Of a stretch of DNA of 64,000 bases, positions 1-64,000 are shown one piece after another. The DNA lies in NCBI GenBank assembly GCA_024275995.1, contig JAJRYB010000067.1, positions 28,417 through 92,416 on the forward strand, written 5' to 3'. How positions within the stretch are numbered: the first letter of the stretch is position 1; every line of letters begins with the position of its first letter. The translations under genes were made by a program, and so were the position numbers. Source of the DNA: Planctomycetota bacterium (GTDB taxonomy: Bacteria > Planctomycetota > Phycisphaerae > SM23-33). The notes under the pieces are model-generated. The model was not told the origin of the DNA, made no database searches, and saw only the letters and a program-made list of their open reading frames with translations.

Positions 1-447
1 GGTAAACCCACGGCAGAGGAATGGTCCATCCTGCAGGGACACACCTATTACACGTTCCGTATTCTGGATACGATCGGCGGGATGCCGCAGATCAGCGAGT
101 GGGCGGCGTTCCACCACGAACGCCTCGACGGTAAAGGCTACCCGTTCGGTCATAAGGGTAGGGATCTGACACTCGGCGCCCGGATCATGGCCGTTGCCGA
201 CACGTTCACAGCCGTAACCGAGGATAGACCGTACCGCAAGGGCATGGAAGACGAAGAGGCTTTGGGCGTGTTGACCGGGCTTGTCGCCAATGGCGGGCTT
301 GATGGGCAGGTTGTGGAGACGCTCCGACGGGATTTCGGCGTAATCAACGCCATTCGACGGAAAGAACAAAAGGCCTACGCCGTGAAGCAACGGCGATTGC
401 TGGAGGCGACAGGTGATGTGCCTGCCGTCGCCTGCGCCGAGGTCTGA
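1..447 (+). CDS. HD-GYP domain phosphodiesterase, C-terminal fragment (5' end outside window)
   Basis: Frame 1 is open from nt 1 to the stop at 447. Translation contains HHERLDGKGYPFG, the HD-GYP signature. The ORF-track start at 82 is an internal Met. Confidence 0.7.
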   Translation, partial: GKPTAEEWSILQGHTYYTFRILDTIGGMPQISEWAAFHHERLDGKGYPFGHKGRDLTLGARIMAVADTFTAVTEDRPYRKGMEDEEALGVLTGLVANGGLDGQVVETLRRDFGVINAIRRKEQKAYAVKQRRLLEATGDVPAVACAEV

Positions 448-672
448 ATTATACGCCGGATTCGGGGTTCAAGAGTTTACGGCAGGTTCCGCTTCGCCCC
501 GCTCAGGGCTGGTCTCCAACCACTCCGCGAATTGACATAACACCCCCGCCGCCAGGTAGCTGTGATCGTCGCTTGCAATTTTGCGGTTTTCTTTCGTAAC
601 TTGCTGCGGTAACCTGACCCCTTCCGACGTGTTGAATTCTCGGGACGACAGTGTCCCACAGGAGATTTTTCC

Positions 673-1722
673 ATGAGTGAAGGGGCAAAACAACCTGCCG
701 ATCTGCGCATCATCGAGAACCTCAACAAGGCCAAGGCGAAACTGTACGCCGAGTTGCACAAGGTTATCATCGGCCAGGACGCAGTACTCGAGATGCTTCT
801 CCAGGCGATGCTCTCCCGTGGGCACTGCCTTCTGGTGGGCGTTCCGGGACTGGCCAAGACACTGATGATCTCGACGCTCGCGGAGGTCCTCAAGCTGTCG
901 TTCAACCGCATCCAATTCACGCCGGACCTCATGCCGTCCGACATCACGGGAACGGATATCATCGAGGAGGACCTCACCACGGGGCGGCGCGCGTTCAGGT
1001 TCGTCAAGGGTCCGGTATTCGCGAACATCATCCTGGCCGACGAGATCAACCGCACGCCCCCCAAGACCCAGGCGGCACTGCTCCAGGCGATGCAGGAATA
1101 CCACGTCACGACCGGTGGAAACACATACGAAGTCGAGCAGCCCTTTTTCGTGCTGGCTACGCAGAACCCTATCGAGCAGGAAGGCACCTACCCCCTGCCC
1201 GAGGCACAGCTCGACAGGTTCATGTTCATGGTGATGGTGGATTATCCCTCGCTCGAGGAAGAACGCCTGATCGCCAAAACAACCACGACGGAAATCCAGG
1301 GTCGGCCTGATACCGTTCTCAGCGGAGAGGACGTCCTCGCCCTCCAGCGGATCGTGCGGAAGATACCCGTATCCCAGCACGTGGTGGATTACGCCGTAAG
1401 TCTCGCGCGTGCGTCCAGGCCGTCGGACGCCTCATCGCCGGACTTCATCCGGAACTATCTTACGTGGGGCGCCGGTCCGCGAGCGGCCCAATACCTGCTG
1501 CTCGGCGCCAAGAGCCGTGCCCTGCTCCACGGGCGGTTCAACGTAGCCGCACAGGACGTTCGCGCCATGGCAAGGCCGGTGATGCGGCATCGTATCTTCA
1601 CGAACTTCAACGCCGACGCCGAGGGTGTCAGCCCGGACGATATAATCGACATGCTGGTCCAGGCGGTAAGCGAACCGCAAGTCGAGGACTACCGCGCCCA
1701 GAGCGAACCGGTGAGCGTGTAA
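673..1722 (+). CDS. MoxR-family AAA+ ATPase
   Basis: Walker A motif LLVGVPGLAKT. ILADEINRTPPKTQAALLQAMQE is the MoxR signature. Length of 349 aa fits the family. Confidence 0.9.
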   Translation: MSEGAKQPADLRIIENLNKAKAKLYAELHKVIIGQDAVLEMLLQAMLSRGHCLLVGVPGLAKTLMISTLAEVLKLSFNRIQFTPDLMPSDITGTDIIEEDLTTGRRAFRFVKGPVFANIILADEINRTPPKTQAALLQAMQEYHVTTGGNTYEVEQPFFVLATQNPIEQEGTYPLPEAQLDRFMFMVMVDYPSLEEERLIAKTTTTEIQGRPDTVLSGEDVLALQRIVRKIPVSQHVVDYAVSLARASRPSDASSPDFIRNYLTWGAGPRAAQYLLLGAKSRALLHGRFNVAAQDVRAMARPVMRHRIFTNFNADAEGVSPDDIIDMLVQAVSEPQVEDYRAQSEPVSV

Positions 1723-1738
1723 TCTCCCACGATCCCCC

Positions 1739-3211
1739 ATGAAAAAACTGATCGCGATTTCGGTAATAATGGCAGCGGCTTGCCCGGTCCTCCAGGCCCA
1801 ATCGTCCAACACGCAGGCGGCGATGAAGCACCTCCGCGGGTCGCTTGGCGACAAGCGTTCGATCAACATGGTGCTCACCGTACTCCGCGCCACCGGCGAT
1901 AAGCACCTGCTGCCCCTGTTCACGGCGGTTTCTCGCAGTGCCGATAAGAAGCGCCGGCTGTTCGCCGTCTCGGCGCTTCCGGAAATAGGCGACAAGGCGT
2001 CCGCGCCGGTGCTGCTGGAACGCCTGCGGAAAGACCCGCTTATGGCGGTTCGGTCCGAGGCGCTTATCAGGCTTCTGGACCTAAAGGCGATATCGGACGA
2101 GCAGCTTATCGAAGTCCTCAAGACCTCCGACGACGGAATCCAATGCATCGCCGCGAGGGAGCTGGTTCGGCGAGGACGTGGTATGGAAGCCGAAAAGACG
2201 CTGCGAACGCTCACGTTCGTGACGGATCTTTCGACGGCGTGCATGGCGCGGGTATCCCTGCTGAGTCTCGGATACAACGAGCAGCTCGACGAACTCAAGA
2301 AGACGTTCGCCGATCCGAACACGCCGCAGGAGGTGAAGGCCCTTGTGCTTTACCAGATCGCCGAAGACAAGGTCGTGCTCGGCATGGACCTGGTGCGGAT
2401 GATGACGCGGAGCAAATCGAGCCGCCTCCGGCTGGCGGCGTACCGCGCGATCAAGGAGATATCTCCGCGGGCAAGCGCCGAACTTGCGGACGCTATCGGA
2501 AAATCCACCAGGACGGGTATCCGTGTCCGCCTGCTGAAACTCCTTGCCGATCGTTCCGATTCGAGCCTGTTCCTGGTGCAGATCAGCAAGGGCAAAGACG
2601 TCATCGCCGACCTCGCCCGCTTTGAACTGTTGCGAATCAAGGGAGGCGACCGCGCCGCCGGCGCCGTCGCACAGGTTGTAAAAAGCGGACACCCCATCGT
2701 AATCGATTACGTGCTTAGCCGCGCCAATGAGGACATCAAAAAACGCCCGGACAAATCCGCTTACTACGCGATCTCTCTGGCGGAATATATCCGCAGCGTG
2801 GAACCCTTCCCCAAGGCGATGGGCGCCGATCATCAGCGGGCCGCCGTCGCCGCGACGCTTCTGGGCGACCTGGGAACGCCCGAGGCGCTCGGACTGCTCA
2901 GAAAGATCCTCTCAGGCCGCTACAACGGCGTTACCCGCGCGACGGCGGCGGGACTTCTGCGATCGACCAACCGCGCGGTCTGCGACATCGCGGCGCCGCT
3001 ATTGCGAAATCCCTATCGCGAAATCGCAATGGATGCCGCGTTCACCATGGGGCGCTTCGCCGATCGGCGAGCGGCGCCGATGCTGCGAACCACGCTGGAC
3101 CATCCGCAGCGTTATTCCAGTGCGGTTACCGCACTGTGCGCGTGGTATCTCCTGAAAATCGAAAAAGCCACTCAAAAGGCGGGCCAAGACCTCGCTAAAG
3201 TGATAAGATAA
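1739..3211 (+). CDS. Secreted HEAT/PBS-lyase-like repeat protein
   Basis: N-terminal signal peptide MKKLIAISVIMAAACPVLQA. Repeated (A)VR..A..AL..IGD..A...L motifs typical of HEAT-like repeats. Confidence 0.55.
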   Translation: MKKLIAISVIMAAACPVLQAQSSNTQAAMKHLRGSLGDKRSINMVLTVLRATGDKHLLPLFTAVSRSADKKRRLFAVSALPEIGDKASAPVLLERLRKDPLMAVRSEALIRLLDLKAISDEQLIEVLKTSDDGIQCIAARELVRRGRGMEAEKTLRTLTFVTDLSTACMARVSLLSLGYNEQLDELKKTFADPNTPQEVKALVLYQIAEDKVVLGMDLVRMMTRSKSSRLRLAAYRAIKEISPRASAELADAIGKSTRTGIRVRLLKLLADRSDSSLFLVQISKGKDVIADLARFELLRIKGGDRAAGAVAQVVKSGHPIVIDYVLSRANEDIKKRPDKSAYYAISLAEYIRSVEPFPKAMGADHQRAAVAATLLGDLGTPEALGLLRKILSGRYNGVTRATAAGLLRSTNRAVCDIAAPLLRNPYREIAMDAAFTMGRFADRRAAPMLRTTLDHPQRYSSAVTALCAWYLLKIEKATQKAGQDLAKVIR

Positions 3212-3390
3212 GCCAAGTCAAGCAATTACAAGGCCTGGCCGCGAATTCTCGCGATACGATTCCACCAGAATATACTCTTTCCGATGTTTTTTTCTTGCTC
3301 GGGCTTCATATAAGCGTAGAATATTCGCCTTGTTGAACTTTCGATGCTTACTGCCTTATAGAAAAAAGGTTAGTCGCACAACGAGGTTGC

Positions 3391-4170
3391 ATGAATCAGG
3401 TTGCCGGGAAACCAAAGAGGGCAAAACTTTCGCCGTCCATGGAAGATTACCTGGAGGCGATTCTCCTGCTTGTTCGTCGCGGGCGGGTCGCGCGTGTGCG
3501 CGATATCGCCAAGCACCTGGGCGTGGGGATGCCCTCGGTCACCGCCGCGATGAAAACTCTCTCTCGTCGCAATCTGGTGAACTACGATCCGTACGAGGTC
3601 ATCACGCTGACCGACGTCGGCCGGGATAAAGCCGGCGAAATCAACCATCGTCACCGGGTGATCCGCGAGTTCCTGACAGAGGTACTTGCCCTTGACGGCG
3701 CCTCCGCCGAGGCGAACGCCTGCCGCATGGAGCACGCCGTCGACGTGGATTTTCTGGAGCGGCTGCAACTCTTTCTGGACTTCACGCAGCGCAGGACCAC
3801 GGACGGAAACGATTGGATCGGGCAGTTTCAGGAATTTTACCGGAATGCCGCAACCCTATCGAAAACATCTGACTCTGATGAAAACGGAGGCGACATGTCG
3901 GATACCGGGACAACCGAAGAAGATAGAAGCGCCGGTATAAAAACCCTTGCCGATTTCAAACCGCCCCAGAAAGTCCGGATCGTCCGGATTTCGGGAGCGA
4001 CGGCTGCGAACCGACGACTGGTGGAGATGGGCCTGACGAAAGGCACGATCGTTTCGGTGCTTCGCGTGGCGCCGTTGGGCGATCCGTTTGAAATCAAGGT
4101 GCGCGGGTACAACCTCTCGCTCCGCAAGGCGGAAGCCCGCGGGATCGAGGCACAAGAGGTTCCTCAATGA
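3391..4170 (+). CDS. DtxR/MntR-family metal-dependent repressor with C-terminal FeoA (SH3-like) domain
   Basis: N-terminal winged HTH with a DtxR-like metal/dimerisation region (EDYLEAILLL...RDIAKHLGV...). C-terminal KVRIVRISGATAANRRLVEMGLTKGTIVSVLRVAPLGDPFEIKV is FeoA-like. Stop overlaps the next gene's start (ATGA). Confidence 0.8.
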   Translation: MNQVAGKPKRAKLSPSMEDYLEAILLLVRRGRVARVRDIAKHLGVGMPSVTAAMKTLSRRNLVNYDPYEVITLTDVGRDKAGEINHRHRVIREFLTEVLALDGASAEANACRMEHAVDVDFLERLQLFLDFTQRRTTDGNDWIGQFQEFYRNAATLSKTSDSDENGGDMSDTGTTEEDRSAGIKTLADFKPPQKVRIVRISGATAANRRLVEMGLTKGTIVSVLRVAPLGDPFEIKVRGYNLSLRKAEARGIEAQEVPQ

Positions 4171-4448
4171 CAGCGGATTGCGAGATGGGTTCCGGCGCCG
4201 GACCCGAAACACCCAACCGGACCGCCCTGCCCTTGACGATGGTCTCGGAAGGGCAGGAGATTATCCTTCGCCGCATCGACGGCGGTCGAAAGTTCGCCCA
4301 CCGCATGGCGGAGATGGGCCTGACGCCCGGTGTGAAGTTCCGCGTGCTTCGATGCAGCAGACCAGGTCCGTTTATCATCACCGTCAAGGATCATCGCCTC
4401 GTTCTGGGGCGAGGAATGGTGCATCGGATATTCGTCGCTCCGCAATAA
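4167..4448 (+). CDS. feoA: FeoA family protein
   Basis: GQEIILRRIDGG..RMAEMGLTPGVKFRVLRCSRPGPFIITVKDHRLVLGRGM is a FeoA fold. The true start may be an internal Met (4185 or 4239). Confidence 0.7.
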   Translation: MTADCEMGSGAGPETPNRTALPLTMVSEGQEIILRRIDGGRKFAHRMAEMGLTPGVKFRVLRCSRPGPFIITVKDHRLVLGRGMVHRIFVAPQ

Positions 4449-4466
4449 CGACAGCAGGAAAAGGAC

Positions 4467-6614
4467 ATGGCCGATAAGCAACTGACAATCGCCCTTGCGG
4501 GCAACCCCAACTCGGGGAAAACGACGATTTTCAACGCCATTACCGGTTCGCACCAGCACGTGGGTAACTACCCCGGCGTCACCGTCGAGAAGAAGGAAGG
4601 TCAAGTCTCGCGTGACGGCGTGAACTTGCGGATCGTGGACCTGCCCGGTACGTACAGCCTGACCGCCCATAGCATCGAGGAGATTGTCGCGCGAAATTTT
4701 ATCCTCGACGAAGAGCCGAACGTGATCGTGGCCATCATCGACTCGTCGAACATGGAGAGGAACCTGTACCTTGCGACGCAACTGATCGAACTTGACATGC
4801 CCCTGGTATTGGCGTTTAACATGTCGGACGTCGCCGAGAGCAGGGGCTTTCGCATCGACGTTCAGTCGCTTTCCGAACTGCTCGGCGTGCCGATAGTCCA
4901 AACGGTGGGGCACAAGAAAAAAGGCATCGACGAACTGCTCAAGGCGGTGCTGGACGTCGGACAAAACCCCGTTCAGGCCGTTGCGAAGCAGCGGCATCCG
5001 AACTATGGCGGCGAAATCGAGCCGCACGTCGATCAAATACAACGGCTCCTTGAAGACCGATGCACCCTCGATAGACACTTGCGATGGTTTGCGATCAAGC
5101 TTCTGGAGGGGGACGAAGAAACGCACAAACGCGTGGGGAACCTGTGCCCCGAAAGCATCGGGATGTTGACTGACCAGGCGGACAGGCTTCGCAGTCACGT
5201 TGAAAGCATCTGTGGCGACGACGCCGAGATCATCCTCGCCGACCGGCGATACGGGTTCATTTCCGGCGCGTGCACGGAGACGGTCGTGCAAACCGTCGAG
5301 GCCCGTCACGAGCGATCCGACCGTATCGATTCGGTGCTAACCAACCGCTATCTGGGGCTTCCGATTTTCGCCGTGCTGATGTATCTGGTATTCCACCTTA
5401 CCTTCACGCTGGGCGAGCCTCCGATGGGATGGATCGAAGAGGGTATCGGATGGATGGGCGAGCGCGTGGAAAACTTCTGGCCGGCCGACAGCAACAGCAC
5501 GCTGCGTTCGCTGATCCTGGACGGTATTATCGCAGGTGTTGGTGGAGTTATCGTCTTCCTGCCGAATATCCTGCTTCTTTTCCTGGCAATCGCCATTCTG
5601 GAAGACACCGGATACATGGCCCGGGCGGCGTTCATCATGGACCGCCTGATGCACAAGATCGGTCTGCACGGGAAAAGTTTCATCCCGATGCTGATCGGGT
5701 TCGGGTGCAGTATTCCGGGGATCATGGCTACGCGAACGCTGGAGACGCGCCGCGACCGTCTTACGACGATGCTTGTGCTTCCGCTCATGAGCTGCGGAGC
5801 ACGTCTTCCGATTTACGCCCTGATCATCCCGGCATTTTTCCCGTCGGCCTGGCGGGGGCCGATGCTGTGGGTGATCTACTTTATCGGGATCCTGCTGGCA
5901 ATTGTCGGGGCCAAGCTGCTTCGGGCAACGCTGTTCCGCGGACAAACGACGCCGTTCGTCATGGAACTGCCTCCCTACCGCATGCCGACACTTCGCGGCG
6001 TGACCATCCACATGTGGGAGAGGAGCTGGTTGTATCTGAAAAAAGCCGGCACTATTATCCTGGGCGTCTCGATTGTCCTGTGGGCGATGACCACGTTCCC
6101 GAAAAAAATCGACCTCGACCGTGATTACGATACCCTGATTGCCCAGGTGGAGAATCAGCAGGCCGATCCGGAACTGGCAGCCGAAAAAGTTGCCGAACTC
6201 AAAAACGCTCGACAGGCGGAGGTCTTGTCGTATTCCACCATCGGACGAATCGGAAAGGCAATAGAACCGGTGATTCGCCCCATGGGATTCGACTGGAAAA
6301 TTGGAACGGCGACGATCGGGGCACTTGCCGCCAAGGAGGTTTTTGTTGCACAGTTGGGCATCGTCTTCTCGGTTGGCGAAGCCGACGAAGAGTCAGACTC
6401 GCTACGGGAAAAGCTCAGGGCGCGATACACGCCGCTGGTGGGCTTTTGTGTGATGCTGTTCATGCTAATAACAGCACCATGTATCGCGACCGTTGCCGTC
6501 GTCAAACGGGAAGCCAATTCGTGGGCCGTCGCGCTGTTGCAATTCGCCGGATTGACGGTCCTGGCGTGGGTCATAACGACGGCTGTTTTCCAGATAGGCC
6601 GGCTGGTAACGTGA
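4467..6614 (+). CDS. feoB: Ferrous iron transporter FeoB
   Basis: N-terminal G-domain GNPNSGKTTIFNAITG, followed by the polytopic membrane domain. Length of 715 aa fits FeoB. Confidence 0.92.
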   Translation: MADKQLTIALAGNPNSGKTTIFNAITGSHQHVGNYPGVTVEKKEGQVSRDGVNLRIVDLPGTYSLTAHSIEEIVARNFILDEEPNVIVAIIDSSNMERNLYLATQLIELDMPLVLAFNMSDVAESRGFRIDVQSLSELLGVPIVQTVGHKKKGIDELLKAVLDVGQNPVQAVAKQRHPNYGGEIEPHVDQIQRLLEDRCTLDRHLRWFAIKLLEGDEETHKRVGNLCPESIGMLTDQADRLRSHVESICGDDAEIILADRRYGFISGACTETVVQTVEARHERSDRIDSVLTNRYLGLPIFAVLMYLVFHLTFTLGEPPMGWIEEGIGWMGERVENFWPADSNSTLRSLILDGIIAGVGGVIVFLPNILLLFLAIAILEDTGYMARAAFIMDRLMHKIGLHGKSFIPMLIGFGCSIPGIMATRTLETRRDRLTTMLVLPLMSCGARLPIYALIIPAFFPSAWRGPMLWVIYFIGILLAIVGAKLLRATLFRGQTTPFVMELPPYRMPTLRGVTIHMWERSWLYLKKAGTIILGVSIVLWAMTTFPKKIDLDRDYDTLIAQVENQQADPELAAEKVAELKNARQAEVLSYSTIGRIGKAIEPVIRPMGFDWKIGTATIGALAAKEVFVAQLGIVFSVGEADEESDSLREKLRARYTPLVGFCVMLFMLITAPCIATVAVVKREANSWAVALLQFAGLTVLAWVITTAVFQIGRLVT

Positions 6615-6661
6615 CACTCTGACGCGCCGCGAAGATATAATGAATGAGGAGGGGCTTTATC

Positions 6662-6823
6662 ATGGAAGCCGTGATTGTCATCCTGATCGTTCTCGCAGCC
6701 GCCATCGCCGGTGGAATCCACATGTACCGTAACGGAGCGGGCGGATGCAGCTGCTGCCCAAAACGCGGCGAATGCCGACCCCCGCAGGACGATCCGCCGG
6801 GCGACGATAGCGCAGACGAATAA
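6662..6823 (+). CDS. FeoB-associated Cys-rich small membrane protein (53 aa, not in ORF track)
   Basis: ATG at 6662 and TAA at 6821. One TM helix (AVIVILIVLAAAIAGGIHMY) followed by GGCSCCPKRGECRPP. This matches the architecture of the small Cys-rich proteins found directly 3' of feoB. Confidence 0.55.
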   Translation: MEAVIVILIVLAAAIAGGIHMYRNGAGGCSCCPKRGECRPPQDDPPGDDSADE

Positions 6824-6844
6824 AGCCAACTGAAAACTGTTTCA

Positions 6845-6876
6845 GCGCAGAGAACGCTAAGGGCGCAGAGACAACC
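6845..6876. repeat. Family-1 CAGAG-rich repeat arm (copy A) in the feo/queC convergent gap
   Basis: GCGCAGAGAACGCTAAGGGCGCAGAGACAACC, near-identical to 38253..38282. Followed by an AT-rich stretch. Confidence 0.55.
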
Positions 6877-6929
6877 AAATTAGGTAAAAAGCGGAAAATG
6901 TCTGCTGCCCAATGCCCGATGCCTGCTGC

Positions 6930-7637
6930 TTATCGATATTTCACCGGGTCGCTCGTGCCTGCGTCGGTAAAACCGGCGAGCCGCAGTCGGCAGGCGTCGC
7001 AGCGCCCGCAGGCGGCGCCCGTTTCGTCCGGATCGTAACAACTATGTGTGAGCGAGTAGTCCACGCCAAGCGCCAAACCCGTGCGGATTATCTGCCCCTT
7101 GCTCATCTCGATAAGCGGCGCGTGGATTTTGAACCGACCTTCGCCCTGCGTCGCCGCCGCGGTCGCAAGGTTGGCGAGCTTTTCGAACGCCTCCACAAAC
7201 TCGGGTCGGCAGTCCGGATAGCCGCTGTAGTCCACCGCGTTGACGCCCAGGAAAATGTCGAACGATCCGACAGTCTCGGCATATCCAAGCGCGACGCTCA
7301 GGAAGATAGTGTTGCGGGCCGGGACGTAAGTGGCGGGAATTTCCGGCGTCTCGCCAGTCTCCGGGCGGTCCTTGGGGACTTCGATTTCGTCGGTAAGCGC
7401 GCTGTGCCCGAAGCCCGCTGCGGCACTGAGGTCCAGCCGGACAACACGATGATCAATTGCGCCGAGCGATTGCGCTACGAGCCGCGCGGAGTCCAGCTCG
7501 AAACGATGCCGCTGGCCGTAATCGAAGCTCAGCGCATGGCAGAGGAAGCCTCGATCCTGCGCGATCGCCAGCACCGTAGCCGAGTCCAGCCCGCCGCTTA
7601 AAAGCACCACCGCCCTGTCCTTCTCGCCGGATGTCAT
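6930..7637 (-). CDS. queC: 7-cyano-7-deazaguanine synthase QueC
   Basis: PP-loop motif [11 protein letters not shown]-terminal Zn-binding [10 protein letters not shown]. Start trimmed to [11 protein letters not shown] (ATG at 7637). Confidence 0.9.
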
Positions 7638-7738
7638 CTCCCATACCATACCGCCCTTTAACTTTGCCGGCAATCGGTGTAGTCTGTTCGGGCAGGAGTT
7701 GTGCGGTAAAAACACGAGTCGCCTTTGACGAGGCCAAT

Positions 7739-8083
7739 ATGTCGAAACTGGAAACCTTCGATAATCCTCATCCGGGTCGGGATTACGTTATCCGGCACGT
7801 CGCGCCGGAGTTCACCAGCGTCTGCCCCAAGACGGGGCAGCCCGACTTCGGTACTATCGAGATCGAATACGTAGCGGACAAGCTCTGCGTTGAACTCAAG
7901 AGTCTCAAGCTCTACCTCCAGGGCTATCGCAACGAGGGCGTATTCTACGAGGATATCGTCAACCGGATTCTCGATGACCTCCTGTCTGCATTGAAACCTC
8001 GTCGCCTGGTTGTAACCGGCAAATTTACGCCCCGCGGCGGGATGCATTCGATCGTGACGGCCGAGCACGTCGCGCGGAGCTGA
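7739..8083 (+). CDS. queF: NADPH-dependent 7-cyano-7-deazaguanine reductase QueF (YkvM type)
   Basis: Contains [18 protein letters not shown] and the EIEY...[11 protein letters not shown] motifs. Start at [10 protein letters not shown] (ATG at 7739). Divergent from queC. Confidence 0.88.
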
Positions 8084-8287
8084 CAGGGCATTCCCGCCTG
8101 CCGACTGGCGGGCACAAGTCGCGGATAAGGGAACGTTCATGGACCTTGACGCCGTATTCGGCTGCATCGCAGTGGCGCTGTCGCTGGGACTGATTGTAGG
8201 CCTGGTGCTGTGGTCTTGCCGGTCGATCGACCGCATCGCCCGCAAGGGTCTGGGCAGTGCCCGCGAGATATTGAAGGATAAGCGCAC

Positions 8288-10567
8288 GTGACTTCCGATC
8301 GCCGGGTCTCCTCCGAACTTTCGCGGGACTTGAACCTGTTCCACGTAACCATGATGGGACTGGGGATGATGATCGGCGCGGGGGTTTTTATCGGTATCGG
8401 GATAAGCACCGGGCGCGTCGGTCCCGGAGGGGTAATCATGACGTTCGCCCTCAGCGGACTGCTTGCGCTGTTCACCGCAATGAGCTTCGCCGAACTGAGC
8501 AGCGCCATTCCCCGTGCCGGAGGCGCGTACAACTTCGCGCGAATCGCGTTCGGTCGCGGTCCCAGCTTCCTTGCCGGGTGGATGGAATGGTTCGCCTCCT
8601 CGGTCGCGGGCAGCCTGTATGCCGTGGTCTTCGCCGGATACACCGTCAAGTACGTAACCAACGGCCTGCTTGGAATGGACCTGGCGGACGAGGACCTTAT
8701 GGTGGTCGTAAGAATCGTCGCCGTCGCTGTGGCGTCGCTGTTCATCTACATCAACTACCGCGGCGCGTCCGAGACCGGAAAGATCGGCGCGATAATTACG
8801 GTTGGACAGATGCTCTTCGTCGTCGCAATCGCGGTGATTGGCATCGTAATAGCTATCGTCGAACCGTCGCGGATGGCGAACTTCACACCCTTCATGCCGA
8901 ACGGATGGGGAGAGCTCCTGGTAACGATGGGATTCATCTACGTCGCGTTCGAGGGGTTCGAGGTGATCGCCCAGGCCGGCGACGAAACGATCGACCCGAA
9001 GCGAAATATACCCAAGGCGATGCTCTACTCGGTGCTGATCGTTACGATCACGTACGTCGCCGTTTCGTTCGCGACGATGGTCTCCATCAAGAGCGGCGCC
9101 GAGGGTGTCGGCGACGAGGTCTGGCGGTGGATCGGAACGCGCGGACCCCAGGCGGACGGCGAGCACGGCTTCGGCGAGGCGATCAACCGCATGATCCCCT
9201 TCGGGGGGCTACTGGTGACGCTGGCGGTGGTGTTCGCCTCGACATCCGCGATGAACGCCACGGTCTACTCGGCGACGAGGGCGTCTTACGCGCTGGGCAG
9301 AGACCGGATGCTCCCTGCCGCGTTCGCTAAAATCAGCCCGAAACGCAAAACGCCCTACGTTGCCCTGGCGTTCACCGGCGTGATCGTGCTGGTCGTTGCG
9401 GGACTGCTGCCCACCAAAGACGTCGCGTCCTGTGCGAGCATCATGTTCCTTTTCCTGTTCCTGATGGTGAACCTGTGTGTCATAAAAATCCGGCGGAACA
9501 TGGGCGACGAGCTGACGTACGGCTTCGTAATGCCGCTTTTTCCCCTGTTTCCGATCCTGGCGATTATTTTCCAGGTGCTGCTGGCGGCGAATATCCTGCA
9601 CATGAGCCTGATGGCGTGGATCATCGCGCCAATCTGGGTGCTGGCGGGAATTGTTTTATACTTCGCCTATTCGCGATCGCGCGCCATAACCACGGCCGAC
9701 GAAATCCTCGTCATCGAAGAGGGCGAAACTCCCGCCGGAGACGGCTGCCGAATCATGGTCTCCGTCGCGAACCCCGACGGCGCCCTCCAACTCGTCCAGA
9801 ACACATACCGGATATGCTCAGCCAGGAACGCCCGCGTGGAATTGCTCCACATGGTTCCGGTTCCGGACCAGGTTCCGCTCGCCGACGCCGGGCCGTACAT
9901 GCTCGAAGGAAAAGAGGGCATCCAGGAAACGATGCTTTACCTCGCACCGCAATTCCCGATCAGCACTCACCTGCGATATTGTCGCAACGTGGCGCGTGGT
10001 ATCGTCAGCGCTGTGAGGGAAAAGAAAATCAACATGCTCATCATGGGGTGGCACGGTAGATCTCGCAGCGGGCTGTTCCACCTCGGAAGCACCGTGGACC
10101 CGATCATCGAACGGGCGCCCTGCGACGTGGTGATCCTGAAAGACTGCGGGGGGAACCGGGTGTTCAAGCGTGTGCTGGTCCCTGTCGCCGGTGGACCCAA
10201 CAGCGCACTTGCGCTGGAAATCGCCAGCACGCTCGCCGACGGTCAGGAAGGGCGCATCGTCGCGTTTACCGTGGACAGAGGCATGGGCTTCGATCTCGAT
10301 GCTTTCCTGGAAAAGAATCGATCCCGCCTGCGCTTGCCTCGCGAGCGGATAGAAACGAAAATCGTCAGCCGGGCGGATATCCGCCAGGCGATTCTCGATG
10401 AATCGCAGGAGTACGACCTGGTAGTCCTGGGCAGCACCGCCGAGGCGCGCCTGCGATTGATGAGACACGATCCGGTACCCGAAGCGGTAGCCAAGGCGTG
10501 TAAAAAACCGCTCGTAATGGTGCGGGCATCGTCGGGACTGCGAAGCTGGATCCGGCGTTGGATATAA
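8288..10567 (+). CDS. APC-family amino-acid permease fused to two C-terminal UspA (universal stress) domains
   Basis: N-terminal 12-TM region containing MMGLGMMIGAGVFIGIGI, typical of APC transporters. The C-terminal ~300 aa carries two Usp-like alpha/beta units (VELLHMVPV.., INMLIMGWHG, RVLVPVAGGPNS). GTG start. Confidence 0.8.
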   Translation: MTSDRRVSSELSRDLNLFHVTMMGLGMMIGAGVFIGIGISTGRVGPGGVIMTFALSGLLALFTAMSFAELSSAIPRAGGAYNFARIAFGRGPSFLAGWMEWFASSVAGSLYAVVFAGYTVKYVTNGLLGMDLADEDLMVVVRIVAVAVASLFIYINYRGASETGKIGAIITVGQMLFVVAIAVIGIVIAIVEPSRMANFTPFMPNGWGELLVTMGFIYVAFEGFEVIAQAGDETIDPKRNIPKAMLYSVLIVTITYVAVSFATMVSIKSGAEGVGDEVWRWIGTRGPQADGEHGFGEAINRMIPFGGLLVTLAVVFASTSAMNATVYSATRASYALGRDRMLPAAFAKISPKRKTPYVALAFTGVIVLVVAGLLPTKDVASCASIMFLFLFLMVNLCVIKIRRNMGDELTYGFVMPLFPLFPILAIIFQVLLAANILHMSLMAWIIAPIWVLAGIVLYFAYSRSRAITTADEILVIEEGETPAGDGCRIMVSVANPDGALQLVQNTYRICSARNARVELLHMVPVPDQVPLADAGPYMLEGKEGIQETMLYLAPQFPISTHLRYCRNVARGIVSAVREKKINMLIMGWHGRSRSGLFHLGSTVDPIIERAPCDVVILKDCGGNRVFKRVLVPVAGGPNSALALEIASTLADGQEGRIVAFTVDRGMGFDLDAFLEKNRSRLRLPRERIETKIVSRADIRQAILDESQEYDLVVLGSTAEARLRLMRHDPVPEAVAKACKKPLVMVRASSGLRSWIRRWI

Positions 10568-10615
10568 CGGCAGCCGGCCGGCATGCTGCCCTGCCTTTGA
10601 CGGAGACTCGAAAAC

Positions 10616-12052
10616 GTGCTGAAAGAATTGGAAACGCGATTCAGGGATATTTCCGGGGGGGTGGACTTCTGCTCGCTGCGCTACCTGCGTGAACGTGACG
10701 AGCTGCTCACCGTCCGCCAGGACGTTCCCCAGCCGGTGCAGGACAGCGACGACGGAGGATTCATGATCACCGTCCTGCACGAGGGGGGTATGGGTTACGG
10801 CGCCGGTAGCGACTTGAGCGCAGCCGGTCTGAAATGGGCGTTCGACCAGGCCCTCTTCTGGGCTGGACAAACTGCCGGGAGGTGCGTGACGGATTTCAGC
10901 AAACTCTCTCCTCCCTGCCCATCCGACGAATACGCCGGGCCGGAAGAAAATCCGTGGGTCTCGACGCCATTGGAGGAGAAATTCGATCTTCTCCGATCGC
11001 TCTCGGCGCAATTGAAGAGCTGCGGGAAGATCGTGGATTGGGAAGCCTCGTTGTGGCACACGTCGACCCAGACGCTTTACCTGACTTCCGAAGGCGGCAG
11101 ATGCCGACAGACGTTCAGCTACATGGCCCCTTTGCTGCGTGCCACGGCCAATGCCGGTTCCCAAACCCAGACGCGCACGCTCCACGCCGGTCGTGGCGCG
11201 TGCATGCAGGGCGGCATGGAAATTCTGGAGAAGATCGGCTACTCCGACGCGCCCCGGCGCATCGCCGACGAGGCGGTCCGGCTTCTCTCTGCGCCGGATT
11301 GCCCCGCGGGAACGATGGACCTCGTGCTCGCCCCGGACCAGATGATACTCCAGATTCACGAATCCATAGGCCATCCGCTGGAACTCGATCGCATCCTGGG
11401 CGATGAACGCAACTACGCCGGAACGAGCTTCGTAACGCTGGACATGTTCGGCAGCTACCAATACGGCTCGGAGCTGCTGAACGTAACGTTCGACCCGACG
11501 CGGCCCGAGCAGTTCGCCAGTTACGCCTACGACGACGAAGGTCTCAAGGCCGAGAAGACATACGTCATCGAGAAAGGCCTGTTGAAGCGCCCCCTGGGAG
11601 CGAGCGTCTCTCAGGCGAGGGCGAACATCGCCGGCGTAGCGAACGGTCGGGCGTGCGGCTGGAACCGCCCCCCGATCGACCGGATGGCGAACCTGAACGT
11701 CGAACCCGGCGAAAGCACATTCGACGAGATGATCGCCGCTGTGGAAAACGGAGTCTACATGGAGGCGAACCGTTCGTGGTCCATCGACGACAGCAGGAAC
11801 AAGTTCCAGTTCGGCTGCGAGTACGGCAGGCTTATCAGAGACGGTCAACTGGGCGAGCTGGTCAAGAACGCCAACTATCGCGGCATATCGGCTACGTTCT
11901 GGCGAAGCCTGCGGATGGTGGGAAACCTTTCGACGTTCCGCCTGCTCGGAACGCCGAACTGCGGAAAGGGCGAACCGAACCAGGTTATCCGGGTCGGACA
12001 CGCCGCGCCGGCGTGCCTTTTCACGAACGTGGACGTCTTCGGAGGAGCGTGA
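10616..12052 (+). CDS. tldD: TldD-family metalloprotease
   Basis: HESIGHPLELDRIL metal-binding motif and the GxC Gly-rich C-terminus. The longer antisense ORF 9818..12847 is rejected. Confidence 0.8.
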   Translation: MLKELETRFRDISGGVDFCSLRYLRERDELLTVRQDVPQPVQDSDDGGFMITVLHEGGMGYGAGSDLSAAGLKWAFDQALFWAGQTAGRCVTDFSKLSPPCPSDEYAGPEENPWVSTPLEEKFDLLRSLSAQLKSCGKIVDWEASLWHTSTQTLYLTSEGGRCRQTFSYMAPLLRATANAGSQTQTRTLHAGRGACMQGGMEILEKIGYSDAPRRIADEAVRLLSAPDCPAGTMDLVLAPDQMILQIHESIGHPLELDRILGDERNYAGTSFVTLDMFGSYQYGSELLNVTFDPTRPEQFASYAYDDEGLKAEKTYVIEKGLLKRPLGASVSQARANIAGVANGRACGWNRPPIDRMANLNVEPGESTFDEMIAAVENGVYMEANRSWSIDDSRNKFQFGCEYGRLIRDGQLGELVKNANYRGISATFWRSLRMVGNLSTFRLLGTPNCGKGEPNQVIRVGHAAPACLFTNVDVFGGA

Positions 12053-12061
12053 GGAAACGAC

Positions 12062-13384
12062 ATGCAGGAATCCTTCTTTGAATTGACGGACGGGCTTTTC
12101 GAGAACCTTCAGGGCGACGAGGTTCTGCTGGTCAACTTTTCGGGCGAGGTGTCGGACTTTATCCGGTTCAATCGAACACTTGTCCGCCAGGCCGGCACGG
12201 TCCACCAGCGGCACCTGAATATCGAGCTTATCGAAGGCGGAAAGCATTTGTCCGGAACGATTACGCTTACCGGCCGGCAGGAGATGGACGTACCGATCGC
12301 AAGGGCGGCGCTCGCACGACTTCGAGAGCGACTGCCGAACGTTCCGGAGGACCCGTACCTTCTTTATGCCACCGAACCGCGAAACACCGAGCACTTCGGA
12401 ACGAATAATCTGCGCAATCGCGACGAAGTGCTGGGCGAGATCCTTCGCGCAGGCGAGGGGCGAGACATGGTGGGAATATACGCCGGGGGCGGAATCTACC
12501 GCGGACTGGCCAACTCTCTCGGGCAGCGGAACTGGTTCCAGACCTACACGTTCCACCTGGACTGGTGTTTCTACCACGAGAAAGACAAGGCCGTCAAAAC
12601 CAGCTACGCCGGTTTCGAGTGGGACCACGGGCAGTTCGCCGGAAAGGTGGACTCCGCCGTCGGGCAACTGGAGATGCTTGCCATGCCCGCCAGGACCATC
12701 AAGCCGGGCGAGTATCGCGTGTACCTTTCGCCGGACGCCGTGAATGAGTTCGTCTCGATGATATGCTGGAGCGGTTTCGGCCTGAAGAGCCATCGTACGA
12801 AAACAACGAGCCTGTTGAAGATGATCTCCGACGAGGCGAAACTGCACCCGTTGATGACAATCCGCGAGAACACGCGCGAGGGAATCGCGCCGAACTTCGA
12901 GCCGTCAGGATTCATCAGGCCGGAGGAGGTCACGCTCGTCGAAAATGGAAAGCTCCACGACTGCCTCGTTTCGCCGCGCTCGGCGAAAGAGTACGGCGTC
13001 GAAACCAACGGCGCCGCCGCTCACGAGGGTCCGCTGTCGCTCGATGTCTCCGGCGGCGATATGCCCAAGGAAGATGCGCTCAAGCGACTTGGAACCGGCG
13101 TTCTGATAGGCAGACTGTGGTACCTGAACTATTCGGACCGCCCGGCATGCAGGATTACCGGGATGACCAGGTTCGCCACGTTCTGGGTTCAAGACGGTGA
13201 AATCCGCGCGCCGATGAACGTGATGCGATTCGACGAGACCGCCTACCGCGTGCTGGGCGAAAACCTGCTCGACCTGACGCGGCAGCGGGATTTCATCCCC
13301 AGTTCCAGCACGTACGGTGGACGGGCGACGTCCAGTTCGCGCATGCCCGGAGCGTTGGTGGATAACTTCACGTTCACACTGTGA
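12062..13384 (+). CDS. PmbA/TldE-family protein (TldD partner)
   Basis: Lies directly downstream of tldD with similar size and Gly-rich segments (GGGIYRG, GxLIGRLWYLN). Same operon. Confidence 0.65.
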   Translation: MQESFFELTDGLFENLQGDEVLLVNFSGEVSDFIRFNRTLVRQAGTVHQRHLNIELIEGGKHLSGTITLTGRQEMDVPIARAALARLRERLPNVPEDPYLLYATEPRNTEHFGTNNLRNRDEVLGEILRAGEGRDMVGIYAGGGIYRGLANSLGQRNWFQTYTFHLDWCFYHEKDKAVKTSYAGFEWDHGQFAGKVDSAVGQLEMLAMPARTIKPGEYRVYLSPDAVNEFVSMICWSGFGLKSHRTKTTSLLKMISDEAKLHPLMTIRENTREGIAPNFEPSGFIRPEEVTLVENGKLHDCLVSPRSAKEYGVETNGAAAHEGPLSLDVSGGDMPKEDALKRLGTGVLIGRLWYLNYSDRPACRITGMTRFATFWVQDGEIRAPMNVMRFDETAYRVLGENLLDLTRQRDFIPSSSTYGGRATSSSRMPGALVDNFTFTL

Positions 13385-13388
13385 AACC

Positions 13389-14477
13389 ATGGCGATTGAA
13401 CAGGAAAAACGCTGGCAGCAAATTGCGAAGCCCTGGATCATCGTAGTCCTGCTGTTGATCACCGCGGCAGGTCTCTGGTGGCGAGGCCGATCCTTCGTTT
13501 CCCTCGGGCGGAAGAAATTCGACCGTCATCTGGAAAACGTGATGGGCACCACGGCGAACCTGACGGTCGTGCTCCCCGGTGGAAAAGACGACGACACCCG
13601 CGAAGCCCTCGATCGCGCCGAGGCGGCGCTGCGTGCCGTCGAAACGGCGATGAGCAGGCGGATCGAAAGTTCCGATATCGGGCGGTTAAACTCAGCAGCG
13701 GCGGGCGAGGAAGTAAGCCTCTCGCCGATTACCCGCACGGTCCTGCGCGCGTCGCGCGAGTTCTACAATCTGACCCGCAAGCCAGGCAGCCCTCACGGCG
13801 CGTTCGACGTTACGATTCTTCCGCTCACCCTGCGATGGATGCGTGCGGGCAGTGAAAAGGCCCTTCCTTCCGACGACGAAATCGCCGCCGCACGCCGGGC
13901 GTCGTCATGGAATCTGCTCGAATTAACCGAGCGCGGCGCAATCAAGAAAGCCGCGACGGCGAGCGTCGACCTGGGCGGTATCGCCAAGGGATTCAGTATC
14001 GACCAAGCGACCCGGCAGTTGCGCCAGGCCGGGTGCGCTGGTGCGATGGTGGAAGTCGGGGGCGATATCCGCTGCTTCGGGACGGCGCCGTCCGGCGGGA
14101 AGTGGTCAATCGGAGTGCGCAGCCCGTTCGATAAAAGACGACTGCTCTACACGATCGAAATAGCATCCGGGGCGGTCTGCACCAGCGGAAACTACGAGCG
14201 GTTCTCGACGATACAGGGGCGGAGGTACAGCCACATTATCGATCCAACCACGGGTTGGCCTGTCGATTTTGCGCCATCCGTCACGGTCTACGCACCGACG
14301 GCGATGACAGCCGACGTGTGGGCGACCGCCCTTAGCGTTCTGGGGCGCGAAGGCCTGTCGCTCATCCCGAAAGGTTCGCGCATCGAGGCGATGATCATCC
14401 TTGGCCGACCTACCGAATACGAAGTGGTCATGACGCCGGGCTTCCGGAAACTGCTAAGCCCCACCCAGAAGCCTTAG
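13389..14477 (+). CDS. apbE: FAD:protein FMN transferase ApbE
   Basis: Contains DLGGIAKGFSID, EVGGDIRCFG, CTSGNYERF and SHIIDPTTGWP motifs. N-terminal signal anchor. Start trimmed to the ATG at 13389, just after the upstream stop. Confidence 0.85.
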   Translation: MAIEQEKRWQQIAKPWIIVVLLLITAAGLWWRGRSFVSLGRKKFDRHLENVMGTTANLTVVLPGGKDDDTREALDRAEAALRAVETAMSRRIESSDIGRLNSAAAGEEVSLSPITRTVLRASREFYNLTRKPGSPHGAFDVTILPLTLRWMRAGSEKALPSDDEIAAARRASSWNLLELTERGAIKKAATASVDLGGIAKGFSIDQATRQLRQAGCAGAMVEVGGDIRCFGTAPSGGKWSIGVRSPFDKRRLLYTIEIASGAVCTSGNYERFSTIQGRRYSHIIDPTTGWPVDFAPSVTVYAPTAMTADVWATALSVLGREGLSLIPKGSRIEAMIILGRPTEYEVVMTPGFRKLLSPTQKP

Positions 14478-14488
14478 CCTGGAATGCC

Positions 14489-15337
14489 CTACTCCTCTTG
14501 ACCGGAGGCGAGAACGCTATCGGTGAAACGTCGCATCGCCGCCACGTAACGGCGATATGACTTCATGAACCCCTCGTTGTGGCTGCCGGATATCTCCACG
14601 AACGTCTTTGGCTCGTTGGCGGCTGCGTAAACGCGCCGGCCGTGATCTATCCCGATCAATCTGTCGTCCGCGCTGTGGATCACCAGCACGGGGCACTTCA
14701 CTCGCTTCACGAATTCCACCGTGTTGTAATCGAATCGCGACAGCAGTCGAGCCGGCATGAACGGAAGCTTCTCGACTCCAATATCCGTCGCCGAAGAGAA
14801 CGACGACTCCACGATAAGCCCCGCCGGCAGATTGTCTTTCGCCAGGTGTGCGGCGATTGCGCCGCCCAGCGATCGGCCATGAATTATGATACTGCCCGGC
14901 GCGAAGAGCTTGTCTTTCGTGAGAAAATCCCACGCCGCCTGCGCGTCGAGGTAGGTGCCTCGCTCGGAAGGCGCCCCGTCGCTGCGCCCGTACCCTCGAT
15001 AATCGAATATGAGAACGCTCAGCCCCATCTCGTGAAGAATTTTCAGCGTGTCGAGACGATACGATATGTTTCCCCCGTTTCCGTGACAGAACAGCACCGC
15101 GCCGCGCGGCTTTCCCGCCGGGATAAACCATCCGTGCAGCTTCACGTCGTCCGCGGTGAGCAGGCTCACGTCCTCGAACGCCAGGCCGTAATCATCCGGC
15201 GCTGCGATAAGCTCGCTTTTCGGGAAGTAAACCAGCCGCGACTGGAAAAAGAACAACCCGATCGCCAACAGGACGTAACCCATCGCCACGGCGCGCACAA
15301 TTCGCCACAGTAGCCTGCGAATTTTTCTCGCACTCAT
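14489..15337 (-). CDS. Alpha/beta-hydrolase fold protein with N-terminal membrane anchor
   Basis: HGNGGN oxyanion-hole region, GRSLGG nucleophile elbow (GxSxG), and the a/b-hydrolase order. Start trimmed to MSARKIRRLLWRIV (ATG at 15337). Confidence 0.75.
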   Translation of the reverse strand: MSARKIRRLLWRIVRAVAMGYVLLAIGLFFFQSRLVYFPKSELIAAPDDYGLAFEDVSLLTADDVKLHGWFIPAGKPRGAVLFCHGNGGNISYRLDTLKILHEMGLSVLIFDYRGYGRSDGAPSERGTYLDAQAAWDFLTKDKLFAPGSIIIHGRSLGGAIAAHLAKDNLPAGLIVESSFSSATDIGVEKLPFMPARLLSRFDYNTVEFVKRVKCPVLVIHSADDRLIGIDHGRRVYAAANEPKTFVEISGSHNEGFMKSYRRYVAAMRRFTDSVLASGQEE

Positions 15338-15393
15338 CCGTTCGTCCGGAAGGTCCGTTTCGTTCACGGCGTCCCTGCCGGCCGGTGAGTTAC

Positions 15394-16308
15394 TTATCCG
15401 TGCCATTCGGTATCGTCTACGGTCGTCTTGAAGTCGGCCTGGATTTCCGAGGGCAGCTCCTCGGCGCTCGTGGCGGCAAGGTCTTTTTCCGTCGGCCTGC
15501 CGACGTAGACAAGCCTCTTCATGGGGCACTTGTCCAGAACGGCGTCGACCGCACTGGTATCCTGCGGGTCGTACCTGTCGTAGTCGATGTGTGGAATGTT
15601 ATCGATCACCTCGAACAGATCGTTCGCCCGCTGGCATGCCCTGCACCCGATGCACCCGACCTTGCAGACGGCCTTGACATCCTTGCCGAAGTCCTTGTTG
15701 GAACACTGGATTATGAGCATCTGCTCGCTCTTGAAGGGCACGATGGAAATAATGTTCCTCGGGCAGACCTTGGCGCACGCGCCGCAGCCGGTGTATTTTT
15801 CGTAATCGACCCTCGCCAGTCCGTCAATCACGTCGATGGCGTCGAACGTGCAGGCTCCTGCGCAATCGCCGAACCCAAGACACCCGTACGTACAGCCCTG
15901 GACGCCGGAGACGAGATTCGCCGACGCGCAGGTTCTCTCGCCGCGGTATTCGTGCCTGCCCAGTCGCATATCGTAAGTTGCCCCGCAATGCACGACGGGC
16001 CTCTGCGAAAAGCTCTGTTCGAGGTCCACTCCCAGTATCTTCGCCAATTCCTCGGCGCAACTCGACCCTCCGACGGTGCATTTGTCCGGTGGAATTTCTC
16101 CGGCGACGACCGCCTCGGCGTACTCGTTGCACCCGACGTACCCGCATCCTCCGCAATTGGCGCCCGGAAGGGCTTCGTTGACCTGCTCGACGCGCGGATC
16201 GACCGCGACGTGAAACGTCTTGTTCGCCCAACCCAGCACGAAGGCCATGCACACCGCCAGCGCCAGCATCGTCATGCCCGCAAGAATTACGATCGTCAGC
16301 ATTTCCAT
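15394..16308 (-). CDS. rnfB: Rnf complex subunit B (ferredoxin-like, polyferredoxin)
   Basis: N-terminal TM followed by a CGGCGYVGC cluster. Multiple 4Fe-4S motifs (CGACAKVCP, CIGCRAC). Confidence 0.88.
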   Translation of the reverse strand: MEMLTIVILAGMTMLALAVCMAFVLGWANKTFHVAVDPRVEQVNEALPGANCGGCGYVGCNEYAEAVVAGEIPPDKCTVGGSSCAEELAKILGVDLEQSFSQRPVVHCGATYDMRLGRHEYRGERTCASANLVSGVQGCTYGCLGFGDCAGACTFDAIDVIDGLARVDYEKYTGCGACAKVCPRNIISIVPFKSEQMLIIQCSNKDFGKDVKAVCKVGCIGCRACQRANDLFEVIDNIPHIDYDRYDPQDTSAVDAVLDKCPMKRLVYVGRPTEKDLAATSAEELPSEIQADFKTTVDDTEWHG

Positions 16309-16311
16309 GTG

Positions 16312-17112
16312 TTATTGTCCTGAACCGCCCGTCGCCGAGGTCGCGTGCGTTTCGCTTCCATGCGAGGAGGCGGTAATCGTCGTCTCGCGCTCCGGTGCGA
16401 TCTTCCTCTTGAGCTTCGTGTCAACGCCGGTGAATCCCATAAACGCCAGCGCCAGTATACCCGCGACGATGAGCGTAATACCCGCTCCTCGCAGGGGCGC
16501 CGGAATATCGCAATGGTCCAGTTCCTCCCGGATCCCAGCCATAATCACAATCGCGATGGTAAAGCCAATCCCGCCGAACACTGCCAGCGTAAGGGCTTGC
16601 GCCAATCCCCAGGACTGCCCTCCGCCCGCCGACCCCCAGTCGCCGCTGCCGCCACCGGTCGAAACGTGTTTCATGATCTCCAGGCACGCGAACAGGATCG
16701 CGCAGTTCGTGGTGATCAGCGGAAGGTACACGCCGAACGACTTGTACATTCCTGGCGAGAATTTTCGCACGTACATTTCGACCAGTTGCACGCTGGAGGC
16801 GATCACGAAGATGTAGACGATGTAGTTCAGGATGCTCAGATCGATGTTCGCCGCCGCCTCGGGAGACATGAAAAACCCGGCGATCCATTTCGTCAGGGGC
16901 GCCGAGGGCTGGAGGATGAAGTTCGTGAACGTCCAGCTCAGCATCGCCGCGATGGATATAACGAACGTAACGGCGCATCCCATTCCGAAGGCCATGTCCA
17001 CGCGCCGCGAGACGCCGATGAACGGGCAGATTCCGACGAAGTACTTCAGGACGAAGTTGTTGATCAGGGCGGCCCCGATCGCGATCAGCAGTAGTGAGAG
17101 AATATAGTCCAT
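16312..17112 (-). CDS. rnfA: Rnf complex subunit A, with Gly-rich insertion and ~45-aa C-terminal tail
   Basis: [22 protein letters not shown]...[41 protein letters not shown] aligns with RnfA/RsxA. It carries an extra [18 protein letters not shown] loop and a [34 protein letters not shown] tail. Confidence 0.85.
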
Positions 17113-17123
17113 GTAGCGTTTCC

Positions 17124-17747
17124 TCAGGCGGCGGTCTTTGCGGATCGTGACATTCCAAACCAGTTCGCCCCGCCCAGCAGAAGTCCAAGCGTAATGAACG
17201 CGCCCGGAGGGAGGATCATGATCGCCCACGCCGGCCAGGCTTCCGGCATGACTCGCATTGCGAACCAGCTGCCCTCGCCGAGGATTTCACGCACCGACGC
17301 GATGGACGCCAGCGCCAGTGCGAAACCGATGCTCTGACCGATGGCGTCGGCCCCGGCCGCGATAACGCCCTGCTTGGAGGCGCATACCTCGCAACGGCAG
17401 ATTATGACGCAGTTGACGATGATCAACGGGATGTACGGTCCAAGCTCCTTGCTCATCTCGTACATGTACGCCGCGAGGAACCGGTCGGCTATCGTCACGA
17501 ACGTCGCGATCGTCAGGGTAAACACGAGTATCCGCAGGTGCGGTTTGAGCAGGTGGCGAATCAGGCTGGTGATTATGTTCGCACAGAACAATACGAACAG
17601 CACCGCGCCGCTCATCGTCATCGCAGCCTTCATGTTCCCGGTGACCGCAAGCGTCGGGCACATGCCCAGTAGCTGGCGGTACACGGGGTTCTCCGGCAAT
17701 ATGCCGTTGATGAACCGCTCCAGTGGTGTCGGGCCGTCTTTCGCCAT
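17124..17747 (-). CDS. rnfE: Rnf complex subunit E
   Basis: [24 protein letters not shown]...[10 protein letters not shown] is an RnfE/RsxE signature. Confidence 0.88.
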
Positions 17748-17754
17748 CTGTTAT

Positions 17755-18399
17755 TCAGTCCTTCTTCTTCAGTGTGCCCATCTTGTCGCGGAACTCGCCA
17801 ACAGCATTGTTGACGATCCCGCAAACGCTATTCGAGGAAATCGTCGCGCCGGTGATCGCCTCGATCTGATTGGCTTTCGTGGGCACAGCCTTGGTCTCTT
17901 CGAGCGGAACGTCGGTCCTCCTGCCCGTAAACTGATCGGCCCAGACCTTTCCCTTCCACTTCCTGCCGGCGATCTTGTTTCCAAGCCCCGGGGTTTCCTT
18001 CTGGGCCAGCACGTACAGGCCGGTGATGATTTCCGCGCGTTTGTCCAGACCTATCAGCAACTCGATCTTGTCGGCGAAACCGTCCCCGACCGCTTTTATC
18101 ACCCATCCGAGATGCCGCCCGTCAGCGGCGAAGGCCTTGTAGGCGATCTTCCCTCCGGGCGTTTCCCACGTTTCGGTCCTGCTGCGATCGGCGGACAGGA
18201 ACCGGCCGGTTTCGCCGATCGCAACGCGCACGAGGTGCGGCACCTGCCCGTAGGTTTCGTCGAGCTTGTTCTCGTCGATCCTGGGTTGAAGCGCGATATG
18301 CGCCCCGGCCAGCACCGCCCCGAAAAGAAGCGCCATCGCAAGCACAAGCCATGCCTGACCGATGTATCCACCACACCTGGAACCTGTTCGTTTCATCAT
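17755..18399 (-). CDS. rnfG: Rnf complex subunit G (FMN-binding)
   Basis: Signal anchor, then the FMN-binding domain ending ITGATISSNSV. Confidence 0.85.
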   Translation of the reverse strand: MMKRTGSRCGGYIGQAWLVLAMALLFGAVLAGAHIALQPRIDENKLDETYGQVPHLVRVAIGETGRFLSADRSRTETWETPGGKIAYKAFAADGRHLGWVIKAVGDGFADKIELLIGLDKRAEIITGLYVLAQKETPGLGNKIAGRKWKGKVWADQFTGRRTDVPLEETKAVPTKANQIEAITGATISSNSVCGIVNNAVGEFRDKMGTLKKKD

Positions 18400-18412
18400 A
18401 CTTCCTGCATTT

Positions 18413-19423
18413 TTACGCCTTGGAAGGTACGGGACCGCCCACCGGACGTGGAACCGTCCACCTGTTAATCAACGGAACGACCGCGTTCATCAGCAGCACG
18501 GCGAACATCACGCCCTCCGGATACGCGCTCAGCGAGCGGAGCAGCATGACGATCGCCCCGATTCCCAGCCCGAAGATCCACCTTCCCCTGCCCGTCAGCG
18601 GACTGGTGACCGGATCGGTCGCTATGAACAACGCCCCGAACAGCAACGCCCCTCCCATCAGGTGGTGCCCTACGGTCCACTTGGCCTGCAAGTCCATGAG
18701 ATTCTGCCCCCCGGCGATAATTCCCACAGCCAGCAGAACGCCCAGCGGTATCTGCCATGCTGCGGTCCTGCGGATCAGCAGGTACAACCCGCCCAGCAGA
18801 CACGCAAACGCGCTCGTCTCGCCGAGCGAACCGTTGGTGTCACCCCAGAACAGGTCGCCCAGCGACGCGACTTTGCCTTCCTGCTGCAATGCCGTCATCG
18901 GCGTCGCCTGCGTAAGTGCGTCAGGGACGCCAGCCTTCTCCGAGGCTACGTATCCCCCTGCCGCCATCGCAGAGGTGAAGGCGATCATCACGAACGCCCT
19001 GCCGACCATGGCGGGGTTGAATATATTCTGTCCCAGTCCTCCGAAGGCGAGTTTTCCGATTCCGATCGCGGCGAACGACCCGATTACCGCAACGTACCAC
19101 GGCGCCGTACCCGGAAGGGAAAACGCCAGTATCACACCCGTCACCACCGCGGAGAAGTCTCCCAGGCGGCATTGCCGGCGTCGCATCGCCGTGAAGATTC
19201 CCTCCGCGACGACGCAGCTTCCCACGCATATCGCCAGCACCCTTGCGGCGTACCATCCGAACACCCACAGGGAGACCAGAAGCACCGGTAACAGTCCGAT
19301 CAGAACGTCCAGCATCATCCATCGCGCAGTTAAGCATCCGCCCCCAAGGTGCGGACCTGGCGCAACGTGCGTTACGGGCGCCTCCGTTTCAGTCGCGTCG
19401 TTATTTACCGTCTCTTGCGTCAT
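18413..19423 (-). CDS. rnfD: Rnf complex subunit D
   Basis: Polytopic membrane protein with GGLGQNIFNPAMVGRAFVMIAF. Contains FMN-attachment-like TGATP.. Confidence 0.88.
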   Translation of the reverse strand: MTQETVNNDATETEAPVTHVAPGPHLGGGCLTARWMMLDVLIGLLPVLLVSLWVFGWYAARVLAICVGSCVVAEGIFTAMRRRQCRLGDFSAVVTGVILAFSLPGTAPWYVAVIGSFAAIGIGKLAFGGLGQNIFNPAMVGRAFVMIAFTSAMAAGGYVASEKAGVPDALTQATPMTALQQEGKVASLGDLFWGDTNGSLGETSAFACLLGGLYLLIRRTAAWQIPLGVLLAVGIIAGGQNLMDLQAKWTVGHHLMGGALLFGALFIATDPVTSPLTGRGRWIFGLGIGAIVMLLRSLSAYPEGVMFAVLLMNAVVPLINRWTVPRPVGGPVPSKA

Positions 19424-19435
19424 TGAACCGTCCTG

Positions 19436-20827
19436 TCAAGCTCCGCATCGCAATTCAGTCCGCCGCGGAGTTATTTTTTTCGGCATCTGCGCCTTCCCGA
19501 GGCGGATCAGCTGCACCAGCGGGATCGACGCCGGGCAAACGTAGGCGCAGCAGCCGCACTCCATGCACGCCGTTATGTGATACCTGCGGGCAAGTTCCCA
19601 ATCCCCGTGCTTGGACGCCAGCGCCATCTTGGCCGCCACGAGTTTCAGCGGGCAGACGTCCACGCACTTACCGCAATGCACGCAGGCGGTCTCGTCCGCC
19701 TTTCGGACGTCATCTCGCGTGAGAACGGTAAGTCCGCTGGTGCCCTTGGTCACGGGCGTATCGAGCTCGCCAAGCGTAAAGCCCATCATCGGGCCGCCCG
19801 CGATGACTCGCGCGGCGTCTTCGGTAAGTCCGCCGCAATAGTCAATCAGTTCGCCGTAGCTTATTCCGATCGGAACGAGCAGGTTTTTCGGGTTTCGGAT
19901 TCCGCGTCCCGACACGGTGAGAACCCGGTGCGTGAGCGCCTTGTCGCGGACTACCGCCCTTGCGATCGCAGCCGACGTTCCAACGTTGCACACGACGGCG
20001 CCCACGTCCAGCGGAAGCCCGCCGGTGGGAACCTCACGACCGATCGCCGCGAGAACCGTCTGCTTCTCACCGCCCATGGGATACTTGGTCTTGAGCGAAC
20101 GGACGATCATGTCCGTCCCCTCAGCCGCTTTGAGCATGGTCTCGATGGCGGAAGGTTTGTTGTCTTCGATCGCGACGATTATTCGCTTCGCCCCGCAGGC
20201 ACGGGCTGCCAGCAGCGCCCCGCAGACGATCGCGTCCGGCGCTTCGAGCATCAGGCGATAGTCCGCCGTGAGGTAAGGCTCGCACTCGCAGCCGTTCAGG
20301 AGCAGCGTATCGACCGGCTTTGCGTCGTTGAGTTTCAGCTTGACGTAGGTGGGAAACGCCGCCCCGCCCTGGCCGACGATGCCCGCTTCCCGCACGGCCG
20401 TCACGATGGCGTCCGGCCCGTAACGGTCCAGGCCCGTCTTCGGCCAATCGCCGCCGAGAATGTCTTCAAACAGCGCATCTCCGGAGAGCTGCTGTTCGTC
20501 TGCCTTGATCGGAACCGTCTTGACGTGCCTGCCGTTGGGAAGCGTCGCCACCGAGGACATCGCGACCGTCCCGGTAATCGTGGCGTGAACCGGCGCCGAG
20601 ATGAACGCCTCGGACTCGCCGATTTTCTCGCCCAGGACGACTTGCTGCCTGGCCTTGACCAGCGGTTCGCACTGCGCCCCGAGATGTTGCAGCAGCGGCA
20701 CGGAAACCTTCGCGGGGGTCGGAACGACCTCGATTGCAACATCGGCGGCCAGTGACTTTTCGTCGTGCGGGTGGACGCCGCGTGCGAACGTGCCCTTGGC
20801 GGAAAGTTTCATCGTCGTCGAACCCAT
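19436..20827 (-). CDS. rnfC: Rnf complex subunit C (NADH-binding, 2x4Fe-4S)
   Basis: N-terminal GVHPHD. CVHCGKCVDVCP and CMECGCCAYVCP ferredoxin motifs. Start ATG overlaps the upstream stop (TGATG). Confidence 0.9.
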   Translation of the reverse strand: MGSTTMKLSAKGTFARGVHPHDEKSLAADVAIEVVPTPAKVSVPLLQHLGAQCEPLVKARQQVVLGEKIGESEAFISAPVHATITGTVAMSSVATLPNGRHVKTVPIKADEQQLSGDALFEDILGGDWPKTGLDRYGPDAIVTAVREAGIVGQGGAAFPTYVKLKLNDAKPVDTLLLNGCECEPYLTADYRLMLEAPDAIVCGALLAARACGAKRIIVAIEDNKPSAIETMLKAAEGTDMIVRSLKTKYPMGGEKQTVLAAIGREVPTGGLPLDVGAVVCNVGTSAAIARAVVRDKALTHRVLTVSGRGIRNPKNLLVPIGISYGELIDYCGGLTEDAARVIAGGPMMGFTLGELDTPVTKGTSGLTVLTRDDVRKADETACVHCGKCVDVCPLKLVAAKMALASKHGDWELARRYHITACMECGCCAYVCPASIPLVQLIRLGKAQMPKKITPRRTELRCGA

Positions 20828-21117
20828 CAGCTCTCCTTGCGCATTGCCTTGCTGCGGCGGCGCATTGCGGCGATTGTAACTACCGTCGCCAGGCCGGTAA
20901 ACAGGCCCACCGCGGCGCCGACGAACTGCCCGACCTTCCCGTCGCCGCCGAGGGACGCACCCGCAATCGCCGTCAGCAATGGCAGCACGAACACCGCCAC
21001 CGCCCCGACCGACAAACGCCAGCCGCGCAAATCACCCGCCTGCGGCGCATCGCCGATACCGCACCGTGCGCACCGGCTTGGGCATCCTGCCGTACTTGTC
21101 GTGTTTGGCTTATCCAT
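20827..21117 (-). CDS. RseC/MucC-like small membrane protein, Rnf-associated (putative)
   Basis: 96 aa. N-terminal CPSRCARCG Cys cluster followed by two TM helices. Translationally coupled to rnfC. RseC-like proteins are known neighbours of rnf/rsx. Similarity judged by architecture only. Confidence 0.45.
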   Translation of the reverse strand: MDKPNTTSTAGCPSRCARCGIGDAPQAGDLRGWRLSVGAVAVFVLPLLTAIAGASLGGDGKVGQFVGAAVGLFTGLATVVTIAAMRRRSKAMRKES

Positions 21118-21288
21118 GGGGAACCAAATCCGGAAGGATACTATCTGACTCGCCGGGAAGGAACCTCTTATTTGCCCAAAATACCAAAAGCCCCCTCCGC
21201 TTCAAAGGGAGATTCAATTCGCCCGCCACTTGCCCGACGAAGCCCCGGCCGATACGATGCCTGAAGTTTCGTAACGGAAGGTGGCGTA

Positions 21289-22020
21289 ATGGTCAAGGTA
21301 TCGGTGATCGTCCCGGGCGCCGGCGCCGGGAGGCGCTTCGGCGGTCGTGGAAATAAAATATTCCAGCGGTTGAAGGGTCAGCCCGTTTTCATCCGAACGC
21401 TCGAGGCCTTCACGCTGCGAGACGATGTCTGCCAGACGCAGCTGGTGGTTTCCACGGAGGACATGGATGAGATCAAGGAACGGTTCGGCGGGAACCTGGG
21501 CTTCATGAACGTCGCCGTAACCGTAGGCGGCGCGACTCGCGCAGATTCGGTCCGAAACGCCCTGTCCAACGTCTCCGACGAGGCGGAGCTTATCTGCGTG
21601 CACGATGCGGTTCGCCCCTGTATAGCGGCGCCGTGGATCGACGCCGTGTTCGAGAAAGCGGAGAAAACCGGCGCGGCGATACTGGCCTATCCCCTGCACG
21701 GAACGCTGAAAAACGTGGGCGAAGGCGACGTGATCTGCGAAACGCTCTCACGCGCGGGCCTGTGGGAGGCCCAGACGCCGCAGGTCTTCCGGAAAGACCT
21801 GCTGATCAAGGCGTACGAAGGCGACCTTTTCGGCGCCACCGACGATGCCAGGCTCGTCGAAGCGATCGGACATCCCGTAAGCGTCGTCATGGGCGATCCG
21901 AGGAATATCAAGATAACGACCGCCGGCGACCTGGCAATGGCGGAGAGCGTCATCAAGTCGCTCCCGAAACCCAAACCCAAAGGCGGCTTCGACCACCCGT
22001 TCGCCGAATCGCGGCAGTAA
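21289..22020 (+). CDS. ispD: 2-C-methyl-D-erythritol 4-phosphate cytidylyltransferase IspD
   Basis: VIVPGAGAGRRFG, VHDAVRPC and the overall IspD order. 243 aa. Confidence 0.88.
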   Translation: MVKVSVIVPGAGAGRRFGGRGNKIFQRLKGQPVFIRTLEAFTLRDDVCQTQLVVSTEDMDEIKERFGGNLGFMNVAVTVGGATRADSVRNALSNVSDEAELICVHDAVRPCIAAPWIDAVFEKAEKTGAAILAYPLHGTLKNVGEGDVICETLSRAGLWEAQTPQVFRKDLLIKAYEGDLFGATDDARLVEAIGHPVSVVMGDPRNIKITTAGDLAMAESVIKSLPKPKPKGGFDHPFAESRQ

Positions 22021-22042
22021 CGGTCTAATCCGAATACTTTAA

Positions 22043-22215
22043 CCACGGAGGGCACGGAGGCCACAAAGAGAGCTGCCCCAAAAAGAGTTGTGAGACTAAT
22101 TGATGATTCTTGATAAAAGCCCGAATAAGCATAGTGTTCTTTTTCAGAGTGCTCCGCATTTTCGATAACCGCTTTTGATACAATAACCTCGGTGTTCTCT
22201 GTGCTCTCTGTGGTG
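22043..22215. repeat. AT-rich ~115-bp core flanked by inverted CAGAG-rich arms (family-2 intergenic repeat, copy C)
   Basis: Arm CCACGGAGGGCACGGAGGCCACAAAGAGAGC (22043..22073). Its inverted partner TTCTCTGTGCTCTCTGTGGTG (22195..22215). GC content far below the surroundings. Related arm at 59013..59040. Confidence 0.6.
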
Positions 22216-22234
22216 AAAAACGCGGTCTAAATAA

Positions 22235-22633
22235 ATGTCACATACGCTGATAAAACTCGGATACATAGCCGCCGGAGGGGCCATCGGCGCCGTGCTGCGG
22301 TACGGCGCGTCCGGGCTTGCATACCGCTGGCTGGGCGACGGCTTCCCGTGGGGAACGCTCGCGGTTAACATGATCGGGTCGTTCCTGATCGGACTTATCT
22401 ACCAGGTCTCACAGGCGATAAGCGTATCGCCGAACGTGCGATTGCTGACGATGGTTGGACTTCTCGGTGCGTTCACGACGTTCTCGACCTTCAGCCTGGA
22501 AACGCTGAACCTGATAACCAAACGCCTGTTCGCCGCGGCGGCGTGGAATATCCTGGCGAGCGTCGGCGCCGGGCTTCTTCTGGCGCTGTTGGGAATCGAA
22601 GTGGGCCGACTGCTGCTGGGGCCCGGACGATAG
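22235..22633 (+). CDS. crcB: Fluoride ion channel CrcB/FluC
   Basis: GAVLRYG...GTLAVNMIGSFLIG...GAFTTFSTFSLE is a CrcB signature. 132 aa. Confidence 0.88.
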   Translation: MSHTLIKLGYIAAGGAIGAVLRYGASGLAYRWLGDGFPWGTLAVNMIGSFLIGLIYQVSQAISVSPNVRLLTMVGLLGAFTTFSTFSLETLNLITKRLFAAAAWNILASVGAGLLLALLGIEVGRLLLGPGR

Positions 22634-22644
22634 GAGGCAAAAAG

Positions 22645-22986
22645 ATGAAACTTTCCGGACAGGCGACACTGCTGCGGGTCTTCGTGGGCGAATCCGACCA
22701 CTTCGAAGGAAAACCGCTCTACGAGCAGATCGTTCACCGTGCGAGAAAAATGAATATCGCCGGCGCCACCGTTCTGCGGGGCGTTATGGGCTACGGCGCG
22801 ACCAGCCGGGTGCACACCACCTCGCTACTGAGGCTGAGCGAGGACCTTCCGATCGTCGTCGAGATAATCGATACGGAGGAAAAACTCGCGCCGCTGCTCC
22901 CGTTTCTGGACTCCGCGGTGGAAGAAGGCCTGATAACGATGGAGAAGGTCCACATCGTCAAGTACCGTCACGGACCGGCGCAGTAG
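22645..22986 (+). CDS. DUF190/COG1993 P-II-like protein (typical crcB partner)
   Basis: MKLSGQATLLRVFVGESDHFEGKPLYEQIV.., 113 aa, directly downstream of crcB with an AGGAGG RBS. Start trimmed to the ATG at 22645. Confidence 0.75.
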   Translation: MKLSGQATLLRVFVGESDHFEGKPLYEQIVHRARKMNIAGATVLRGVMGYGATSRVHTTSLLRLSEDLPIVVEIIDTEEKLAPLLPFLDSAVEEGLITMEKVHIVKYRHGPAQ

Positions 22987-25378
22987 GCTTTCTCTTTCTC
23001 GTCGTCATCGCCTTGGCGCGTGCTCGCAGGCGGGCGATCTCTGCCAGCTCCGACGCGGTGAATCGCTTGACGCTTTCCGGCAGCAGGCTTCCGTCGATTC
23101 GCTCCGCCCGGCGCAACTGTTCGAGGCACTCCGCCGCCGCACCGGAATCGCAGAGCTTTCGGGCCAGTTCCAGGCGCATGCGCAGCGCCATCGGGTTCAG
23201 TTCTATCGCACGCCGCATCGGCAAGAGCCAGGACGGATCGAGTATCGCCACGGCGGCGCCGCTCGCCGAAGTACCATGGCGGCCGGGCTTCATCATCTCC
23301 GGGTTTATCCTGTACCAGTTGATCCTCCCCCGCAGCAACCAGCTCGACGATCGCAACGGGTCCCGCTCGATCGCCTCCTCCGCCAGTGCGTCCGCACGCG
23401 ACAGGATGGCGTCCAGGTCCGACCTCGCCTCCAGCATCGCCGTCTGGAGGACCAGTTTCGCCGCGTCCCCAGCCGCGATTGCGTCCAGCGGATCGTCACG
23501 CGACGCCAGCTCCATAAGTCTCGCCGCCGCGCCGACCTGCGGCGGGCGACGTTGAAGCTGTCGCAGCGCCGATTCGGTATGGACGCTTCTCCGCCAGAGA
23601 GGTGGGCAGAAGACAATCGCAGCCGTCACGACGGCCGCGGCAGCGACGATGGCGATCGTCCATCGGGTAAGACCCGCCAGGCGTCGCCTTCCGGCGCCGG
23701 CGCTTCCCATGCACGCCCCGGCCGTGACCCAAAACAGCATCGCCGCCGCGGGTGTCCACAGGGTGAATGTCACGAGATTATGCAGGATGAACGCGACGAG
23801 TCCGCCCGCCAGCGCAACGCGAACCGGAGCGCCCGGGGCGAGCAGTCCGTCGCGCAGGCGTTCCCCGGACCACAGGACCAATCCCGCGGCGATGGCGAAA
23901 AAAGCCGCCGGAATCGTCACTTCCAGCAGCAATCCCCCGCCGGAGGCGCCGAAAACCGTAAGCGTCGCCCGCGCCGCGGCAATCGCAGCGGCGGGAACAA
24001 GCAGCATCCAAAGCCCCAAACGCCCCGGTGGCGCGCGGGGATGCGTCTTATCCCCTTGCCCCGGCCGGCACGCGCCGATAACAACGCACGCCAGCAGAAG
24101 CAGGTAGCACGCCCCGCCTGCAACGCCGTACTGCACCAGCGCGTGAACGATGAAATTGTGCGGCGTTTTAACTTCCTCCTCCGCCGAGGCTCGCCGGTGC
24201 ATCAGGTAATATGCGGGAAAGTTACCCGGCCCAACGCCCAGCAGCGGTCGGCTGCGAACGATCCTCGCCGAGGCGCTCCAGTAGTACCAGCGGAACGTCA
24301 TCGTTTTGGTCGGCAGACGATCGTGGATCATTGCGAAACCGACGACCCCCGCCAAAAGCAGTACGAATACCAGCCCGGCGGCGATCGCCGTTCGGCGCCA
24401 CCTGCGTGCGAGCCTGCGGCGTGCCAGGTATGCGATTATCGCGCCCGCCGAGGCAATGGCGGCGCCCCCCAACGCTCCCCTGCTGCCGGTAAGCGCCAAC
24501 GTAACGGGTATCGCCGCCACGATTGCGACGGTTATCGCCGCCGCCAGTGTGGGCGCGTGGACCTCGCCTTTTTTCCGCTTCTGCGACCACGCCCGTCGCA
24601 CGCGAAGGGCGGTCGAGAGTTTCTCAGCCGCCAGACCAATCGCCGCGCCGAGCGTCACCAGCAGCGTGGAAGCGAACACGTTCGAAAGTGCGATGTAACC
24701 GGTCGGCGAGGCGGACCTCACGCGGGCTTCGAAGAGTCTCGCAGCCGGCGAACCGGGCGGCGCACCGGTCGGCCCGACGCCGCCGGCTGGGTTGTCCTCG
24801 AAAAAGGCGATATTTTCCGGGATCTCGACGAAGTATTGCCACAACCCCTTGCCCGCGAGCGTCACGCCCAGGGCAACCAGCAGCACCACGAGCACGGCGA
24901 ACCGTTTTTTTCCATCGCGCGAAGCGCATAGTTGCATCGCCAACCAGCATGCCGAGATAAGCGAGACCTGCTCCAGCCAACCCGTCCACCCGGCCCGCTT
25001 GTCGGATGCGCCCATCGCCGAGAAAAACGACAGGACGACGAACGCCAGGATCGGCCAGACCAGCCAGGCGTGATGAATAATCGTTCCTCCGGATATCGCC
25101 CCTCCGATCAGCCAGAGCGCCACGGCTGAGAGGATAACGACGGCGAAGGTAACCCGCGCCGCTTCCATCCGGTCGATCGGAGGCAGAGGCTCCTCGCCGT
25201 CGCCCATGGCCGGGGAGAAGCTCTGGAAGCTCAGCGACGATACCCGAAAGCCCAACTCGGATATGAAAGGACGGGCCGTCATCACCGCAAGGAGCGTAAC
25301 GAACGCTGCGGTTCGCAGGGCGCGGGCAGCGGCGGAAAGCCCCGGCGACACATCTGCGGTATTATGCTTTGCGATCAT
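22958..25378 (-). CDS. O-antigen ligase (Wzy_C/WaaL)-like polytopic membrane protein with C-terminal TPR-like soluble domain
   Basis: More than 10 predicted TM segments. HNFIVHALVQYGVAGG region typical of O-antigen-ligase family loops. Helical repeat C-terminus. The ORF-track N-terminus (25447) lies inside the 41-bp repeat, so the start is trimmed to MIAKHNTADVS (ATG at 25378). Confidence 0.6.
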   Translation of the reverse strand: MIAKHNTADVSPGLSAAARALRTAAFVTLLAVMTARPFISELGFRVSSLSFQSFSPAMGDGEEPLPPIDRMEAARVTFAVVILSAVALWLIGGAISGGTIIHHAWLVWPILAFVVLSFFSAMGASDKRAGWTGWLEQVSLISACWLAMQLCASRDGKKRFAVLVVLLVALGVTLAGKGLWQYFVEIPENIAFFEDNPAGGVGPTGAPPGSPAARLFEARVRSASPTGYIALSNVFASTLLVTLGAAIGLAAEKLSTALRVRRAWSQKRKKGEVHAPTLAAAITVAIVAAIPVTLALTGSRGALGGAAIASAGAIIAYLARRRLARRWRRTAIAAGLVFVLLLAGVVGFAMIHDRLPTKTMTFRWYYWSASARIVRSRPLLGVGPGNFPAYYLMHRRASAEEEVKTPHNFIVHALVQYGVAGGACYLLLLACVVIGACRPGQGDKTHPRAPPGRLGLWMLLVPAAAIAAARATLTVFGASGGGLLLEVTIPAAFFAIAAGLVLWSGERLRDGLLAPGAPVRVALAGGLVAFILHNLVTFTLWTPAAAMLFWVTAGACMGSAGAGRRRLAGLTRWTIAIVAAAAVVTAAIVFCPPLWRRSVHTESALRQLQRRPPQVGAAARLMELASRDDPLDAIAAGDAAKLVLQTAMLEARSDLDAILSRADALAEEAIERDPLRSSSWLLRGRINWYRINPEMMKPGRHGTSASGAAVAILDPSWLLPMRRAIELNPMALRMRLELARKLCDSGAAAECLEQLRRAERIDGSLLPESVKRFTASELAEIARLRARAKAMTTRKRKPTAPVRDGT

Positions 25379-25387
25379 GATTTTTTT

Positions 25388-25640
25388 GATATCCACCTCG
25401 CGCCATGTGCCTGTGCTCACAGTTTTTTGATATCCACCTCGCGCCATGTGCCTGTGCTCACAGTTTTTTGATATCCACCTCGCGCCATGTGCCCGTGCTC
25501 ACAGTTTTTTGATATCCACCTCGCGCCATGTACCCGTGCTCACAGTTTTTTGATATCCACCTCGCGCCATGTGCCCGTGCTCGCAGTTTTTTGATATCCA
25601 CCTCGCGCCATGTGCCTGTGTTCACACTTTTTTGACGGGC
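25388..25640. repeat. Tandem direct repeat, 6 x 41 bp plus a degenerate seventh copy
   Basis: Unit GATATCCACCTCGCGCCATGTGCC[T/C]GTGCTCACAGTTTTTT starts at 25388, 25429, 25470, 25511, 25552 and 25593. A partial copy starts at 25634. There are 1-2 substitutions per copy. The array fills the gap between the GT4 gene stop and the ligase-like gene start. Confidence 0.95.
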
Positions 25641-26710
25641 GATTCGAGCAGCGCTATGATCAGCAGGATTGCGATGGTCTGCGCGAACAGCAGAACCGCG
25701 CCCACGGCGTCCACTCGCGCAAGCAGCGAAGCGCAGATCGCCGTCGCGGCAGTGCACAGGCAGATCGTCAGCAGCGCTGTCCGCGCGCTCATTCCGCGTC
25801 GGAGCAGGCGATGCGAAAAATGCCTCCGATCGCCGATCATCGGATTGGCGCGTTCGCGAATCCGCAGTGTGATCACGCTCGCCATATCGTAAAGCGGAAC
25901 GGCCATCAGCACCAGCGGCACGAATATCCCGTACAGGTAATAGGTCTGCCCCGGTGAAACGTAGGTCGTCAGACAGCTCACGACGCCCAGGAAGTATCCG
26001 ATCAGCATCGACCCGGCGTCGCCCATGTACGTTCGCGCCGGGGGAAAATTATAGGGCAGGAACCCCAGCAGCGCCCCGATGATCAGGCACAACCACGCCG
26101 AGACGAATATCTGCCCCATGCTCGCCGAGGCGCTCAGCAGCGCCACGGCGCAGATAACCGCCACCGAGGCGCTCAGCCCGTCCATGTTGTCCAGGAAGTT
26201 GAAGGCGTTGATAATCACGATAAGCCAGGCAAGCGAAACGATGAAGCTGACCGCCCCCCCGACGGCAGTGAGAATCCGCACGTCGCACAGCCAGACCACA
26301 CCACCGGCTACCATGACCTGTGCGGCGAGTTTCACCCACGGACCCAGCGCCCTGCGATCGTCGATAAGCCCGACAACGTGCAGTACGAACGCCCCGGCGA
26401 GAATGCCCAGCGCCTTTGGCGCCTTAAGCGCCGCCCCGGAAATGTGGGGCTTGATAGCGTCGGGAATCCAGTCCGGCACGCCGGACGCCGTCCAGATTCG
26501 CGCCAGCGACAGCGCCAGGAGGCTTGGAATAAGAATCGCGACGAAGATTGCACTTCCGCCCAGCAGGGGAACGGGCGTCGCGTGCGTCTTACGCAGGCCC
26601 GGGGGATCCATTATTCCCCATTGACGCGCAAGGCGCTGCGAAACCGGCGTCGCAAGCGCAGAAATCGCCACCGCGAGTGCGATAGTTCCGACGGCTGCCC
26701 ATATTATCAC
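25622..26710 (-). CDS. Glycosyltransferase family 4 (MraY/WecA-like undecaprenyl-phosphate sugar-1-phosphate transferase)
   Basis: NAFNFLDNMDGL motif and polytopic topology. 362 aa. Confidence 0.85.
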   Translation of the reverse strand: MIIWAAVGTIALAVAISALATPVSQRLARQWGIMDPPGLRKTHATPVPLLGGSAIFVAILIPSLLALSLARIWTASGVPDWIPDAIKPHISGAALKAPKALGILAGAFVLHVVGLIDDRRALGPWVKLAAQVMVAGGVVWLCDVRILTAVGGAVSFIVSLAWLIVIINAFNFLDNMDGLSASVAVICAVALLSASASMGQIFVSAWLCLIIGALLGFLPYNFPPARTYMGDAGSMLIGYFLGVVSCLTTYVSPGQTYYLYGIFVPLVLMAVPLYDMASVITLRIRERANPMIGDRRHFSHRLLRRGMSARTALLTICLCTAATAICASLLARVDAVGAVLLFAQTIAILLIIALLESPVKKV

Positions 26711-27270
26711 TTGCAGGCCTCCTTTTGACTTTGCGCGCCGGAGAGCAACACCTTGCGTGCGGAGGTGAGGAAATTATCATATCGCCCGGAGGCGTAGTCC
26801 GGAAACGTCCATGGCAGCGGTCGCCATTCACCTTTTTGATACATCAGCGTAATTTCCGCCCAGACGCCCGCGGAGAGATAAATCCGATGCGAAAAATTCT
26901 TCATGCTCGCCAGCACGAGCTTGCTGGCGGCGATGTATCCGGGGTCCAGGTTGATCGGCCGGGCCGGATCGTTCCCGGCAGCGGCTGCGAAATCGCGCTC
27001 CATGCCGTTGGTGGCGAGCTTGACTTCGACAATACTATCGGGTTTCACCGGTTCGGCAAAGGCGACGAATCGCCGTAACAGCGGCGCGGACATTTCGGCG
27101 TCGTAATAATGCGTCAAGTCGAATGGCGTGTCGTCACTTATGATGTCCACGCCGCCGAAGCTTTCGGAGAGGCGCTCGGTTGCAGCGTCGAACAGCGTTT
27201 TGTCCGCGGATATCATGCCGCAGATCAGTTTAACCTCGGGCGGTTCGACAGCCTCTGCCATGCGCGGCAT
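26707..27270 (-). CDS. DUF4416-like protein
   Basis: PPEVKLICGMISADKTLFD... N-terminus and ~185 aa size resemble DUF4416. Start chosen at MPRMAEAV (27270); 27261 is an alternative. Stop overlaps the GT4 start (ATGA). Confidence 0.45.
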   Translation of the reverse strand: MPRMAEAVEPPEVKLICGMISADKTLFDAATERLSESFGGVDIISDDTPFDLTHYYDAEMSAPLLRRFVAFAEPVKPDSIVEVKLATNGMERDFAAAAGNDPARPINLDPGYIAASKLVLASMKNFSHRIYLSAGVWAEITLMYQKGEWRPLPWTFPDYASGRYDNFLTSARKVLLSGAQSQKEACK

Positions 27271-27455
27271 TGTCGCGCCGCCGTCTCGCCCTGTCAACGT
27301 CGCCGACGCACCTTGACTCAGCCATGGAATCTTCCCACGACCGAGACGGCCGTGATACACACGGGCAAGATGCCCGTGCCACACACTTGACGATTGCAAA
27401 TCCCAGCCGATTTCTATGTAATCGTCGGGACGATTCTTAATTCACGGAACCAGAA

Positions 27456-28733
27456 ATGATCGACATCAAGCTGATTCGCGAAGATCCGGGACGATACAAG
27501 GAAGCTGCCCGTCTCAAAAAATTCCCGGTCGATATCGACGCGCTGCTGGATATCGACGCCAGGCTGTCGCAGGCGCGGCGCGAGCTTCAGGAAGTCAAGA
27601 CCGCCCAGAACCTCGCCGGTAAGGAAATCGCGCGCCTGGATGGCGAGCAGAAGCAGGCAGCCATCGCAAAAATGGCGGCGCTGAAGGTCAAGGGCAAGCA
27701 GGCCGCCGCCGTCGTGGAGGAGCTCGAGCCGAAATTCGCCGAGCTGGTGCTGCTCGTATCCCAGCCACCGGCGCCACAGGTTCCCGTGGGCGCCGACGAG
27801 ACGGAAAACGTCGAACTGCGCCGTGAGGGCGAGCCGCCGAAGTTCGACTTTCCCCCGACCGATCACATCCGGCTGGGTGAAGCGCTGGACATCATCGACG
27901 TAGCCCGCGGCGTGAAACTCGCCGGCAGCAGAAACTTCGTCCTGAAAGGCGCCGGCGCGCAGATGCACCAGGCGATCCTGCGCCTGGCGGTGGATCGGAT
28001 GATCGCAAAGGGATACGAGCTTCTCACCGTTCCGGTGCTGGTGAACGAGGACGTGATGGAGGGCACGGGCTATTTTCCTCTCGGCAGGGACCAGGCGTAT
28101 CTCTGCGAGCGGGACTCCCAGGCGCTGGTCGGTACTGCCGAGGTTCCGCTTACCGCCTACCACTGCGGGGAAATCCTCGACGAGGCGGAACTGCCAAAAA
28201 AATACATCGCCATGAGCACCTGCTTCCGTCGTGAGGCGGGAGCGGCAGGTAAGGACACCTACGGCCTGTACCGCGTGCACTACTTCGACAAGGTCGAACA
28301 GGTGGTGCTCTGCCGGAACGACGATGAGACCTCCCTGTCGCTGCACGAGGAAATCCTGTGCAACGCGGAGGACGTGCTCAAGGCGCTGGGGCTTGCCTAC
28401 CGGGTGGTCAACGTATGCACCGGCGACCTCGGCCAGGGGCAGGTGCAGAAATTCGATATCGAAACGTGGATGCCCTCGCGCGAGAGCTACGGCGAGACTC
28501 ACTCCGCCAGCCGGTTCGACGAGTTCCAGGCGAGGCGCCTCGATATCCGCTATCGCGATTCCGAGGGGCAGGTACGATTCGTTCACACGCTGAACAACAC
28601 CGTAATCGCATCCCCGCGCATTCTGATTCCCCTCCTCGAAATTTACCAGAACGCCGATGGGTCCATTACCGTCCCCCGGGCGCTGCGCCCTTACATGGGC
28701 GGGTTGGAAAAAATCACAGGAGCAGTCCAATGA
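27456..28733 (+). CDS. serS: Seryl-tRNA synthetase
   Basis: [11 protein letters not shown]-terminus, coiled-coil arm, and class II motifs ([18 protein letters not shown]). Confidence 0.92.
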
Positions 28734-29749
28734 TCATCGTAATGAAACCGGGCGCCACGAAGGAACAGGTCCAGCACGTGATCGACCTGGTTCACGATTT
28801 CGGGCTGAAGGACCACCCGATCTACGGCACGGACCGAACGGTAATCGCGTGCATAGGCGATAAGCGCACGGTGGATAAGGGCGCCATCGAGAACGCGCCG
28901 ATGGTTGATCGGATAGTCCCGATCCTCGCGCCGTACAAGATGGCCTCGACGGAGGTGAAGCGCACGCGGACGCAGATAGAGATCGGACCGGAAAGATTCC
29001 CCATCGGGGGAAAGCGCATCGGCGTGATCGCCGGTCCTTGCGCGGTGGAGAGCAGGGACCAGATTCTCCGCATCGCCGAAGCTGTCCGGGCGGCAGGGTG
29101 CGTCGGACTGAGAGGCGGGGCGTACAAGCCGCGAACCAGCCCGTACAGTTTCCAGGGAATGCGCGAGGAAGGGCTGGAGATTCTCGCCGAGGCGCGAGAG
29201 GCGAGCGGGCTTGCGATTGTCACGGAAGTTATCAGCGTTCAGACCGTGGACGTGGTAGCCCAGTTCGCCGACGTGCTTCAGGTCGGCGCGCGCAACATGC
29301 AGCATTACCCGCTGCTGGAGGCGGTCGGCAAGACGAACAAGCCCGTGCTGCTCAAGCGCGGAATATCCAGCCGGATCGAGGAGTGGCTGCTGGCGGCTGA
29401 ATATATCATCAACGCCGGGAATCCGCACGTGATCCTCTGTGAGCGCGGAATCCGCACGTTCGAGGATTACGTTCGGAATACCCTTCCGCTATCGAGCGTC
29501 CCGGAGTTGAACGACAAGACGCACCTTCCGGTGCTCGTGGACCCCTCCCACGGGACCGGGCACGCATTCATGGTGCCCGCGATGAGCCGGGCCGCCGTCG
29601 CCGCCGGTGCGGACGGGCTGCTCGTCGAGTGCCACAACGATCCCGAACACGCGACCTCCGACGGGGCGCAGTCCATCACGCCCAAGACACTGGCGGAGCT
29701 TCTACCGGTGCTGAGGCGAATCGCGCAGGCGATAGGAAGGGATCTCTGA
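28730..29749 (+). CDS. aroF: 3-deoxy-7-phosphoheptulonate (DAHP) synthase, type I-beta with N-terminal regulatory domain
   Basis: GPCAVES...[11 protein letters not shown]...LVDPSH motifs of the KDO8PS/DAHPS I-beta family. Start ATG overlaps the serS stop (ATGA). Confidence 0.85.
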
Positions 29750-29789
29750 TCGACATTCACCGGCCGGCTGTCTACAATCCGCAATCGTA

Positions 29790-32300
29790 ATGGGGCCATC
29801 GTCGCCGAATGAGCTTGGTCGTCCCCGCCTGCGTCGCGCGCCGCTGGTGCCGGTCGCGGCTGCGATGATCGCCGGTATCCTCGCCGGGCGATATCTCCCG
29901 CTTCCGCTGGCGATGTGGTGCGTTACGGGCGTGGCGGCTATCGCCGTCGCCGTCGCAACCTTCCCACGCAGGCACCTGGCGGAAATCTCGAAAACGGCGA
30001 TCGGCGTGGCGGTTCTCTGCGCCGGTGCGGCGAACCTGCGGCTGGCGTATTTCCACATACCCGACGACCATATCGTCACCTGCACGAGACGGGCGCCTTC
30101 GCTGGCGACCGTTCGCGGACGGATCGTCAGCTCACCACAGACGGCCCGGCCCGTCAGCGCGAACCTCGGCGGTTACAGCCCGGGCCCGAGAACGAATTTC
30201 ATTCTCCGCGCGGAGAGCATCCGGACGAAAGACGGGTATCGCCGGACAAGCGGGCTGCTGTCGGTAATGGTGAAGGAGCCCCGTCGGAACCTCCTCGCCG
30301 GGCAACAGGTGGAGCTTGTCGGATGGCTTTCCCGGTTCCGACCGCCGCGCAACCCCGGCGAACTTGACCTCCGCGAACTCAAACGCCGCAAGGGGATTCT
30401 CGCACGCATGACGCTCGAAAGTCGCGACGCGGTGATCGTTACGCAGGTCGGCGAGAAGCCGTGGTACACGCGAATGTACTGGAATATCCGCGCTGCCGCC
30501 GGCCAGCACTTGACGAGCGAAGATAGCGGCGAAGGACGCCTCGTAAGCGCGCTGGTCCTCGGAAAGAGGCATCCGACGCTGAAAAAACTCTCCGGGATCA
30601 TGGTGCGGGCCGGAATCGCCCACATGCTGAGCATCTCGGGCCTGCACCTGGGAATCTTTCTCGGGTTCGTGTTCCTGCTCTGCCGGATCGTCGCGATGTC
30701 TTCCAGGCGCTCGGCGACGGTGGTCCTGGTGGTCCTGATAGCATACGTCCTGCTGGCCGAGGCCCGCGCTCCGCTGTTGCGGTCCGCGGTGATGGCGGCG
30801 GCATTGTGCCTGGGAATGATCTTCGGACGAAGACAAATGGCGCTCAATTCGCTCGCCGTCGCGGCGATCGTCCTGCTGGCGGTTGACCCGCTCCAGATTT
30901 TCTCGGCTGGGTTCCAACTCAGTTTCACCATCGTCGCGGGCATTATCCTGTTCCTGCATCCCGCGCGACGGTTGTTGTTTGGCCGGTGGCTGCGGCGACG
31001 TGGACTTATGGTGTTCCGCAGGGAAGACCGCCTTCGACGCTGGGTCCAGTTCGTCGTCGCGGACCGTCTTACTTACGCCGTCGCCATGTGTCTTGTAGCG
31101 TATCTCTCGGCGGCGCCGCTGGTGGCGTATCATTTCGGACTTTTCAATCCGTACGCCCCGCTGCTGAGCCTGCTGCTCCTGCCGTTTCTCGTCGCCATTC
31201 TCGTACCGGGGTACATATCCCTGGCGCTGGTTTGGCCGATGCCGAATCTCGCCTGGCAATTCAGCCGTGCCGCCGAATCCGCCGCCGGCGCGATGCGGCG
31301 GGTCGTCGAGGGCATCGATAAACTTCCCGCACTGAGCGTCTCGCTGCGTCCGCTCGATTGGTGGTGGGTCTGGATGTGCTACGCCGCCTTGCTGCTTGTG
31401 GCGTATTACAGGCGGATTCCCTTCGGCAGGATACCGGCGGCGTGTGCGCTGGCGATTGTCGCGGCGACGGCGGTCGTTTCGCAACTGCCCGCGCCGCGAC
31501 CGGATGCGGCGGAGTTGAACATGCTGGCCGTGGGCGACGGGCAGTGCGTCCTTCTGCGGACGCCGAGCGGACAGACGTATCTCATCGACGCGGGGACCAT
31601 CAGCGGGTTCGACGTCTACGAGTACGCACTCGCACCGTTCGTGCGACGGGAGCGGCTGCCAAGCCCACGCGCGGCGTTCATCTCACACGCGAACACGGAC
31701 CACTACGGTGCAATTGCACCTGCGATGCGCGATGGGTGGGCGAAAAAAGTGTACCTGAACGATTATTTCGGGCGGGAGGAATACTCCGCGCCGGGCGTGA
31801 TAACCATGATGGATCTGTTCCGCAAAACGGCGAGGCAACGCGTTCGCCTGCGCGCTGGGGACGTAGTCCGCCTGGACGAGCGAACGAGCGTATCGGTCCT
31901 CTGGCCGCCGGTTCATCGCCGCGACGGGCTGAGCATAAACAATACTTCGCTTGTCCTGCGCATTACATGCGACGGAAAGAGCGTTCTGCTGCCGGGCGAC
32001 CTGGACGCCGATGGGCAGGCGGTACTCGCGAAAATGCCGGAGCGGATCACTTCGGACGTGCTCGTTCTACCGCACCACGGCGGGTGGGAAAATCAATTGC
32101 CCGCTTTCTTCGACGCAGTATCGCCCAGGATCGTCCTCGTCAGCACCAGCCATGACCCGAAAGGCCCAGCAACTTCCCCCGCCGCGGCGAGGTTCTATAA
32201 TCGCATCCGGACGAACCATCGGTATTATTCGACCGCGAGGAACGGCTGGATCCGCGTGCGATTCGGCGCCTCCGGGATCGACGTGAAGACAATGCGTTGA
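29790..32300 (+). CDS. comEC: DNA internalisation competence protein ComEC/Rec2
   Basis: N-terminal DUF4131-like TM region, competence domain, and C-terminal MBL domain (HANTDHYG...LPHHGG). Confidence 0.88.
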   Translation: MGPSSPNELGRPRLRRAPLVPVAAAMIAGILAGRYLPLPLAMWCVTGVAAIAVAVATFPRRHLAEISKTAIGVAVLCAGAANLRLAYFHIPDDHIVTCTRRAPSLATVRGRIVSSPQTARPVSANLGGYSPGPRTNFILRAESIRTKDGYRRTSGLLSVMVKEPRRNLLAGQQVELVGWLSRFRPPRNPGELDLRELKRRKGILARMTLESRDAVIVTQVGEKPWYTRMYWNIRAAAGQHLTSEDSGEGRLVSALVLGKRHPTLKKLSGIMVRAGIAHMLSISGLHLGIFLGFVFLLCRIVAMSSRRSATVVLVVLIAYVLLAEARAPLLRSAVMAAALCLGMIFGRRQMALNSLAVAAIVLLAVDPLQIFSAGFQLSFTIVAGIILFLHPARRLLFGRWLRRRGLMVFRREDRLRRWVQFVVADRLTYAVAMCLVAYLSAAPLVAYHFGLFNPYAPLLSLLLLPFLVAILVPGYISLALVWPMPNLAWQFSRAAESAAGAMRRVVEGIDKLPALSVSLRPLDWWWVWMCYAALLLVAYYRRIPFGRIPAACALAIVAATAVVSQLPAPRPDAAELNMLAVGDGQCVLLRTPSGQTYLIDAGTISGFDVYEYALAPFVRRERLPSPRAAFISHANTDHYGAIAPAMRDGWAKKVYLNDYFGREEYSAPGVITMMDLFRKTARQRVRLRAGDVVRLDERTSVSVLWPPVHRRDGLSINNTSLVLRITCDGKSVLLPGDLDADGQAVLAKMPERITSDVLVLPHHGGWENQLPAFFDAVSPRIVLVSTSHDPKGPATSPAAARFYNRIRTNHRYYSTARNGWIRVRFGASGIDVKTMR

Positions 32301-32387
32301 AATACGATCGGCGCATGTTGGAAATACGCCGGGCGATAGGATAACTTCTTCGCGCAGGAAACCAATTTCAGGAGTGAGAAAAAACCC

Positions 32388-33062
32388 TTGGAATACATTG
32401 TAATCAGTATCGGAACGTTGTCCTTCAACCGCCTCTGGGGCGAGGCGGCGCCTATGCGGACGGCGCACGCGACCACCACCCTCGTCATCGACGGGGATCG
32501 GCGGATACTTATCGACCCGTCCCTTCCGGCGGTGGCGCTGGCGGCGAGATTGAACGAAAGAACCGGACTTGCGCCGTCCGACGTAACGGACATCTTTTGC
32601 ACGACGCTGAGGCCGGTCCATAGGCGCAGCGTCGAAGCGTTTGAAAAAGCGAATTGGTGGACCTCGCAGATCGAGCTGGAAAGTTACAGCCGGAATATCG
32701 AGAACCTGCTCGACAGCGCCGATCGTCTCAGCCCGGAAGACGCCTCGCTGCTTCGAAGCGAACAGAAACTGATCGGGCGGTTCTCTCCCGCGCCGGACAG
32801 TTTCTCCAAGGGGATCAGCCTGTATCCGCTGGCCGGCCCGTCGGAAGGTTCCGCCGGACTGCTTCTGACGCCCACGACGGCGACGATCATCATCGCGGGT
32901 GACGCCGCCATTACGCGCGATCATATTCAGCGCGGACAGGTCTGGCAGGGATGCTCCGACACGCAGGAGGCGCTGGAATCGCTGAGCGACCTGCTGGAGA
33001 TCGCGGACGTTATAATTCCAGGCCACGACAACCTGCTGCTCTCGCCGCAGCGTTTTCTTTAG
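32388..33062 (+). CDS. Degenerate MBL-fold protein (lacks HxHxDH)
   Basis: Beta-strand order LVIDGDRRILIDP .. TTLRPVH .. IIIAGDAAI .. VIIPGHDN mimics the MBL fold, but the metal ligands are replaced. TTG start. Confidence 0.4.
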   Translation: MEYIVISIGTLSFNRLWGEAAPMRTAHATTTLVIDGDRRILIDPSLPAVALAARLNERTGLAPSDVTDIFCTTLRPVHRRSVEAFEKANWWTSQIELESYSRNIENLLDSADRLSPEDASLLRSEQKLIGRFSPAPDSFSKGISLYPLAGPSEGSAGLLLTPTTATIIIAGDAAITRDHIQRGQVWQGCSDTQEALESLSDLLEIADVIIPGHDNLLLSPQRFL

Positions 33063-33180
33063 GGTATAATACACTTTGCCTTTCCATGTCCGAGGAAGAT
33101 GAACAACCCGACGAGTCCGGACCGGCATTCATAGCCGGGCATGGACCGGTTGAGAAAATCGTTACCACGAGGGGCGGAAG

Positions 33181-34452
33181 ATGATCTGGGGCGACTTCCT
33201 TGCTGCAAATCTCTGGCAGTTCGCTCTCCTGGCGTGCCTGCTCACCGGTTCGGGGTTCTTCAGCGGGACCGAGACCGCCCTGTTCAACCTGTCCAGGGGG
33301 CAGGTTAACAGACTTCGCAACGACAGCAGGACGGGGCGACTGGTGGGCTTTCTTCTGTCACGTCCGCAGCGGCTGCTCAACACGCTGCTGCTGGGTAACA
33401 TGCTCGTCAACATCGCGTACGCAGCCGTCACCGCGGTGATGCTCATGAACCTGAAATCCTTCGGCGCTTCGGCGCTTACGGTGGCGATCGCCTCGCCGCT
33501 GCCGCTGGGGGCGCTGATACTCCTGGGCGAGGTTACTCCCAAGACGCTGGCCTACACCATCCAGGAACGCTGGGCGATCCTGGCAGCCTGGCCCGTTCAC
33601 GTGATCATGCGGTCCCTTGGCCCGGTCCTCTGGACGATGGAAACGCTCCTGGTGCGCCCGTTGACGCGAATCTTCGCGCCGCGCCACGTTCCCGACCGCA
33701 TCACCGGCGAGGAGCTGGGCGCGGTCCTGACGCTTTCGACCAGACGGGGCGTTCTGGACCACGACGCCAACGCGCTGCTCCAGGAGATCGTCGAGCTGAC
33801 CGATCTGCGCGTTCGACAGATCATGGTCCCCCGCGTGGACCTTATCTCATGGAACGTCGATCGCCCGCGGGAAGAGCTTGTCGAGCTTTTCCGCAAGACG
33901 CGCCTGCGGAAGATCCCCGTCTGGGAGGGGAGCGCAGATAACATGCTGGGCGTGGTTCACGCCAAGCGTCTGCTGCTCGATCCCCAGGCCCGGCCGCGGG
34001 ATATCATCGCGAGCGTTCCGTTCGTACCGGAAGCGGCGAATATCGAGCGCGTGCTGCTGCAATTCCGCACGGGACGCACGCAGATGGCTATCGTCGTCGA
34101 TGAATACGGCGGCACCGCCGGGCTGGTGACGCTGGAGGACGTCCTGGAGGAAATCGTGGGCGACATACCGGACCCGGACGAGAAGCGGAGGGAACCCCCC
34201 GTCGAAAAGCTTGGAGACAACACGTATCTGCTGGACGGAAACCTTCCGATCCACGAATGGGTGGACGCCTTCAAGATTCACCTGTCGAGCAGGCGTATCA
34301 GTACGATAGGCGGCTTCCTGACCTCCCGCATGGACAGAATCTGCCGCGAGGGCGACCAGGTGCTCTACCGCAACCTGCGATTCCGCGTGGTGAGTATGCG
34401 CGGGCGACGAATAGGAAAGGTACGCCTGGAACTGCTGGAGAGTGCACCGTGA
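33181..34452 (+). CDS. DUF21-CBS-CorC/HlyC family (TlyC-like) membrane protein
   Basis: N-terminal DUF21 with GTETALF, a tandem CBS pair, and a CorC_HlyC C-terminus. Confidence 0.85.
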   Translation: MIWGDFLAANLWQFALLACLLTGSGFFSGTETALFNLSRGQVNRLRNDSRTGRLVGFLLSRPQRLLNTLLLGNMLVNIAYAAVTAVMLMNLKSFGASALTVAIASPLPLGALILLGEVTPKTLAYTIQERWAILAAWPVHVIMRSLGPVLWTMETLLVRPLTRIFAPRHVPDRITGEELGAVLTLSTRRGVLDHDANALLQEIVELTDLRVRQIMVPRVDLISWNVDRPREELVELFRKTRLRKIPVWEGSADNMLGVVHAKRLLLDPQARPRDIIASVPFVPEAANIERVLLQFRTGRTQMAIVVDEYGGTAGLVTLEDVLEEIVGDIPDPDEKRREPPVEKLGDNTYLLDGNLPIHEWVDAFKIHLSSRRISTIGGFLTSRMDRICREGDQVLYRNLRFRVVSMRGRRIGKVRLELLESAP

Positions 34453-35447
34453 CGGTCCTGGCGGCAATAACGACGGCGTGGCTGGCGTGGATAATCGTGC
34501 TCGTGGTGAGCAGCGCGCTGGACGGCATGTACTCCGGCATGGAGTCCGGTATTTACGTCATCAACAAGATTCGCCTGGACCTGCACGCATCTGAGGGTTC
34601 CAAACCGGCGAAATTGCTGCAAAAGCTGCTGCGCAGGCCCGACAACCTGCTTGCAGTGCTGCTTATCGGAACCAATATCACGCGATACCTCGCCACGTTC
34701 AGCATAAGCGCGATGTTCGTCATGGCAGGATATTCCGACGGCGTGGAGTGGTACACGCTCGCCGTGGCGACCCCGATCCTCTTCGTTATCAACGACGCCG
34801 TGCCGAAGGGCGTTTACCAGCGATTGAGAGAGCGAATCGTCTATCGCCTGGCGTGGTTTCTTCGGGTCTCGGACATCGTGTTCCGATGGACGGGTATCTC
34901 GCCGCTGGTTTGCGGGATATCCGCCGCCATGACGCGCCTGCTCAACCCGTCCGGCGGCCGCAAGACTTACCATCGCCAGGGGATTTCCGCGGTCCTCGCC
35001 GAGGGGCAGGCCAGCGGCGCCCTGACGCATTTCCAATCGGTGATGGCCGACAGGGTCATCAACATCCGCGACGTGAAACTCGCGAACGTAATGATTCCGA
35101 TGGCGAGCGTGGTTAGCGCGCCTCTCGGCGCCGGCAGGGAAGAAATTCTCGCCGTCATCCGCAGCCACAATTACTCCCGCCTGCCGCTGCTGGACGACAG
35201 CAGGCGGGTCGCGGGCGTCCTGAACGTCTACGACGTGCTGGCGGATCGGAACCTCACCTCTCCAGCAGAGGTCGCCGACGAGCCGATGGTCCTCCCTGCC
35301 TCGGCAAATATAACCGACGCGCTGTACCGCATGAGGCGGCGGCACAAGGCGCTGGCGGTCGTGGAGGACGAGGGCGGAACGCACGTCGGAATAGTGACGA
35401 TAAAAGACCTCGTCGAGGAGATCGTCGGGGACCTGGCCGAGTGGTAG
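34449..35447 (+). CDS. Second DUF21-CBS domain membrane protein
   Basis: GMESGIY (GxExA/S-like) DUF21 motif, then a CBS pair. GTG start overlapping the upstream stop (GTGA). Confidence 0.7.
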   Translation: MTVLAAITTAWLAWIIVLVVSSALDGMYSGMESGIYVINKIRLDLHASEGSKPAKLLQKLLRRPDNLLAVLLIGTNITRYLATFSISAMFVMAGYSDGVEWYTLAVATPILFVINDAVPKGVYQRLRERIVYRLAWFLRVSDIVFRWTGISPLVCGISAAMTRLLNPSGGRKTYHRQGISAVLAEGQASGALTHFQSVMADRVINIRDVKLANVMIPMASVVSAPLGAGREEILAVIRSHNYSRLPLLDDSRRVAGVLNVYDVLADRNLTSPAEVADEPMVLPASANITDALYRMRRRHKALAVVEDEGGTHVGIVTIKDLVEEIVGDLAEW

Positions 35448-36947
35448 CTACCGGCCTGCGCCGTCGCGGCGGTCCAGTTCGTCCACGAGCAACCGGCAGA
35501 TCGCGTCCTGGAGTTGCTTGGCCTTCCACGCGGCGCCGCTCCTGAGACCGTTGACGAGGACGGCGAAGCTCATCGCAACGCGCCCGCGGGAGTCCAGCAC
35601 GTACCCGCCGAGGCAGGAGACGCCGGAAATGTACCCCGTTTTGCCCAGCACTCTCCGGCGATACGCCTCTTTCCGCAGGCGCCGCCTCATCGTTCCGTCC
35701 GTTCCGCTTACCGGAAGGCTTTGCAGGAAAACGCTCGCATCGCGGCGTTTTGCGACTCCGGCGAGCACGCGCGTCAGGCCGGAGGGCGTAATCCGGTTCC
35801 TGCGCGAAAGGCCTCCACCATCGCGAACAACGAACGCTTTCGCGTCCAGGCCGTACTTTTCGATGAGCGCCCTGCTCATCGCCGCCGCCGAACCGTCCCA
35901 GCTACCGTCCCCCGCCCGAAGGAAAATTCCCTCCGCGATCATGTTCTGGCTTCTCTTGTTCGCGCGTTTCAGTACGATGGAAAGGTCCGTGATGGTTTCG
36001 GCGAGTTTTTTTTCGTCCGATATCGCCGTCGTCGGTATTACGCCGGCGCGGACGGACCCGGTGAACCTCACGCCCGAGCGCGCCATGCGATCGGCCAGCA
36101 CACGTCCCAGTAGAAGCGGCGGATCGTTAACGGCTACGTAAAGCCCGTCGCGAGTGGACGTCGTAACGGTTCCCCTGAGCGTAACGAGAGACTCGTCCGC
36201 ACTGCTGCGGAGCGACCAGACGTGCCTCCGGCCGGGCTTCACGCGATTAACGACGCGAATGAAACTGCTTGATGGAACGACGTGCGCCTCGACGGCCTTG
36301 CCTTTCACGGTGAACGTAGCCGAGAAGCAATTGTTATAAAAGTTCAGCGGCGCGATCGGCGCGGCGTACCACCTGGCGTGCTGTGCGGTGGGCCAGTCCG
36401 GGTGCCGATACCCTCGACGATCCGAACCGGCGACGATTATGTCTCCCTTGAACGTATTTCCGACGGCGTTCTTAATCGCCTTCGCCCATGCGTCCGGCTC
36501 GCGGTAGATGCTCGTCCCAGCCGCTTTGGCGAGGCGCGGATCGCCCAGCGTCGGATCGTAGGAGCCTTTCACGTACAGCATTCCGCGATGCAGGTAGACA
36601 GCCGTCGAAAAACGAAAGTTCCCACCCAGCCTCGCCAGGGCGAACGCCCCCGTCAGGAGCTTCTGGCAGCTAGCCGGGATGAATTGCCTGTCGGGGCGAA
36701 TGGAGAGGAGCGACTTGCCCGATCGCAGATCGAGTACGGACAGTCCGACCAGTGCGCCCGTGGCCTTTTCGTACGATCCGGCAAGAACCGCGATCCGCCG
36801 ATCGAGCGAAGGAGCCTCTGCGGGCGCCGGCGAGACCGGGACGGGTTGCGAAGCGGCACTGGCGCCGCTCAGAAAAATCGCTGCGACCAGCGACGCGCAC
36901 GCGCCTGCCGATAAGGACTTTTTCACACTGCGGACATCGTCTGGCAT
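35448..36947 (-). CDS. dacB: D-alanyl-D-alanine carboxypeptidase/endopeptidase (PBP4, peptidase S13)
   Basis: SCQKLL (SxxK), signal peptide, and an S13-type order. Start trimmed to MPDDVRSVKK (ATG at 36947). Confidence 0.8.
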   Translation of the reverse strand: MPDDVRSVKKSLSAGACASLVAAIFLSGASAASQPVPVSPAPAEAPSLDRRIAVLAGSYEKATGALVGLSVLDLRSGKSLLSIRPDRQFIPASCQKLLTGAFALARLGGNFRFSTAVYLHRGMLYVKGSYDPTLGDPRLAKAAGTSIYREPDAWAKAIKNAVGNTFKGDIIVAGSDRRGYRHPDWPTAQHARWYAAPIAPLNFYNNCFSATFTVKGKAVEAHVVPSSSFIRVVNRVKPGRRHVWSLRSSADESLVTLRGTVTTSTRDGLYVAVNDPPLLLGRVLADRMARSGVRFTGSVRAGVIPTTAISDEKKLAETITDLSIVLKRANKRSQNMIAEGIFLRAGDGSWDGSAAAMSRALIEKYGLDAKAFVVRDGGGLSRRNRITPSGLTRVLAGVAKRRDASVFLQSLPVSGTDGTMRRRLRKEAYRRRVLGKTGYISGVSCLGGYVLDSRGRVAMSFAVLVNGLRSGAAWKAKQLQDAICRLLVDELDRRDGAGR

Positions 36948-37040
36948 TTTTCCGATAGCACCTGAAAGAATCCGTCGTTTATCTTCAACCTTACCGGCGA
37001 TCAACAATACCGCGGGTTCTTTCAGGCGCCATGAAAAATC

Positions 37041-38135
37041 TCAATCGCCGAAGCTTGTTCCGATGGACCTCGCAGCCCTCACCAGCGGATCGTCAAGCGG
37101 AACGGTTCGAACCTTGTCCGCCACGTCCGCAATTTCCGTGGACGTTACTTCGCCCTGTTTCTGGACGACCATTCGCCCGAAGCGTTTTTCCATCATAAGC
37201 TCGAAGGCGTGGTATCCGAATTTCGTGGAAAGGATGCGATCGTACGGCGTGGGCGTTCCGCCGCGCTGCACGTGACCAAGGACCACCGACCGGCAGTCCA
37301 GCTCCGTTCGCTTTTCGATTTCTTTCGCAACGAACTTGCCGACACCACCCAGGCGCAAGGGGTCTGGAGAGTCTTTGATGACCTCGTCGACGAACATCTC
37401 CCCACCGATGGGTTTCGCGCCTTCGCCGACGGCTACGATCGTGAAACCCTTTCCATATCTCCGACGGTCCATGCAGTACGTCGCCACCTTGTCCAGGTCG
37501 AACGGGATTTCCGGGATCAGGATCAGGTCCGCGCCTGCGGCGACGCCCGAGTGCAGCGCCAACCACCCGGCGTAGCGCCCCATCAGCTCGACGACGATCA
37601 CGCGATGATGGCTGGACGCGGTCGTGTGGACCTTGTCCAGCGCGTCGGCGGCGGTGGCGACGGCTGTATAGTGCCCGAACGTGATATCCGTACCGCAGAG
37701 ATCGTTATCGATTGTCTTCGGCACGCCGATAATATTAATCCCGCGCTCGACAAGCTTTGCGGCGCCGCTCATCGTTCCGTCACCACCGATAACGATAATC
37801 GCGTCCAGGCCCGCCTTCTTGACGTTGTTGACCACCATGTCGCGGACGTCGCGATTCTCCCATCCGCCTTTTCCGTCCGGAACGCTGTAACTGGCGGGAT
37901 TGGCCTTGTTGCACGAACCGAGAATCGTGCCGCCCCGGGTAAGAATGTTGCTGACGCTTTTTCGATCGAGAAGGTGGTAACGGTTCTCGATCAGGCCGAG
38001 GTATCCGTCCTCGATACCGATAACTTCCAGGCCGCCGCCCATCGCGGACTTCGCAACCGCACGGATTACCGCGTTAAGCCCCGGGCAATCTCCTCCACCG
38101 GTGAGTACGCCGATTCGTCGCAAGTCACTGGCCAT
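37041..38135 (-). CDS. pfkA: 6-phosphofructokinase
   Basis: IGVLTGGGDCPGLNAVIRAV and IGGDGTMSGA motifs. The GGDG pattern is consistent with the ATP-dependent type. Confidence 0.88.
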   Translation of the reverse strand: MASDLRRIGVLTGGGDCPGLNAVIRAVAKSAMGGGLEVIGIEDGYLGLIENRYHLLDRKSVSNILTRGGTILGSCNKANPASYSVPDGKGGWENRDVRDMVVNNVKKAGLDAIIVIGGDGTMSGAAKLVERGINIIGVPKTIDNDLCGTDITFGHYTAVATAADALDKVHTTASSHHRVIVVELMGRYAGWLALHSGVAAGADLILIPEIPFDLDKVATYCMDRRRYGKGFTIVAVGEGAKPIGGEMFVDEVIKDSPDPLRLGGVGKFVAKEIEKRTELDCRSVVLGHVQRGGTPTPYDRILSTKFGYHAFELMMEKRFGRMVVQKQGEVTSTEIADVADKVRTVPLDDPLVRAARSIGTSFGD

Positions 38136-38252
38136 GCTGTTTCGTTTCCTTCCGTCTCGCCTATTTATCTACGGATCTTCGCTTTGTGCGTCGATTACTG
38201 TATCTTGCGGCCCGAATGCCCTCATGGATTAAGAAACTATTCTCACACTCAC

Positions 38253-38340
38253 CGCAGAGAACGCAAAGAGCGCAGAGAGAGAATGTTTTTCAAAAGCCAA
38301 ATTTTGTTACTTCTCTGCGTCCTCAGCGGCCTCTGCGTTG
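38253..38340. repeat. Family-1 CAGAG-rich imperfect palindrome (copy B) in the pfkA/PilZ divergent promoter region
   Basis: Arm CGCAGAGAACGCAAAGAGCGCAGAGAGAGA (38253..38282). AT-rich loop. Inverted arm TTCTCTGCGTCCTCAGCGGCCTCTGCGTTG (38311..38340). Related arm at 6845..6876. Confidence 0.6.
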
Positions 38341-38452
38341 AAGGCTGTTTTGAGATGGTTTCTGCCGTGAGAGGGTGCTAGAATCCGATCCGCGGGCAGG
38401 CTTGCGGCGAAACACATCTCAGTCCGCTCGCGGGAAAGGTCAGGCCAACACC

Positions 38453-38767
38453 ATGCCGGCACCTGAAAAAAGGACACATCCCCGTTACCCCCTGGCGACG
38501 AGCGTTCAGTTTTATCACGGCCCGAGCCAGCGGGACTTTCCAGGCCGCTGCGCGGACATTTCGCACGGTGGAATGCTGATGTACGTCCCATCGACGGTCC
38601 CGGTCCAGCCCGGCCAGCCCATCCGCCTGTCGGTCGGAAGCGTAAGTCGTCCCGAGTTCGCCATGTTCAGCGAAAAACCAGTCGATGCGACGATAGTCCG
38701 CGTCGATCGCGGTACGTTCATCTCGGAAGGTAACATCGCCGTCGGCGTGCGCTTCGCAGTCGTGTGA
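38453..38767 (+). CDS. PilZ domain protein (c-di-GMP receptor-like)
   Basis: KRTHPRYPL (RxxxR) and DISHGGM (DxSxGG) motifs. Start trimmed to the ATG at 38453. Confidence 0.7.
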   Translation: MPAPEKRTHPRYPLATSVQFYHGPSQRDFPGRCADISHGGMLMYVPSTVPVQPGQPIRLSVGSVSRPEFAMFSEKPVDATIVRVDRGTFISEGNIAVGVRFAVV

Positions 38768-38779
38768 GAGAAAGCTCCG

Positions 38780-39223
38780 TCATGCCCCGCCGAGCGTAAG
38801 CAGCTTTATCCCAAGTTCCGGATCTATCTTTCGCGAGGCGTTAACGCCTTCGATTTCGAAGATAATCGCCTCCAGAACGCAGAATACCGTCGCCCCGCCT
38901 CGCGGGCAGCCGACTATCGTTTCGTCACCACGTCCGATCGCTCCGTGCAGGTGCAGCAGCGGGCGAGTCTCGTCGCAGAAAATCGTCCCGACGGCGGCGA
39001 TTTCCCGCGCGTCGTCGAACTGCCTGAACATCGGCTTGATCGGACCGGTCGGGTTTTCGGGCCCGACGACGACCTTTCCGCTCCGCAGGCCGCCGACGAT
39101 AACGACGGCTGCGTTGCGAATACCCTCTTTCGCCGCGATGGACTCGATTTCAGCGTAGACGTCTTCGCCTTCGAAACCACGCGCGACGATCACTCGCCCG
39201 ACTTTTCCGATATCGTATTCCAT
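38780..39223 (-). CDS. PPC/DUF296 domain protein
   Basis: 147 aa with ..VVIVGGLRSG..GPENPTGPIKP..HLHGAIG. Resembles the PPC (plants-and-prokaryotes conserved) fold. Confidence 0.45.
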   Translation of the reverse strand: MEYDIGKVGRVIVARGFEGEDVYAEIESIAAKEGIRNAAVVIVGGLRSGKVVVGPENPTGPIKPMFRQFDDAREIAAVGTIFCDETRPLLHLHGAIGRGDETIVGCPRGGATVFCVLEAIIFEIEGVNASRKIDPELGIKLLTLGGA

Positions 39224-39415
39224 CGTTAATGCTCCCTTTGTCGTCTATAATCCCCGTTTCCCAGCGTGTTTCGCAAGGGGCAATCGCATTTGTGTTCTTT
39301 CGTAACCGCAGCGTTTCCATTGCGGACTATTGCAAAAACAGCCGAAAAAGCTATGATGCACGGCCCTGCACAGGCAGGGACCGCAAGAACGTTAACTCGA
39401 AAACAGGAGCCGGAA

Positions 39416-41872
39416 ATGGCGCTGGGATTTTTCCGTCGTCGTCAAAAAATGATGATCATCATCATGGTCGCCCTGATGGTGAGTTTCCTGGTCGGATACC
39501 AGGGTCTGAGCATGCTGTTCAGCAAAAAGCCCGGCGATGTTCTTGTCGGCAGAACCCGCCTGGGAGATCTCACGTACGGCCGGCAGAGCGCCGCCGACGC
39601 CGACCTGCGCTATCTCGACCAACTGGGCCTGATCGATCGCAACAAACCTTACGCTCCGGGTAAATTCGAGTACATTTTCTTTCGGGAAATGAACAGCCCG
39701 GGCGCCGCGATGCTTGGCTACGCGATGCTTCTGGATGAGGCGAAAGAGGCGGGGACCGTCGTTCTGAATTCCGAGGTCGACGCGTTTTTCGAGGCTATGG
39801 GACTAGCCGAAGGCAGCGCGGAATACGACGCCAAAATATCCGAGTTCCGCGAGAAGAGCATTCCCTCGAAATGGGTCCGTTCGGCGGTCGCACGCTGGCT
39901 GGCGGTGTACAAGACATACATGGAAGCGCAGGTGGACACACCCCCCTCCGAGCCGGAGGCGCTGCGGTACTACCGCGACGAGAACGAAAAGATCGGCCTT
40001 CGTGTCGTTCGTCTGGCGGCGAAGGATTTCGTCAAGGAGACGGACAACGTTACCGACGCCCAGATCGTCAAGCAGTTCAACACGTACCGGATGGATTTTC
40101 CCGGCATTCGGCCGGACATGCCCCTGGAGAAGTTCGCCTTCGGGTATCGCCAGCCCAACCGGGTGCAGATCGACTACCTGCTGCTCGCCCTGGAGCCTAT
40201 CGCCCGCGGCGTGCAGGTAACGGACGTCGAGGTAATGAATTACTGGAAGGAGAACAAGGGGCAGTTCGTCCGTCGCGAGGCGGTTTCCCGCCCGGCGAGT
40301 TCTTCCGCGCCGTCGACGCAGACCACGATGCCTGCCGAGCCCCCCACCGAGTATCGCACCGTCGTCATGAAGTTTTCCGAGGCGTACGAGCCTGCACTGG
40401 TGCGGGTGAAAATGCAAAAGGCCTCGCGGATCATCCAGGAAGTGCTCGCCCACGCCCAGCAGGTTCTCACCCGGATCGAGCAGGACACGTCGGGTTCGTC
40501 CCGGCCGCTCTATGAACGGGTGCGGGAGGCGATGTTCAGCGACGCGAAAAAACGCCTCGACAGGAAGGTGAAGGTCCGCATCGTAAGCCAGCCGCTCGAT
40601 CGGGCGATCGCCATTCTCGCCAAGACCTCCGGCGTGGGGATCTGCTTCCCATGGGGCGTGGAGGGAACGTGGAAACTCGCCGACCCCAAGAACGTGAAGG
40701 TCTCGCTGAAGGGCGACGAGATGACCCTCGGCGCCGCGTTGGAGAAAATCGTCCTCCAGATCAAGGGTTGGCCCAAGCTTTCGTGGTCGTCCTGCAAGGG
40801 GATCCGCAACCCGATGATCTTCCCGACCGGAGGCGTTGCAATGTTCCCCGTCGTCGCGGGACGAACGGACCTTCTCGGTTATCGGGAGCTCAGCCGGGAC
40901 GAAATACTGCGATCGAGCTATACCGCGCCGCGCAGTGGCAGGAGGCTTCCGGACGTAGCGTTCATGGCTGCGGAATTCGTAGGCGACGATCGCGCCCAGA
41001 TTCGCGCCGGCGAAAAGGGGCCGAAAATGTACGCTCGCGGGGACAGGCGGGGCATGCTTTTGTGGCGGCTGAGACAGGCCGTCGCGACGCACATACTGGA
41101 GGCGATCAATACCCCCGCCGCCCTCGACGAGAGGCTTCGCAAGCAGGTAACGGAAGATGCGAAAATTCTCGCGGGCTATGCCGCCGCGCTCAAGCGGGGC
41201 AAAGAATTGAAAAAAACCGCCTCGGACGTCGGGCTGGATAAGGCCGCCGATGCCGACAAGCTGGACAGCTTCGTTACCGGCCTGTTTTCGCGCAGGATAT
41301 CCGTGGGGCGATTGGCGCAGCATCTGCTGAGCGGGCAGATCGAACTTGAAGCGGGCCTGCCCAGCCTGCTTGCCGACACGGACGTTCGGGGTTCGATCGT
41401 CTCCACGCTCATCAACCTCGGCGTCGTTGGAAGCTTCTCCGTACCGGACGAGGTCATCACGGCACTTCTGGACAAGATCGAATTGCGGTTCCGGGTTTTC
41501 TACGCCCTGCTCATGGACCGTTCGGTAGCGTTGCGGACAGTTGGGGGAATCGTCCGGGGCGTCCCCCTTCCGACGCGCGCTGTCCGGGAGCACTTCATGA
41601 AGGCTGCGTTTTCGTTGGTTCCCCAAAACGTCGACCCGCCATATCCTGACAAACCGTACGCTCTGGCGGTGACACCATTACCGGCCAACAAGGAAATCAT
41701 CGTCATGCAGCGCGACGATTATCGCCCGATAGTTCGTGGCGAGTATGAATCTTCCGGACGTGCCCGGGCGATGCTGGCCCTTCGGTTTTCCCGTTGGAGC
41801 AGGTCCTCCAGCGCGTGGTTCCGCCTCTCGGCCATCGAAAAACGTCTCGGATTCATCCGCGAAGGGCAGTGA
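39416..41872 (+). CDS. Large membrane-anchored hypothetical protein (818 aa), possibly PpiD/SurA-N-like periplasmic chaperone
   Basis: AGGAG RBS, then MALGFFRRRQKMMIIIMVALMVSFLVGYQG, a single N-terminal TM like PpiD. No catalytic motif recognised. Confidence 0.35.
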   Translation: MALGFFRRRQKMMIIIMVALMVSFLVGYQGLSMLFSKKPGDVLVGRTRLGDLTYGRQSAADADLRYLDQLGLIDRNKPYAPGKFEYIFFREMNSPGAAMLGYAMLLDEAKEAGTVVLNSEVDAFFEAMGLAEGSAEYDAKISEFREKSIPSKWVRSAVARWLAVYKTYMEAQVDTPPSEPEALRYYRDENEKIGLRVVRLAAKDFVKETDNVTDAQIVKQFNTYRMDFPGIRPDMPLEKFAFGYRQPNRVQIDYLLLALEPIARGVQVTDVEVMNYWKENKGQFVRREAVSRPASSSAPSTQTTMPAEPPTEYRTVVMKFSEAYEPALVRVKMQKASRIIQEVLAHAQQVLTRIEQDTSGSSRPLYERVREAMFSDAKKRLDRKVKVRIVSQPLDRAIAILAKTSGVGICFPWGVEGTWKLADPKNVKVSLKGDEMTLGAALEKIVLQIKGWPKLSWSSCKGIRNPMIFPTGGVAMFPVVAGRTDLLGYRELSRDEILRSSYTAPRSGRRLPDVAFMAAEFVGDDRAQIRAGEKGPKMYARGDRRGMLLWRLRQAVATHILEAINTPAALDERLRKQVTEDAKILAGYAAALKRGKELKKTASDVGLDKAADADKLDSFVTGLFSRRISVGRLAQHLLSGQIELEAGLPSLLADTDVRGSIVSTLINLGVVGSFSVPDEVITALLDKIELRFRVFYALLMDRSVALRTVGGIVRGVPLPTRAVREHFMKAAFSLVPQNVDPPYPDKPYALAVTPLPANKEIIVMQRDDYRPIVRGEYESSGRARAMLALRFSRWSRSSSAWFRLSAIEKRLGFIREGQ

Positions 41873-41929
41873 TTCATTTGCAGGCCGGCTCTTGACGTGC
41901 GACGAAGATACGATAGATTAGCTAGTAGC

Positions 41930-42002
41930 GGGTAGGTAGCTCAGTTGGTAGAGCACATGACTGAAAATCATGGTGTCGGCGGTTCGATCCCGCCCCTACC
42001 CA
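41930..42002 (+). tRNA. tRNA-Phe (GAA)
   Basis: Acceptor GGGTAGG/CCTACCC, D-arm GCTCAGTTGGTAGAGC, anticodon loop CTGAAAA, T-arm GGCGGTTCGATCCCGCC, discriminator A. Confidence 0.9.
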
Positions 42003-42117
42003 TCCTGTGAAGCTCGCGTTGTTTGCCAGCGAAGGAGGGCTTTTCCGCCAAGAGCTTTCTAAACAGCCCCATTCCCCCCCGCTTGAGAGTAAGGCTTCGG
42101 GGTGATAGCATGTTTCC

Positions 42118-43506
42118 ATGCCCAAGCGAAACCTGATCTGGATTCTCGCCATCGTCGCAGCCGCCGTGGTTACCGTGTGGGTCGCCCGCACGCCGCCGCC
42201 GGTTGTCAGCGACCCGGACCAGGCGCGTTTTCGTTCCGTCGTGTGGACGTTCCGGAAGATCAGGGACAACTACTATCGGGACGTGTCGCCGGAGAGTCTC
42301 CGTCGCGGCGCCGTCAACGGAATGATCGGCGCGCTCGACGAGTTCTCCTCGTACGTTTCTCCCGACCGGGTCGAGGCGTTCCTGCATCGCATCGCGGGCG
42401 ATCAGCGGGGAATCGGACTGCGCCTGCGAAAAATTCCGGATGTCGGACTGGTGGTCATCGGACCGCTGGTCGGTTCACCGGCGCACAAGGCGGGAATAGT
42501 CCGCGGCGATAAACTTTTGCGCATCGACGGCTGGAATACGCAAGGGGCTTCCATGCGGGAAGTCCGTCGGCGCCTTCGCGGGAAGATCGGCACCGTCGTT
42601 ACGCTCGATATCATGCGCGCCGACGGGAAGGTAGAGAGCATCACCCTGCGTCGCACGGAGTTCGTTATCGAGACGGTCCGGGGGCTGTATCGAAACGCCG
42701 AGGGCAAGTGGGTCTGGACGATCGACGAATCCGGGCGGATCGCGTACGTTCGAATCCGCGAATTCACGAAACTCACCGCCCGGCAGTTTCGCCAGGCGCA
42801 GAGGCAAATGGGTTCGCCGAGAGGAATCATACTCGACCTGCGCGATAATCCCGGCGGGCTGCTGACCTCGGCAATCGAAATCAGCGATATGTTCCTGCGC
42901 GACGGGATAATCGTGGAAGCTCTCAGCCGGACCGGGGGACGCCGTGTGTACCGCGCCAACCGGGCAGGCACGTTCCCGCAGAATGTCCCGATGATCGTGC
43001 TGATCAACGAACGGACGGCCTCGGCTGCGGAAATCGTCGCCGGCGCGCTCAGCGTTAACCATCGAGCTGTCGTCGTCGGTACGCGAAGCCGTGGAAAAGG
43101 ATGTATCCAGAGCATCATTCCGCTCCCGGAGAAGCTCGGACAGATGAACCTGACGACGAAGATTTTTCTGCTCGGATCGAAACGTCCGATCAGCCGGCTT
43201 CCGGGCAGCGATATATGGGGCGTCGATCCGCACGTACAGGTCGTGCTCTCTCCCGTCGCACAGGCGACTCTTCGCGACCTTTGGCGGAAAACGGAGGTCG
43301 CCGCGCCTCCGATGCCGACCACCGCCCCGACCAGGCCGGCAGCCGGGGACGCGAAAAAGTTCCTGGAACTCGACGACCCGCTGGCCTACGCAGTAAACCT
43401 GCTGGACAAACCCAGCGAGATACGGAAAATTCTCGATCATGCACGCCAGGTCGCCGAAGCAAAGGCTCGCGCCCAAAGCATCGCAGGCACCGAGGACAAT
43501 GACTGA
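42118..43506 (+). CDS. ctp: Carboxyl-terminal processing protease (peptidase S41) with PDZ domain
   Basis: Signal anchor, PDZ (GLVVIGPLVGSPAHKAGIVRGDKLLRIDG), and S41 core NERTASAAEIVAGAL. Confidence 0.85.
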   Translation: MPKRNLIWILAIVAAAVVTVWVARTPPPVVSDPDQARFRSVVWTFRKIRDNYYRDVSPESLRRGAVNGMIGALDEFSSYVSPDRVEAFLHRIAGDQRGIGLRLRKIPDVGLVVIGPLVGSPAHKAGIVRGDKLLRIDGWNTQGASMREVRRRLRGKIGTVVTLDIMRADGKVESITLRRTEFVIETVRGLYRNAEGKWVWTIDESGRIAYVRIREFTKLTARQFRQAQRQMGSPRGIILDLRDNPGGLLTSAIEISDMFLRDGIIVEALSRTGGRRVYRANRAGTFPQNVPMIVLINERTASAAEIVAGALSVNHRAVVVGTRSRGKGCIQSIIPLPEKLGQMNLTTKIFLLGSKRPISRLPGSDIWGVDPHVQVVLSPVAQATLRDLWRKTEVAAPPMPTTAPTRPAAGDAKKFLELDDPLAYAVNLLDKPSEIRKILDHARQVAEAKARAQSIAGTEDND

Positions 43507-44596
43507 ATCCGCCCTTATCTTCGGCGTCGAGTCCAGCTGCGACGAAACGAGCTGCGCCGTCGTCGCTGATGGTCGGCGAGTGCTGTCCAACGTGGTGTCC
43601 AGCCAGATCGACCTGCACGCACGGTTCGGCGGCGTCGTCCCCGAACTCGCGTCACGGGCGCATATCGAGGCGATAAACACCGTTATCGAACGGGCGATGA
43701 ACCAGGCAAACGTCTCGCCCGATCAAATCGACGCCGTCGCCGTGACCTGCCAGCCGGGACTGATCGGCTCGCTCCTGGTCGGACTGATGGCCGCCAAAAC
43801 GCTCGCATGGACATGGGGCGTTCCGCTCATCGGGGTCAACCACGTTTACGCGCACGCCTATTCGCCGGCGCTGGACGCCGAACCCGTCGAGTACCCCGCG
43901 GCAGCGCTTATATGCAGCGGTGGGCACACCGCGCTGTATCGATGCGACTCGCCGAGGGACCTGGAGCTTCTGGGAAGCACGATCGACGACGCAGCCGGCG
44001 AGGTCTTCGATAAGGTCGCCTGTATCCTGAACCTGGGATATCCGGGAGGACCGGTGATAGATCGCGTCGCGGGAAACGGCGATCCGGCGCTGCTCGATTT
44101 TCCGCGATCGCTCCTGAAAGGCGACTCGCTGGACTTTTCGTTCAGCGGACTCAAGACGGCGGTGCTGTATCACGTCAACGGCCAGCCCGGAGGTTCGCGA
44201 AAGCCCCGCCGACGAAAAACCGGACCACACGCTCTGCGGCAGGCAGCCCAGAGCGGCGCCGGACACGGAATCGAGCATTTCACGGAGCAGGAAATTGCGG
44301 ACGTAGCGGCGAGTTTCCAGCAGGCGGTCGTGGAGGTGCTATGCGTCAAGTTGCGGCGTGCAGCCAAGCAAATCGCCGCCAGAACGATGATCGTTGGAGG
44401 GGGCGTATCGGCGAATTCCGCGTTGAGAAACGCCTTGCAGGTAGAGGCGGACAAACTCGGCTGCGGGCTGCGAATGCCGCCGCTGAGCTATTGCGTGGAT
44501 AACGCCGCTATGATCGCAGGACTCGGCTTCCACTACTTCCAGGCAGGAAAGATAGACGCCTACGACCTTCCGGCACGAGCGACAGTTCGACGCTGA
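43499..44596 (+). CDS. tsaD: tRNA N6-adenosine threonylcarbamoyltransferase TsaD
   Basis: LIFGVESSCDETSCAVV, GVNHVYAHA and GGVSANSALR motifs. Contains a ~20-aa basic insertion relative to E. coli. Start overlaps the ctp stop. Confidence 0.9.
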   Translation: MTESALIFGVESSCDETSCAVVADGRRVLSNVVSSQIDLHARFGGVVPELASRAHIEAINTVIERAMNQANVSPDQIDAVAVTCQPGLIGSLLVGLMAAKTLAWTWGVPLIGVNHVYAHAYSPALDAEPVEYPAAALICSGGHTALYRCDSPRDLELLGSTIDDAAGEVFDKVACILNLGYPGGPVIDRVAGNGDPALLDFPRSLLKGDSLDFSFSGLKTAVLYHVNGQPGGSRKPRRRKTGPHALRQAAQSGAGHGIEHFTEQEIADVAASFQQAVVEVLCVKLRRAAKQIAARTMIVGGGVSANSALRNALQVEADKLGCGLRMPPLSYCVDNAAMIAGLGFHYFQAGKIDAYDLPARATVRR

Positions 44597-44622
44597 GAGA
44601 CAATTACCTGTATAATACCGCC

Positions 44623-44688
44623 ATGAATGAAGATGTCTTCAAAGACCTCCTGGACTCGCTCTGCAGCGGCGAGGTGAGCAACGATTGA
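44623..44688 (+). CDS. 21-codon upstream mini-ORF duplicating the larB 5' end (possible leader peptide or remnant)
   Basis: MNEDVFKDLLDSLCSGEVSND* versus LarB MNEDALRDLLESLRNGTASVDD. The first 15 nt are identical. Preceded by a perfect TATAAT (44610..44615) and followed by an A11 tract (44693..44703). Confidence 0.3.
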   Translation: MNEDVFKDLLDSLCSGEVSND

Positions 44689-44707
44689 CTGTAAAAAAAA
44701 AAACGCC

Positions 44708-45463
44708 ATGAATGAAGATGCCCTGAGAGACCTCCTGGAATCGCTTCGCAACGGAACCGCAAGCGTGGACGACGCCCTTGAATCGCTGCGGCGATTGCCA
44801 TTCGAGCAGATGGACTTCGCCACGGTCGATCACCATCGTGCGATTCGCTGCGGCTTCCCGGAAGTGATCTACTGCCCCTCGAAGACGCCTGAACAGGTCG
44901 TGGCGATTTTCCGATCGCTTGCGAGCGGAGGGGGAAACGTGCTGGCGACCCGCGCCGGGGAGGATGTTTACGATGCCGTCCTCGCCGAGCTGCCCGACGC
45001 CGAGTATCACACACCCGCCAGCGCGATAACGCTGCGACAGGTGGACAGTTCCAGGGCGGTCGGACACGTAGCCGTCGTCTCGGCGGGAACCAGCGATATG
45101 TCCGTAGCGGACGAAGCGCGCGTGACGGCGGAGATTATGGACGCGCATGTCACCACGCATTACGACGTGGGCGTCGCGGGACTGCACCGGCTGCTGGCGC
45201 ACGGCGAACAGTTGCAATCGGCAAACGCCATCGTCGTCGTCGCCGGAATGGAAGGCGCGCTGGCGAGCGTAGTGGGCGGGCTGGTGAGCGTTCCGGTGCT
45301 TGCGGTGCCTACCTCGGTGGGATACGGCGCGAGCTTCCACGGGTTGGCGGCGCTTCTGGCTATGCTCAACAGCTGCGCGTCGAACGTGAGCGTGGTGAAT
45401 ATCGACAATGGATTCGCCGGCGGGTATATCGCGGCGATGATCAACCGGCAGGCAGCGAAATGA
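44708..45463 (+). CDS. larB: Nickel-pincer cofactor biosynthesis protein LarB (PurE-like carboxylase/hydrolase)
   Basis: The N-terminal helix (..LLESLRNGTASVDDALESLRRLPFEQMDFATVDHHRAIRCGFPEVIY) matches the LarB-specific N-terminus. PurE-like core with GMEGALASVVGG. Confidence 0.75.
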   Translation: MNEDALRDLLESLRNGTASVDDALESLRRLPFEQMDFATVDHHRAIRCGFPEVIYCPSKTPEQVVAIFRSLASGGGNVLATRAGEDVYDAVLAELPDAEYHTPASAITLRQVDSSRAVGHVAVVSAGTSDMSVADEARVTAEIMDAHVTTHYDVGVAGLHRLLAHGEQLQSANAIVVVAGMEGALASVVGGLVSVPVLAVPTSVGYGASFHGLAALLAMLNSCASNVSVVNIDNGFAGGYIAAMINRQAAK

Positions 45464-46338
45464 ACGCCGAGAAAGTGACATCGCTTCCGAAACTTCCCTC
45501 ACGCGAACCCGACGCGCACAAGGGCGACTTCGGACGCGTACTTGTGGTGGGCGGATCGCGCGGAATGATCGGAGCGCCTTCGCTGGCTGCCAACGCAGCC
45601 TTGCGCAGCGGAGCGGGGCTGGTAACCGTCGCCGCACCGCGGGACGTACAGTTGTTCGTCGCGACGCTCTGTCCGTGCGCAACGTCGATTCCGCTGTCCT
45701 GCGGGGAAACGGGCGATCCCGTCGCCGGCGCCGTCCGAGAAATGCTCGATGCCGCGAAACGCTGCGACGTATTGGCCGCCGGGTGCGGAATGGGCGCGGG
45801 GGTCGCGCAGGAAAATCTCATCCGCGCGGCGATCGGGCAGGAACGTCCTCTCGTTCTGGACGCCGACGGATTGAACAACCTCGCGAAGATCGACGATTGG
45901 CCGTCCTTGCGACGATGCCCGCTGGTTCTTACGCCGCACGTCGGCGAATTCGCACGCCTCACGCGCCGCCCCGTCGCCCGAATACAGGCGGACCGCGCCT
46001 CGGCGGCAATCGACGCTGCCGGGCAATGGACCGTCGGCGAACCGCCGCCGGTCGTTGTCCTGAAGGGCGCCGCAACGGTCGTCACGGACGGAAAACGCAT
46101 CTTCGTGAACGATACGGGCAATCCGGGGATGGCGACCGGTGGAAGCGGCGACGTGCTGACGGGGCTTCTCGCGGCGATAATCGGACAGGGACTTTCGCCG
46201 TTCGAGGCTGCGTGCCTGGCTGTCAACGTTCATGGCCGCTCCGGCGACCTTGCCGCCGAAGCGCTGGGCGAAACGTCGCTGATCGCCACCGACCTGCTCG
46301 ATTATCTCCCGGCGGCTCTAAAACAGCGGTCCTCATGA
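45460..46338 (+). CDS. nnrD: ADP-dependent NAD(P)H-hydrate dehydratase (YjeF C-terminal domain)
   Basis: GDFGRVLVVGGSRGMIGAPSLAANAALRSGAGLV, TPHVGEF and GNPGMATGGSGDVLTG motifs. ATGA overlap with larB. Confidence 0.88.
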   Translation: MNAEKVTSLPKLPSREPDAHKGDFGRVLVVGGSRGMIGAPSLAANAALRSGAGLVTVAAPRDVQLFVATLCPCATSIPLSCGETGDPVAGAVREMLDAAKRCDVLAAGCGMGAGVAQENLIRAAIGQERPLVLDADGLNNLAKIDDWPSLRRCPLVLTPHVGEFARLTRRPVARIQADRASAAIDAAGQWTVGEPPPVVVLKGAATVVTDGKRIFVNDTGNPGMATGGSGDVLTGLLAAIIGQGLSPFEAACLAVNVHGRSGDLAAEALGETSLIATDLLDYLPAALKQRSS

Positions 46339-47192
46339 AACGAATCACGGTAATCCTGGTAATCGCCGCCTCGCTTCTGGGCTGCAACGAGGGGAAGCCT
46401 TCTCGCGGCGACGCGCCCAGGCCACGGATCGTAAGTTTCTCGCCCGCCCTTACGGACATGCTTTACGATATGGGCCTGGGCGATCACGTCGTCGGCGTGA
46501 CCACCTATTGCATGCCGCCCGGAAACAACCCGCCCCCCGCGGTCGGTAACCGTTTCAAGGTCAGCGCCGAGGCGATTCTCTCGGTCTCGCCGGACGTTAT
46601 CCTTTCGCAGCAGAACCCCGACGACTTCGCCGCCGTTGGGAAGATCGACCCGGACGTGAAAGTCCAGTTCGTCCGGATGGAGACGTTTAAGGACATCGCC
46701 GAGACCATCGAGCGTCTCGGACGGATCACCGGACGGGACGAAATCGGCAGGCAGCGCAAGTGGGCGTTTCTCGAAAGGCTTGAGAGGGTAGCGGCGCGCG
46801 TGAAAGGCAGGCCGCGCCCCAGGACGCTGTTCGTGATGGGTTACGAGAGGCCCTCGACCGGAGGGAGCGGAACGTTCATCGACGACATGATTCGCACTGC
46901 AGGCGGTATCGACGCCGCGACGGACCGCGGATACTCCGGCTGGAAAATGCTGAACCGCGAGAACATTCTCGCGATGAGGCCGGATGTTCTCATCTGCCAG
47001 GTATCCGACGGGCAGGAACCAGCCGCCCGGAAATACTGGCGAACGCTGGGCGACCTTCCGGCAGTGCAGCAGGGGCGGGTGTTCATCGTGACGGATCGCC
47101 GATGGACGATCCCCTCGATACGATCGGCGCAGTACGCTGGGAAACTCGCCGAAATGATTCACCCGGACGAACCTGGAAGGTCGGGTCGATGA
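46335..47192 (+). CDS. ABC transporter periplasmic substrate-binding lipoprotein, BtuF/FecB (cluster A, class 8) type
   Basis: Lipobox LLGC. The MGLGDHVVGVT..C...P motif is typical of BtuF/haem/siderophore binding proteins. Start at MKRITVIL (46335), overlapping the nnrD stop. Confidence 0.8.
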   Translation: MKRITVILVIAASLLGCNEGKPSRGDAPRPRIVSFSPALTDMLYDMGLGDHVVGVTTYCMPPGNNPPPAVGNRFKVSAEAILSVSPDVILSQQNPDDFAAVGKIDPDVKVQFVRMETFKDIAETIERLGRITGRDEIGRQRKWAFLERLERVAARVKGRPRPRTLFVMGYERPSTGGSGTFIDDMIRTAGGIDAATDRGYSGWKMLNRENILAMRPDVLICQVSDGQEPAARKYWRTLGDLPAVQQGRVFIVTDRRWTIPSIRSAQYAGKLAEMIHPDEPGRSGR

Positions 47193-48202
47193 CGGACAGC
47201 CCCGCGATACCCGCCAGGCACCTGACGGGCCGCCGCCTGGTGATACTCCTGGCGATTCTCGCGGGCGCAGCAATCGCCGTCGCCCTGGCGTGCAGCCTGC
47301 TGGGCGAGTATCGCCTGATGTGGAGCACCTGGCAGGCGAGGATGCTGCGATTGACGGCGGCGGCGATCGTAGGCGCGGCGCTCGCCTCGGCGGGAGTAGC
47401 GCTCCAGGGCCTGCTGCGGAATCCCCTCGCCGAGCCGTTCGTGCTGGGAATATCCAGCGGCGCCGGGGTCGGCGTGCTTCTGGGTTTCGCAGCCGCCGGA
47501 TGGGTCGCCCTTCCCGGATGGGCGACGACGCCCCTGCTGGCGCTGATCGGGGCGCTCCTTACCTGCCTGCTGGTCTACTCGATAGCGCAGCGGCACGGCA
47601 GGCTGGACCCGTTCGTACTGCTGCTTTCGGGCGTCATAGTAAACGCGTTCAACGGCGCGATCATGCTGGGCATATTCCTCCTGGTCCCTCCGCGGACGAT
47701 TTCCAGCTTCACCATGTGGGCGATGGGCGGAATATCCGAAAATATCGCCATCGCCGAGACCGGGTTCATGCTGACCTGCGGGGGGGCGGTACTGGCCGGC
47801 TGGGCGATGCTGCTGCTTCGCGGCGCGGCGTTCAACACGCTGGGACTGGGCGACGAGGTCGCCCTGTCCACCGGAGTCTCGGTGCATCGCCTGCGCATGG
47901 AAACGTTCGTAATCGTCGCCATGATGACCGCGGCGGCGGTTGCCCTGGCCGGTCCCATCGGTTTCGTCGGGCTTATCGTGCCGCACATCTGCCGCCTGAT
48001 CGTCGGTCCCGATCACCGGAAGCTGGCGATAGTCGGAGGATTCGCCGGCGCGATGTTCCTGATGATCGCCGACACGCTCTGCCGGTTGGCGGGCAGCTGG
48101 CTGCGAATCGGCGAGGTCCCGGTGGGTATCGTAACCGCCCTGTCCGGAGGGCCTTTCTTCATCTTCCTGCTGCGGAGACGATTCCGGGAGGTCTCGCCGT
48201 GA
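47189..48202 (+). CDS. FecCD/BtuC-family ABC permease
   Basis: About 10 TM segments. GISSGAGVGV and LSGGPFFIFLL motifs. Start at the ATG at 47189, overlapping the upstream stop. Confidence 0.85.
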   Translation: MTDSPAIPARHLTGRRLVILLAILAGAAIAVALACSLLGEYRLMWSTWQARMLRLTAAAIVGAALASAGVALQGLLRNPLAEPFVLGISSGAGVGVLLGFAAAGWVALPGWATTPLLALIGALLTCLLVYSIAQRHGRLDPFVLLLSGVIVNAFNGAIMLGIFLLVPPRTISSFTMWAMGGISENIAIAETGFMLTCGGAVLAGWAMLLLRGAAFNTLGLGDEVALSTGVSVHRLRMETFVIVAMMTAAAVALAGPIGFVGLIVPHICRLIVGPDHRKLAIVGGFAGAMFLMIADTLCRLAGSWLRIGEVPVGIVTALSGGPFFIFLLRRRFREVSP

Positions 48203-48987
48203 AAAGCGTCGAAAATATTCTTCTGGCCGGCGACCTTCGCTTCGCATACAGGCCCGGCCAGCCGGTCCTTCGCGGCGTGAATTTTTCATCCCGTGCGGGC
48301 AAGCTCACGTGCATCCTTGGACCGAACGGTTCCGGTAAGACCACGCTCCTGCGATGCCTTATGGGAAGGCTTCGACCCGACGGCGGAGAGGTTCTCCTGA
48401 AGAACAAGGCCGTCCGGAAGTACTCGACGCGAGAGCTGGCGAGGTTGCTCGCCTACGTGCCGCAGTTTCCCGCCTCGGCGCAGGCGTTCACCGTTCACGA
48501 GATCGTCCTGCTGGGACGGTTCGCACATACCGGCGCGCTGGCGCTGACGGGCGAGAAGGACCACGCCGTCGCCCGGGCGGCGATGGTAATGACCGACACG
48601 CTGCGATTCGCCGATCGGACGCTCGACGAGCTTTCCGGAGGCGAGGCGCAGTGCGCCATGATCGCCCGGGCGCTCGCGCAGCAGCCAAAGGTCATGCTCC
48701 TGGACGAACCGTCCAGCCACCTTGACGTCAGGAACCAGCTCGCCATCTACCGCATGATGCAGCGATTGGCGCACGACTGGAACATGGCCGTCATCTGCGT
48801 CAGCCACGACGTGAACCTCGCTGCACGCTTTTCCGACAGGATGCTGCTGATGCGGGAGGGTTGCGTTCTTACCGACGGCAGGCCGGAGGACGTCATCCGC
48901 CGGGACGTTCTCGCCGAGACCTATGACGTCCAGATCGACCTTATCGAATCGCCCGATTCGCCCGTTCCGTTCATCCGCGCACGCTGA
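48199..48987 (+). CDS. ABC transporter ATP-binding protein (BtuD/FecE type)
   Basis: Walker A GPNGSGKTTLL, signature LSGGEAQ, Walker B LLDEP. GTG start overlapping the permease stop. Confidence 0.85.
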   Translation: MKSVENILLAGDLRFAYRPGQPVLRGVNFSSRAGKLTCILGPNGSGKTTLLRCLMGRLRPDGGEVLLKNKAVRKYSTRELARLLAYVPQFPASAQAFTVHEIVLLGRFAHTGALALTGEKDHAVARAAMVMTDTLRFADRTLDELSGGEAQCAMIARALAQQPKVMLLDEPSSHLDVRNQLAIYRMMQRLAHDWNMAVICVSHDVNLAARFSDRMLLMREGCVLTDGRPEDVIRRDVLAETYDVQIDLIESPDSPVPFIRAR

Positions 48988-49044
48988 GCGGCGCTTGTTG
49001 CAGCCGGCACGGGCTGATAAACTCTCCGCGGAGATAAGATCGCA

Positions 49045-49989
49045 TTGCAAGAAGACCGCTGCATACAAGGGCTGGTTCGTATTCCCAAGGCCGTGCGCCG
49101 GGGCGTGCTGACGATCGGCAACTTCGACGGCGTACACGTCGGGCACCGTCACATTCTGCAGATGGTGCGATCCATCGCCGACGCCGAGGACATCCCCGCC
49201 GTCGCCATGACGTTCGAGCCTCCCCCGGAACGGATACTCCACCCGCAAAGCCCGTCGAAGCGCATCCTGCCGCACCGCCGGAAGGTCCGACGCCTGCTGG
49301 AGGGCGGCGTTGATTACGTCGTGGTCGTTCCAACCGACGAAATGCTGCTGAGCATGGCGCCGGACGAGTTCATAGATCGCGTCATAGTGAAATCGCTGCA
49401 TCCGCGACACATCATCGAGGGCGAGAATTTCTTCTTCGGCCTCGCGCGCAGCGGAAACGTGAACACGCTGAGACAGGCGGGCGATACGCAGGGCTTTACC
49501 GTGAAGGTGCTCGACCCGTCGCGAATCGAACTGTCCGGCGAGGGGCTTTCGCGAGTGTCCAGCACCCTGATCAGAAGGTTGATCGCCGAGGGGCGCGTGG
49601 CGGACGCGGCGATGTGCCTGAAAAACGAGTTCGCCCTGTACGGAAAGGTCGTCAAGGGCGCCGGGCAGGGACGCACGCTCGATTTTCCCACGGTTAACCT
49701 GGACTGCGGCGAGCAGATCATCCCGGCAGACGGCGTCTACGCCGCAAGAGCCTCCCTGGCGGGAAGCACCTTTCGGGCGGCTGTGAGCATAGGAGACAAA
49801 CCCACCCTCGGACCGGCCCCGCGAACGGTCGAGGCGTTTTTGATAGACGCGCAAGGCGATTTTTACGATCAGGAGATAGAGTTGAGCTTCGTACGGAAAC
49901 TTCGAGACCAGGCGCAGTTCGACAGCGCCGAGATGCTGCGAGAGCAGATAGCAAAGGATGTGGAGCGTGTGCGTGAAATCATCGAATGA
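49045..49989 (+). CDS. ribF: Bifunctional riboflavin kinase / FMN adenylyltransferase
   Basis: VLTIGNFDGVHVGHRHIL, plus a C-terminal riboflavin kinase domain. TTG start gives the typical 22-aa lead before TIGNFDGVH. Confidence 0.85.
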   Translation: MQEDRCIQGLVRIPKAVRRGVLTIGNFDGVHVGHRHILQMVRSIADAEDIPAVAMTFEPPPERILHPQSPSKRILPHRRKVRRLLEGGVDYVVVVPTDEMLLSMAPDEFIDRVIVKSLHPRHIIEGENFFFGLARSGNVNTLRQAGDTQGFTVKVLDPSRIELSGEGLSRVSSTLIRRLIAEGRVADAAMCLKNEFALYGKVVKGAGQGRTLDFPTVNLDCGEQIIPADGVYAARASLAGSTFRAAVSIGDKPTLGPAPRTVEAFLIDAQGDFYDQEIELSFVRKLRDQAQFDSAEMLREQIAKDVERVREIIE

Positions 49990-50962
49990 CGCTTTTCGCG
50001 CGGTAGTGGAAAGCCTCGTCCGCTCGTCGAACCTGCTGTTGGTGACCCACGCGCGGGCGGACGGGGACGGGCTTGGGGTTATAGCGGCGCTCGAACGCGC
50101 GGCGCCGGCGGCTGGGAAAAAGGCCCGCGTGCTCGTTCCGGACAACGTGCCGCAACGGTACACATTCCTGTTCCCGGAGACCCCCCCCGCCGACGCCGAG
50201 AGCTTCGAGACGCTGGCAGGAGCGGCAGACGTTATCCTCGTCGCGGATACCTGCGCCTTCGAGCAGCTCGACGGGATCGGCGACGGCCTGCGAAAGTGCC
50301 GGGAGAAAACCGTCGTGATCGATCACCATCTCACAATCGACGACGTCGGCGCCGTCCAGTGGTCCGACACGTCGGCAGCGGCGACGGGCGTAATGGCGCT
50401 GGAAATTCTCGACGCCCTGGGCTGGGATATTACCGCCGAGGTAGCCGAACCTCTGTTCGTGGCGATCACCAGCGACACCGGATGGTTCCGTTTCGCCAAC
50501 ACCGACGCGCGGACGCTGCGGGCGGCTGCGAAACTGCTGGAAGCCGGCGCGCGCGCCGGGGCGATCTTCACGCGACTTTTCCAGACGGACCGGCCGGAGA
50601 GACTCGCACTTCTGGAACGGGTGCTGCGAAGCCTCCGACTGCACCACGACGGAAAGCTCGCGATGATGAAAATCCGCAAGCTGGATTTCGACGAGACCGG
50701 CGCAAGGCCTGACGAAACGGAAAATCTCATCAACGAGGCGATGCGCATGGAAAAAGTCCGGGCGGCGGTAATGCTCGTGGAAAACACCGGTTGCGTTCGC
50801 GTGAGTCTTCGCAGCAGGGAGGGCGTGGACGTGGCGAAAATCGCACAGGGCTTCGGCGGCGGCGGGCACGCACGCGCGGCAGGGTGCCGTGTATCCGACG
50901 ATATCGACACCCTCGCCAAACGCCTTGTGCAGGCGTTCCAGGGGGCCTTGCAAAAAAACTGA
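49958..50962 (+). CDS. nrnA: DHH/DHHA1 phosphoesterase (NrnA-like oligoribonuclease/pAp phosphatase)
   Basis: LLLVTHARADGDGLG (DHH motif I), IDHH (motif III), C-terminal DHHA1 with GGGH. The start is uncertain; it overlaps the ribF 3' end. Confidence 0.75.
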   Translation: MWSVCVKSSNDAFRAVVESLVRSSNLLLVTHARADGDGLGVIAALERAAPAAGKKARVLVPDNVPQRYTFLFPETPPADAESFETLAGAADVILVADTCAFEQLDGIGDGLRKCREKTVVIDHHLTIDDVGAVQWSDTSAAATGVMALEILDALGWDITAEVAEPLFVAITSDTGWFRFANTDARTLRAAAKLLEAGARAGAIFTRLFQTDRPERLALLERVLRSLRLHHDGKLAMMKIRKLDFDETGARPDETENLINEAMRMEKVRAAVMLVENTGCVRVSLRSREGVDVAKIAQGFGGGGHARAAGCRVSDDIDTLAKRLVQAFQGALQKN

Positions 50963-51061
50963 TCGGCGGCGAAAAAAATGTTGCTCGTGAGTTGACAGGC
51001 TGTTGCGAGCAAAAGGGGGCGGTGCGGGGAAGGTTTTCGTTCAAAATCCGGATTTGACTTC

Positions 51062-51090
51062 TTGACAGTTTCCCGAACTCTGGTAAAAGG
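51062..51090 (+). promoter_or_regulatory. Putative sigma-70-like promoter for riboswitch transcript
   Basis: TTGACA at 51062..51067. 16-nt spacer. TAAAAG preceded by TGG. Confidence 0.3.
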
Positions 51091-51315
51091 GGAGTCGTTG
51101 CAGGTGTCCCGGCTGGAGCCGGGGCAAAAAGGGAAGCCCGTGAGAATCGGGCGCGGACGCGCCGCTGTAACCGGCGACGACCGCCGCAAATGCCACTGTT
51201 CTGATGCGTTATCAGGATGGGAAGGCGCGGTGGGCGGATGAGGCGAGAGAGCTGGAGAGAAAGCCTCGGGAGCTGGGAGCCAGAAGACCTGCCTGCGACC
51301 AACCTGTGTCGGCCT
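51083..51315 (+). promoter_or_regulatory. Cobalamin (B12) riboswitch aptamer
   Basis: AAAAGGGAAGCCCGUGAGAAUCGGGCGCGGACGCGCCGCUGUAACCGG ... AUGCCACUGUUCUGAUGCGUUAUCAGGAUGGGAAGGCG ... AGAAGACCUGCC. This reproduces the conserved core and B12-box of the E. coli btuB leader nearly position for position. Confidence 0.85.
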
Positions 51316-51364
51316 TCGCGAGTCAATCGGCCGTCGGGACAAGGTTCTTTGAACTTCTTGACGC

Positions 51365-51397
51365 CCCGGCTTGCATTCGCGAAGTCCGGGGTTTTTG
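51365..51397 (+). terminator. Intrinsic terminator (riboswitch expression platform)
   Basis: CCCCGGCUUGCAUUCGCGAAGUCCGGGG followed by UUUUU. Confidence 0.7.
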
Positions 51398-51664
51398 CTT
51401 GGCTCGTCGCGCGGAACGACGGTTGTTGAAGTGCTCTGCCTGCCGCGCGGAAACCAGCCGAAAATCCCCATCCCCAGGTTGCTGTGGTTCGATCTTGCGC
51501 CCGGATCGTATCGCACCGTAAAGCTCGGCGCTCATGAAAAAGATACGAAAGGAGTGAAGCCCTCACAGCTCAAAAGAAGGAAGCTCGTTTTTCGCGTTCG
51601 TTTTTTCATTGGCTCGGAGGCGTCTTCAGGGACGCCCCAAAAATTCAGCTCAGGAGGTTGGAAA

Positions 51665-52315
51665 GTGAATAAGCGCAGCCTGATTATTGTAGCCGTGTTC
51701 TGCGGCGTGCTGGTCGCCCCGACGAGGGGTTATGGATACACGTTCGACGATATCGTCGTTGAAGCCTGGGCCGGCTCCGGGGCGAACGAGGCGATGTCCG
51801 TCGTTGACTTCGGCGGTGGGAATTCCTACGCGTTCGGATATCGCTGGGACGGCGCAAAGACGAGCGAGGACATGCTCGTAGCGATCGACGGGCTACCCGG
51901 GCTGACGGTCGATTACAACTACCACCCGGTCTGGGGGTTCGCCGTCAATTCCTTCAGCTACGACGGGCGCACCATCGCCAGCGACGGGTGGGTTACGACG
52001 TACCTTTCCTTCTGGTGGAGCGGTAACGCCGCCTGGACCGAGTATGTCTACGATTGGAACCCGCCATACGACCTGCTGGACACCATCGAACACGACGCCA
52101 AGGCGGGCGACGGCGAGAACTGGGACTACGCCGGGCTTGGCGCGGGCTTCCGCGAGCTGGCCGACGGCGTGTGGGACGGATGGACGCTGGGCGACGCGAC
52201 AACCTTCGACGCGGACCCGCCCGTCTCGCCCGTTCCGGAACCGGCGACGATGAGCGTCCTGGCGATCGGCGGGCTGATGCTGCTCACAAGGCGCGCTGGG
52301 CGAAAACGTATATAA
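51665..52315 (+). CDS. PEP-CTERM sorting-domain secreted protein
   Basis: AGGAGG RBS, GTG start, signal peptide. C-terminal PVPEPATMSVLAIGGLMLLTRRAGRKRI is a PEP motif plus TM plus basic tail. Confidence 0.75.
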   Translation: MNKRSLIIVAVFCGVLVAPTRGYGYTFDDIVVEAWAGSGANEAMSVVDFGGGNSYAFGYRWDGAKTSEDMLVAIDGLPGLTVDYNYHPVWGFAVNSFSYDGRTIASDGWVTTYLSFWWSGNAAWTEYVYDWNPPYDLLDTIEHDAKAGDGENWDYAGLGAGFRELADGVWDGWTLGDATTFDADPPVSPVPEPATMSVLAIGGLMLLTRRAGRKRI

Positions 52316-52389
52316 AAAATCCCGGAAGAGCGGAGCTCGGGCCATCGTCATGCCGGCCCGGGCTTCCGCTCGACTTTCGAGCGTGGATA

Positions 52390-53127
52390 TTGAAAAGGCG
52401 TTCAATAAAATCCGGCTTTACGCTTATCGAATTGCTTGTAGTGATCTCCGTGATCGCCCTGCTTACGAGCATACTCGCGCCAAGCCTGTCGGTGGCGAAG
52501 GAGATGGCGCGGGCTACGGCGTGCATGGGCAACCTGCGAGCACTCAGCGTGACGATGGGATTATATCACGGCGATAATGACCAGCGCTTCTGGCCGTACC
52601 GGCTCGACAATTGGCCATCGCCGGGAGTGAAGTGCTACTTCTGGGGGACTGACGCCGATCCGGTCGATCAGTCCGCAAGCCCGTTCATGAACTACTGCGA
52701 CGATAACCCGGAGTACCTGTGGTGCCCGTCGCTGAAATGGGGCTCCTACATCCCACAGGGATGGTACGTCAGCGAGCCGACGACGACCTACGGATACAAC
52801 GGGCGATACCTCGACCCGGCACTTAACGGGACGAACAGCCGGCGACTGTCAAGCATTCCAGACCCGTCGCAACTTTTCGTACTGAACGATTCTGCCATGT
52901 TCTGGCAGATCGCGGGACGTTCGATCTTCCAGAACAGCACGTACCTCGAACCGGTATCAGGAAACTGGGTGCAGCAGCCCACCAGTCATTTCCGGCACTC
53001 CGGTAAAACCAACGCGCTCTGCGCGGACGGGCACGCCGAGGCATACGGCACGGAAGGATGGAACCTCGACAAGGTCAACATGCTGGGCTTCGTCGGAACA
53101 CGGAACTACCCGCATTATGAACAGTAG
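52390..53127 (+). CDS. Prepilin-type N-terminal cleavage/methylation domain protein, DUF1559 (H-X9-DG) family
   Basis: Leader (M)KRRSIKSG|FTLIELLVVISVIALL is a class III signal. HSGKTNALCADGHAEAYG is an H-X9-DG-like C-terminus. TTG start inferred. Confidence 0.7.
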   Translation: MKRRSIKSGFTLIELLVVISVIALLTSILAPSLSVAKEMARATACMGNLRALSVTMGLYHGDNDQRFWPYRLDNWPSPGVKCYFWGTDADPVDQSASPFMNYCDDNPEYLWCPSLKWGSYIPQGWYVSEPTTTYGYNGRYLDPALNGTNSRRLSSIPDPSQLFVLNDSAMFWQIAGRSIFQNSTYLEPVSGNWVQQPTSHFRHSGKTNALCADGHAEAYGTEGWNLDKVNMLGFVGTRNYPHYEQ

Positions 53128-53521
53128 ACTTGCAATGCTGCTGCTACTAGCCGCCCTCGCCGCAACAACCGCCGGCTGCCGCGACGAATACGCTCACGAG
53201 CGGCTGGACGGCAGGTCGCCCCGGTTCGTCAAGGTCGCAGAAATGCTGGCCTCGCTTCGGGCTGCCGGCGAAAGCGGGTTCGACGCTGCCTGCGACGAGC
53301 AGACCGCCGAGGGGCTGGACAAAAACCGTCGCCTGGCAGTGCGACTTACGCTGCGGCAACTGTCGGACGCAAAGAAAGTGGAGCTTCTTCGCGTGGACCG
53401 GTTCGGCGAGAATATGTACCGGGCGACCATCGGCTACGCCTGGCAAGGCGAGAAGCGGACAATCGCCCTGCTGCTTTTCGCGGATGGCGAGGACAATCTC
53501 CGCTGGGCAGGGCGAAACTGA
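53117..53521 (+). CDS. Hypothetical lipoprotein
   Basis: MNSRLAMLLLLAALAATTAGC lipobox. 134 aa. No further homology recognised. Confidence 0.5.
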   Translation: MNSRLAMLLLLAALAATTAGCRDEYAHERLDGRSPRFVKVAEMLASLRAAGESGFDAACDEQTAEGLDKNRRLAVRLTLRQLSDAKKVELLRVDRFGENMYRATIGYAWQGEKRTIALLLFADGEDNLRWAGRN

Positions 53522-53533
53522 ACGACGGAACGC

Positions 53534-54538
53534 TCACGCGTCGGGCAGGTCCAGATCGTCCAGCAGCGTATCGATCCGCCGCGTCTCGTCCTCGCTGAGC
53601 GTGAAATCCGCAGCCTTGGCGTTCTCCGCGACCTGATCGGCGTTCCTCGCCCCGACCAGAGCGACGGTAACGCCGGGCCGGTGAATCGTCCAGTTAATGA
53701 CGAGCTGTGCGAGCGTGGCGCCGTGCGATTCGGCGATCGGGCGGATCTCGTCGAGAAACGCGTTGACCCTGCCGATAACGTCGCTTTTGAAGAAGCGGTT
53801 CCCGTTCCGCAGGTCGCCTTCGTTGAAGGTTCTCTCCGACGTGATCTTTCCCGTCAGCAGGCCCAGTTGGAGCGGGCTGTACACCAGGCTGGCGATATTA
53901 TTTTTCCGGCAGTAAGGGAGCAGGTCAGCCTCGATGCCGCGATTGACCATGCTGTACGGCGGCTGGTTCGACGCGATCGGTACCACGCCGGCGGCGGCGC
54001 GGATTTCCTCCACGGTAAAGTTGCTCACGCCGGCAGCGATAATCTTGCCCTGGGCAATCAGCTTTGCAACCGCGCCCATCGTATCTTCGACGGGCGTGGT
54101 GCCATCACGACGGTGGCACTGGTAGAGGTCGATATGGTCCGTGCCGAGACGCCGCAGGGATCGCTCGCATTCCAGGATCACGCTTTCGGGCCTGGCGTTA
54201 CTGTAAATTTTCCACGGCCGGCCCTCGGCGTCGGTCGTGTCGAAGTAGTACTCGCCCTCCTCGCTGTCCCATCGCAGGCAGTACTTCGTGAGAATCTGCA
54301 CCTTGTCGCGCCGACCTGATATCGCCTTGCCGACGATCTCCTCGCTTCGCCCGAAGCCGTACATCGGGGCGGTGTCTATCGTCGTCATTCCAACGTCGAT
54401 CGCCCTGTGAATGGCGGCGATGGCGTCGGCTTCGTCCGCGCCGCCCCACATCCATCCGCCGATCGCCCAGGCGCCGAACGCCACCGCCGAGGCCTGCACG
54501 CCGCTGGTTCCCAGTTGCCTGTATTCCATGTGTGTCAC
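53534..54538 (-). CDS. Aldo/keto reductase
   Basis: YRQLG.SG...S....[10 protein letters not shown] and the overall AKR order. Confidence 0.85.
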
Positions 54539-54692
54539 CTTCCGTTGCTTGCCGGTAAGAGCGGAACTTTGGAAAATGTTGCGGCGATTTCAAACACCGC
54601 TCCCTCGCGGTCGCGGCTAGTTGTCCGTTCGCCACGTCGGTTTCGTTTTTACTGGCTACCGGCTACTGAACACCGGCTACTGTTCCACCAAC

Positions 54693-54777
54693 CGGTAGGG
54701 GTGGGATTCGAACCCACGGTACCTTTCGGCACACCGGTTTTCAAGACCGGCTCCTTCAGCCGCTCGGACACCCTACC
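54693..54777 (-). tRNA. tRNA-Ser (UGA)
   Basis: Reverse complement: GGTAGGG TG TCCGAGCGGCTGAAGGA GCCGGTCTTGAAAACCGGT GTGCCGAAAGGTACC GTGGGTTCGAATCCCAC CCCTACC G. Long variable arm. Anticodon TGA. Confidence 0.88.
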
Positions 54778-54844
54778 ATCTGCGGCGCCGTGGCGCTTTT
54801 CCGTACGGTAACCAGCTAGATTATAACAACAGCCCACGGATTGC

Positions 54845-54880
54845 CACCTGCCTGCCGACTGCCCGCCGTGGCGGGGCAGT
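54845..54880. repeat. REP-like GC-rich hairpin element (copy 1)
   Basis: CACCTGCCTGCCGACTGCCCGCCGTGGCGGGGCAGT, with stem GACTGCCCGCC/GGCGGGGCAGTC. An inverted near-identical copy is at 59258..59292. Confidence 0.65.
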
Positions 54881-54926
54881 CAGGTCCGTGGGCATCGTCA
54901 AGCAATACGCTCAATTCAGCCGCGAA

Positions 54927-56240
54927 TCAGAACTTCCACAGAAGGTCCGCCTGCACCAGGAACAACTCGTCCTCGCCGTCAGTGGACCGGATCGGCTCGG
55001 TAAGGAACACCGTCAGGCCCGCGGCGAGGAAATCGGTGATGTTGTACTTGCCCTTGAGGACGTGTCCCCGACGATTGGTCCGGGCGAAATCGCCATCGGC
55101 GAAGAACCCCGGCAGCGAGTTATGTTCGATGTATGCGTATTCATACCCGGCGGACCAATCGCCGGCCTTTTTGTTGGTCCCGAACTTCACGCCGGCGTGG
55201 AAGGCCTTGTCCCTGCCGCGCAGAGCGTAGGCGCGTTCGCTTTCCCGGAGGTTCTGCGCGTAATCGAAGAACACGCTGATCGGAAGCCCCATAACCTCGA
55301 AGCCGACCTTGTTGTGCAGGTTGAGCACCAGGAAGTCGAGACTCCAGCCGGTGGTATTACCCCTGCTGGGCGCGCCGGCGTCGTCGTAGTGGTCGTAGTC
55401 CCACAGATTCGCCGCGAAGGCCCACTTTACGCCTTTGGCGATCTTCCAGTCGAACCCTGCCGTGTAGCCGTGCATCTGCGTGTCGGTTCCGGAGGCAGTC
55501 TCCTCCAGGATGAACCAGCCCATTCCGACGAACGGCTCAAAACCGTCCAGTCCTGGTACCGAGTATTGCGCGAAGGCGCCTTCGGGGTTGACGTCGCTGT
55601 CGATAAAGAGGTAGCTGGTCCGGAACGGGTTGGCGATCTTTCCACCGGTGATAAAGAGGCCCTTCAACCAGATCGGCCGGTAGGTCGCCCACGCCCGGTC
55701 CACCCAGATCGGTTTCTCGGAGAACAGCCCGTCGAAGCTCTGGTTGGTGCTCGTCGGATCGCTGCCGCCAAGGCTGTTCCAATCGTCCGCGTCCGCCGAA
55801 CCGGTCGCCAGGCGGAAGCCCACCTCGATCTGCCTGTCCAGCCAGGTCTTTTTGATTCCGAACCTCAGTCGGAAGCGCGCGCGGTGCCTCGTCTTGCGAT
55901 CGATATCGTCATCGTTGTCCGAGCACTCCCCCTGGTATCGCAATCGCAGGTCGCCGTAGAATTTGAGATTCTCCATCCATTTCGGTAGCGCCTCACGGCC
56001 GGCGGCGTCCGCGTTCATTTCCTTGATAAGCTTGAGCGTCTCTTCCCGCGTGATGGCCCGGCTGTTCCTGTCGGCGACCAGACGCTCCAACTCGACCAGG
56101 CGCAGCTGCTGGTCCTGGAGCTTCTTTTTCAGCGCCTTGACCGTTGTGCTGAGTTCCTCGGTTGTCGGAGGGGCCGCCGTGGCTACCGTCGCGACAACCA
56201 GCAACGCCAAGAGAGTTATCAATCCAGGTGTTTTTTGCAT
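54927..56240 (-). CDS. Putative outer-membrane porin (N-terminal coiled coil plus beta-barrel ending in aromatic residue)
   Basis: Signal peptide MQKTPGLITLLALLVVATVATA. Coiled-coil LKKKLQDQQLRLVELERL. Alternating amphipathic strands. C-terminal LLWKF. Confidence 0.55.
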   Translation of the reverse strand: MQKTPGLITLLALLVVATVATAAPPTTEELSTTVKALKKKLQDQQLRLVELERLVADRNSRAITREETLKLIKEMNADAAGREALPKWMENLKFYGDLRLRYQGECSDNDDDIDRKTRHRARFRLRFGIKKTWLDRQIEVGFRLATGSADADDWNSLGGSDPTSTNQSFDGLFSEKPIWVDRAWATYRPIWLKGLFITGGKIANPFRTSYLFIDSDVNPEGAFAQYSVPGLDGFEPFVGMGWFILEETASGTDTQMHGYTAGFDWKIAKGVKWAFAANLWDYDHYDDAGAPSRGNTTGWSLDFLVLNLHNKVGFEVMGLPISVFFDYAQNLRESERAYALRGRDKAFHAGVKFGTNKKAGDWSAGYEYAYIEHNSLPGFFADGDFARTNRRGHVLKGKYNITDFLAAGLTVFLTEPIRSTDGEDELFLVQADLLWKF

Positions 56241-56482
56241 CTGATGCTCCTTTTGCGTGAACAGGACCGGCAGATCGTCGCAGCCGACCGCTCGGCGGGG
56301 ACGAGAACCTTGCCATGTCCGGGAAAAGTATGCGTAGAGAAAGCCATGTCGGCCTGAAGGGCCTGCGAGGTCGGTGTGAACGATGCTCCTCCGGGAAACA
56401 GTGTCAAATATCGGAATCCTCGCCTTGCCCGGCACCATCATGCCCGGTCGGGTCGGAAGTTGGCCGGCGTTTTTACCGATCC

Positions 56483-57529
56483 TTACACTTTGATCGTCTT
56501 ATCCGCCTTATCCGACTGGAAGCAGGCGTCGATTACTTTCTGGATAACCGCTCCGCGTGCGAAGTCGGGCTGATCGTTCTCGCCGGTCTTGATGCTCTTG
56601 ATGAATCGTCGGTATATGCTGGGCGTGGCGGCGCATCGAACGGTTCGCCAGACGACCTTGTGGCGATCCTTACCGGCGCAGATTTCCAGCCGATCGGAAG
56701 CTTTGTCCAGGTCGATGCGCAACGCCCCCTCATCGCCGAAGATTTGCAGGCAGAGGCGGTTGACATAGCCCGTGGCGTATCGCGACGCATGGATAGTCCC
56801 GACTGCCCTACCGGCAAATTCGATCGTGATGACGGCGGAGTCGTTCGCATCCAGCCGGTATTTGCCGATCCTGTTACCGGGCGCTTTCGGAAAGTTCTTG
56901 AGCAGGCAATGCACCTTCCTGACCTCCCCGGCCGGGTAGGTGGCGAAGTCCAGAATGTGCACGCCGACATCGCCCAGTACGCCCATGCTGCCGTGCTTCG
57001 TCGAGAGACGCCACAGCCAACCCTCGCTGGTTCGCCAGTCGCCCCAGACCTTGCTGGACAACCAGCTCTGGAGATAACTCGCTTCGATGTGCATGACTTT
57101 GCCGATCCTGCCGTCATGGACAAGTTGGCGGGCCTTGTGGATCACCGGGAAATCGCGATAGGAAAAGTTGACCATGTTAATCACGCCTTTTCGCCTGGCG
57201 GCGTCGGACATCTTTTTGGCGTCGGCGTAACAGGTCGCCAGCGGCTTTTCGCAAAGCACGTGTTTTCCGGCGGCGATAGCCTCCAGCGACAAGGGGGCGT
57301 GGAAGGCGTCGGAGGTCACGTTGGCGACGGCATCGCAGTCGGTACGATCAAGCAATTCGGAGAAGTCGACGAAAACAGGGATCTTAAGACCGTGGCGCCG
57401 CGCGAACGCTTCAGCCCGTTTCTTGTCCACGTCACAGACGGCGGAAATTTTGCAGCCGCGAATCTTCCCGAAGTTTTCCGCGTGCGTATTGGCCATGCCT
57501 CCAGTTCCGACAATCGCGATCTTGATCAT
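56483..57529 (-). CDS. Gfo/Idh/MocA-family NAD(P)-dependent oxidoreductase
   Basis: MIKIAIVGTGGMANTHAENF Rossmann motif and EKPLA motif. Confidence 0.85.
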   Translation of the reverse strand: MIKIAIVGTGGMANTHAENFGKIRGCKISAVCDVDKKRAEAFARRHGLKIPVFVDFSELLDRTDCDAVANVTSDAFHAPLSLEAIAAGKHVLCEKPLATCYADAKKMSDAARRKGVINMVNFSYRDFPVIHKARQLVHDGRIGKVMHIEASYLQSWLSSKVWGDWRTSEGWLWRLSTKHGSMGVLGDVGVHILDFATYPAGEVRKVHCLLKNFPKAPGNRIGKYRLDANDSAVITIEFAGRAVGTIHASRYATGYVNRLCLQIFGDEGALRIDLDKASDRLEICAGKDRHKVVWRTVRCAATPSIYRRFIKSIKTGENDQPDFARGAVIQKVIDACFQSDKADKTIKV

Positions 57530-57567
57530 GTGCGGCTCCTTTTAATCCGTATCACCTGCGCGTCTTT

Positions 57568-58344
57568 TTAATCTTGCTCGATTCCGGCCTTACCGAAATC
57601 GATCTGCCTGTCGGGAACATCTTCGATTGGCTTGGCGATGTGCGCGCAAGCGGGGAATGAAGCCTCCATCCGCGGCGCCGCCCAGCGGACGGCATTACAG
57701 ATGACCTTGCGGACCTGCTCGTTGTAGAAGATGGGGTACGTCTCGTGTCCGGGACGGAAGTAGAAGATGCGCCCGTGCCCCCTCTGCCAGCAGCATCCGC
57801 TGCGGAATACCTCCCCACCTTCGAACCACGAAACGAAGATGAGCTTTTCCGGTGCCGGAACGTCGAACCGCTCGCCGTACATTTCCGCGTTCGGCAGCTC
57901 GATGTACTCGCCTATGCCCTCGGTGATGGGGTGGGACGGTTCAAGGTTCCACAGCCGTTCCTTCTCGGCGATTTCGCGCCAGTGAAGCGAGCAGGTTGTC
58001 CCGAGCAGACGCCCGAATATCTTCGCAAAGTGCCCGGAGTGCAGGACGATCAGCCCCATGCCGGACAGGACCCGCTCCTGGACGCGATCGACAACCTCCT
58101 CGGCGACTTCCCCGTGAGCGACATGCCCCCACCAGGTCAGTACATCGGTATCGGCGAGAACTTCCTCGCTCAGGCCGTGCTCCGGTTCGTCCAGTGTCGC
58201 CGTGCGGACATTAAACCCACCGGCGGCGCTCAGAAAATCGGCGATGACGGTGTGCATCCCGTCGGGATAAAGTTTCCTGACGGCCTCGTGTTGTATCTCA
58301 TGACGAAATTCATTCCAAACCGTTACGCGAACGTTGGCGGGCAT
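57568..58344 (-). CDS. ThuA-family (trehalose-utilisation-like) class-I glutamine-amidotransferase-fold protein
   Basis: [24 protein letters not shown]-terminal pattern characteristic of ThuA. Paired with a Gfo/Idh/MocA gene as usual. Confidence 0.7.
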
Positions 58345-59012
58345 ACTTATTCCTTTCCGGTGTTATCAGGCAAACTATAACATTTTATTGATGTTCGTAT
58401 TGTGAATGTAATCTCCGGTTTGCCTTCAGGCCCGATTTGACGGCCGCAACTGCCTTCGGCAGGTTGCATTGGCAAGACGAAGATCAATATGATAGAGATG
58501 ACGTATTGACGGGACACCCCGTCCCCTGCCGACAGTCGCCGAGAACTCCGCGGATACGCCATGTCTTTCTTAAGTTGTCATAAATCGCAATCTTGCGCTG
58601 CATATACCTCAATTTCCCGTTTCGTAACAGCCGGAATTCCCCTTTATCGTCTTTTTTTTTCACCTGCGCCGTGCGGACCGACGGAAACAGGAACAGTAGC
58701 CGGTAACCGGTAGTCAGCTTGCCGCGCCGTAGCCCGCAGGGCGAAGGCGGGTAGCCCGTGGCCGCTACTGGATACGGGCTACGGACTACGAACTACGAAA
58801 AAAGTGCCCTTTCTGTGCGCCCGGATGGACCAGCGACCATCCGATTCGTCCGAAAAAATATAAAAAAATATTCCACGCCTGAATAAAGAGTTGCGCACGT
58901 CACTTTTCGAAAAGTTACCTGTTCGGGTAGCTAAAACAGGGGTATTGGCCCAAGTATGGAGGGCTCGCATTACGCGCGCCCGGTTATTTGACAATAGAAC
59001 AGCGAAAAGCCG

Positions 59013-59040
59013 CCACAGAGGTCACAGAGGCCACGAAGGT
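59013..59040. repeat. Family-2 CAGAG-rich repeat arm (copy D)
   Basis: CCACAGAGGTCACAGAGGCCACGAAGGT. Related to 22043..22073. Confidence 0.55.
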
Positions 59041-59257
59041 CTCAAAGCAATCGACCAACTGGTTAAAAACAACTTCCGCCGAACGGCAAGCCGATTGCGT
59101 TAGATGCGCAACCTTCGAGTATTAAGGATGTTACGTCTTTCCGGACCCTGATTCCAGGTCCTCAAACCCCGTTTTTTTTCGTCCCTGGTTGTCCCGGGAT
59201 TTGCGGAGCTGTCCGAAGTGGTACGAAACGGTACGCTTTGGTACGGACTGCTGCGCA

Positions 59258-59292
59258 ACTGCCCGCTGCGGCGGGCAGGCAGCAGGCAGGTG
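59258..59292. repeat. REP-like GC-rich hairpin element (copy 2, inverted)
   Basis: ACTGCCCGCTGCGGCGGGCAGGCAGCAGGCAGGTG is the reverse-complement relative of 54845..54880. Confidence 0.65.
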
Positions 59293-59359
59293 TCCGCGTC
59301 ACGAGAAACGCCGGTTTGGGTTTTCATACACGTTTTCAGACGAGTTTTCGCAGGACGCT

Positions 59360-60010
59360 CTACACGGCGTGCTGATCGTCTTCGTTGCAGGAGTAGGTGA
59401 AGCACGCCTTGGGGCTGAGGTTTACCGTCGCCCTCGAGCTGGGCGCCTGGAAGCGGACCCTTGCGGCGGTTACGAACTCCGCGTACTCGCCGAGGAAATC
59501 GGTTCCGTGTTCGGTGTCGAGAAACTTCGGCGCGTACGGCCCGGACATGAACGAATTGTGTGCGTATTCGCTCACGCGGATGGATCGCAATTGAAGGCGT
59601 TCCGCCGTGCGCGTGAGCTTGTCGATCGCAGAGGCGATGTCCAGCTCGATCGCGTCCACGACGCTCGGCAAGGCAAGGCAGCCCGACAGGAACGCGCCGA
59701 TCTGCTCGAAGGCGGTCGCCGAACCGGCGTAGGCCTCCAGGGCTTCGCGCTTCGGGTTGATGGCGAACGGGTAGAGGGTGACCTTGTCCACGCATTCGGC
59801 GTTGACCTGCCGGGTGTCCGGATCCAGACGCTGCACCGTCGTCTGCGTTCGCCGGACAATGGTGGCGAAGACGGTCTGCTCCGTAGCCGAGCAGTTCAGC
59901 ACGCCGTACTCGTCGTCGTCCGGGAGGCCGAACTCTTCCATCGCCCCGAGAACTTCCTGCGGGGCGGGGCAGCCACGGATTCGCGCGATGTTCAACTTGA
60001 AGGAAGCCAT
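59360..60010 (-). CDS. Hypothetical protein (216 aa)
   Basis: Clean ORF with GC3 bias consistent with coding. No recognisable motif. Confidence 0.45.
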   Translation of the reverse strand: MASFKLNIARIRGCPAPQEVLGAMEEFGLPDDDEYGVLNCSATEQTVFATIVRRTQTTVQRLDPDTRQVNAECVDKVTLYPFAINPKREALEAYAGSATAFEQIGAFLSGCLALPSVVDAIELDIASAIDKLTRTAERLQLRSIRVSEYAHNSFMSGPYAPKFLDTEHGTDFLGEYAEFVTAARVRFQAPSSRATVNLSPKACFTYSCNEDDQHAV

Positions 60011-60246
60011 GAATTCTCCTTGGGGCCTATTCGGATAACGAGCAGGAGATGATAATCATCAGGCGACGTTTTTCAAGCCATACCCTCGCATCGTCGCGCG
60101 AGCTGCGAATTTTTCTCGCGTTGACGATCTCGACGGACCCGGATATAGTGGGTATCGAAGAAGAACCCACGGGCATTTCATGCAACGAGGGACCTCTTTC
60201 CTTTTTGAGGTTCCGCTATTGCCGAAGGGCGACGGAGGCATGGCTT

Positions 60247-61386
60247 ATGGTCTCAAGCCGTGTAGAGTGTCCGGCTTGCGGGACGGTGTATGCAATTCCG
60301 AAAGAGCACGGCGGCGGCATAGTCAGGTGCGGCCGGTGCCATCGTCGATTCCTTTTGCAGGGCTTCGTTCCTGTGACCGACGACGAAATTGTTCAGTGGA
60401 TCACCCGCAAGGATGAAGATAATATCGAGTCTGACGCCCACCGCACCGAGACCGTCCTGACGGAGGAGCACGAACAGGGGGAACAAGAGGAATCGGTTGC
60501 GATCGGTCCTGCCGGGGCGGGCGGCGATATTCGCCTTGTCAAGCTAAGCCACTCCGGCGCGTTGTTTGAATTTCCAGCCCGTCGCCTGGAGGATACGGCG
60601 TTTCGCTGCTCCATACCGCGTCGGTGCCTTCAGTGCGGGGCCCGCTCTCACCTGCGAGCACATGTTATCATCTATACGTCGCACCTGGCCGACAGCGTTT
60701 CGCTGGAAGACGAACACGCCGCCGGACGCCTGGAACTCAGCGAGCAGGACGTGCGGAACTGCACGTGCGAACAGGTGCTCCAACGCCTGCCGAAAGTGCC
60801 CAACGTTCCGCATCCTGCGGACATGCCCATGCCCTACTGGACCTGCGATATGTGCAGCGGAACGGGGACGATTTCAGGTCAGATACGCGTTAACACGACC
60901 ACGGGCGCCGGTTCCTGCCGACTGCTGATCCGCAACTGGCGCCGCGCGGAAGAGTTTCTCGCAGCGTCTGGAGGAAAGGATTCCCCGGCGCACAAGTTGC
61001 TTCAGGCGAAAATCGAGGAGACGGCCGAGAACCCATGGGACGTGCTTCCCGAAGCGGTGCAGCATCGCCTGGAACAGTGGTTTCGTCCGGAGGAGGGCGA
61101 GCGATTCATGGCCTACGTGCCGGATCGCGATCACAGCAGGAGCGAAGACGGTATGGCGGGACTGACGATTTCCACGAAGCGACTGATTTATCATTCCGAG
61201 ATGCGCCATCGCGAGATGCGGTCGGACCAGACCCTGGAACTGGAGCTGGCGATGGGCAAAGATCGCGGCAGGGTGCGCCTGCGAACGCCCGACTGGCAGC
61301 TCAAAAACTTCACGGTGGATCGCGACGGGCTGGCGAAACTTCGACGGGCGCTGTCGCTGGCGAAGTTCCACGCCACCTGGAAATAG
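60247..61386 (+). CDS. Hypothetical multi-CxxC zinc-ribbon protein
   Basis: N-terminal CPACGTVYAIPKEHGGGIVRCGRCHRRF, an MJ0042-type zinc ribbon. Further Cys pairs CLQC and CDMCSGTGT. Start trimmed to the ATG at 60247. Confidence 0.45.
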   Translation: MVSSRVECPACGTVYAIPKEHGGGIVRCGRCHRRFLLQGFVPVTDDEIVQWITRKDEDNIESDAHRTETVLTEEHEQGEQEESVAIGPAGAGGDIRLVKLSHSGALFEFPARRLEDTAFRCSIPRRCLQCGARSHLRAHVIIYTSHLADSVSLEDEHAAGRLELSEQDVRNCTCEQVLQRLPKVPNVPHPADMPMPYWTCDMCSGTGTISGQIRVNTTTGAGSCRLLIRNWRRAEEFLAASGGKDSPAHKLLQAKIEETAENPWDVLPEAVQHRLEQWFRPEEGERFMAYVPDRDHSRSEDGMAGLTISTKRLIYHSEMRHREMRSDQTLELELAMGKDRGRVRLRTPDWQLKNFTVDRDGLAKLRRALSLAKFHATWK

Positions 61387-61413
61387 AGTTACTCCGGACA
61401 AGGGTGCGGCAAT

Positions 61414-62937
61414 CTATTGGCTGGACTGGCCGGGCTTTTTCCTCTTTTTCCGACGGCGACGACGCCTCTTTTTCTTCGCGGCGCTGTCTCCCTGCGTAGA
61501 ATCTGCCTTGCCTTCCGGCTTCCGGTCGGAGGCGGATGACTGTGCGGGCTGGGCGCCTGGGGACTTGCGGCTCGGATGCCGCCGGCGGCGTTTCGTCTCG
61601 GAAGGCTGTTCGCCTTCAACGAGAGGTTTGGCTTGAGATGTTTCATCCGGCACTTCGGGGGCGGGGCTTTCCTGCGGCGCCGGAGCGGCACTTTGCCGGG
61701 CTTCGGCCACAACGGGCGACGCCTTGCGAGGCGCGGAGGTTTTTCCGTTCCGTCGGGAACCCGCTGAAGACGCTTCGGAAGTCCTGGTTCTTCCGGGGGT
61801 CGGTGCGGTCGCCGGAGGGGGCGACACGTCACGTTCGACGATCTGGTCGTTGTGGATCACGGCCTGGGTGTTGTTGGGCAGCGCAACGCGCACCATTTGC
61901 GTGATGATCTGCGTATCGATGACCCGTCCCAGCAGTTGCTCGGTGCGCACCCACGTATTCTTCTTGGGCAGCTTCTTTCGCAGGTCGGTATAACCTTCAT
62001 CCTCGTATCGCAGGCAGCACATGAGACGCCCGCACCGGCCGGAGATTTTCGACGGATCGAGCGTAGCCTTCTGCGTTTTGGCCATACGCATCGAGACGGG
62101 CTTGAGGTTCTTCAGGAAGCTCTGGCAGCAGCACTGCTGGCCGCACCGTTCGTAATCGCCGACCAGTCGCGCCTCGTCGCGGGCGCCGACCTGGCGCATC
62201 TCGATTCGCGTGCGGTATTGTCCTGCCAGATGGCGAACCAGCTCGCGGAAATCGACGCGCTCTTCGGACGCGAAGTAGAAGATTATCCGCTCGCCGCCGA
62301 GCAGGTGTTCGACGGTGACCAGTTTCATGTCAACCCCGAGCCGGCGAATGTGCTCCCGGCAGAACCTGGCCTCTTCGCAGGCGGAGTTTTGAAGGTGGCG
62401 GTGGTCGATAATGTCCTGGTGGTTCGCGAGGCGGAGAATCCTCCCACCACGGCGGAACGGATATTCCGGCCCGCTGTCACGGAGAAACGCTTCGAGGCGT
62501 TCGGCGCTGAGGCACCGGTGGCAGCCCGTATTGATCGATTGGATACCGGCGATGACTTCCCCGAGTTCCACGCCGCGTTCCGTGCGAGCGACGACTTTCG
62601 TTCCCGGCGTCGGAGGCGTATCGAAATTGTGACGGAACTCCCCTGTCTGCAATGACAAGCCATACCGGACAACGACCGTGCCTCCACGGCTGGGCCTGTC
62701 GGAGCGTCCCTTGCCGCTGCCGTTGAGCTGGATCTTGCGTCGAGCGGATTGGGGCGCCTTGTCCGTCCCGGGGGCGCCGGTGCGGGTATCGTCGGGCGGC
62801 TGGGTTTCGGGTGCGTCGCCTGGCGGCGTTCCCGATTCGCCGGGACTGTCCTGGGCGGGATCAGGCACGTCATTCCGAGGTTGCCGATCAGGATCCTGGT
62901 CGGGCGTCTCACCCGCGGGGGCGCCGGTATCGGACAT
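61414..62937 (-). CDS. PSP1 C-terminal domain protein (RicT/YaaT-like) with disordered N-terminus and polybasic C-tail
   Basis: Core ...FREL..HL...Y..RIEMRQVG.RDEAR..GDYERCGQQCCC..F...KPVSMRMAK....LDP.KISGRCGRLMCCLRYE matches PSP1. N-terminal ~120 aa are Pro/Asp-rich. The C-terminus ends KKKRRRRRRKKRKK. Confidence 0.7.
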   Translation of the reverse strand: MSDTGAPAGETPDQDPDRQPRNDVPDPAQDSPGESGTPPGDAPETQPPDDTRTGAPGTDKAPQSARRKIQLNGSGKGRSDRPSRGGTVVVRYGLSLQTGEFRHNFDTPPTPGTKVVARTERGVELGEVIAGIQSINTGCHRCLSAERLEAFLRDSGPEYPFRRGGRILRLANHQDIIDHRHLQNSACEEARFCREHIRRLGVDMKLVTVEHLLGGERIIFYFASEERVDFRELVRHLAGQYRTRIEMRQVGARDEARLVGDYERCGQQCCCQSFLKNLKPVSMRMAKTQKATLDPSKISGRCGRLMCCLRYEDEGYTDLRKKLPKKNTWVRTEQLLGRVIDTQIITQMVRVALPNNTQAVIHNDQIVERDVSPPPATAPTPGRTRTSEASSAGSRRNGKTSAPRKASPVVAEARQSAAPAPQESPAPEVPDETSQAKPLVEGEQPSETKRRRRHPSRKSPGAQPAQSSASDRKPEGKADSTQGDSAAKKKRRRRRRKKRKKPGQSSQ

Positions 62938-63162
62938 GCGCAAAACTCCACTATCGATTAACCGCAGCGGCCCGCGGGGAAAAATGGTTCCATGTTCCCG
63001 GCCCGTCACCGGGGTCCATACGCCTCGGGGGCGTCAACGCGCCGCCTCACCCGCCTGATACGTCGCGGCAGCGACGGCACGGCGACGATTATACACCAAG
63101 GCGTCGCGGGTGGGAAAATTTCTTCACAAGCCCCGGCAGGATGCAACGTGCGAGGGATACCG

Positions 63163-63801
63163 CTACGGTATCAGGTCGGTCAGGATGCGAACCATCTCGG
63201 GCAGACGCCCTGCCATGAGAGTCAGCGGGACAACGAGCATCGCGATAGCGATCAACAGCAGCGCGCTGGCGGCGGGACTGGTCTCCGCTGGTATGGTGGC
63301 GAGATTCCGCGCCAAGGTCGTTTCGAGAATGTGCGCGAGCTTATCGTCGCCGTCGTGCAGGCGGACCGAAACGTTTCGCAGGAACGGGAAACCGCTCACT
63401 TCTATCGACGTTCCGTCGTCCAGGAGAAATCCGCTCGATGTTTGTCGAAAGTTGACGCCCGCCACTCTGAGCGCGTCGGAAACAATCCGCCGTATCCCGG
63501 AAAGGGGCATGTTGTAGATCACCCACCCATGTCCGCGCGGCGAAAGCATAGCGACAATCAGGCCCGCCCCCACGGCAGAGACGATCACCGCCACCATCGA
63601 CACGCCGACCCAGTTAAGAACGGGCAGGACGAACGTCGGGCTGATCGCGAGGATCAGCATGGCGAAGTCCGTCCGTCCGCTCAGCATTTGCGGGTGTTTC
63701 CGGCTGTTGAGCAGGCCCAGGACGAGGAAGTAGACGGCAACCGGCACCACGGCTGTGGCGATGCGAATAACCAGGCCGAGATGTTCATTCGCCAGCATCA
63801 C
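63163..63801 (-). CDS. Hypothetical polytopic membrane protein
   Basis: 4-5 hydrophobic segments. No motif recognised. Confidence 0.4.
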   Translation of the reverse strand: MMLANEHLGLVIRIATAVVPVAVYFLVLGLLNSRKHPQMLSGRTDFAMLILAISPTFVLPVLNWVGVSMVAVIVSAVGAGLIVAMLSPRGHGWVIYNMPLSGIRRIVSDALRVAGVNFRQTSSGFLLDDGTSIEVSGFPFLRNVSVRLHDGDDKLAHILETTLARNLATIPAETSPAASALLLIAIAMLVVPLTLMAGRLPEMVRILTDLIP

Positions 63802-63855
63802 GCGGCCTCTCCCTTACCTAATCTTACCTAAAGGGCCTCTTGCAGTATAAGATAT

Positions 63856-64000
63856 TAACGGATACCGTCGGGTTCCGCAACCTTTCGATATCCCAGCGCC
63901 CTCATCACGTCGAGCACTTCGGTCCATGTGGGGAAGGGGCGCTTGTTGAGACGCTTGTACTCGTTGATGGCCATGAGAAACTCGAACTGTTCCTCGGTCA
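63856..64000 (-). CDS. Small conserved hypothetical protein, C-terminal part (5' end beyond window)
   Basis: Reverse-strand translation ..[47 protein letters not shown] with stop at 63856. Confidence 0.4.

Follow-up and report, generated by a model that had tools for sequence, protein, structure and literature searches.

The described system that our repeats resemble most closely is that of the REP and REPIN sequences (Bertels & Rainey 2011, PMC3116915; Di Nocera et al. 2013, PMC3733652), in which RAYT tyrosine transposases mobilise repetitive extragenic palindromes. The REP unit is an imperfect palindrome of 20-40 bp with a conserved, unpaired GTAG/CGTC head, and REP sequences are lineage-specific. 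MITEs such as Correia, ERIC and Nezha are small intergenic elements in which terminal inverted repeats enclose a non-coding, AT-rich interior, and they too can be nested. Other short tandem direct repeats include the cyanobacterial STRR heptamers and small dispersed repeats. Sets of the TAACTGA heptamer, known from Beggiatoaceae, Cyanobacteria and Bacteroidetes, lie a few nucleotides upstream of start codons in the sense orientation, with one indirect repeat among 170 sets (MacGregor 2015, PMC4679880). Finally, hairpin-associated small inversions have been described, the trnH-psbA spacer of chloroplasts being one example (Whitlock et al. 2010, PMC2903610).

In the window, that is, the whole 64-kb stretch of DNA analysed here, a regular expression for at least two units of C[GA]C[AGT][AG]AG[AG]N recovers exactly six tandem-unit arrays, at 6846-6872, 22044-22070, 38253-38279 and 59014-59040 on the plus strand and at 22188-22214 and 38311-38337 on the minus strand. 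Each comprises three 9-nt units of the form C(G/A)C(A/G)(G/A)AG plus NN. In 300 dinucleotide-preserving shuffles the mean was 0.04 arrays of at least two units and zero of three units, and the consensus CRCAGAGNNCRCAGAGNNCRCAGAG with up to three mismatches returned the identical six sites against 0.02 expected. The six arms occupy four intergenic sites, and the sequence beside them is 62-74% AT compared with 39% window-wide, so that the extragenic position and AT-rich surroundings claimed in the original prediction hold for all arrays. The copies that it cited are all present, with coordinates off by 1-3 nt, and an arm placed at 22195-22215 exists but truly extends over 22188-22214, with three units.

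Site 1 is a solo arm of the CGC type (6841-6872, plus strand), in which the 5-nt head TTCAG is followed by CGCAGAGAA CGCTAAGGG CGCAGAGAC. It begins 23 nt past the stop of a FeoB-associated small ORF (6644-6823), in the spacer that separates this ORF from the convergent queC gene (6930-7715, minus strand). The rest of this spacer (6873-6929) is AT-rich (67% in its first 30 nt) and carries, where a partner would be expected, an unrelated periodic array of the CTGCC type (CTGCTGCCC AATGCCCGA TGCCTGCTGC); this heterologous pair forms no significant hairpin (z -0.8). At site 2, a left arm of the CAC type (22039-22070, plus strand; head TTAAC, then CACGGAGGG CACGGAGGC CACAAAGAG) begins 24 nt past the stop of ispD (21289-22020), and a 117-nt core of 62% AT (22071-22187) separates it from a right arm of the same type (22188-22217, minus strand; head TTCAC, then CACAGAGAG CACAGAGAA CACCGAG on that strand), which stops 18 nt short of the crcB start (22235). 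Site 3 occupies the divergent spacer between pfkA (37041-38135, minus strand) and a PilZ-domain gene (38375-38767, plus strand). Here two arms of the CGC type, the left at 38248-38279 (plus strand; head CTCAC, then CGCAGAGAA CGCAAAGAG CGCAGAGAG) and the right at 38311-38342 (minus strand; head TTCAA, then CGCAGAGGC CGCTGAGGA CGCAGAGAA on that strand), enclose a 31-nt core of 74% AT (38280-38310). The spacer positions form 2x2 internal loops in the folded pair, and weaker palindromy extends outward into the flanks (AGAAAC ... GTTTCT). Site 4 is a solo arm of the CAC type (59009-59040, plus strand) with the non-canonical head GCCGC followed by CACAGAGGT CACAGAGGC CACGAAGGT.

The stretches 6842-6871 and 38249-38278 are identical at 27 of 30 positions (90%), spacer bases included, and are true copies of one another. 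The original prediction had divided the copies into two families, but these differ only by CGC versus CAC, and in other genomes both kinds of unit are mixed within single arms. The two variants represent one architecture and one family. The module is an arm of ~32 bp, a TT(C/A)AC head and three 9-bp units of CRCAGAG plus NN. It occurs solo or as two head-out arms, which make a long imperfect palindrome whose AT-rich core varies in length. The family is real and multi-copy, its members lie between genes, and copies in one genome share even their spacer bases. On balance we lean towards the view that the copies form one family of small non-coding REP/REPIN-like repeats, which may be called periodic-arm palindromes, and that these are recombinogenic or mobile hairpin DNA whose effects as RNA hairpins are a by-product.

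The array pattern was derived from the window data itself, and the database results provide independent support. At least 120 loci in GTDB genomes and at least 120 in IMG/VR match, where we estimate ~17 chance matches for a pattern of such specificity across the 596-Gb genome collection. Carriers belong to more than 10 phyla, including Acidobacteriota, Chloroflexota, Planctomycetota, Verrucomicrobiota, Proteobacteria, Bacteroidota and Cyanobacteria, with Bacteroides, Gemmatirosa and Pseudoalteromonas among the cultured hosts. Many viral contigs carry arrays, and near-identical copies with heads specific to the contig are found among them. Zero matches were found across 5,426 E. coli genomes. 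Distribution is patchy in other Phycisphaerae, with 0 arrays in 20 kb in one relative and 11 in 20 kb in another; in the nearest relative of the source genome, IspD is only 72% identical and synteny is lost. Clustered copies (Pseudoalteromonas, L190) and nested copies (L048, L067) are also seen. That the arrays are chance GA-rich low-complexity tracts, as their short, purine-rich units might suggest, has a negligible probability: six arrays stand against 0.02-0.04 expected, and more than 240 further loci share a head, a polarity and a unit number that were not searched for, which refutes this explanation. The absence of further copies from the genome and its relatives had been named beforehand as a mark of chance, but copies are present in other Phycisphaerae, in other phyla and in viral contigs, and the claim of a dispersed miniature repeat is strongly supported. 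It counts against mobile repeats, however, that an identical unit in different phyla is difficult to account for unless a conserved protein partner exists or horizontal transfer is frequent.

Four features that lie outside the search pattern recur among the matches listed. The head reads TT(C/A)AC (T65% T71% M A73% C83% in 161 arms), the number of units is exactly three in 272 of the 299 seed arrays and, among partner arms, in 75 of 121, 54 pairs are arranged head-out (plus then minus) with the reverse order in only three loci (L007, L036, L041), and cores are 60% AT against 39% in the flanks (p = 4e-10). Core length ranges from 6 to 279 nt, and core sequences are unrelated between copies. As with REPs and REPINs, the elements are short, extragenic and multi-copy, have a conserved short head beside the body, occur in clusters and in several phyla including Planctomycetes, and could plausibly affect termination and mRNA stability as a side effect. 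They also exist either singly or as inverted doublets that can fold into long hairpins. These doublets might correspond to the replicating unit of REPINs, being frequently head-out, but the sequences between their arms are unrelated and the arms of a pair are not matched at spacer positions. In contrast to a REP, however, the arm is a direct 9-mer triplet with a TTMAC head, the distance between arms is not fixed, the unit recurs across phyla, and no RAYT-like gene flanked by arms was found at the ~280 loci sampled. The MITE terminal inverted repeats have their counterpart in the head and three units present on both sides, but here the inverted repeats are internally periodic, solo arms are common, interiors vary in sequence and length (31 versus 117 nt in the window) and no related autonomous IS was found. 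Moreover, across the 54 pairs and boundary offsets of 0 to 8 there is no direct repeat of 2-8 nt above the shuffled expectation that would indicate a target-site duplication, the sole duplication-like signal being a weak 2-nt repeat (7 versus 1.1 expected). The REP/MITE-like label of the original prediction is therefore apt only in part: REP is the best analogy, but a GTAG/CGTC head, a flanking RAYT gene, a target-site duplication and a conserved interior were all sought at these loci and not found. Nor was there a recurrent protein family within 1.5 kb of the arrays at the 120 loci listed or in array-rich contigs, a transposase or recombinase domain in any of the 28 ORFs that have an array on each side, a common function among neighbouring genes, or a clean empty site among the loci recovered. 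The TAACTGA and STRR repeats are similar in being sets of 2-6 tandem units of 7-9 nt in intergenic DNA, patchy over distant phyla in a manner that suggests horizontal spread without an evident mechanism, and free of any pattern in neighbour function. The present elements differ from the TAACTGA sets in their head, their fixed number of three units, their head-out inverted pairs and their lack of strand bias. We found no published description of the repeat in the literature.

Both pairs in the window fold strongly, at -59 kcal/mol for site 2 (z -3.2) and -40 kcal/mol for site 3 (z -3.8). The palindromic pairing described earlier thus applies to these two arm-core-arm units, which beat shuffles, but not to the solo copies at 6846 and 59014, which are without a homologous inverted partner and fold no better than shuffles (z -0.8 for 6841-6872 and -1.2 for 59009-59040); an arm by itself, built from three direct 9-nt units, lacks self-complementarity. 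In paired arms, Watson-Crick pairing is found at 40% of spacer positions where chance predicts 35% (p = 0.07), and at unit position 4 in 66% versus 65%. Among the matches listed, perfect complementarity is limited to 3 of 53 arm pairs. Compensatory changes preserving pairing are not supported at either kind of position. The CAC/CGC type agrees between the arms of a pair in 91% against 50%, but this cannot be attributed to pairing, because it agrees within arms too. What is conserved is the motif, not the pairing. It is highly improbable that the copies are genes for small structured RNAs, as the original prediction had alternatively proposed. An sRNA family would account for the intergenic location and the strong folding of paired copies. 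However, Rfam 15 gave no match at gathering thresholds for the window or for 18 element-bearing loci, nor at E up to 5 for 38136-38460, 22000-22260 and 58345-59359 (three of the four sites), arms pair at near-chance levels without covariation, and cores are unrelated and of widely varying length. Moreover, relative to genes the solo arrays lie in sense about as often as in antisense (27 versus 26 among the matches listed), and the whole element is invertible without consequence; the idea was rejected on these grounds. Permissive Rfam thresholds yielded chance miRNA-like hairpin matches only.

At orthologous sites in close relatives, the family is absent, replaced, flipped or resized. In the nadC-sigma70 spacer, B. 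finegoldii alone among the lineages compared has the element, while the slot holds an unrelated hairpin with a T-run in three sister lineages and nothing in one. At the gmd-fcl spacer, strains whose Fcl is identical or 97% identical carry seven different alleles. Among the changes are the removal of exactly one unit and the exchange of nonamer for decamer arrays inside unchanged TTTCAC...GTGAA boundaries; both of these unrelated arm types keep a stem of 25-26 bp at an equal position within the operon. Two flips of the whole element or its core are evident at this locus. When reverse-complemented, the B. ovatus element differs from that of B. finegoldii at 4 of 64 positions (16 of 64 in direct comparison), and alleles B1 and B2 differ at 1 of 70 positions when reverse-complemented and at 10 of 70 directly. 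As in an inverton, the segment between inverted repeats is therefore found in both orientations. The elements do not fit an invertible promoter with a cognate invertase, since the flipped cores (11 and 18-19 nt) are too short for a promoter and no recombinase gene was found in the neighbourhood of gmd-fcl. These flips resemble those of trnH-psbA, where the core between short inverted repeats is inverted between and within species and the flanks stay identical, but the chloroplast cases are single-locus palindromes without periodic arms or arm-type swaps.

It is possible, though we think it unlikely, that the elements are selected cis-acting RNA hairpins that terminate or attenuate transcription, or that serve to protect or process mRNA at 3' ends and between cistrons. 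Their sequence likeness would then reflect a preferred stem recipe, by analogy with REPs in E. coli operons. This scenario overlaps with the one we favour, the difference being the property under selection, and several observations speak for it: sites 1 and 2 start 23-24 nt beyond stop codons, the pairs fold with a z of about -3.5, the B. finegoldii element sits in the exact slot of the sister species' hairpin and T-run terminators, and the gmd-fcl stem is retained despite the sequence swap. Pairs are also commoner in convergent than in divergent spacers (25 versus 12 among the matches listed), and by a crude scan canonical terminators are not in excess in the window. However, solo arms are common and unable to fold, there is no covariation at spacer positions, and head, unit sequence, three-count and head-out polarity are conserved far past the requirements of a stem. 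A consistent T-run after the stem is absent, copies are placed in a divergent promoter region (site 3) and within an operon (gmd-fcl), and solo arrays are without sense or antisense bias. Bidirectional intrinsic terminators, in particular, share with the elements strong hairpins just past stops and in convergent spacers, a somewhat A-rich 5' flank and, through the symmetry of the element, a T-rich 3' flank, and the position after stops of sites 1, 2 and the nadC element is compatible with such a function. Yet the flanks read GTGAA and then mixed sequence, and arm sequence, head and unit number are conserved in elements that also occur as solo arms. A terminator scan of the window picked up only the sub-hairpin 38323-38341 at the elements. 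The elements do not fit the definition of an intrinsic terminator, as there is no proper T-run and copies reside in a divergent spacer and within the gmd-fcl operon.

Another scenario, which we consider doubtful, is that the arrays are binding sites for a conserved sequence-specific DNA or RNA protein, bracketing an AT-rich promoter or unwinding core. Such a protein might be of the ribbon-helix-helix type and contact short tandem subsites, be a factor akin to nucleoid or partition proteins, or be a repressor of phage and host with dispersed stoperator-like sites. Conservation of the motif rather than of pairing would fit, as would three units plus a head, the head-out polarity (54 pairs versus about 3 reversed), the AT-rich cores, the heterologous arms at site 1 and the one unit shared over phyla. 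However, the element is not conserved at orthologous loci, nonamer and decamer replace each other at one site with flanking genes unchanged, and there is no co-occurring gene and no common function among neighbours. In addition, a 9-bp period fails to hold sites on one face of B-DNA, and cores of 6-20 nt are too short for a promoter. In some phage contigs, for example L214, solo arrays all lie on one strand, which would also suit binding sites. Within contigs, solo arrays are co-oriented in 46 of 53 cases (p = 4e-4), sense in some contigs and antisense in others, as expected if polarity is set by replication or insertion and not by transcription.

As recombinogenic or mobile DNA, the reading we favour, the elements would move or rearrange via hairpin or single-strand intermediates. 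Perhaps a trans-acting enzyme similar to those of the REP/RAYT or IS200/IS605 systems operates, using TTMAC as target or cleavage motif, or template switching occurs at the palindrome during replication. Against this reading, no mobilising gene, target-site duplication or clean empty site was found at the loci covered, and cores are unrelated between copies, unlike those of MITEs or REPINs. Once transcribed, a pair would give a strong RNA hairpin after or between genes, possibly a terminator, attenuator or decay barrier, as a by-product. More speculatively, and with small odds in our estimate, the arrays are recognition sites of a putative widespread enzyme (e.g. a domesticated HUH/Y1 or hairpin-resolving recombinase) that inserts, flips and exchanges cassettes at single-stranded TTMAC sites. 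Such an enzyme would define a new class of ultra-small mobile element, with an arm conserved from Bacteroides to Planctomycetes and with bacteria of many phyla and their phages as carriers. Identifying whatever recognises TTMAC-(CRCAGAGNN)x3 would uncover a new way of mobilising ultra-small elements or else a conserved factor that binds nucleic acids.

If the elements are what we propose, one tiny DNA module, uncatalogued so far, has spread across or persisted in much of the bacterial tree and its phages. It may substitute for terminators, create spurious ORFs and over-extend start codons, for example in Fcl homologues of 364-425 aa, and in gut Bacteroides it would concentrate variation between strains, in the form of flips, unit loss and cassette swaps, beside housekeeping genes. 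As mobile or recombinogenic repeats, the window copies would mark four intergenic sites of insertion or retention, not regulated genes or sRNA genes, and should be annotated as repeat elements rather than regulatory RNAs. The last of them, site 4, lies in a 1,015-nt non-coding region (58345-59359) that is also home to other periodic-array families. A separate GTAG-periodic family is present in the window at 58697-58799 and 54645-54680.

The CAGAG-rich intergenic copies lie where the original prediction placed them and are better described as three tandem 9-nt units of the form C(G/A)C(A/G/T)(A/G)AG(A/G)N. When the 64 kb are searched with this unit as a regular expression, exactly six arrays emerge, at 6846-6872, 22044-22070, 38253-38279 and 59014-59040 on the plus strand and at 22188-22214 and 38311-38337 on the minus strand. 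By chance, dinucleotide-preserving shuffles of the window yield 0.04 arrays of at least two units and none of three, while a consensus search allowing up to three mismatches recovers these six sites and no others, where chance would give 0.02. A short head (TTCAG, TTAAC, CTCAC, TTCAC, TTCAA and one GCCGC) stands in front of each array, and the DNA following the array is 62-74% AT in a window of 39% AT, as the reported AT-rich neighbourhood implied. The proposed division into two families, one with CGC-type and the other with CAC-type units, holds only in that both variants exist, as period, unit and architecture are common to both and other genomes mix CGC and CAC units in one arm. We therefore speak of a single element, the periodic-arm palindrome, whose arm consists of a 5-nt head and three units and which occurs solo or as a head-out pair around an AT-rich core.

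Other genomes carry the element too. Scan pattern CRCAGAGNNCRCNRAGNNCRCAGAG hit at least 120 loci when one genome was searched for each GTDB species; we estimate about 17 chance matches for it in the complete 596-Gb collection. The matches listed include Acidobacteriota, Chloroflexota, Planctomycetota, Verrucomicrobiota and delta-, beta- and gamma-proteobacteria, as well as Bacteroidota, Cyanobacteria, Cloacimonadota, Gemmatimonadota and others. At least another 120 loci lie on IMG/VR viral contigs, some of which have arrays in almost all of their intergenic spacers. Cultured carriers include Bacteroides finegoldii, B. ovatus, Gemmatirosa kalamazoonensis and Pseudoalteromonas shioyasakiensis, and no match was found in 5,426 E. 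coli genomes. This distribution describes scanned loci and contigs rather than a whole-genome census, and the gene maps around the database arrays are crude ORF calls. The arrays would have been dismissed as low-complexity tracts if no further copies existed, in relatives or elsewhere, but copies occur in many phyla and on viral contigs. With six window arrays against 0.02-0.04 expected, the reading as a dispersed repeat stands, and chance can hardly be credited at all and is rejected. The finding is real and more general than had been supposed.

Head, unit count, pair polarity and core AT content were no part of the search pattern, and all four recur among the database loci. The head TT(C/A)AC stands directly 5' of the array (T 65%, T 71%, A/C, A 73%, C 83%); three units are present in 272 of 299 seed arrays, those matched by the pattern, and in 75 of 121 inverted partner arms; and 54 pairs run plus then minus, that is head-out, with the reverse order in only three loci. 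Cores are 60% AT versus 39% in the flanks (p = 4e-10), range from 6 to 279 nt and are unrelated in sequence. A weaker palindromy often extends outward (GAAGAAnTTCAC ... GTGAAnTTCTTC) and inward through A/T-rich sequence. Arrays of one genome or contig match almost fully, spacer bases included, and have contig-specific heads in common; they are therefore copies of one another and did not converge. On contigs with at least three solo arrays, 46 of 53 arrays lie on the majority strand versus 38.3 expected (p = 4e-4), and whether these co-oriented arrays are sense or antisense differs from contig to contig. Solo-array polarity thus looks as if it were set by a replication or insertion process and not by transcription. 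An orientation bias of this type is seen in IS200/IS605 elements. GC skew in the window is flat and uninformative on arm orientation relative to replication direction.

By its IspD homologues, the source of the window is a Phycisphaerae (Planctomycetota) MAG. Two Phycisphaerae relatives carry 0 and 11 arrays, respectively, in 20 kb, and the nearest IspD relatives of the window are at most 72% identical with synteny lost, so the comparison was moved to Bacteroides, a carrier of the same element; the evidence for mobility accordingly concerns Bacteroides loci and not the Phycisphaerae genome of the window. In the nadC-sigma70 spacer of B. finegoldii, a perfect TTCAC-(CACAGAGNN)x3 ... x3-GTGAA lies directly past the nadC stop codon. 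It is absent from four other lineages (NadC 88-95% identical), three of which have an unrelated hairpin and T-run in this slot and one nothing. Within the gmd-fcl operon spacer, B. ovatus and B. finegoldii have orthologous copies of the element, one wholly inverted relative to the other, with 4/64 mismatches as the reverse complement versus 16/64 in direct comparison. Among 19 B. ovatus/xylanisolvens loci (L263-L281, positions 2385-2503), in which Fcl is identical or 97% identical, this spacer has seven alleles. They comprise a nonamer type (CACAGAGGA), a decamer type (CACAGATTAA) that shares its TTTCAC ... GTGAA boundaries with the nonamer type, a flip of the core (1/70 mismatches versus 10/70), the loss of exactly one 10-nt unit and point variants. 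All four combinations of nonamer or decamer type with the variants of a polymorphic site 5 nt beyond the element are present. The element is a hotspot: it is gained, lost, inverted, changed by slippage and exchanged like a cassette, yet its boundaries persist.

Non-randomness, copy relationships, wide distribution, common anatomy, turnover and flips are established for periodic-arm palindromes, and we lean towards reading them as small palindromic repeats of a REP/REPIN-like family with the behaviour of recombinogenic or mobile DNA. Such repeats may spread via hairpin or single-strand intermediates, perhaps through a trans-acting enzyme that recognises head and units, or perhaps by template switching at the palindrome. 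Classical transposon marks are missing from the loci studied: the target-site duplications that a MITE-like origin suggested were not found at the pairs, and none of 28 ORFs with arrays on both sides has a transposase or recombinase domain. Nor does any protein family recur near arrays, where we saw only abundant generic ones (short-chain dehydrogenases, response regulators and phage structural proteins). Two Pseudoalteromonas strains compared for presence and absence have a 225-nt tandem cluster at the locus and no clean empty site. In the P. shioyasakiensis megaplasmid (L244, 1200-2150), the unit of a tandem repeat of about 225 nt is built around a CACAGAG arm pair, has its left arm split by a 12-nt insertion and occurs at 7 places in the record.

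It is possible that the arrays are instead binding sites read by a conserved protein, which would account for the conserved motif, the three units and the polarity. This scenario sits badly with the lack of conservation between orthologous sites and with the exchange of unit types at a single site, and we consider it improbable. Likeness of TTCAC/CACA to parS, the DnaA box or a CRP half-site is limited to 4-5 common nucleotides, with the other positions unconserved.

A more serious rival to the REP/REPIN-like reading, and one not exclusive of it, is a hairpin selected as RNA. The stop codon of a small FeoB-associated ORF lies 23 nt before the start of site 1 (6841-6872, solo), with the queC 3' end opposite, and where a partner would be there is another kind of periodic array, the CTGCC type. 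Site 2 (22039-22217, a pair) starts 24 nt past the ispD stop codon, and 18 nt separate the end of its inverted partner from crcB. Site 3 (38248-38342, a pair) occupies the spacer of the divergently transcribed pfkA and PilZ-domain genes, and site 4 (59009-59040, solo) lies inside a 1,015-nt non-coding region. The two pairs are predicted to fold into long hairpins (-40 and -59 kcal/mol, z -3.8 and -3.2), while the two solo arms fold no better than shuffles. Transcribed pairs would form strong hairpins after or between genes, which in some places probably serve as a terminator, an attenuator or a barrier to decay. Such a role is consistent with the nadC slot and with sites 1 and 2, which lie close to stop codons. 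However, the motif and not base pairing is conserved, which shows that the stem alone is not what is maintained. Spacer bases of paired arms are complementary in 40% versus 35% by chance (p = 0.07), or 60% versus 53% counting G-U pairs, and only 3 of 53 arm pairs are perfectly complementary. The CAC/CGC type does agree between arms in 91% versus 50%, but concordance is equally high among direct repeats inside one arm, so base pairing cannot account for it. Selection for an RNA hairpin is an unlikely main explanation.

The proposed family of small structured RNAs fares worse. Because spacer pairing is near chance, solo arrays between co-directional ORFs show no strand bias (27 sense, 26 antisense) and Rfam offers no family (nothing relevant at gathering threshold in the window and 18 loci, or at permissive E-values at three window sites), we reject sRNA genes as highly improbable. 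Other RNA-level candidates were also discarded. Purine tracts resembling Shine-Dalgarno sequences show no orientation bias and in the window lie 96-176 nt from the next start; on inspection, neither CsrA-type GGA sites nor Hfq ARN triplets fit the commonest unit, CACAGAG; and a scan for canonical terminators scores no higher than shuffles in two of three segments. Upstream of crcB (22235-22633), the spacer 22021-22234 contains no fluoride riboswitch at Rfam E-values up to 5; it is occupied by the paired CAGAG element. We read the four sites in the window as repeat-element sites and not as regulators.

In behaviour, periodic-arm palindromes come closest to REP/REPIN sequences (PMC3116915, PMC3733652), yet they lack the defining palindromic unit and GTAG/CGTC head, and no flanking RAYT gene was found at the about 280 loci sampled. 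With MITEs they share inverted termini but not the other features. The nearest precedent for a short tandem unit over distant phyla without a known vector is the TAACTGA heptamer sets common to Beggiatoaceae, Cyanobacteria and Bacteroidetes, which, unlike our element, are start-codon proximal, in sense orientation and essentially never inverted (PMC4679880). The Bacteroides flips resemble hairpin-associated micro-inversions of plastid spacers (PMC2903610). We found no Rfam entry for the element and no published description in open-access full text; an earlier description elsewhere is possible. The data point to an uncatalogued, cross-phylum, phage-borne micro-repeat of unusually fixed anatomy and documented instability.

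Since the window also holds the CTGCC-type array at site 1 and arrays of GTAGCCG heptamers and GGTACG decamers, its genome carries several array families built on one plan. The CTGCC/GGCAG arrays, a third family, lie at 6900-6929, 54845-54875 and 59262-59292, the latter two being 87% complementary over 31 nt. The heptamers (GTAGCCG GTAACCG GTAGTCA, inverted partner CTACGGA CTACGAA CTACGAA) lie at 58697-58720, 58766-58799 and 54645-54680; one copy directly adjoins tRNA-Ser, and the family is possibly related to GTAG-tagged REPs. A GGTACGnnnn decamer is repeated three times at 59219-59248. The non-coding region at 58345-59359, flanked by a ThuA-like gene and a functionally unassigned ORF, is packed with several of these families and has no Rfam match. 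Elsewhere in the window, a 41-nt tandem repeat (25341-25668; 6-7 copies, 96% matches, consensus TTTTTTGATATCCACCTCGCGCCATGTGCCCGTGCTCACAG) takes up the intergenic stretch that separates a Wzy_C (O-antigen ligase-like) gene from a glycosyltransferase family 4 gene, and a cobalamin riboswitch (RF00174, 100 bits) lies at 51085-51310 on the plus strand.

Among the database loci, a viral contig (L170, 2100-6900) has CACAGAG arrays followed directly by a CACGGATTAA-like decamer array (AACCACGGATTAACACGGATTAAC), the type that replaces nonamers in Bacteroides. A Pyrinomonadaceae MAG (L014, 630-2894) has 11 tRNA genes in an array and then a YrlA (Y RNA-like) match at gathering threshold, with a CGCAGAG element about 2 kb away. 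Downstream of fcl in the B. ovatus/xylanisolvens loci (3565-4000), a terminator-like hairpin precedes about five tandem-like 21-nt repeats (TAGCTATAATGATAAT...), with a 130-nt indel between strains. Finally, the protein database contains Fcl homologues of 364-425 aa whose start codons appear to have been called too far upstream, through the stop-free arrays.

Follow-up and report, generated by a model that had tools for sequence, protein, structure and literature searches.

The 5' end of the larB gene described here very probably bears the scar of one old tandem duplication of ~81 bp that was followed by decay, a lineage-specific remnant and not a conserved switch. The window, i.e., the whole 64,000-nucleotide stretch of Planctomycetota DNA that was analyzed, contains larB at positions 44708 to 45463 (251 amino acids; like all features below, on the + strand). 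The gene starts with ATG at 44708, its protein begins MNEDALRDLLESLRNGTASVDD, and it has no upstream Shine-Dalgarno (SD) motif. Profile and structure-sequence matches confirmed the predicted product as LarB of nickel-pincer cofactor biosynthesis: NCBIfam model NF033503 scored 285.7 bits (cut-off, 175), and the similarity to the solved L. plantarum LarB (7MJ0) covered residues 8 to 249 (E = 5e-65). The upstream neighbor is tsaD (43439 to 44596; NCBIfam TIGR03723 TsaD, 405.6 bits), whose last codons (ATVRR) and stop fix the ancestral geometry. The downstream neighbor is a predicted NAD(P)H-hydrate dehydratase gene (nnrD; 45460 to 46338; NCBIfam TIGR00196, 237.8 bits), the ATG of which overlaps the larB stop (ATGA, 45460 to 45463). 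Among related loci, tsaD was found directly upstream of larB in 43 of 144, and a homologue of the NAD(P)H-hydrate dehydratase was found downstream in 65 of 160.

A preliminary description of the region had reported a duplicated larB 5' end with a 21-codon mini-ORF at 44623 to 44688, and sequence inspection bore this out. The mini-ORF extends from the ATG at 44623 to a TGA at 44686 to 44688, encodes MNEDVFKDLLDSLCSGEVSND, and is backed by a second in-frame stop, TAA, one codon past the TGA. Codons 1 to 19 are a copy of larB, and codons 20 to 22 come from duplicated spacer. By our estimate, a 21-codon frame is open by chance with roughly even odds at the local GC content. The mini-ORF and the larB start form a direct repeat of 56 nt with 82% identity at a spacing of 85 nt, and this is among just four direct-repeat families of at least 30 nt in the whole window (copies no more than 400 nt apart). 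For one choice of unit pair (44608 to 44688 and 44689 to 44773), the alignment score was 32.5, compared with -6.8 +/- 3.9 (maximum, 7) in 2,000 shuffles.

The similarity at offset 81 extends beyond the coding part into the spacer and the -10 box. The spacer copies ACAATTACCTGTA (44600 to 44612) and ACGATTGACTGTA (44681 to 44693) share 10 of 13 positions (empirical P = 5.5e-4), and matches continue from ~44592/44600 to ~44679, i.e., over ~80 positions, which corresponds to the period of 81 (85 after expansion of the A run). Because the spacer and the -10 box are covered as well, the pattern points to a single in-frame 81-bp tandem duplication. Match tracks at offsets 81 and 85, the repeats, and the shuffle test delimit copy 1 of the unit (~81 nt; 44600 to 44680), which holds the tsaD-larB spacer, a -10 box, and the first 19 codons. 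Copy 2 (85 nt; 44681 to 44765), delimited by the 10 matching spacer positions and the 56-nt repeat, holds the degenerated spacer, the putative former -10 box, and the functional larB codons 1 to 19. These boundaries are accurate only to about +/-8 nt. A diversity-generating retroelement with template and variable repeats was rejected as a source of the two copies, the differences between them not being confined to adenine positions.

The best promoter-like site between 43300 and 46500, with 10 of 12 consensus matches in the promoter scan, was located immediately ahead of the mini-ORF (44587 to 44616). It consists of a -35-like hexamer, TCGACG (44587 to 44592), which lies within the 3' end of tsaD 18 nt before TATAAT and is assigned by consensus match only, and of a perfect -10 box, TATAAT (44611 to 44616), 6 nt (ACCGCC) before the ATG at 44623. 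The box had been noticed earlier and is indeed present and perfect, but it had been placed at 44610 to 44615 with a spacer of 8 nt, and both values are corrected here. In TA-led leaderless genes, the first T of a TANNNT motif precedes the start codon by ~12 nt (Zheng et al. 2011, PMC3160421). Copy 1 has its T at 44611 and its ATG at 44623, and the sequence preceding this ATG (...CCTGTATAATACCGCC) has no SD motif of the GGAG or AGGA type, so that it resembles these genes as well as the -10-motif genes of Deinococcus (PMC12340547). The leaderless-like start that had been suggested for copy 1 therefore fits the architecture of the site. Here, however, the start opens a 21-codon remnant and no longer its former gene, and genes of this type have been described mainly in Actinobacteria and Deinococcus-Thermus, whereas the host here belongs to the Planctomycetota, for which we found no published study on leaderless expression. 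A noisy scan for leaderless usage elsewhere in the window gave few other candidates, such as an S41 peptidase gene at 42118.

The same arrangement precedes larB itself in most of the close Phycisphaerae relatives. A TANNNT box was present 6 to 9 nt before the larB ATG in 33 of the 49 loci whose LarB identity was 62% or more, compared with 15 of the 85 more distant loci, and in those 33 close loci the motif occurred almost nowhere else within 60 nt upstream. In the closest relatives, the box is mostly an exact TATAAT. Gene callers translate through this box in the larB genes of relatives ('...YNAPMNE'). The box in most close relatives suggests that larB was ancestrally leaderless. In L161, the closest relative (79% LarB identity), the end of tsaD (...ACGGTTCGACGCTGA) is followed by 14 nt, TATAAT, 6 nt, and ATG, which is exactly the spacing at copy 1, and copy 1 would therefore represent the ancestral larB start. 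Similarly, the tsaD stop is separated by 26 nt from copy 1 and by 111 nt from larB, compared with gaps of 16 to 57 nt in most close relatives. Read in this comparative light, the TATAAT at 44611 to 44616 is the putative ancestral leaderless larB promoter, retained ahead of the mini-ORF as TATAAT-N6-ATG and kept in relatives ahead of larB.

Between the two copies lies a tract of exactly 11 A residues (44693 to 44703), at -15 to -5 of the larB ATG according to the sequence and alignments. It is the longest homopolymer of the 64 kb (the next is T9), and only ~0.002 runs of such length are expected from base composition, which bears out the rarity that had been ascribed to it. The flanks of the tract match those of the intact -10 box (CTG-TATAATAC-CGCC versus CTG-TAAAAAAAAAAA-CGCC). 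Judged by these flanking matches, CTGTA and CGCC, A11 is a candidate second -10 box that has decayed and expanded. The preliminary description was thus right about the tract but had missed its origin as a degenerated -10 box, and with it the leaderless ancestry of larB. The tract is located in the 5' leader, after the mini-ORF stop and downstream of the only promoter-like site; the promoter scan found no second larB promoter inside copy 1. Inspected by eye, TTGACT (44685 to 44690) as a -35 element is followed at the proper spacing by ATGAAT only, and TAAAAA as the -10 element of such a promoter lacks the final T.

These observations can be assembled into a short series of steps. The ancestor would have had a leaderless larB, its -10 box placed within the short spacer that follows tsaD, 6 to 9 nt ahead of the ATG. 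In this genome alone, the segment from ~44600 to 44680 (spacer, TATAAT, and first 19 codons) would have been copied in tandem; as 81 nt are 27 codons, the gene would at first have encoded a LarB extended in frame at its N terminus. The upstream copy would then have kept TATAAT-N6-ATG, and a change of the duplicated spacer triplet TAC to TGA would have left the 21-codon ORF. The downstream copy would have kept its coding function, its -10 box changing from TATAATAC to TAAAAAAAAAAA by three substitutions and four extra A residues, the latter probably gained by slippage, with TAAAATAC as one conceivable intermediate. Owing to the extra bases in the A run, the two ATGs are out of frame.

The comparison with relatives agrees with an origin in this lineage alone. 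The preliminary description had proposed looking for copy 1 and the A tract in related genomes, and neither was present in any of the 163 related larB loci compared, which included 79 genome loci, 80 metagenome loci, and the three closest relatives (L161 to L163); the latter two groups lacked the duplication just as the genomes did. The window scored 31 (DNA) and 58 (protein) for upstream self-similarity, compared with 10.1 +/- 1.8 (maximum, 14) and 22.7 +/- 3.9 (maximum, 35), respectively, in the 79 genome loci. In addition, both copies have the derived states L13, D4, and D8, which are rare in 48 relatives, and each copy also has derived states of its own. A recombination scar had been one of three readings put forward for the locus, and the absence from the 163 loci together with the derived residues common to the copies makes it the best supported of the three as an account of origin.

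Another of those readings was a leader peptide or upstream ORF (uORF) with a regulatory role. In the form considered here, the signal sensed through translation of the 21 codons would be a metabolite, the supply of an amino acid, or nickel, and larB would be controlled through attenuation or through regulated re-initiation. We regard this as improbable, even though the architecture it calls for is there: a leaderless short ORF lies on the same strand, with its stop 19 nt before the SD-less larB start, and most replacements between mini-ORF and larB are conservative (V/A, F/L, K/R, D/E, and S/N). Short leaderless ORFs are frequently encountered in front of annotated mycobacterial genes (Shell et al. 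2015, PMC4633059; 10.1101/834739), and some can be attenuators (10.1101/834739). Like these uORFs (PMC4633059), the mini-ORF lies at the predicted 5' end of the mRNA and stops before a co-directional gene. However, the polycysteine attenuators among them (10.1101/834739) are enriched in regulatory codons, whereas MNEDVFKDLLDSLCSGEVSND has no run of regulatory codons and no repeated diagnostic residue, with Cys occurring once. The mini-ORF, the translation of which is predicted, also differs from them in lacking conservation in relatives, where it was missing from every locus compared, and in having an evident origin as a copy of the start of its own downstream gene. Copy 1 has changed at positions conserved in LarB (L6F and R14C), as relaxed constraint predicts, and a hand count over codons 1 to 16, which offer few sites, gave ~7 nonsynonymous and 2 to 3 synonymous differences between the copies, i.e., near neutrality.

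The leader RNA likewise argues against signal sensing. No terminator-like site or alternative hairpin was found in 44596 to 44708; the 148-nt leader folded no better than shuffled sequences (z = +0.76), with a nearly unpaired centroid and an unpaired A run; and Rfam covariance models gave no match at E values up to 10 in 44000 to 45200. A riboswitch or structured leader was ruled out on the latter two results, and attenuation by a terminator, including a minus-strand terminator formed by the T11 complement, was ruled out by the lack of a terminator-like site at the leader. Fusion of the mini-ORF to larB by frameshifting or read-through was rejected because the TGA is followed by the in-frame TAA and the A run lies beyond both stops. 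Of the leader-peptide reading, then, the leaderless uORF architecture stands, whereas the sensing part found no terminator, hairpin, Rfam match, or conservation to match it.

The third reading, a slippage-prone A-tract switch, was considered here as a phase-variable element or rheostat, in which slippage in A11 would alter either the distance from the uORF stop to larB or the strength of the larB start and so cause cell-to-cell variation in LarB. Homopolymer tracts of this length slip, and A11, at 11 nt against a threshold of about 8 nt or more for such runs, is far longer than chance would provide and is apparently already 4 nt longer than the template it came from, as in homopolymer contingency loci. 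Unlike in those loci, however, the tract is situated in the 5' leader, neither in a reading frame nor in the interval between the -35 and -10 boxes, and for this reason changes in its length could only modulate the gene and not switch it on or off. Its position and flanks are explained more simply by decay of a redundant -10 box, and it is known from a single genome sequence. We therefore consider the rheostat decidedly unlikely. Much the same holds for a broader adaptive device, to which we give little credence: the A run would set how efficiently ribosomes leaving the mini-ORF restart on larB, or a peptide mimicking the N-terminal helix of LarB would modulate LarB or a partner. If such a device existed, the A-run length would drift by slippage, and cells would differ in their capacity for the nickel-pincer cofactor.

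Least probable is an assembly or binning artefact in which the larB start of a related organism was misjoined into the contig: the metagenome-assembled source has been seen once (protein cluster P0001 consists of one protein from one 94-kb contig, and exact-protein look-ups returned no second record), but the copies share the rare derived residues, copy 1 follows without a break on a tsaD 3' end of L161-like geometry, the repeat of spacer, promoter, and codons is orderly, head to tail, and in the middle of a long contig, and collapsed or duplicated reads are no explanation because the copies are 82% identical. The best other LarB was 80% identical, and genome and metagenome scans for a closer LarB gave identities of no more than 75%.

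Under the tandem-duplication reading, larB is likely transcribed from the upstream promoter, behind the leaderless mini-ORF, and effects of the duplication on expression are plausible from the layout of the locus. The retained promoter would direct transcription from A44623 or a position next to it, and some transcripts could also come from tsaD by read-through. Ribosomes would bind at the AUG of the 5' terminus and read 21 codons up to the UGA, which is backed by the UAA; the peptide is most likely a by-product and not a regulator. The larB start would now be 85 nt inside the mRNA and could be reached by one or both of two routes. The first would be new initiation at the start region, which is unstructured and rich in A. 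In E. coli, initiation at SD-poor starts is promoted by A-rich sequence in the 15 nt that precede them (Saito et al. 2020, PMC7043885), and larB, with A11 at -15 to -5 of an SD-less AUG and predicted to be unpaired, resembles such SD-independent starts (PMC7043885; Baez et al. 2019, PMC6847099). Those reports concern A-enriched contexts, however, whereas larB has an 11-nt homopolymer, known here from its sequence. GGAG-like motifs are frequent before other genes of the window, and an SD-less internal start may therefore be weak in this genome.

The second and less efficient route would be re-initiation by ribosomes that terminate 19 nt upstream. As in known termination-reinitiation systems (Huber et al. 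2019, PMC6728339; PMC12548453), the upstream ORF has its stop not far from an SD-less start, and restart by the same ribosome is possible in principle. In the classical form, however, stop and start share nucleotides (ATGA or TGATG) or have just a few between them, as at the larB/nnrD junction of the same operon, whereas 19 nt separate the TGA at 44686 to 44688 from the ATG at 44708. Such coupling is reported to fall sharply over distances under 20 nt (PMC12548453), so that this gap is marginal for re-initiation.

For annotation, the mini-ORF should not be taken for a gene family of its own, and larB should be annotated from the second ATG, its true start. The comparative evidence suggests that larB is leaderless across many Phycisphaerae. 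If the reconstruction is right, a single step, the tandem duplication of its own promoter and start, can give a leaderless gene both a 5' leader and an upstream ORF, after which the redundant -10 box decays into a homopolymer. The value of the locus would thus lie not in a new regulatory system but in an evolutionary illustration and in a simple test bed that combines a uORF, an A run, and an SD-less start.

The larB gene (plus strand, start at 44708) encodes a 251-amino-acid protein identified as LarB by a curated NCBIfam equivalog (285.7 bits; cut-off, 175) and by similarity to the solved L. plantarum enzyme 7MJ0 (E = 5e-65). Upstream on the same strand lies tsaD (43439 to 44596; NCBIfam TIGR03723, 405.6 bits). 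Read directly from the sequence, its TGA is followed by gagacaattacctg, TATAAT, accgcc, and an ATG at 44623 that opens a 21-codon plus-strand mini-ORF (ATG AAT GAA GAT GTC TTC AAA GAC CTC CTG GAC TCG CTC TGC AGC GGC GAG GTG AGC AAC GAT TGA; stop at 44686 to 44688). The interval between this TGA and the larB ATG (ctg taa aaaaaaaaa cgcc) contains a run of 11 A residues (A11; 44693 to 44703) at positions -15 to -5 relative to the larB AUG, and larB itself opens with ATG AAT GAA GAT GCC CTG AGA. The duplicated larB start (copy 1 upstream, copy 2 in larB), the mini-ORF, and the A11 of the preliminary description are all present; the TATAAT box before copy 1 also exists, but it is located at 44611 to 44616 on the plus strand and is separated from the ATG by 6 nt, not 8.

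The larB start repeat exceeds chance. Between the two starts, 56 nt are repeated directly (82% identity, 85-nt spacing), making this one of only four direct-repeat families detected when the whole 64-kb window was scanned for units of at least 30 nt with copies up to 400 nt apart. With one choice of repeat-unit boundaries (44608 to 44688 and 44689 to 44773), the alignment score was 32.5, and 2000 shuffles gave -6.8 ± 3.9 (maximum, 7). No homopolymer in the window is longer than the A11 (runner-up, T9), and ~0.002 such runs would be expected from composition.

The host is an uncultured member of the Phycisphaerae (Planctomycetota), and an identical LarB occurs only once in the protein collection (P0001, from a single NCBI contig of 94 kb); the runner-up is 80% identical. 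The relatives were compared for copy 1 and the A tract, and both were missing from every related locus: no duplicated start and no A-run ahead of larB was found in 80 species-representative genome loci, 80 metagenome loci, and three contigs that encode some of the closest proteins (L161 to L163). When the first 90 nt of larB were compared with the 400 nt preceding the gene, the top local DNA alignment scored 31 in the window and 10.1 ± 1.8 (maximum, 14) in 79 genome loci; the corresponding protein scores were 58 and 22.7 ± 3.9 (maximum, 35). As judged from these comparisons, the feature is lineage specific and not conserved.

The key comparative result is that larB was, as promoter positions suggest, ancestrally leaderless. 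When the 70 nt preceding the larB ATG were lined up, most close relatives had a TATAAT, TACACT, or TAGACT -10 box 6 to 9 nt before the ATG. TANNNT with this spacer was present in 33 of 49 nonredundant loci with LarB identity of at least 62%, being nearly absent elsewhere within 60 nt upstream of larB in the same loci, and in only 15 of 85 more distant larB loci. Overextended ORF calls in relatives even translate the box ("...EGYNAPMNE..." or "...VYNADMNE..."). This arrangement is the signature described for leaderless genes in bacteria, in which the first T of TANNNT lies ~12 nt before the start (PMC3160421); experiments in Deinococcus have validated it (PMC12340547). The relatives' larB promoters come in two flavours (e.g., L011, L014, L017, L018, L021, L026, and L093 to L095): an exact TATAAT with no obvious -35 in the closest relatives, and TACACT with a conserved TTGCC(G/C) -35-like element ~17 to 18 nt ahead in a second group, which offers a limited comparison of sigma-70-type promoters within the Phycisphaerae.

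In the window, the leaderless signature is found at copy 1 (T at 44611, ATG at 44623), not at the real larB start. Of 144 loci, 43 have tsaD immediately ahead of larB. Most close relatives have 16 to 57 nt between the tsaD stop and the larB ATG; in the window, copy 1 follows the tsaD stop after 26 nt and larB follows it after 111 nt. L161, the closest relative by local DNA (LarB, 79%), and the window have the same layout after the tsaD end (...ACGGTTCGACGCTGA in L161 and ...ACAGTTCGACGCTGA in the window): 14 nt, TATAAT, 6 nt, and ATG, the ATG in the window being that of copy 1. Judged by position, the orthologue of the larB start is copy 1.

The similarity also reaches upstream beyond the ATG at an offset of 81: ACAATTACCTGTA (44600 to 44612) and ACGATTGACTGTA (44681 to 44693) match at 10 of 13 positions, as do only 0.05% of positions at that offset elsewhere in the window. 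Past the A-run the offset is 85, and similarity runs through CGCC-ATG up to codon 19 (AGC) and then ends. Since the similar stretch (~80 nt) equals the repeat period, as a single tandem duplication predicts, the duplicated unit probably spans about 44600 to 44680 (spacer, -10 box, and 19 codons). CTG-TATAATAC-CGCC-ATG and CTG-TAAAAAAAAAAA-CGCC-ATG differ by three substitutions and four extra A residues, and the offset match places the A-run where the second -10 box would stand. The -10 box of the downstream copy would have decayed into A11 ahead of functional larB, and the upstream copy would survive as a leaderless mini-ORF. The mini-ORF end (AAC GAT TGA) corresponds to the duplicated spacer gAC AAT TAC, suggesting that the stop codon arose from TAC. 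As 81 nt equals 27 codons, the original duplication would have been in frame, giving an N-terminally extended LarB, and the stop codon and the +4 A expansion would postdate it. A phase-variable A11 could at most modulate larB, since the run lies outside any frame or promoter spacer.

Residues L13 (8%), D4, and D8 are common to both copies and rare in 48 relatives, so the two copies are most closely related to one another. At conserved LarB positions, copy 1 carries derived states (L6F and R14C); those of copy 2 (N15, T17, and A18) fall at variable positions, where copy 1 retains the ancestral SGEV. With L161 as the outgroup, the nucleotide changes counted by hand as derived number ~11 for copy 1 and ~7 for copy 2. 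Divergence and counts together suggest an old duplication, and copy 1 looks to be under relaxed constraint, in a sample too small for a selection test. Mis-assembly of the duplication is unlikely, as the copies diverge by 18%, share derived states, and have an orderly head-to-tail structure. An internal 20-nt repeat was also seen in larB codons 8 to 28 (44729 to 44790), where GACCTCCTGGAATCGCTTCG and GACGCCCTTGAATCGCTGCG, 42 nt apart and 80% identical, encode DLLESLR and DALESLR; the N-terminal segment, which may itself form two similar helices, is not covered by the NCBIfam LarB core profile, which begins at residue 40.

A leader peptide sensing a signal, as in a classical attenuator, was not supported: no Rfam family matched the larB leader, no terminator or alternative hairpins were found there, and the mini-ORF has no regulatory codon run. 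A diversity-generating retroelement pair was ruled out by copy differences that are not adenine specific, and mini-ORF-larB fusion by frameshift or read-through is impossible, given two in-frame stops (TGA and TAA). Among the earlier readings, the recombination scar comes closest, with tandem duplication as the best-supported origin: the similarity length equals the period, and relatives lack the repeat. The locus very probably arose by an old, lineage-specific tandem duplication of a leaderless larB promoter and start.

Downstream, larB and the gene for NAD(P)H-hydrate dehydratase share an ATGA at 45460 to 45463, a stop-start overlap of the kind classically seen in coupled genes. Many Planctomycetota relatives also have tsaD, larB, and the NAD(P)HX dehydratase gene in this order, with the dehydratase downstream of larB in 65 of 160 loci; a nicotinamide-repair enzyme adjoining a gene for a nicotinic-acid-derived cofactor may be more than coincidence. 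A 41-nt tandem array (25382 to 25635, minus-strand sense; 6.2 copies, 96% identity) is a second repeat in the window that multiplies a unit containing an ATG close upstream of a gene start. Its unit reads ctgtgagcacgggcacATGGCGCGAGGTGGATATCAAAAAA on the minus strand, giving each copy an ATG and an A6 run. The array lies between minus-strand genes 25622 to 26710 and 22958 to 25390, its neighbours being a family-4 glycosyltransferase gene and an O-antigen-ligase-like (Wzy_C) gene; the true start of the latter is likely aaaaaaatcATGATC. Copy number might vary, affecting the surface-polysaccharide gene.

Consequences of the duplication for present-day expression are proposed with moderate confidence. 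The only promoter-like site found by promoter scan is TCGACG-18 nt-TATAAT (10/12 matches), and the second -10 box is destroyed, as TAAAAA lacks the final T, so transcription should start at ~A44623. The mRNA would begin with the 5'-terminal AUG of the 21-codon ORF; read-through from tsaD would also be possible, as no terminator intervenes. There is no Shine-Dalgarno motif before larB, whereas many other window genes have one, and the larB leader is predicted to be unstructured (fold z = +0.76) with the A-run unpaired. In E. coli, A-rich sequence up to 15 nt upstream of Shine-Dalgarno-poor starts promotes initiation (PMC7043885), and direct initiation at the A-rich larB start is on that basis ranked as the principal route. 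The mini-ORF stop lies 19 nt upstream of larB, and re-initiation from it would be a secondary route; such coupling reportedly drops steeply with distance (PMC12548453). Two other candidate leaderless or short-leader starts were seen: an S41 peptidase gene (42100 to 42120; TAGCAT-6 nt-ATG at 42118, the frame staying open for only 3 codons upstream) and an 836-amino-acid ORF at 29790 (29768 to 29792; TACAAT-11 nt-ATG). As GGAG-like motifs occur at many other window genes, the genome seems to mix leaderless and Shine-Dalgarno-type starts. The nearest functional analogue of the mini-ORF is the leaderless short ORFs ahead of annotated genes that are well documented in mycobacteria (PMC4633059; 10.1101/834739). 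The larB duplication represents no new type of system; the locus is a tidy example of a leaderless gene gaining a leader and a uORF.

Follow-up and report, generated by a model that had tools for sequence, protein, structure and literature searches.

A cobalamin riboswitch heads a conserved cassette of three envelope proteins that probably serves B12 scavenging in planctomycete-type bacteria

In the 64-kb stretch of DNA analysed here (hereafter the window), a cobalamin riboswitch lies ahead of three genes, A, B and C, whose products are envelope proteins without any enzyme domain. The initial annotation, made from the sequence alone, offered two explanations for this arrangement: the secreted proteins might belong to an unrecognised cobalamin-capture system, or the riboswitch might be a relic in front of an unrelated operon. 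Taken together, the riboswitch control and the predicted fold of A, which resembles the B12-binding half of human transcobalamin, make it most likely that the locus is not a relic but a B12-scavenging system of planctomycete-type bacteria that has not been described before. With a probability of about 70%, we consider the promoter, riboswitch, terminator, leader and genes A, B and C to be a single transcription unit and a B12-starvation-induced cassette for corrinoid capture and uptake.

The following RNA-level features precede the first gene:

51062..51089, + strand: putative sigma-70-like promoter, read from the sequence, with a -35 box TTGACA (51062..51067), a 16-nt spacer and a -10 box TAAAAG (51084..51089)
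51085..51310, + strand: full-length cobalamin riboswitch aptamer (RF00174), a covariance-model match
51310..51333, + strand: first hairpin after P1 (P13-like), with a GGCC stem and a loop containing CGCGA
51364..51396, + strand: intrinsic terminator, with the stem CCCCGG...CCGGGG (51364..51391) and a U5 tract (51392..51396)
51466..51520, + strand: conserved leader element, with a C-rich tract, CAGGUUG and a hairpin CGAUC/GAUCG (51490..51508) closing the invariant loop UUGCGCCCG

The aptamer, previously placed at 51083..51315, matched RF00174 over model positions 1-189 of 189 with 100.1 bits, well above the gathering score of 31.5 (E 7.8e-24), and was the only match in the window; its B12 box, GCCACUG, is at 51192..51198. 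Boxes of the TTGACA and TAnAnT-like type occur immediately 5' of the aptamer, at the same position, in most type-1 related loci, suggesting that 51062..51089 acts as a promoter; it is absent from the list of a strict promoter scan because the final base of its -10 box is G. In an alignment of 20 loci, the CGCGA loop of the 51310..51333 hairpin was invariant and its flanking stem variable, and by analogy with the known architecture of cobalamin riboswitches this loop is a candidate kissing-loop partner of L5 (ACGCG).

The intrinsic terminator, which had been claimed at 51365..51397, was missed by a simple consensus scan but recovered by RNAfold around U-runs (-16.0 kcal/mol). An equivalent CCCCGG...CCGGGG-UUUUU hairpin was found 75-140 nt past the aptamer in approximately 25 of the 41 riboswitch-bearing loci scanned, with energies from -16 to -27 kcal/mol and differing inner-stem sequences. 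As RNAalifold on the platform alignment returned invariant long-range pairs only, with no covariation, the support for the terminator consists of these per-locus folds with differing stem sequences. The minimum free energy structure of 51300..51420 also contains a competing long helix, which could, as modelled, serve as an antiterminator. The region thus has the make-up of a riboswitch expression platform, a conserved hairpin with its U5 tract plus a competing helix, and we infer that the ligand would select between the two: the terminator would form when B12 is bound, and the competing helix without it, so that RNA polymerase reads through. The riboswitch would be of the AdoCbl type and the cassette switched on when cobalamin is scarce.

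Further downstream, the leader element is present once per locus, at the same leader position, in at least 22 loci, and its hairpin carries compensatory changes at four of the five stem pairs. An E-value scan of 51300..51700 against Rfam gave chance-level matches only, with no family for this element, whose conservation could mean regulation beyond a simple OFF switch. The uORF MKKIRKE reported earlier does exist, one base away from the position given for it (51534..51557 instead of 51533..51556), but its peptide is not conserved in the related loci.

The leader is followed by the three genes, the first two of which are separated by a structured spacer:

51665..52315, + strand: gene A, secreted PEP-CTERM protein of 216 aa, with a signal peptide, a predicted transcobalamin-beta-like (divergent DUF4430/SLBB) domain at approximately residues 25-180 and a sorting tail at residues 189-213
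52319..52379, + strand: strong stem-loop in the A-B intergenic spacer, from the RNA fold of 52305..52400
52390..53127, + strand: gene B, prepilin-type protein of 245 aa, with G/FTLIE, a long N-terminal helix, a conserved globular head and H203-X9-D213G214
53117..53521, + strand: gene C, lipoprotein of 134 aa, with the lipobox TAG/C and a start that overlaps the end of B by 11 nt

Gene A starts with GTG, with AGGAGG 7 nt upstream. Its product combines an N-terminal signal peptide with the C-terminal tail VPEPATMSVLAIGGLMLLTRRAGRKRI, in which a PEP motif, a hydrophobic helix and a basic cluster are found. The score against TIGR02595 (17.3) exceeds the cutoff of 16, whereas that against the Pfam PEP-CTERM model PF07589 (17.9) falls below the cutoff of 20.7, with 34 of the 36 A-family members matching PF07589 at a permissive E <= 5 (best 1e-6). 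The PEP-CTERM label of the initial annotation is thus borne out, as is that of a lipoprotein for the gene at 53117. No exosortase gene was seen among the scanned ORFs of the window.

Past the PEP-CTERM tail, searches with A against Pfam and NCBIfam returned nothing; even with the limit relaxed to E <= 5, PF14478 (DUF4430) matched none of the 36 family members and not the A protein of the window, and no sequence-level match was obtained in the PDB by phmmer or by profile. The AlphaFold2 model of A (pLDDT 91.7) was more informative. In a Foldseek search, the top eight matches were all TC or 3u7z, with a wide gap to the next fold, and the only strong structural matches were the beta domains of TC, IF and HC and the DUF4430 protein 3u7z. 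The model is a beta-grasp with a beta-hairpin that comes after the helix (E80-87, E91-99) and can be superposed on the TC and IF beta domains. Such a hairpin following the helix is the mark of the transcobalamin-like SLBB clade (PMC1796856). Sequence continuity with DUF4430 was found through one bridging case, the protein P0217: the A-family HMM recognises repeat 7 of this protein (residues 1168-1325, i-E 6.7e-8), and PF14478 a segment of the same repeat (residues 1248-1279, 34.9 bits, GA 23.8). As the sequence searches were otherwise empty, the fold assignment rests on structure prediction and this bridging sequence, and the prediction for A is the beta-domain fold with which transcobalamin and intrinsic factor bind cobalamin. 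In transcobalamin, the beta domain contributes just one half of the binding site, and an alpha domain is missing from A; ligands other than cobalamin are also bound by SLBB domains (PMC1796856). The A domain is widespread, with matches in 3,597 clusters at 50% identity, and among its relatives are tandem-repeat proteins and one in which it is fused to an alpha/alpha toroid. Dockerin modules were observed on some relatives of A or of an accessory protein, D.

In B, the prepilin motif KSG/FTLIELLVV is followed by a hydrophobic helix (residues 12-62 in the model), and both N_methyl PF07963 (27.6, cutoff 21.2) and TIGR02532 (28.9, cutoff 16.3) matched above their cutoffs. Of the two parts of its earlier label, "DUF1559 prepilin-type", the second is thus well founded. 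The first holds only partly: the B protein of the window had no match to PF07596 (DUF1559), and 30 of 39 orthologues matched it weakly (E <= 1, best 4.5e-6), while TIGR04294 matched one of the 39 (E 0.036) and not the window protein. An H-X9-DG motif is nevertheless present near the C-terminus, where H203 is invariant and D213 and G214 are kept in at least 90% of the 39 orthologues. Judged by these profiles, B appears to be only a fringe member of DUF1559. A classical DxHxxG cobalamin-binding motif was considered for B and rejected, as the HFRHSG stretch lacks the Asp. The orthologous group of B is tight, with more than 120 clusters at 46-72% identity, and has a fixed set of genomic partners plus the riboswitch. 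For C, no known family was matched in Pfam or NCBIfam, and a C-family HMM located C immediately downstream of B in 47 related loci. The stem-loop between A and B (fold of 52305..52400, -39.2 kcal/mol, z -2.89) might set the A:B ratio.

Candidate genes for B12 transport lie near the cassette and its relatives. One set lies in the window itself:

46335..48987 (approximate), + strand: BtuF/BtuC/BtuD-like ABC importer (Peripla_BP_2, FecCD, ABC_tran), approximately 2.1 kb upstream and not behind the riboswitch

Its components (Peripla_BP_2 90.6 bits, FecCD 239.1, ABC ATPase 105.9) have the architecture of a type II ABC importer, with the BtuF-like protein encoded at 46335..47192, and the window scan found no RF00174 match ahead of it. 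Both the position and the lack of riboswitch control had been described correctly, but the B12 specificity also ascribed to it is not established, because the equivalog scores for BtuC (NF007081, 207 against a cutoff of 461) and BtuF (NF002894, 65 against 234) are all below their cutoffs; the best matches of the ATPase were heme, F420-0 and corrinoid models, likewise under cutoff. This importer is a possible inner-membrane partner of the cassette, and the same neighbourhood, with BtuF(-CD) genes ahead of the cassette, is found in one related locus (L001). In three others (L019, L028 and L052), BtuF-like or BtuF(-CD) genes are directly downstream of the cassette. Outside this group, in other phyla, genes for A-domain proteins share operons with those for BtuB/BtuG, BtuFCD and BtuR. 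Bacteroidota-type loci combine them with a BtuG homologue (E 1.6e-58 to 8BLW chain B, BtuG1) and a TonB-dependent receptor, and the A-domain protein of L068, which carries a fused alpha/alpha toroid, adjoins BtuFCD-like genes; all five distant A-domain members checked adjoin BtuB/BtuG-type or BtuFCD-type genes. Together with the predicted transcobalamin beta-domain fold of A, the cassette-BtuF(CD) operons and the distant A-domain proteins in BtuB-BtuG loci support the earlier suggestion of a cobalamin-capture system. Two other links were considered and rejected: P0222 has a DUF5074 domain, but its match is to 9s6c and not to BtuG, so that this fusion is not counted as one with BtuG, and Pfam gave no support for D as a DUF4465/BtuJ relative. 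No homology to DUF5074 (BtuG) or DUF4465 (BtuJ) was detected for A, B or C in Pfam and NCBIfam, or for D in Pfam. The cassette encodes no outer-membrane transporter, and no TonB-dependent receptor was found in the cassette or the window.

We propose that, once the cassette is expressed, A would be exported, its PEP-CTERM tail processed by an exosortase and the protein displayed on the cell surface, where its SLBB/DUF4430-like domain would bind corrinoids. The pilin-signal protein B may have its anchor in the inner membrane or be assembled into a fibre of the type II secretion-like or type IV pilus-like kind. Jointly with the translationally coupled lipoprotein C, it would hand the vitamin on through the envelope to an ABC importer of the BtuF-BtuCD type. 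In these PVC-group bacteria, B and C would occupy the place held by BtuB-BtuG in the Bacteroidota loci that carry the same A domain. We also raise, quite tentatively, a more far-reaching version, in which PVC-group bacteria (e.g., Planctomycetota, Lentisphaerota) import B12 by a pseudopilus- or "bindosome"-type machine instead of a TonB-dependent receptor, with B and C as the B12-specific module that carries the vitamin from surface A to BtuFCD. If this were true, the large paralogous families of DUF1559/H-X9-DG proteins would be substrate-specific uptake adaptors, and the A-B-C cassette would contain the first of them to which a ligand could be assigned.

The roles of B and C could also be read differently while B12 capture is kept. 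B might be a pseudopilin that couples A to a type II secretion-like machine, C an assembly or anchoring factor, and uptake might proceed via unrelated transporters. The canonical prepilin motif of B, its best family match to the N-terminal part of GspG/ComGC and the pilin-like fold as its top, though weak, structural match are all in keeping with this idea, as is the fact that A must cross the outer membrane to act; engagement of cargo is known for the pseudopilus tips of type II secretion systems. However, L052 has the order riboswitch-B-C-BtuF without A, indicating that B12 control of B and C persists in the absence of their supposed cargo. In addition, PEP-CTERM proteins are thought to depend on exosortase and not on a dedicated pseudopilin, and conservation is higher in B (41-72% identity) than in A (28-55%), which is uncommon for a protein that is only an adaptor. 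We regard this variant as unlikely.

Considerably less probable is that the three proteins remodel the cell surface at B12 starvation, altering adhesion or the matrix (e.g., for attachment to B12 producers or in flocs) without any corrinoid binding or transport. PEP-CTERM proteins of the exosortase system are generally tied to exopolysaccharide and floc formation, adhesion is often mediated by pilin-like proteins, and the dockerin modules mentioned above would suit such a role. Nevertheless, the fold predicted for A is specifically that of cobalamin carriers, with the next fold far behind, and the Btu operon partners of A-domain proteins in other phyla and the BtuF genes after the cassette in three loci also speak against this reading.

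The capture and uptake reading is further strengthened by comparison across loci. A cobalamin riboswitch on the same strand precedes the cassette in 44 of 44 related loci with an A-family gene and intact upstream DNA, with scores from 38 to 121 bits, in differing synteny contexts and several phyla; where upstream DNA was intact, there was no exception, and the A domain was behind a B12 riboswitch in every locus checked. RF00174 was found upstream, on the same strand, in all 10 genome loci retrieved by an A-family pattern (from a 9-sequence subset of the A alignment) and in 6 of 6 further loci, one of which is from a complete Planctomycetales genome. It was likewise upstream of five of five distant A-domain proteins, which were hand-picked and are not a random sample. 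Among 30 metagenome loci found with B, 25 had the riboswitch; two of the other five end at a contig edge, and in three a B paralogue stands alone, with neither A nor C. The gene order A-B-C was followed across related loci by tblastn and HMM scans. The synteny NrnA - riboswitch - A-B-C - aldo-keto reductase is common to many loci, so these are not independent observations; the link between riboswitch and cassette is also kept where the flanking genes differ. The relic explanation, which had the unexpected gene content and the nearby recognisable ABC importer outside riboswitch control in its favour, is refuted by these 44 loci and by the conservation of promoter, terminator and leader element, and we give it almost no weight.

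Planctomycete-type bacteria abound in sediments, sludge and marine snow. To our knowledge, no accessory system for B12 uptake has been described for them, and the cassette points to a route by which they may acquire the vitamin. Our analyses also define a large domain family without a Pfam model, the A domain, which resembles the cobalamin-binding half of transcobalamin and may serve as a new marker for annotating B12 regulons in metagenomes, BtuB-BtuG loci of Bacteroidota included. Moreover, the riboswitch provides a ligand hypothesis for one orthologous group (B) related to the DUF1559/H-X9-DG proteins, so that its role becomes testable.

Among known systems, the closest to A is the transcobalamin-like SLBB clade (DUF4430, PF14478), for whose extracellular representatives in bacteria a role in B12 scavenging was predicted (Burroughs et al. 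2007, PMC1796856). As in that clade, A is a predicted beta-grasp with an extra hairpin, in a protein that is secreted or at the surface and is found in a B12 context, and it has relatives with tandem repeats and an alpha/alpha toroid fusion. Unlike the clade, the A protein of the window and 35 relatives have no Pfam match to DUF4430; anchoring is by PEP-CTERM/exosortase, or by a T9SS tail in Bacteroidota relatives, instead of Gram-positive cell-wall motifs, and a lipoprotein plus a pseudopilin-like protein, or else BtuB-BtuG, take the place of CbiO/CbiQ-type ECF transporters as partners.

The pilin-like H-X9-DG proteins (TIGR04294; DUF1559/SBP_bac_10) are the largest paralogous family of planctomycetes, so far without an assigned function (PMC10632474, PMC4807772), and two members are essential in Planctopirus (PMC10632474). 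B shares with them the prepilin motif, the long N-terminal helix and H-X9-DG, and the family is restricted to the PVC group. The B protein of the window, however, lacks a PF07596 or TIGR04294 match, and fixed partner genes and a riboswitch, as its orthologues have them, are not known for the family at large.

In the Sulfolobus "bindosome" and in the competence pseudopilus with ComEA, proteins with pilin signals or pseudopili, together with a ligand receptor, bring a substrate to an inner-membrane transporter. By analogy, the pilin-signal protein B and the proposed ligand receptor A may feed an inner-membrane transporter; however, B is homologous to those pilin-signal proteins in the pilin signal only, a vitamin would be the substrate, and the cassette has no gene for an assembly ATPase or a secretin. 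ComEA itself contains an SLBB domain (PMC1796856).

Finally, in Bacteroides thetaiotaomicron a riboswitch-controlled surface relay for B12 consists of BtuB-BtuG with BtuH, BtuJ (DUF4465) and BtuK (PMC10404256, PMC8941943, PMC12751083, PMC13398666). By Pfam and NCBIfam, A, B and C are not homologous to BtuG (a beta-propeller), BtuH or BtuJ (a jelly-roll), only one of the three is a lipoprotein, and a TonB-dependent receptor is absent from both cassette and window. Nevertheless, distant A-domain proteins lie within BtuB-BtuG loci, and the proposed logic is the same: a cobalamin riboswitch would induce accessory surface binders that feed a core importer when B12 is limiting.

The riboswitch that precedes genes A, B and C in the window is itself ordinary, and it is the only match to the Rfam cobalamin riboswitch family RF00174 in the whole 64 kb. 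The transcription unit and its upstream neighbour comprise the following features:

~46335..48987, upstream of the riboswitch: importer genes (Peripla_BP_2, FecCD and ABC ATPase)
51062..51067, + strand: -35 box TTGACA of a near-consensus promoter, followed by a 16-nt spacer and TAAAAG, directly 5' of the aptamer
51085..51310, + strand: cobalamin riboswitch RF00174 (full model, 100.1 bits; gathering score 31.5; E 7.8e-24)
51310..51333, + strand: small hairpin after the aptamer, its loop carrying an invariant CGCGA
51364..51396, + strand: terminator, a GC-rich hairpin with U5 (folding energy -16.0 kcal/mol)
51466..51520, + strand: conserved leader element, a C-rich tract and CAGGUUG, then a hairpin with the invariant loop UUGCGCCCG
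51665..52315, + strand: gene A (GTG start, AGGAGG 7 nt upstream, signal peptide, PEP-CTERM tail)
52390..53127, + strand: gene B (prepilin motif G|FTLIE, H-X9-DG motif)
53117..53521, + strand: gene C, for a lipoprotein, its first 11 nt coinciding with the end of B

The unit ends at a convergent aldo-keto reductase gene. In line with the initial annotation, the riboswitch is confirmed on the + strand by Rfam, the intrinsic terminator is present, A, B and C follow as PEP-CTERM, prepilin-type and lipoprotein genes in that order, and the upstream importer escapes this riboswitch; the importer genes are real, the Rfam scan of the window placed no riboswitch in front of them, and they fell below all B12-specific equivalog cutoffs. 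Re-examination of the window therefore left that description correct apart from two small points. One is the DUF1559 label for B, to which the B of the window gave no match while 30 of 39 orthologues matched weakly; the other is a 7-codon uORF, which is present (at 51534..51557), its peptide lacking conservation in related loci.

Several neighbouring features were also recorded. A very stable stem-loop of about 21 bp (52319..52379) occupies the 75-nt A-B spacer, with a folding energy of -39.2 kcal/mol (z -2.89) over the 96 nt of 52305..52400; A and B are nearly contiguous in many related loci, so this stem-loop may be lineage-specific, and it might be a partial terminator or processing site. 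Just beyond the aldo-keto reductase lies a long-arm tRNA gene (54693..54777, - strand), which recurs in L002, L022, L027, L032, L037 and L045, and 1.4 kb downstream of the cassette lies a putative porin gene of the Porin_5 family (54927..56441, - strand), found in the window alone among the loci compared. Genes for RnfC (19436..20827, - strand) and the ComEC competence channel (29790..32300, + strand) are unrelated to the cassette finding; RnfC carries a canonical soluble-ligand-binding beta-grasp (SLBB) domain (PF10531) and belongs to the sister clade of A's predicted fold.

The comparative check proposed in the initial annotation, whether the riboswitch also precedes orthologous genes elsewhere, was run on several sets of loci. 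A word-index search of 5.8 billion proteins returned 37 relatives of A, none of them named. RF00174 lay upstream on the same strand in all ten loci found with an A-derived pattern in the genome collection (42-116 bits; MAGs of Phycisphaerae, other Planctomycetota, Sedimentisphaerales and Lentisphaerae), in 25 of the 30 metagenome loci scanned among 48 found by B alignment (each with at least 1.4 kb upstream), in 6/6 further loci from exact-protein look-up (five divergent A homologues and one complete 5.7-Mb Planctomycetales genome), and in front of all five distant multi-repeat A-domain proteins hand-picked from a representative search. Of the five metagenome loci that lack it, two have A-B-C but are cut off by the contig end just upstream of the cassette's first gene, and in the other three a B paralogue stands alone, A and C both being absent. 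Over all sets, the riboswitch was present in 44/44 related loci that have an A-family gene and upstream DNA long enough for a judgement, many of them related by descent, and no counter-example occurred among these 44. The order NrnA, riboswitch, A-B-C, aldo-keto reductase is common to many loci, which are therefore not independent; at least 15 loci with other neighbours still keep the riboswitch. The suggestion in the initial annotation that the riboswitch is a relic before an unrelated operon, and with it an accidental juxtaposition, is thus rejected on account of this link without exception, by the varied neighbours, and by a terminator that keeps its place and shape across related loci while its inner-stem sequence varies.

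The promoter is likewise conserved: most related loci have this -35 box together with a TAnAnT box at the same position. Five loci with a type 2 cassette (L006, L008, L061, L063 and L064) are without the TTGACA box and share a GCTCTTTGAAA motif about 10-20 nt upstream of the aptamer, which may represent a different promoter type.

HMM scans of six-frame ORFs revealed several cassette arrangements. Type 1 (riboswitch-A-B-C) occurs in the window and most loci, sometimes with an extra gene, D, for a protein of about 290-350 aa before or after A; type 2 (riboswitch-A-D-B', without C) occurs in more divergent lineages; and single variants are L052 (riboswitch-B-C-BtuF, no A) and L058 (riboswitch-D-propeller-B'). 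D encodes a secreted protein of 260-750 aa with the motif VVSYxxG...ALGxP...DQIVSIGxGGSL, a C-terminal PEP-CTERM or dockerin module and no Pfam family; it is found in many related loci, not in the window, and always behind the riboswitch on either side of A (L022 1631..2521; L032 1623..2543; L045 1614..2483; L014 960..1883; L019 2543..3430; L006 5931..6965; L058 968..1750; in L060-L064, the gene after A). B is the most conserved member (46-72% identity, more than 120 clusters), and in 47 loci C is the next gene after B. B12 importers recur beside the cassette: BtuF-like genes lie directly downstream in L019, L028 and L052, with permease and ATPase genes too in L028, and an importer of this type is found just upstream of it in the window and in L001. 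In L021, a complete A-B-C cassette (644..2991) has a truncated B-like gene (2..556) ending just upstream of its riboswitch, which suggests tandem cassettes in some genomes. Adjoining the type 2 cassette of L060, a second cobalamin riboswitch (10198..10396) immediately precedes a gene for an anaerobic ribonucleotide reductase (ATP-cone and NRDD), a classic B12-independent isozyme under B12 control.

Apart from its tail, A has no sequence-level match. Its AlphaFold2 model is confident (pLDDT 91.7, pTM 0.80), and in Foldseek, independently, the top ranks were occupied only by transcobalamin and by entries of 3u7z, a DUF4430 protein structure (probability 0.75-0.98, weak E-values). The transcobalamin beta domain normally works together with an alpha domain, and A is without one. 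The model of A contains a beta-hairpin that follows the helix, a feature that distinguishes the transcobalamin-like SLBB clade and provides much of the B12 contact (Burroughs et al., PMC1796856). The fold of A is predicted, rather than solved, to be like that of cobalamin carriers.

A HMMER profile search of 1.84 billion representatives traced the A domain, for which Pfam has no model, in 3,597 clusters (50% identity) with E <= 1e-3, of which 307 reach <= 1e-30. The domain is thus widespread (P0159-P0301, loci L065-L070) and often occurs in 2-7 tandem copies, and some members end in a T9SS sorting tail. In P0217, an A-profile repeat (1168-1325) contains a stretch scored DUF4430 by Pfam above the gathering threshold, and this single case therefore forms a sequence bridge between the two families. 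The tandem-repeat and T9SS-tailed proteins lie behind cobalamin riboswitches in BtuB-BtuG-type loci on Bacteroidota-like contigs. Two of the five hand-picked proteins are encoded in operons with a TonB-dependent receptor and a BtuG homologue matching 8BLW chain B (E 1.6e-58), which is BtuG1 (PMC10404256); one has a riboswitch of its own, placed directly downstream of a BtuF/FecCD/ABC operon that is likewise under riboswitch control; and a sixth distant locus has BtuR two genes downstream.

All functional claims on the cassette are computational, and we place the probability that it serves cobalamin acquisition at about 0.75. The riboswitch would act as an OFF switch: with ligand bound, a kissing contact between L5 (ACGCG) and the CGCGA loop that follows P1 could let the terminator form, while in the absence of ligand the CGCGA segment would pair with the 5' half and loop of the terminator, a competing helix that appears in the minimum free energy fold of 51300..51420. 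Read-through would then yield all three proteins. After its export and its processing by exosortase, A would be displayed, and it probably binds corrinoids, cobalamin directly among them. More tentatively, B and C may have a specific relay role, moving the vitamin through the envelope to a BtuF-BtuCD importer and replacing BtuB-BtuG, the companion of the same A domain in Bacteroidota. B was modelled (pLDDT 85.9) with a beta-rich head and an N-terminal helix of 50 residues. Both the lipobox and a C-terminal motif are conserved in C, for which no relative of known function was found. The main rival for B and C, that they help to display A instead of carrying B12, seems unlikely. The scanned ORFs of the window included no cobalamin-biosynthesis gene, no TonB-dependent receptor and no machinery for type II secretion or type IV pili, and no outer-membrane passage for the vitamin was identified.

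The leader, which runs for about 270 nt from the terminator hairpin to A, may add a second layer of control through its conserved hairpin. The loop of this hairpin (TTGCGCCCG at 51495..51503 in the window) complements the 3' strand of helix P4 in the aptamer (CGGGCGC, 51148..51154), and four of its five stem pairs show compensatory changes. The element matches no Rfam family and keeps the same position, between the riboswitch terminator and the first gene, in L001, L002, L004, L010, L015, L017, L022, L023, L027, L029, L031, L032, L034, L037, L042, L043, L045, L049, L053, L058 and L062; the exact 11-mer CTTGCGCCCGG occurs once per locus, at the leader position except in L007. An SD-like GGAGG follows about 55-75 nt after the element, as does, in several loci, a uORF of 4-8 codons.

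Full-text literature searches returned nothing that combined a cobalamin riboswitch with PEP-CTERM, DUF1559 or DUF4430 proteins. In planctomycetes the largest paralogue family is that of the DUF1559/H-X9-DG proteins, of unknown function (PMC10632474, PMC4807772). A 2007 prediction assigned B12 scavenging to bacterial transcobalamin-like SLBB proteins; its cases came from Firmicutes and archaea and were linked to ECF-type transporters (PMC1796856). In Bacteroides, the riboswitch-induced surface binders are the BtuG propeller, BtuH, the BtuJ/DUF4465 jelly-roll and BtuK (PMC10404256, PMC8941943, PMC12751083, PMC13398666), all of folds other than the one predicted for A. The novelty of the present system lies in the regulated cassette.
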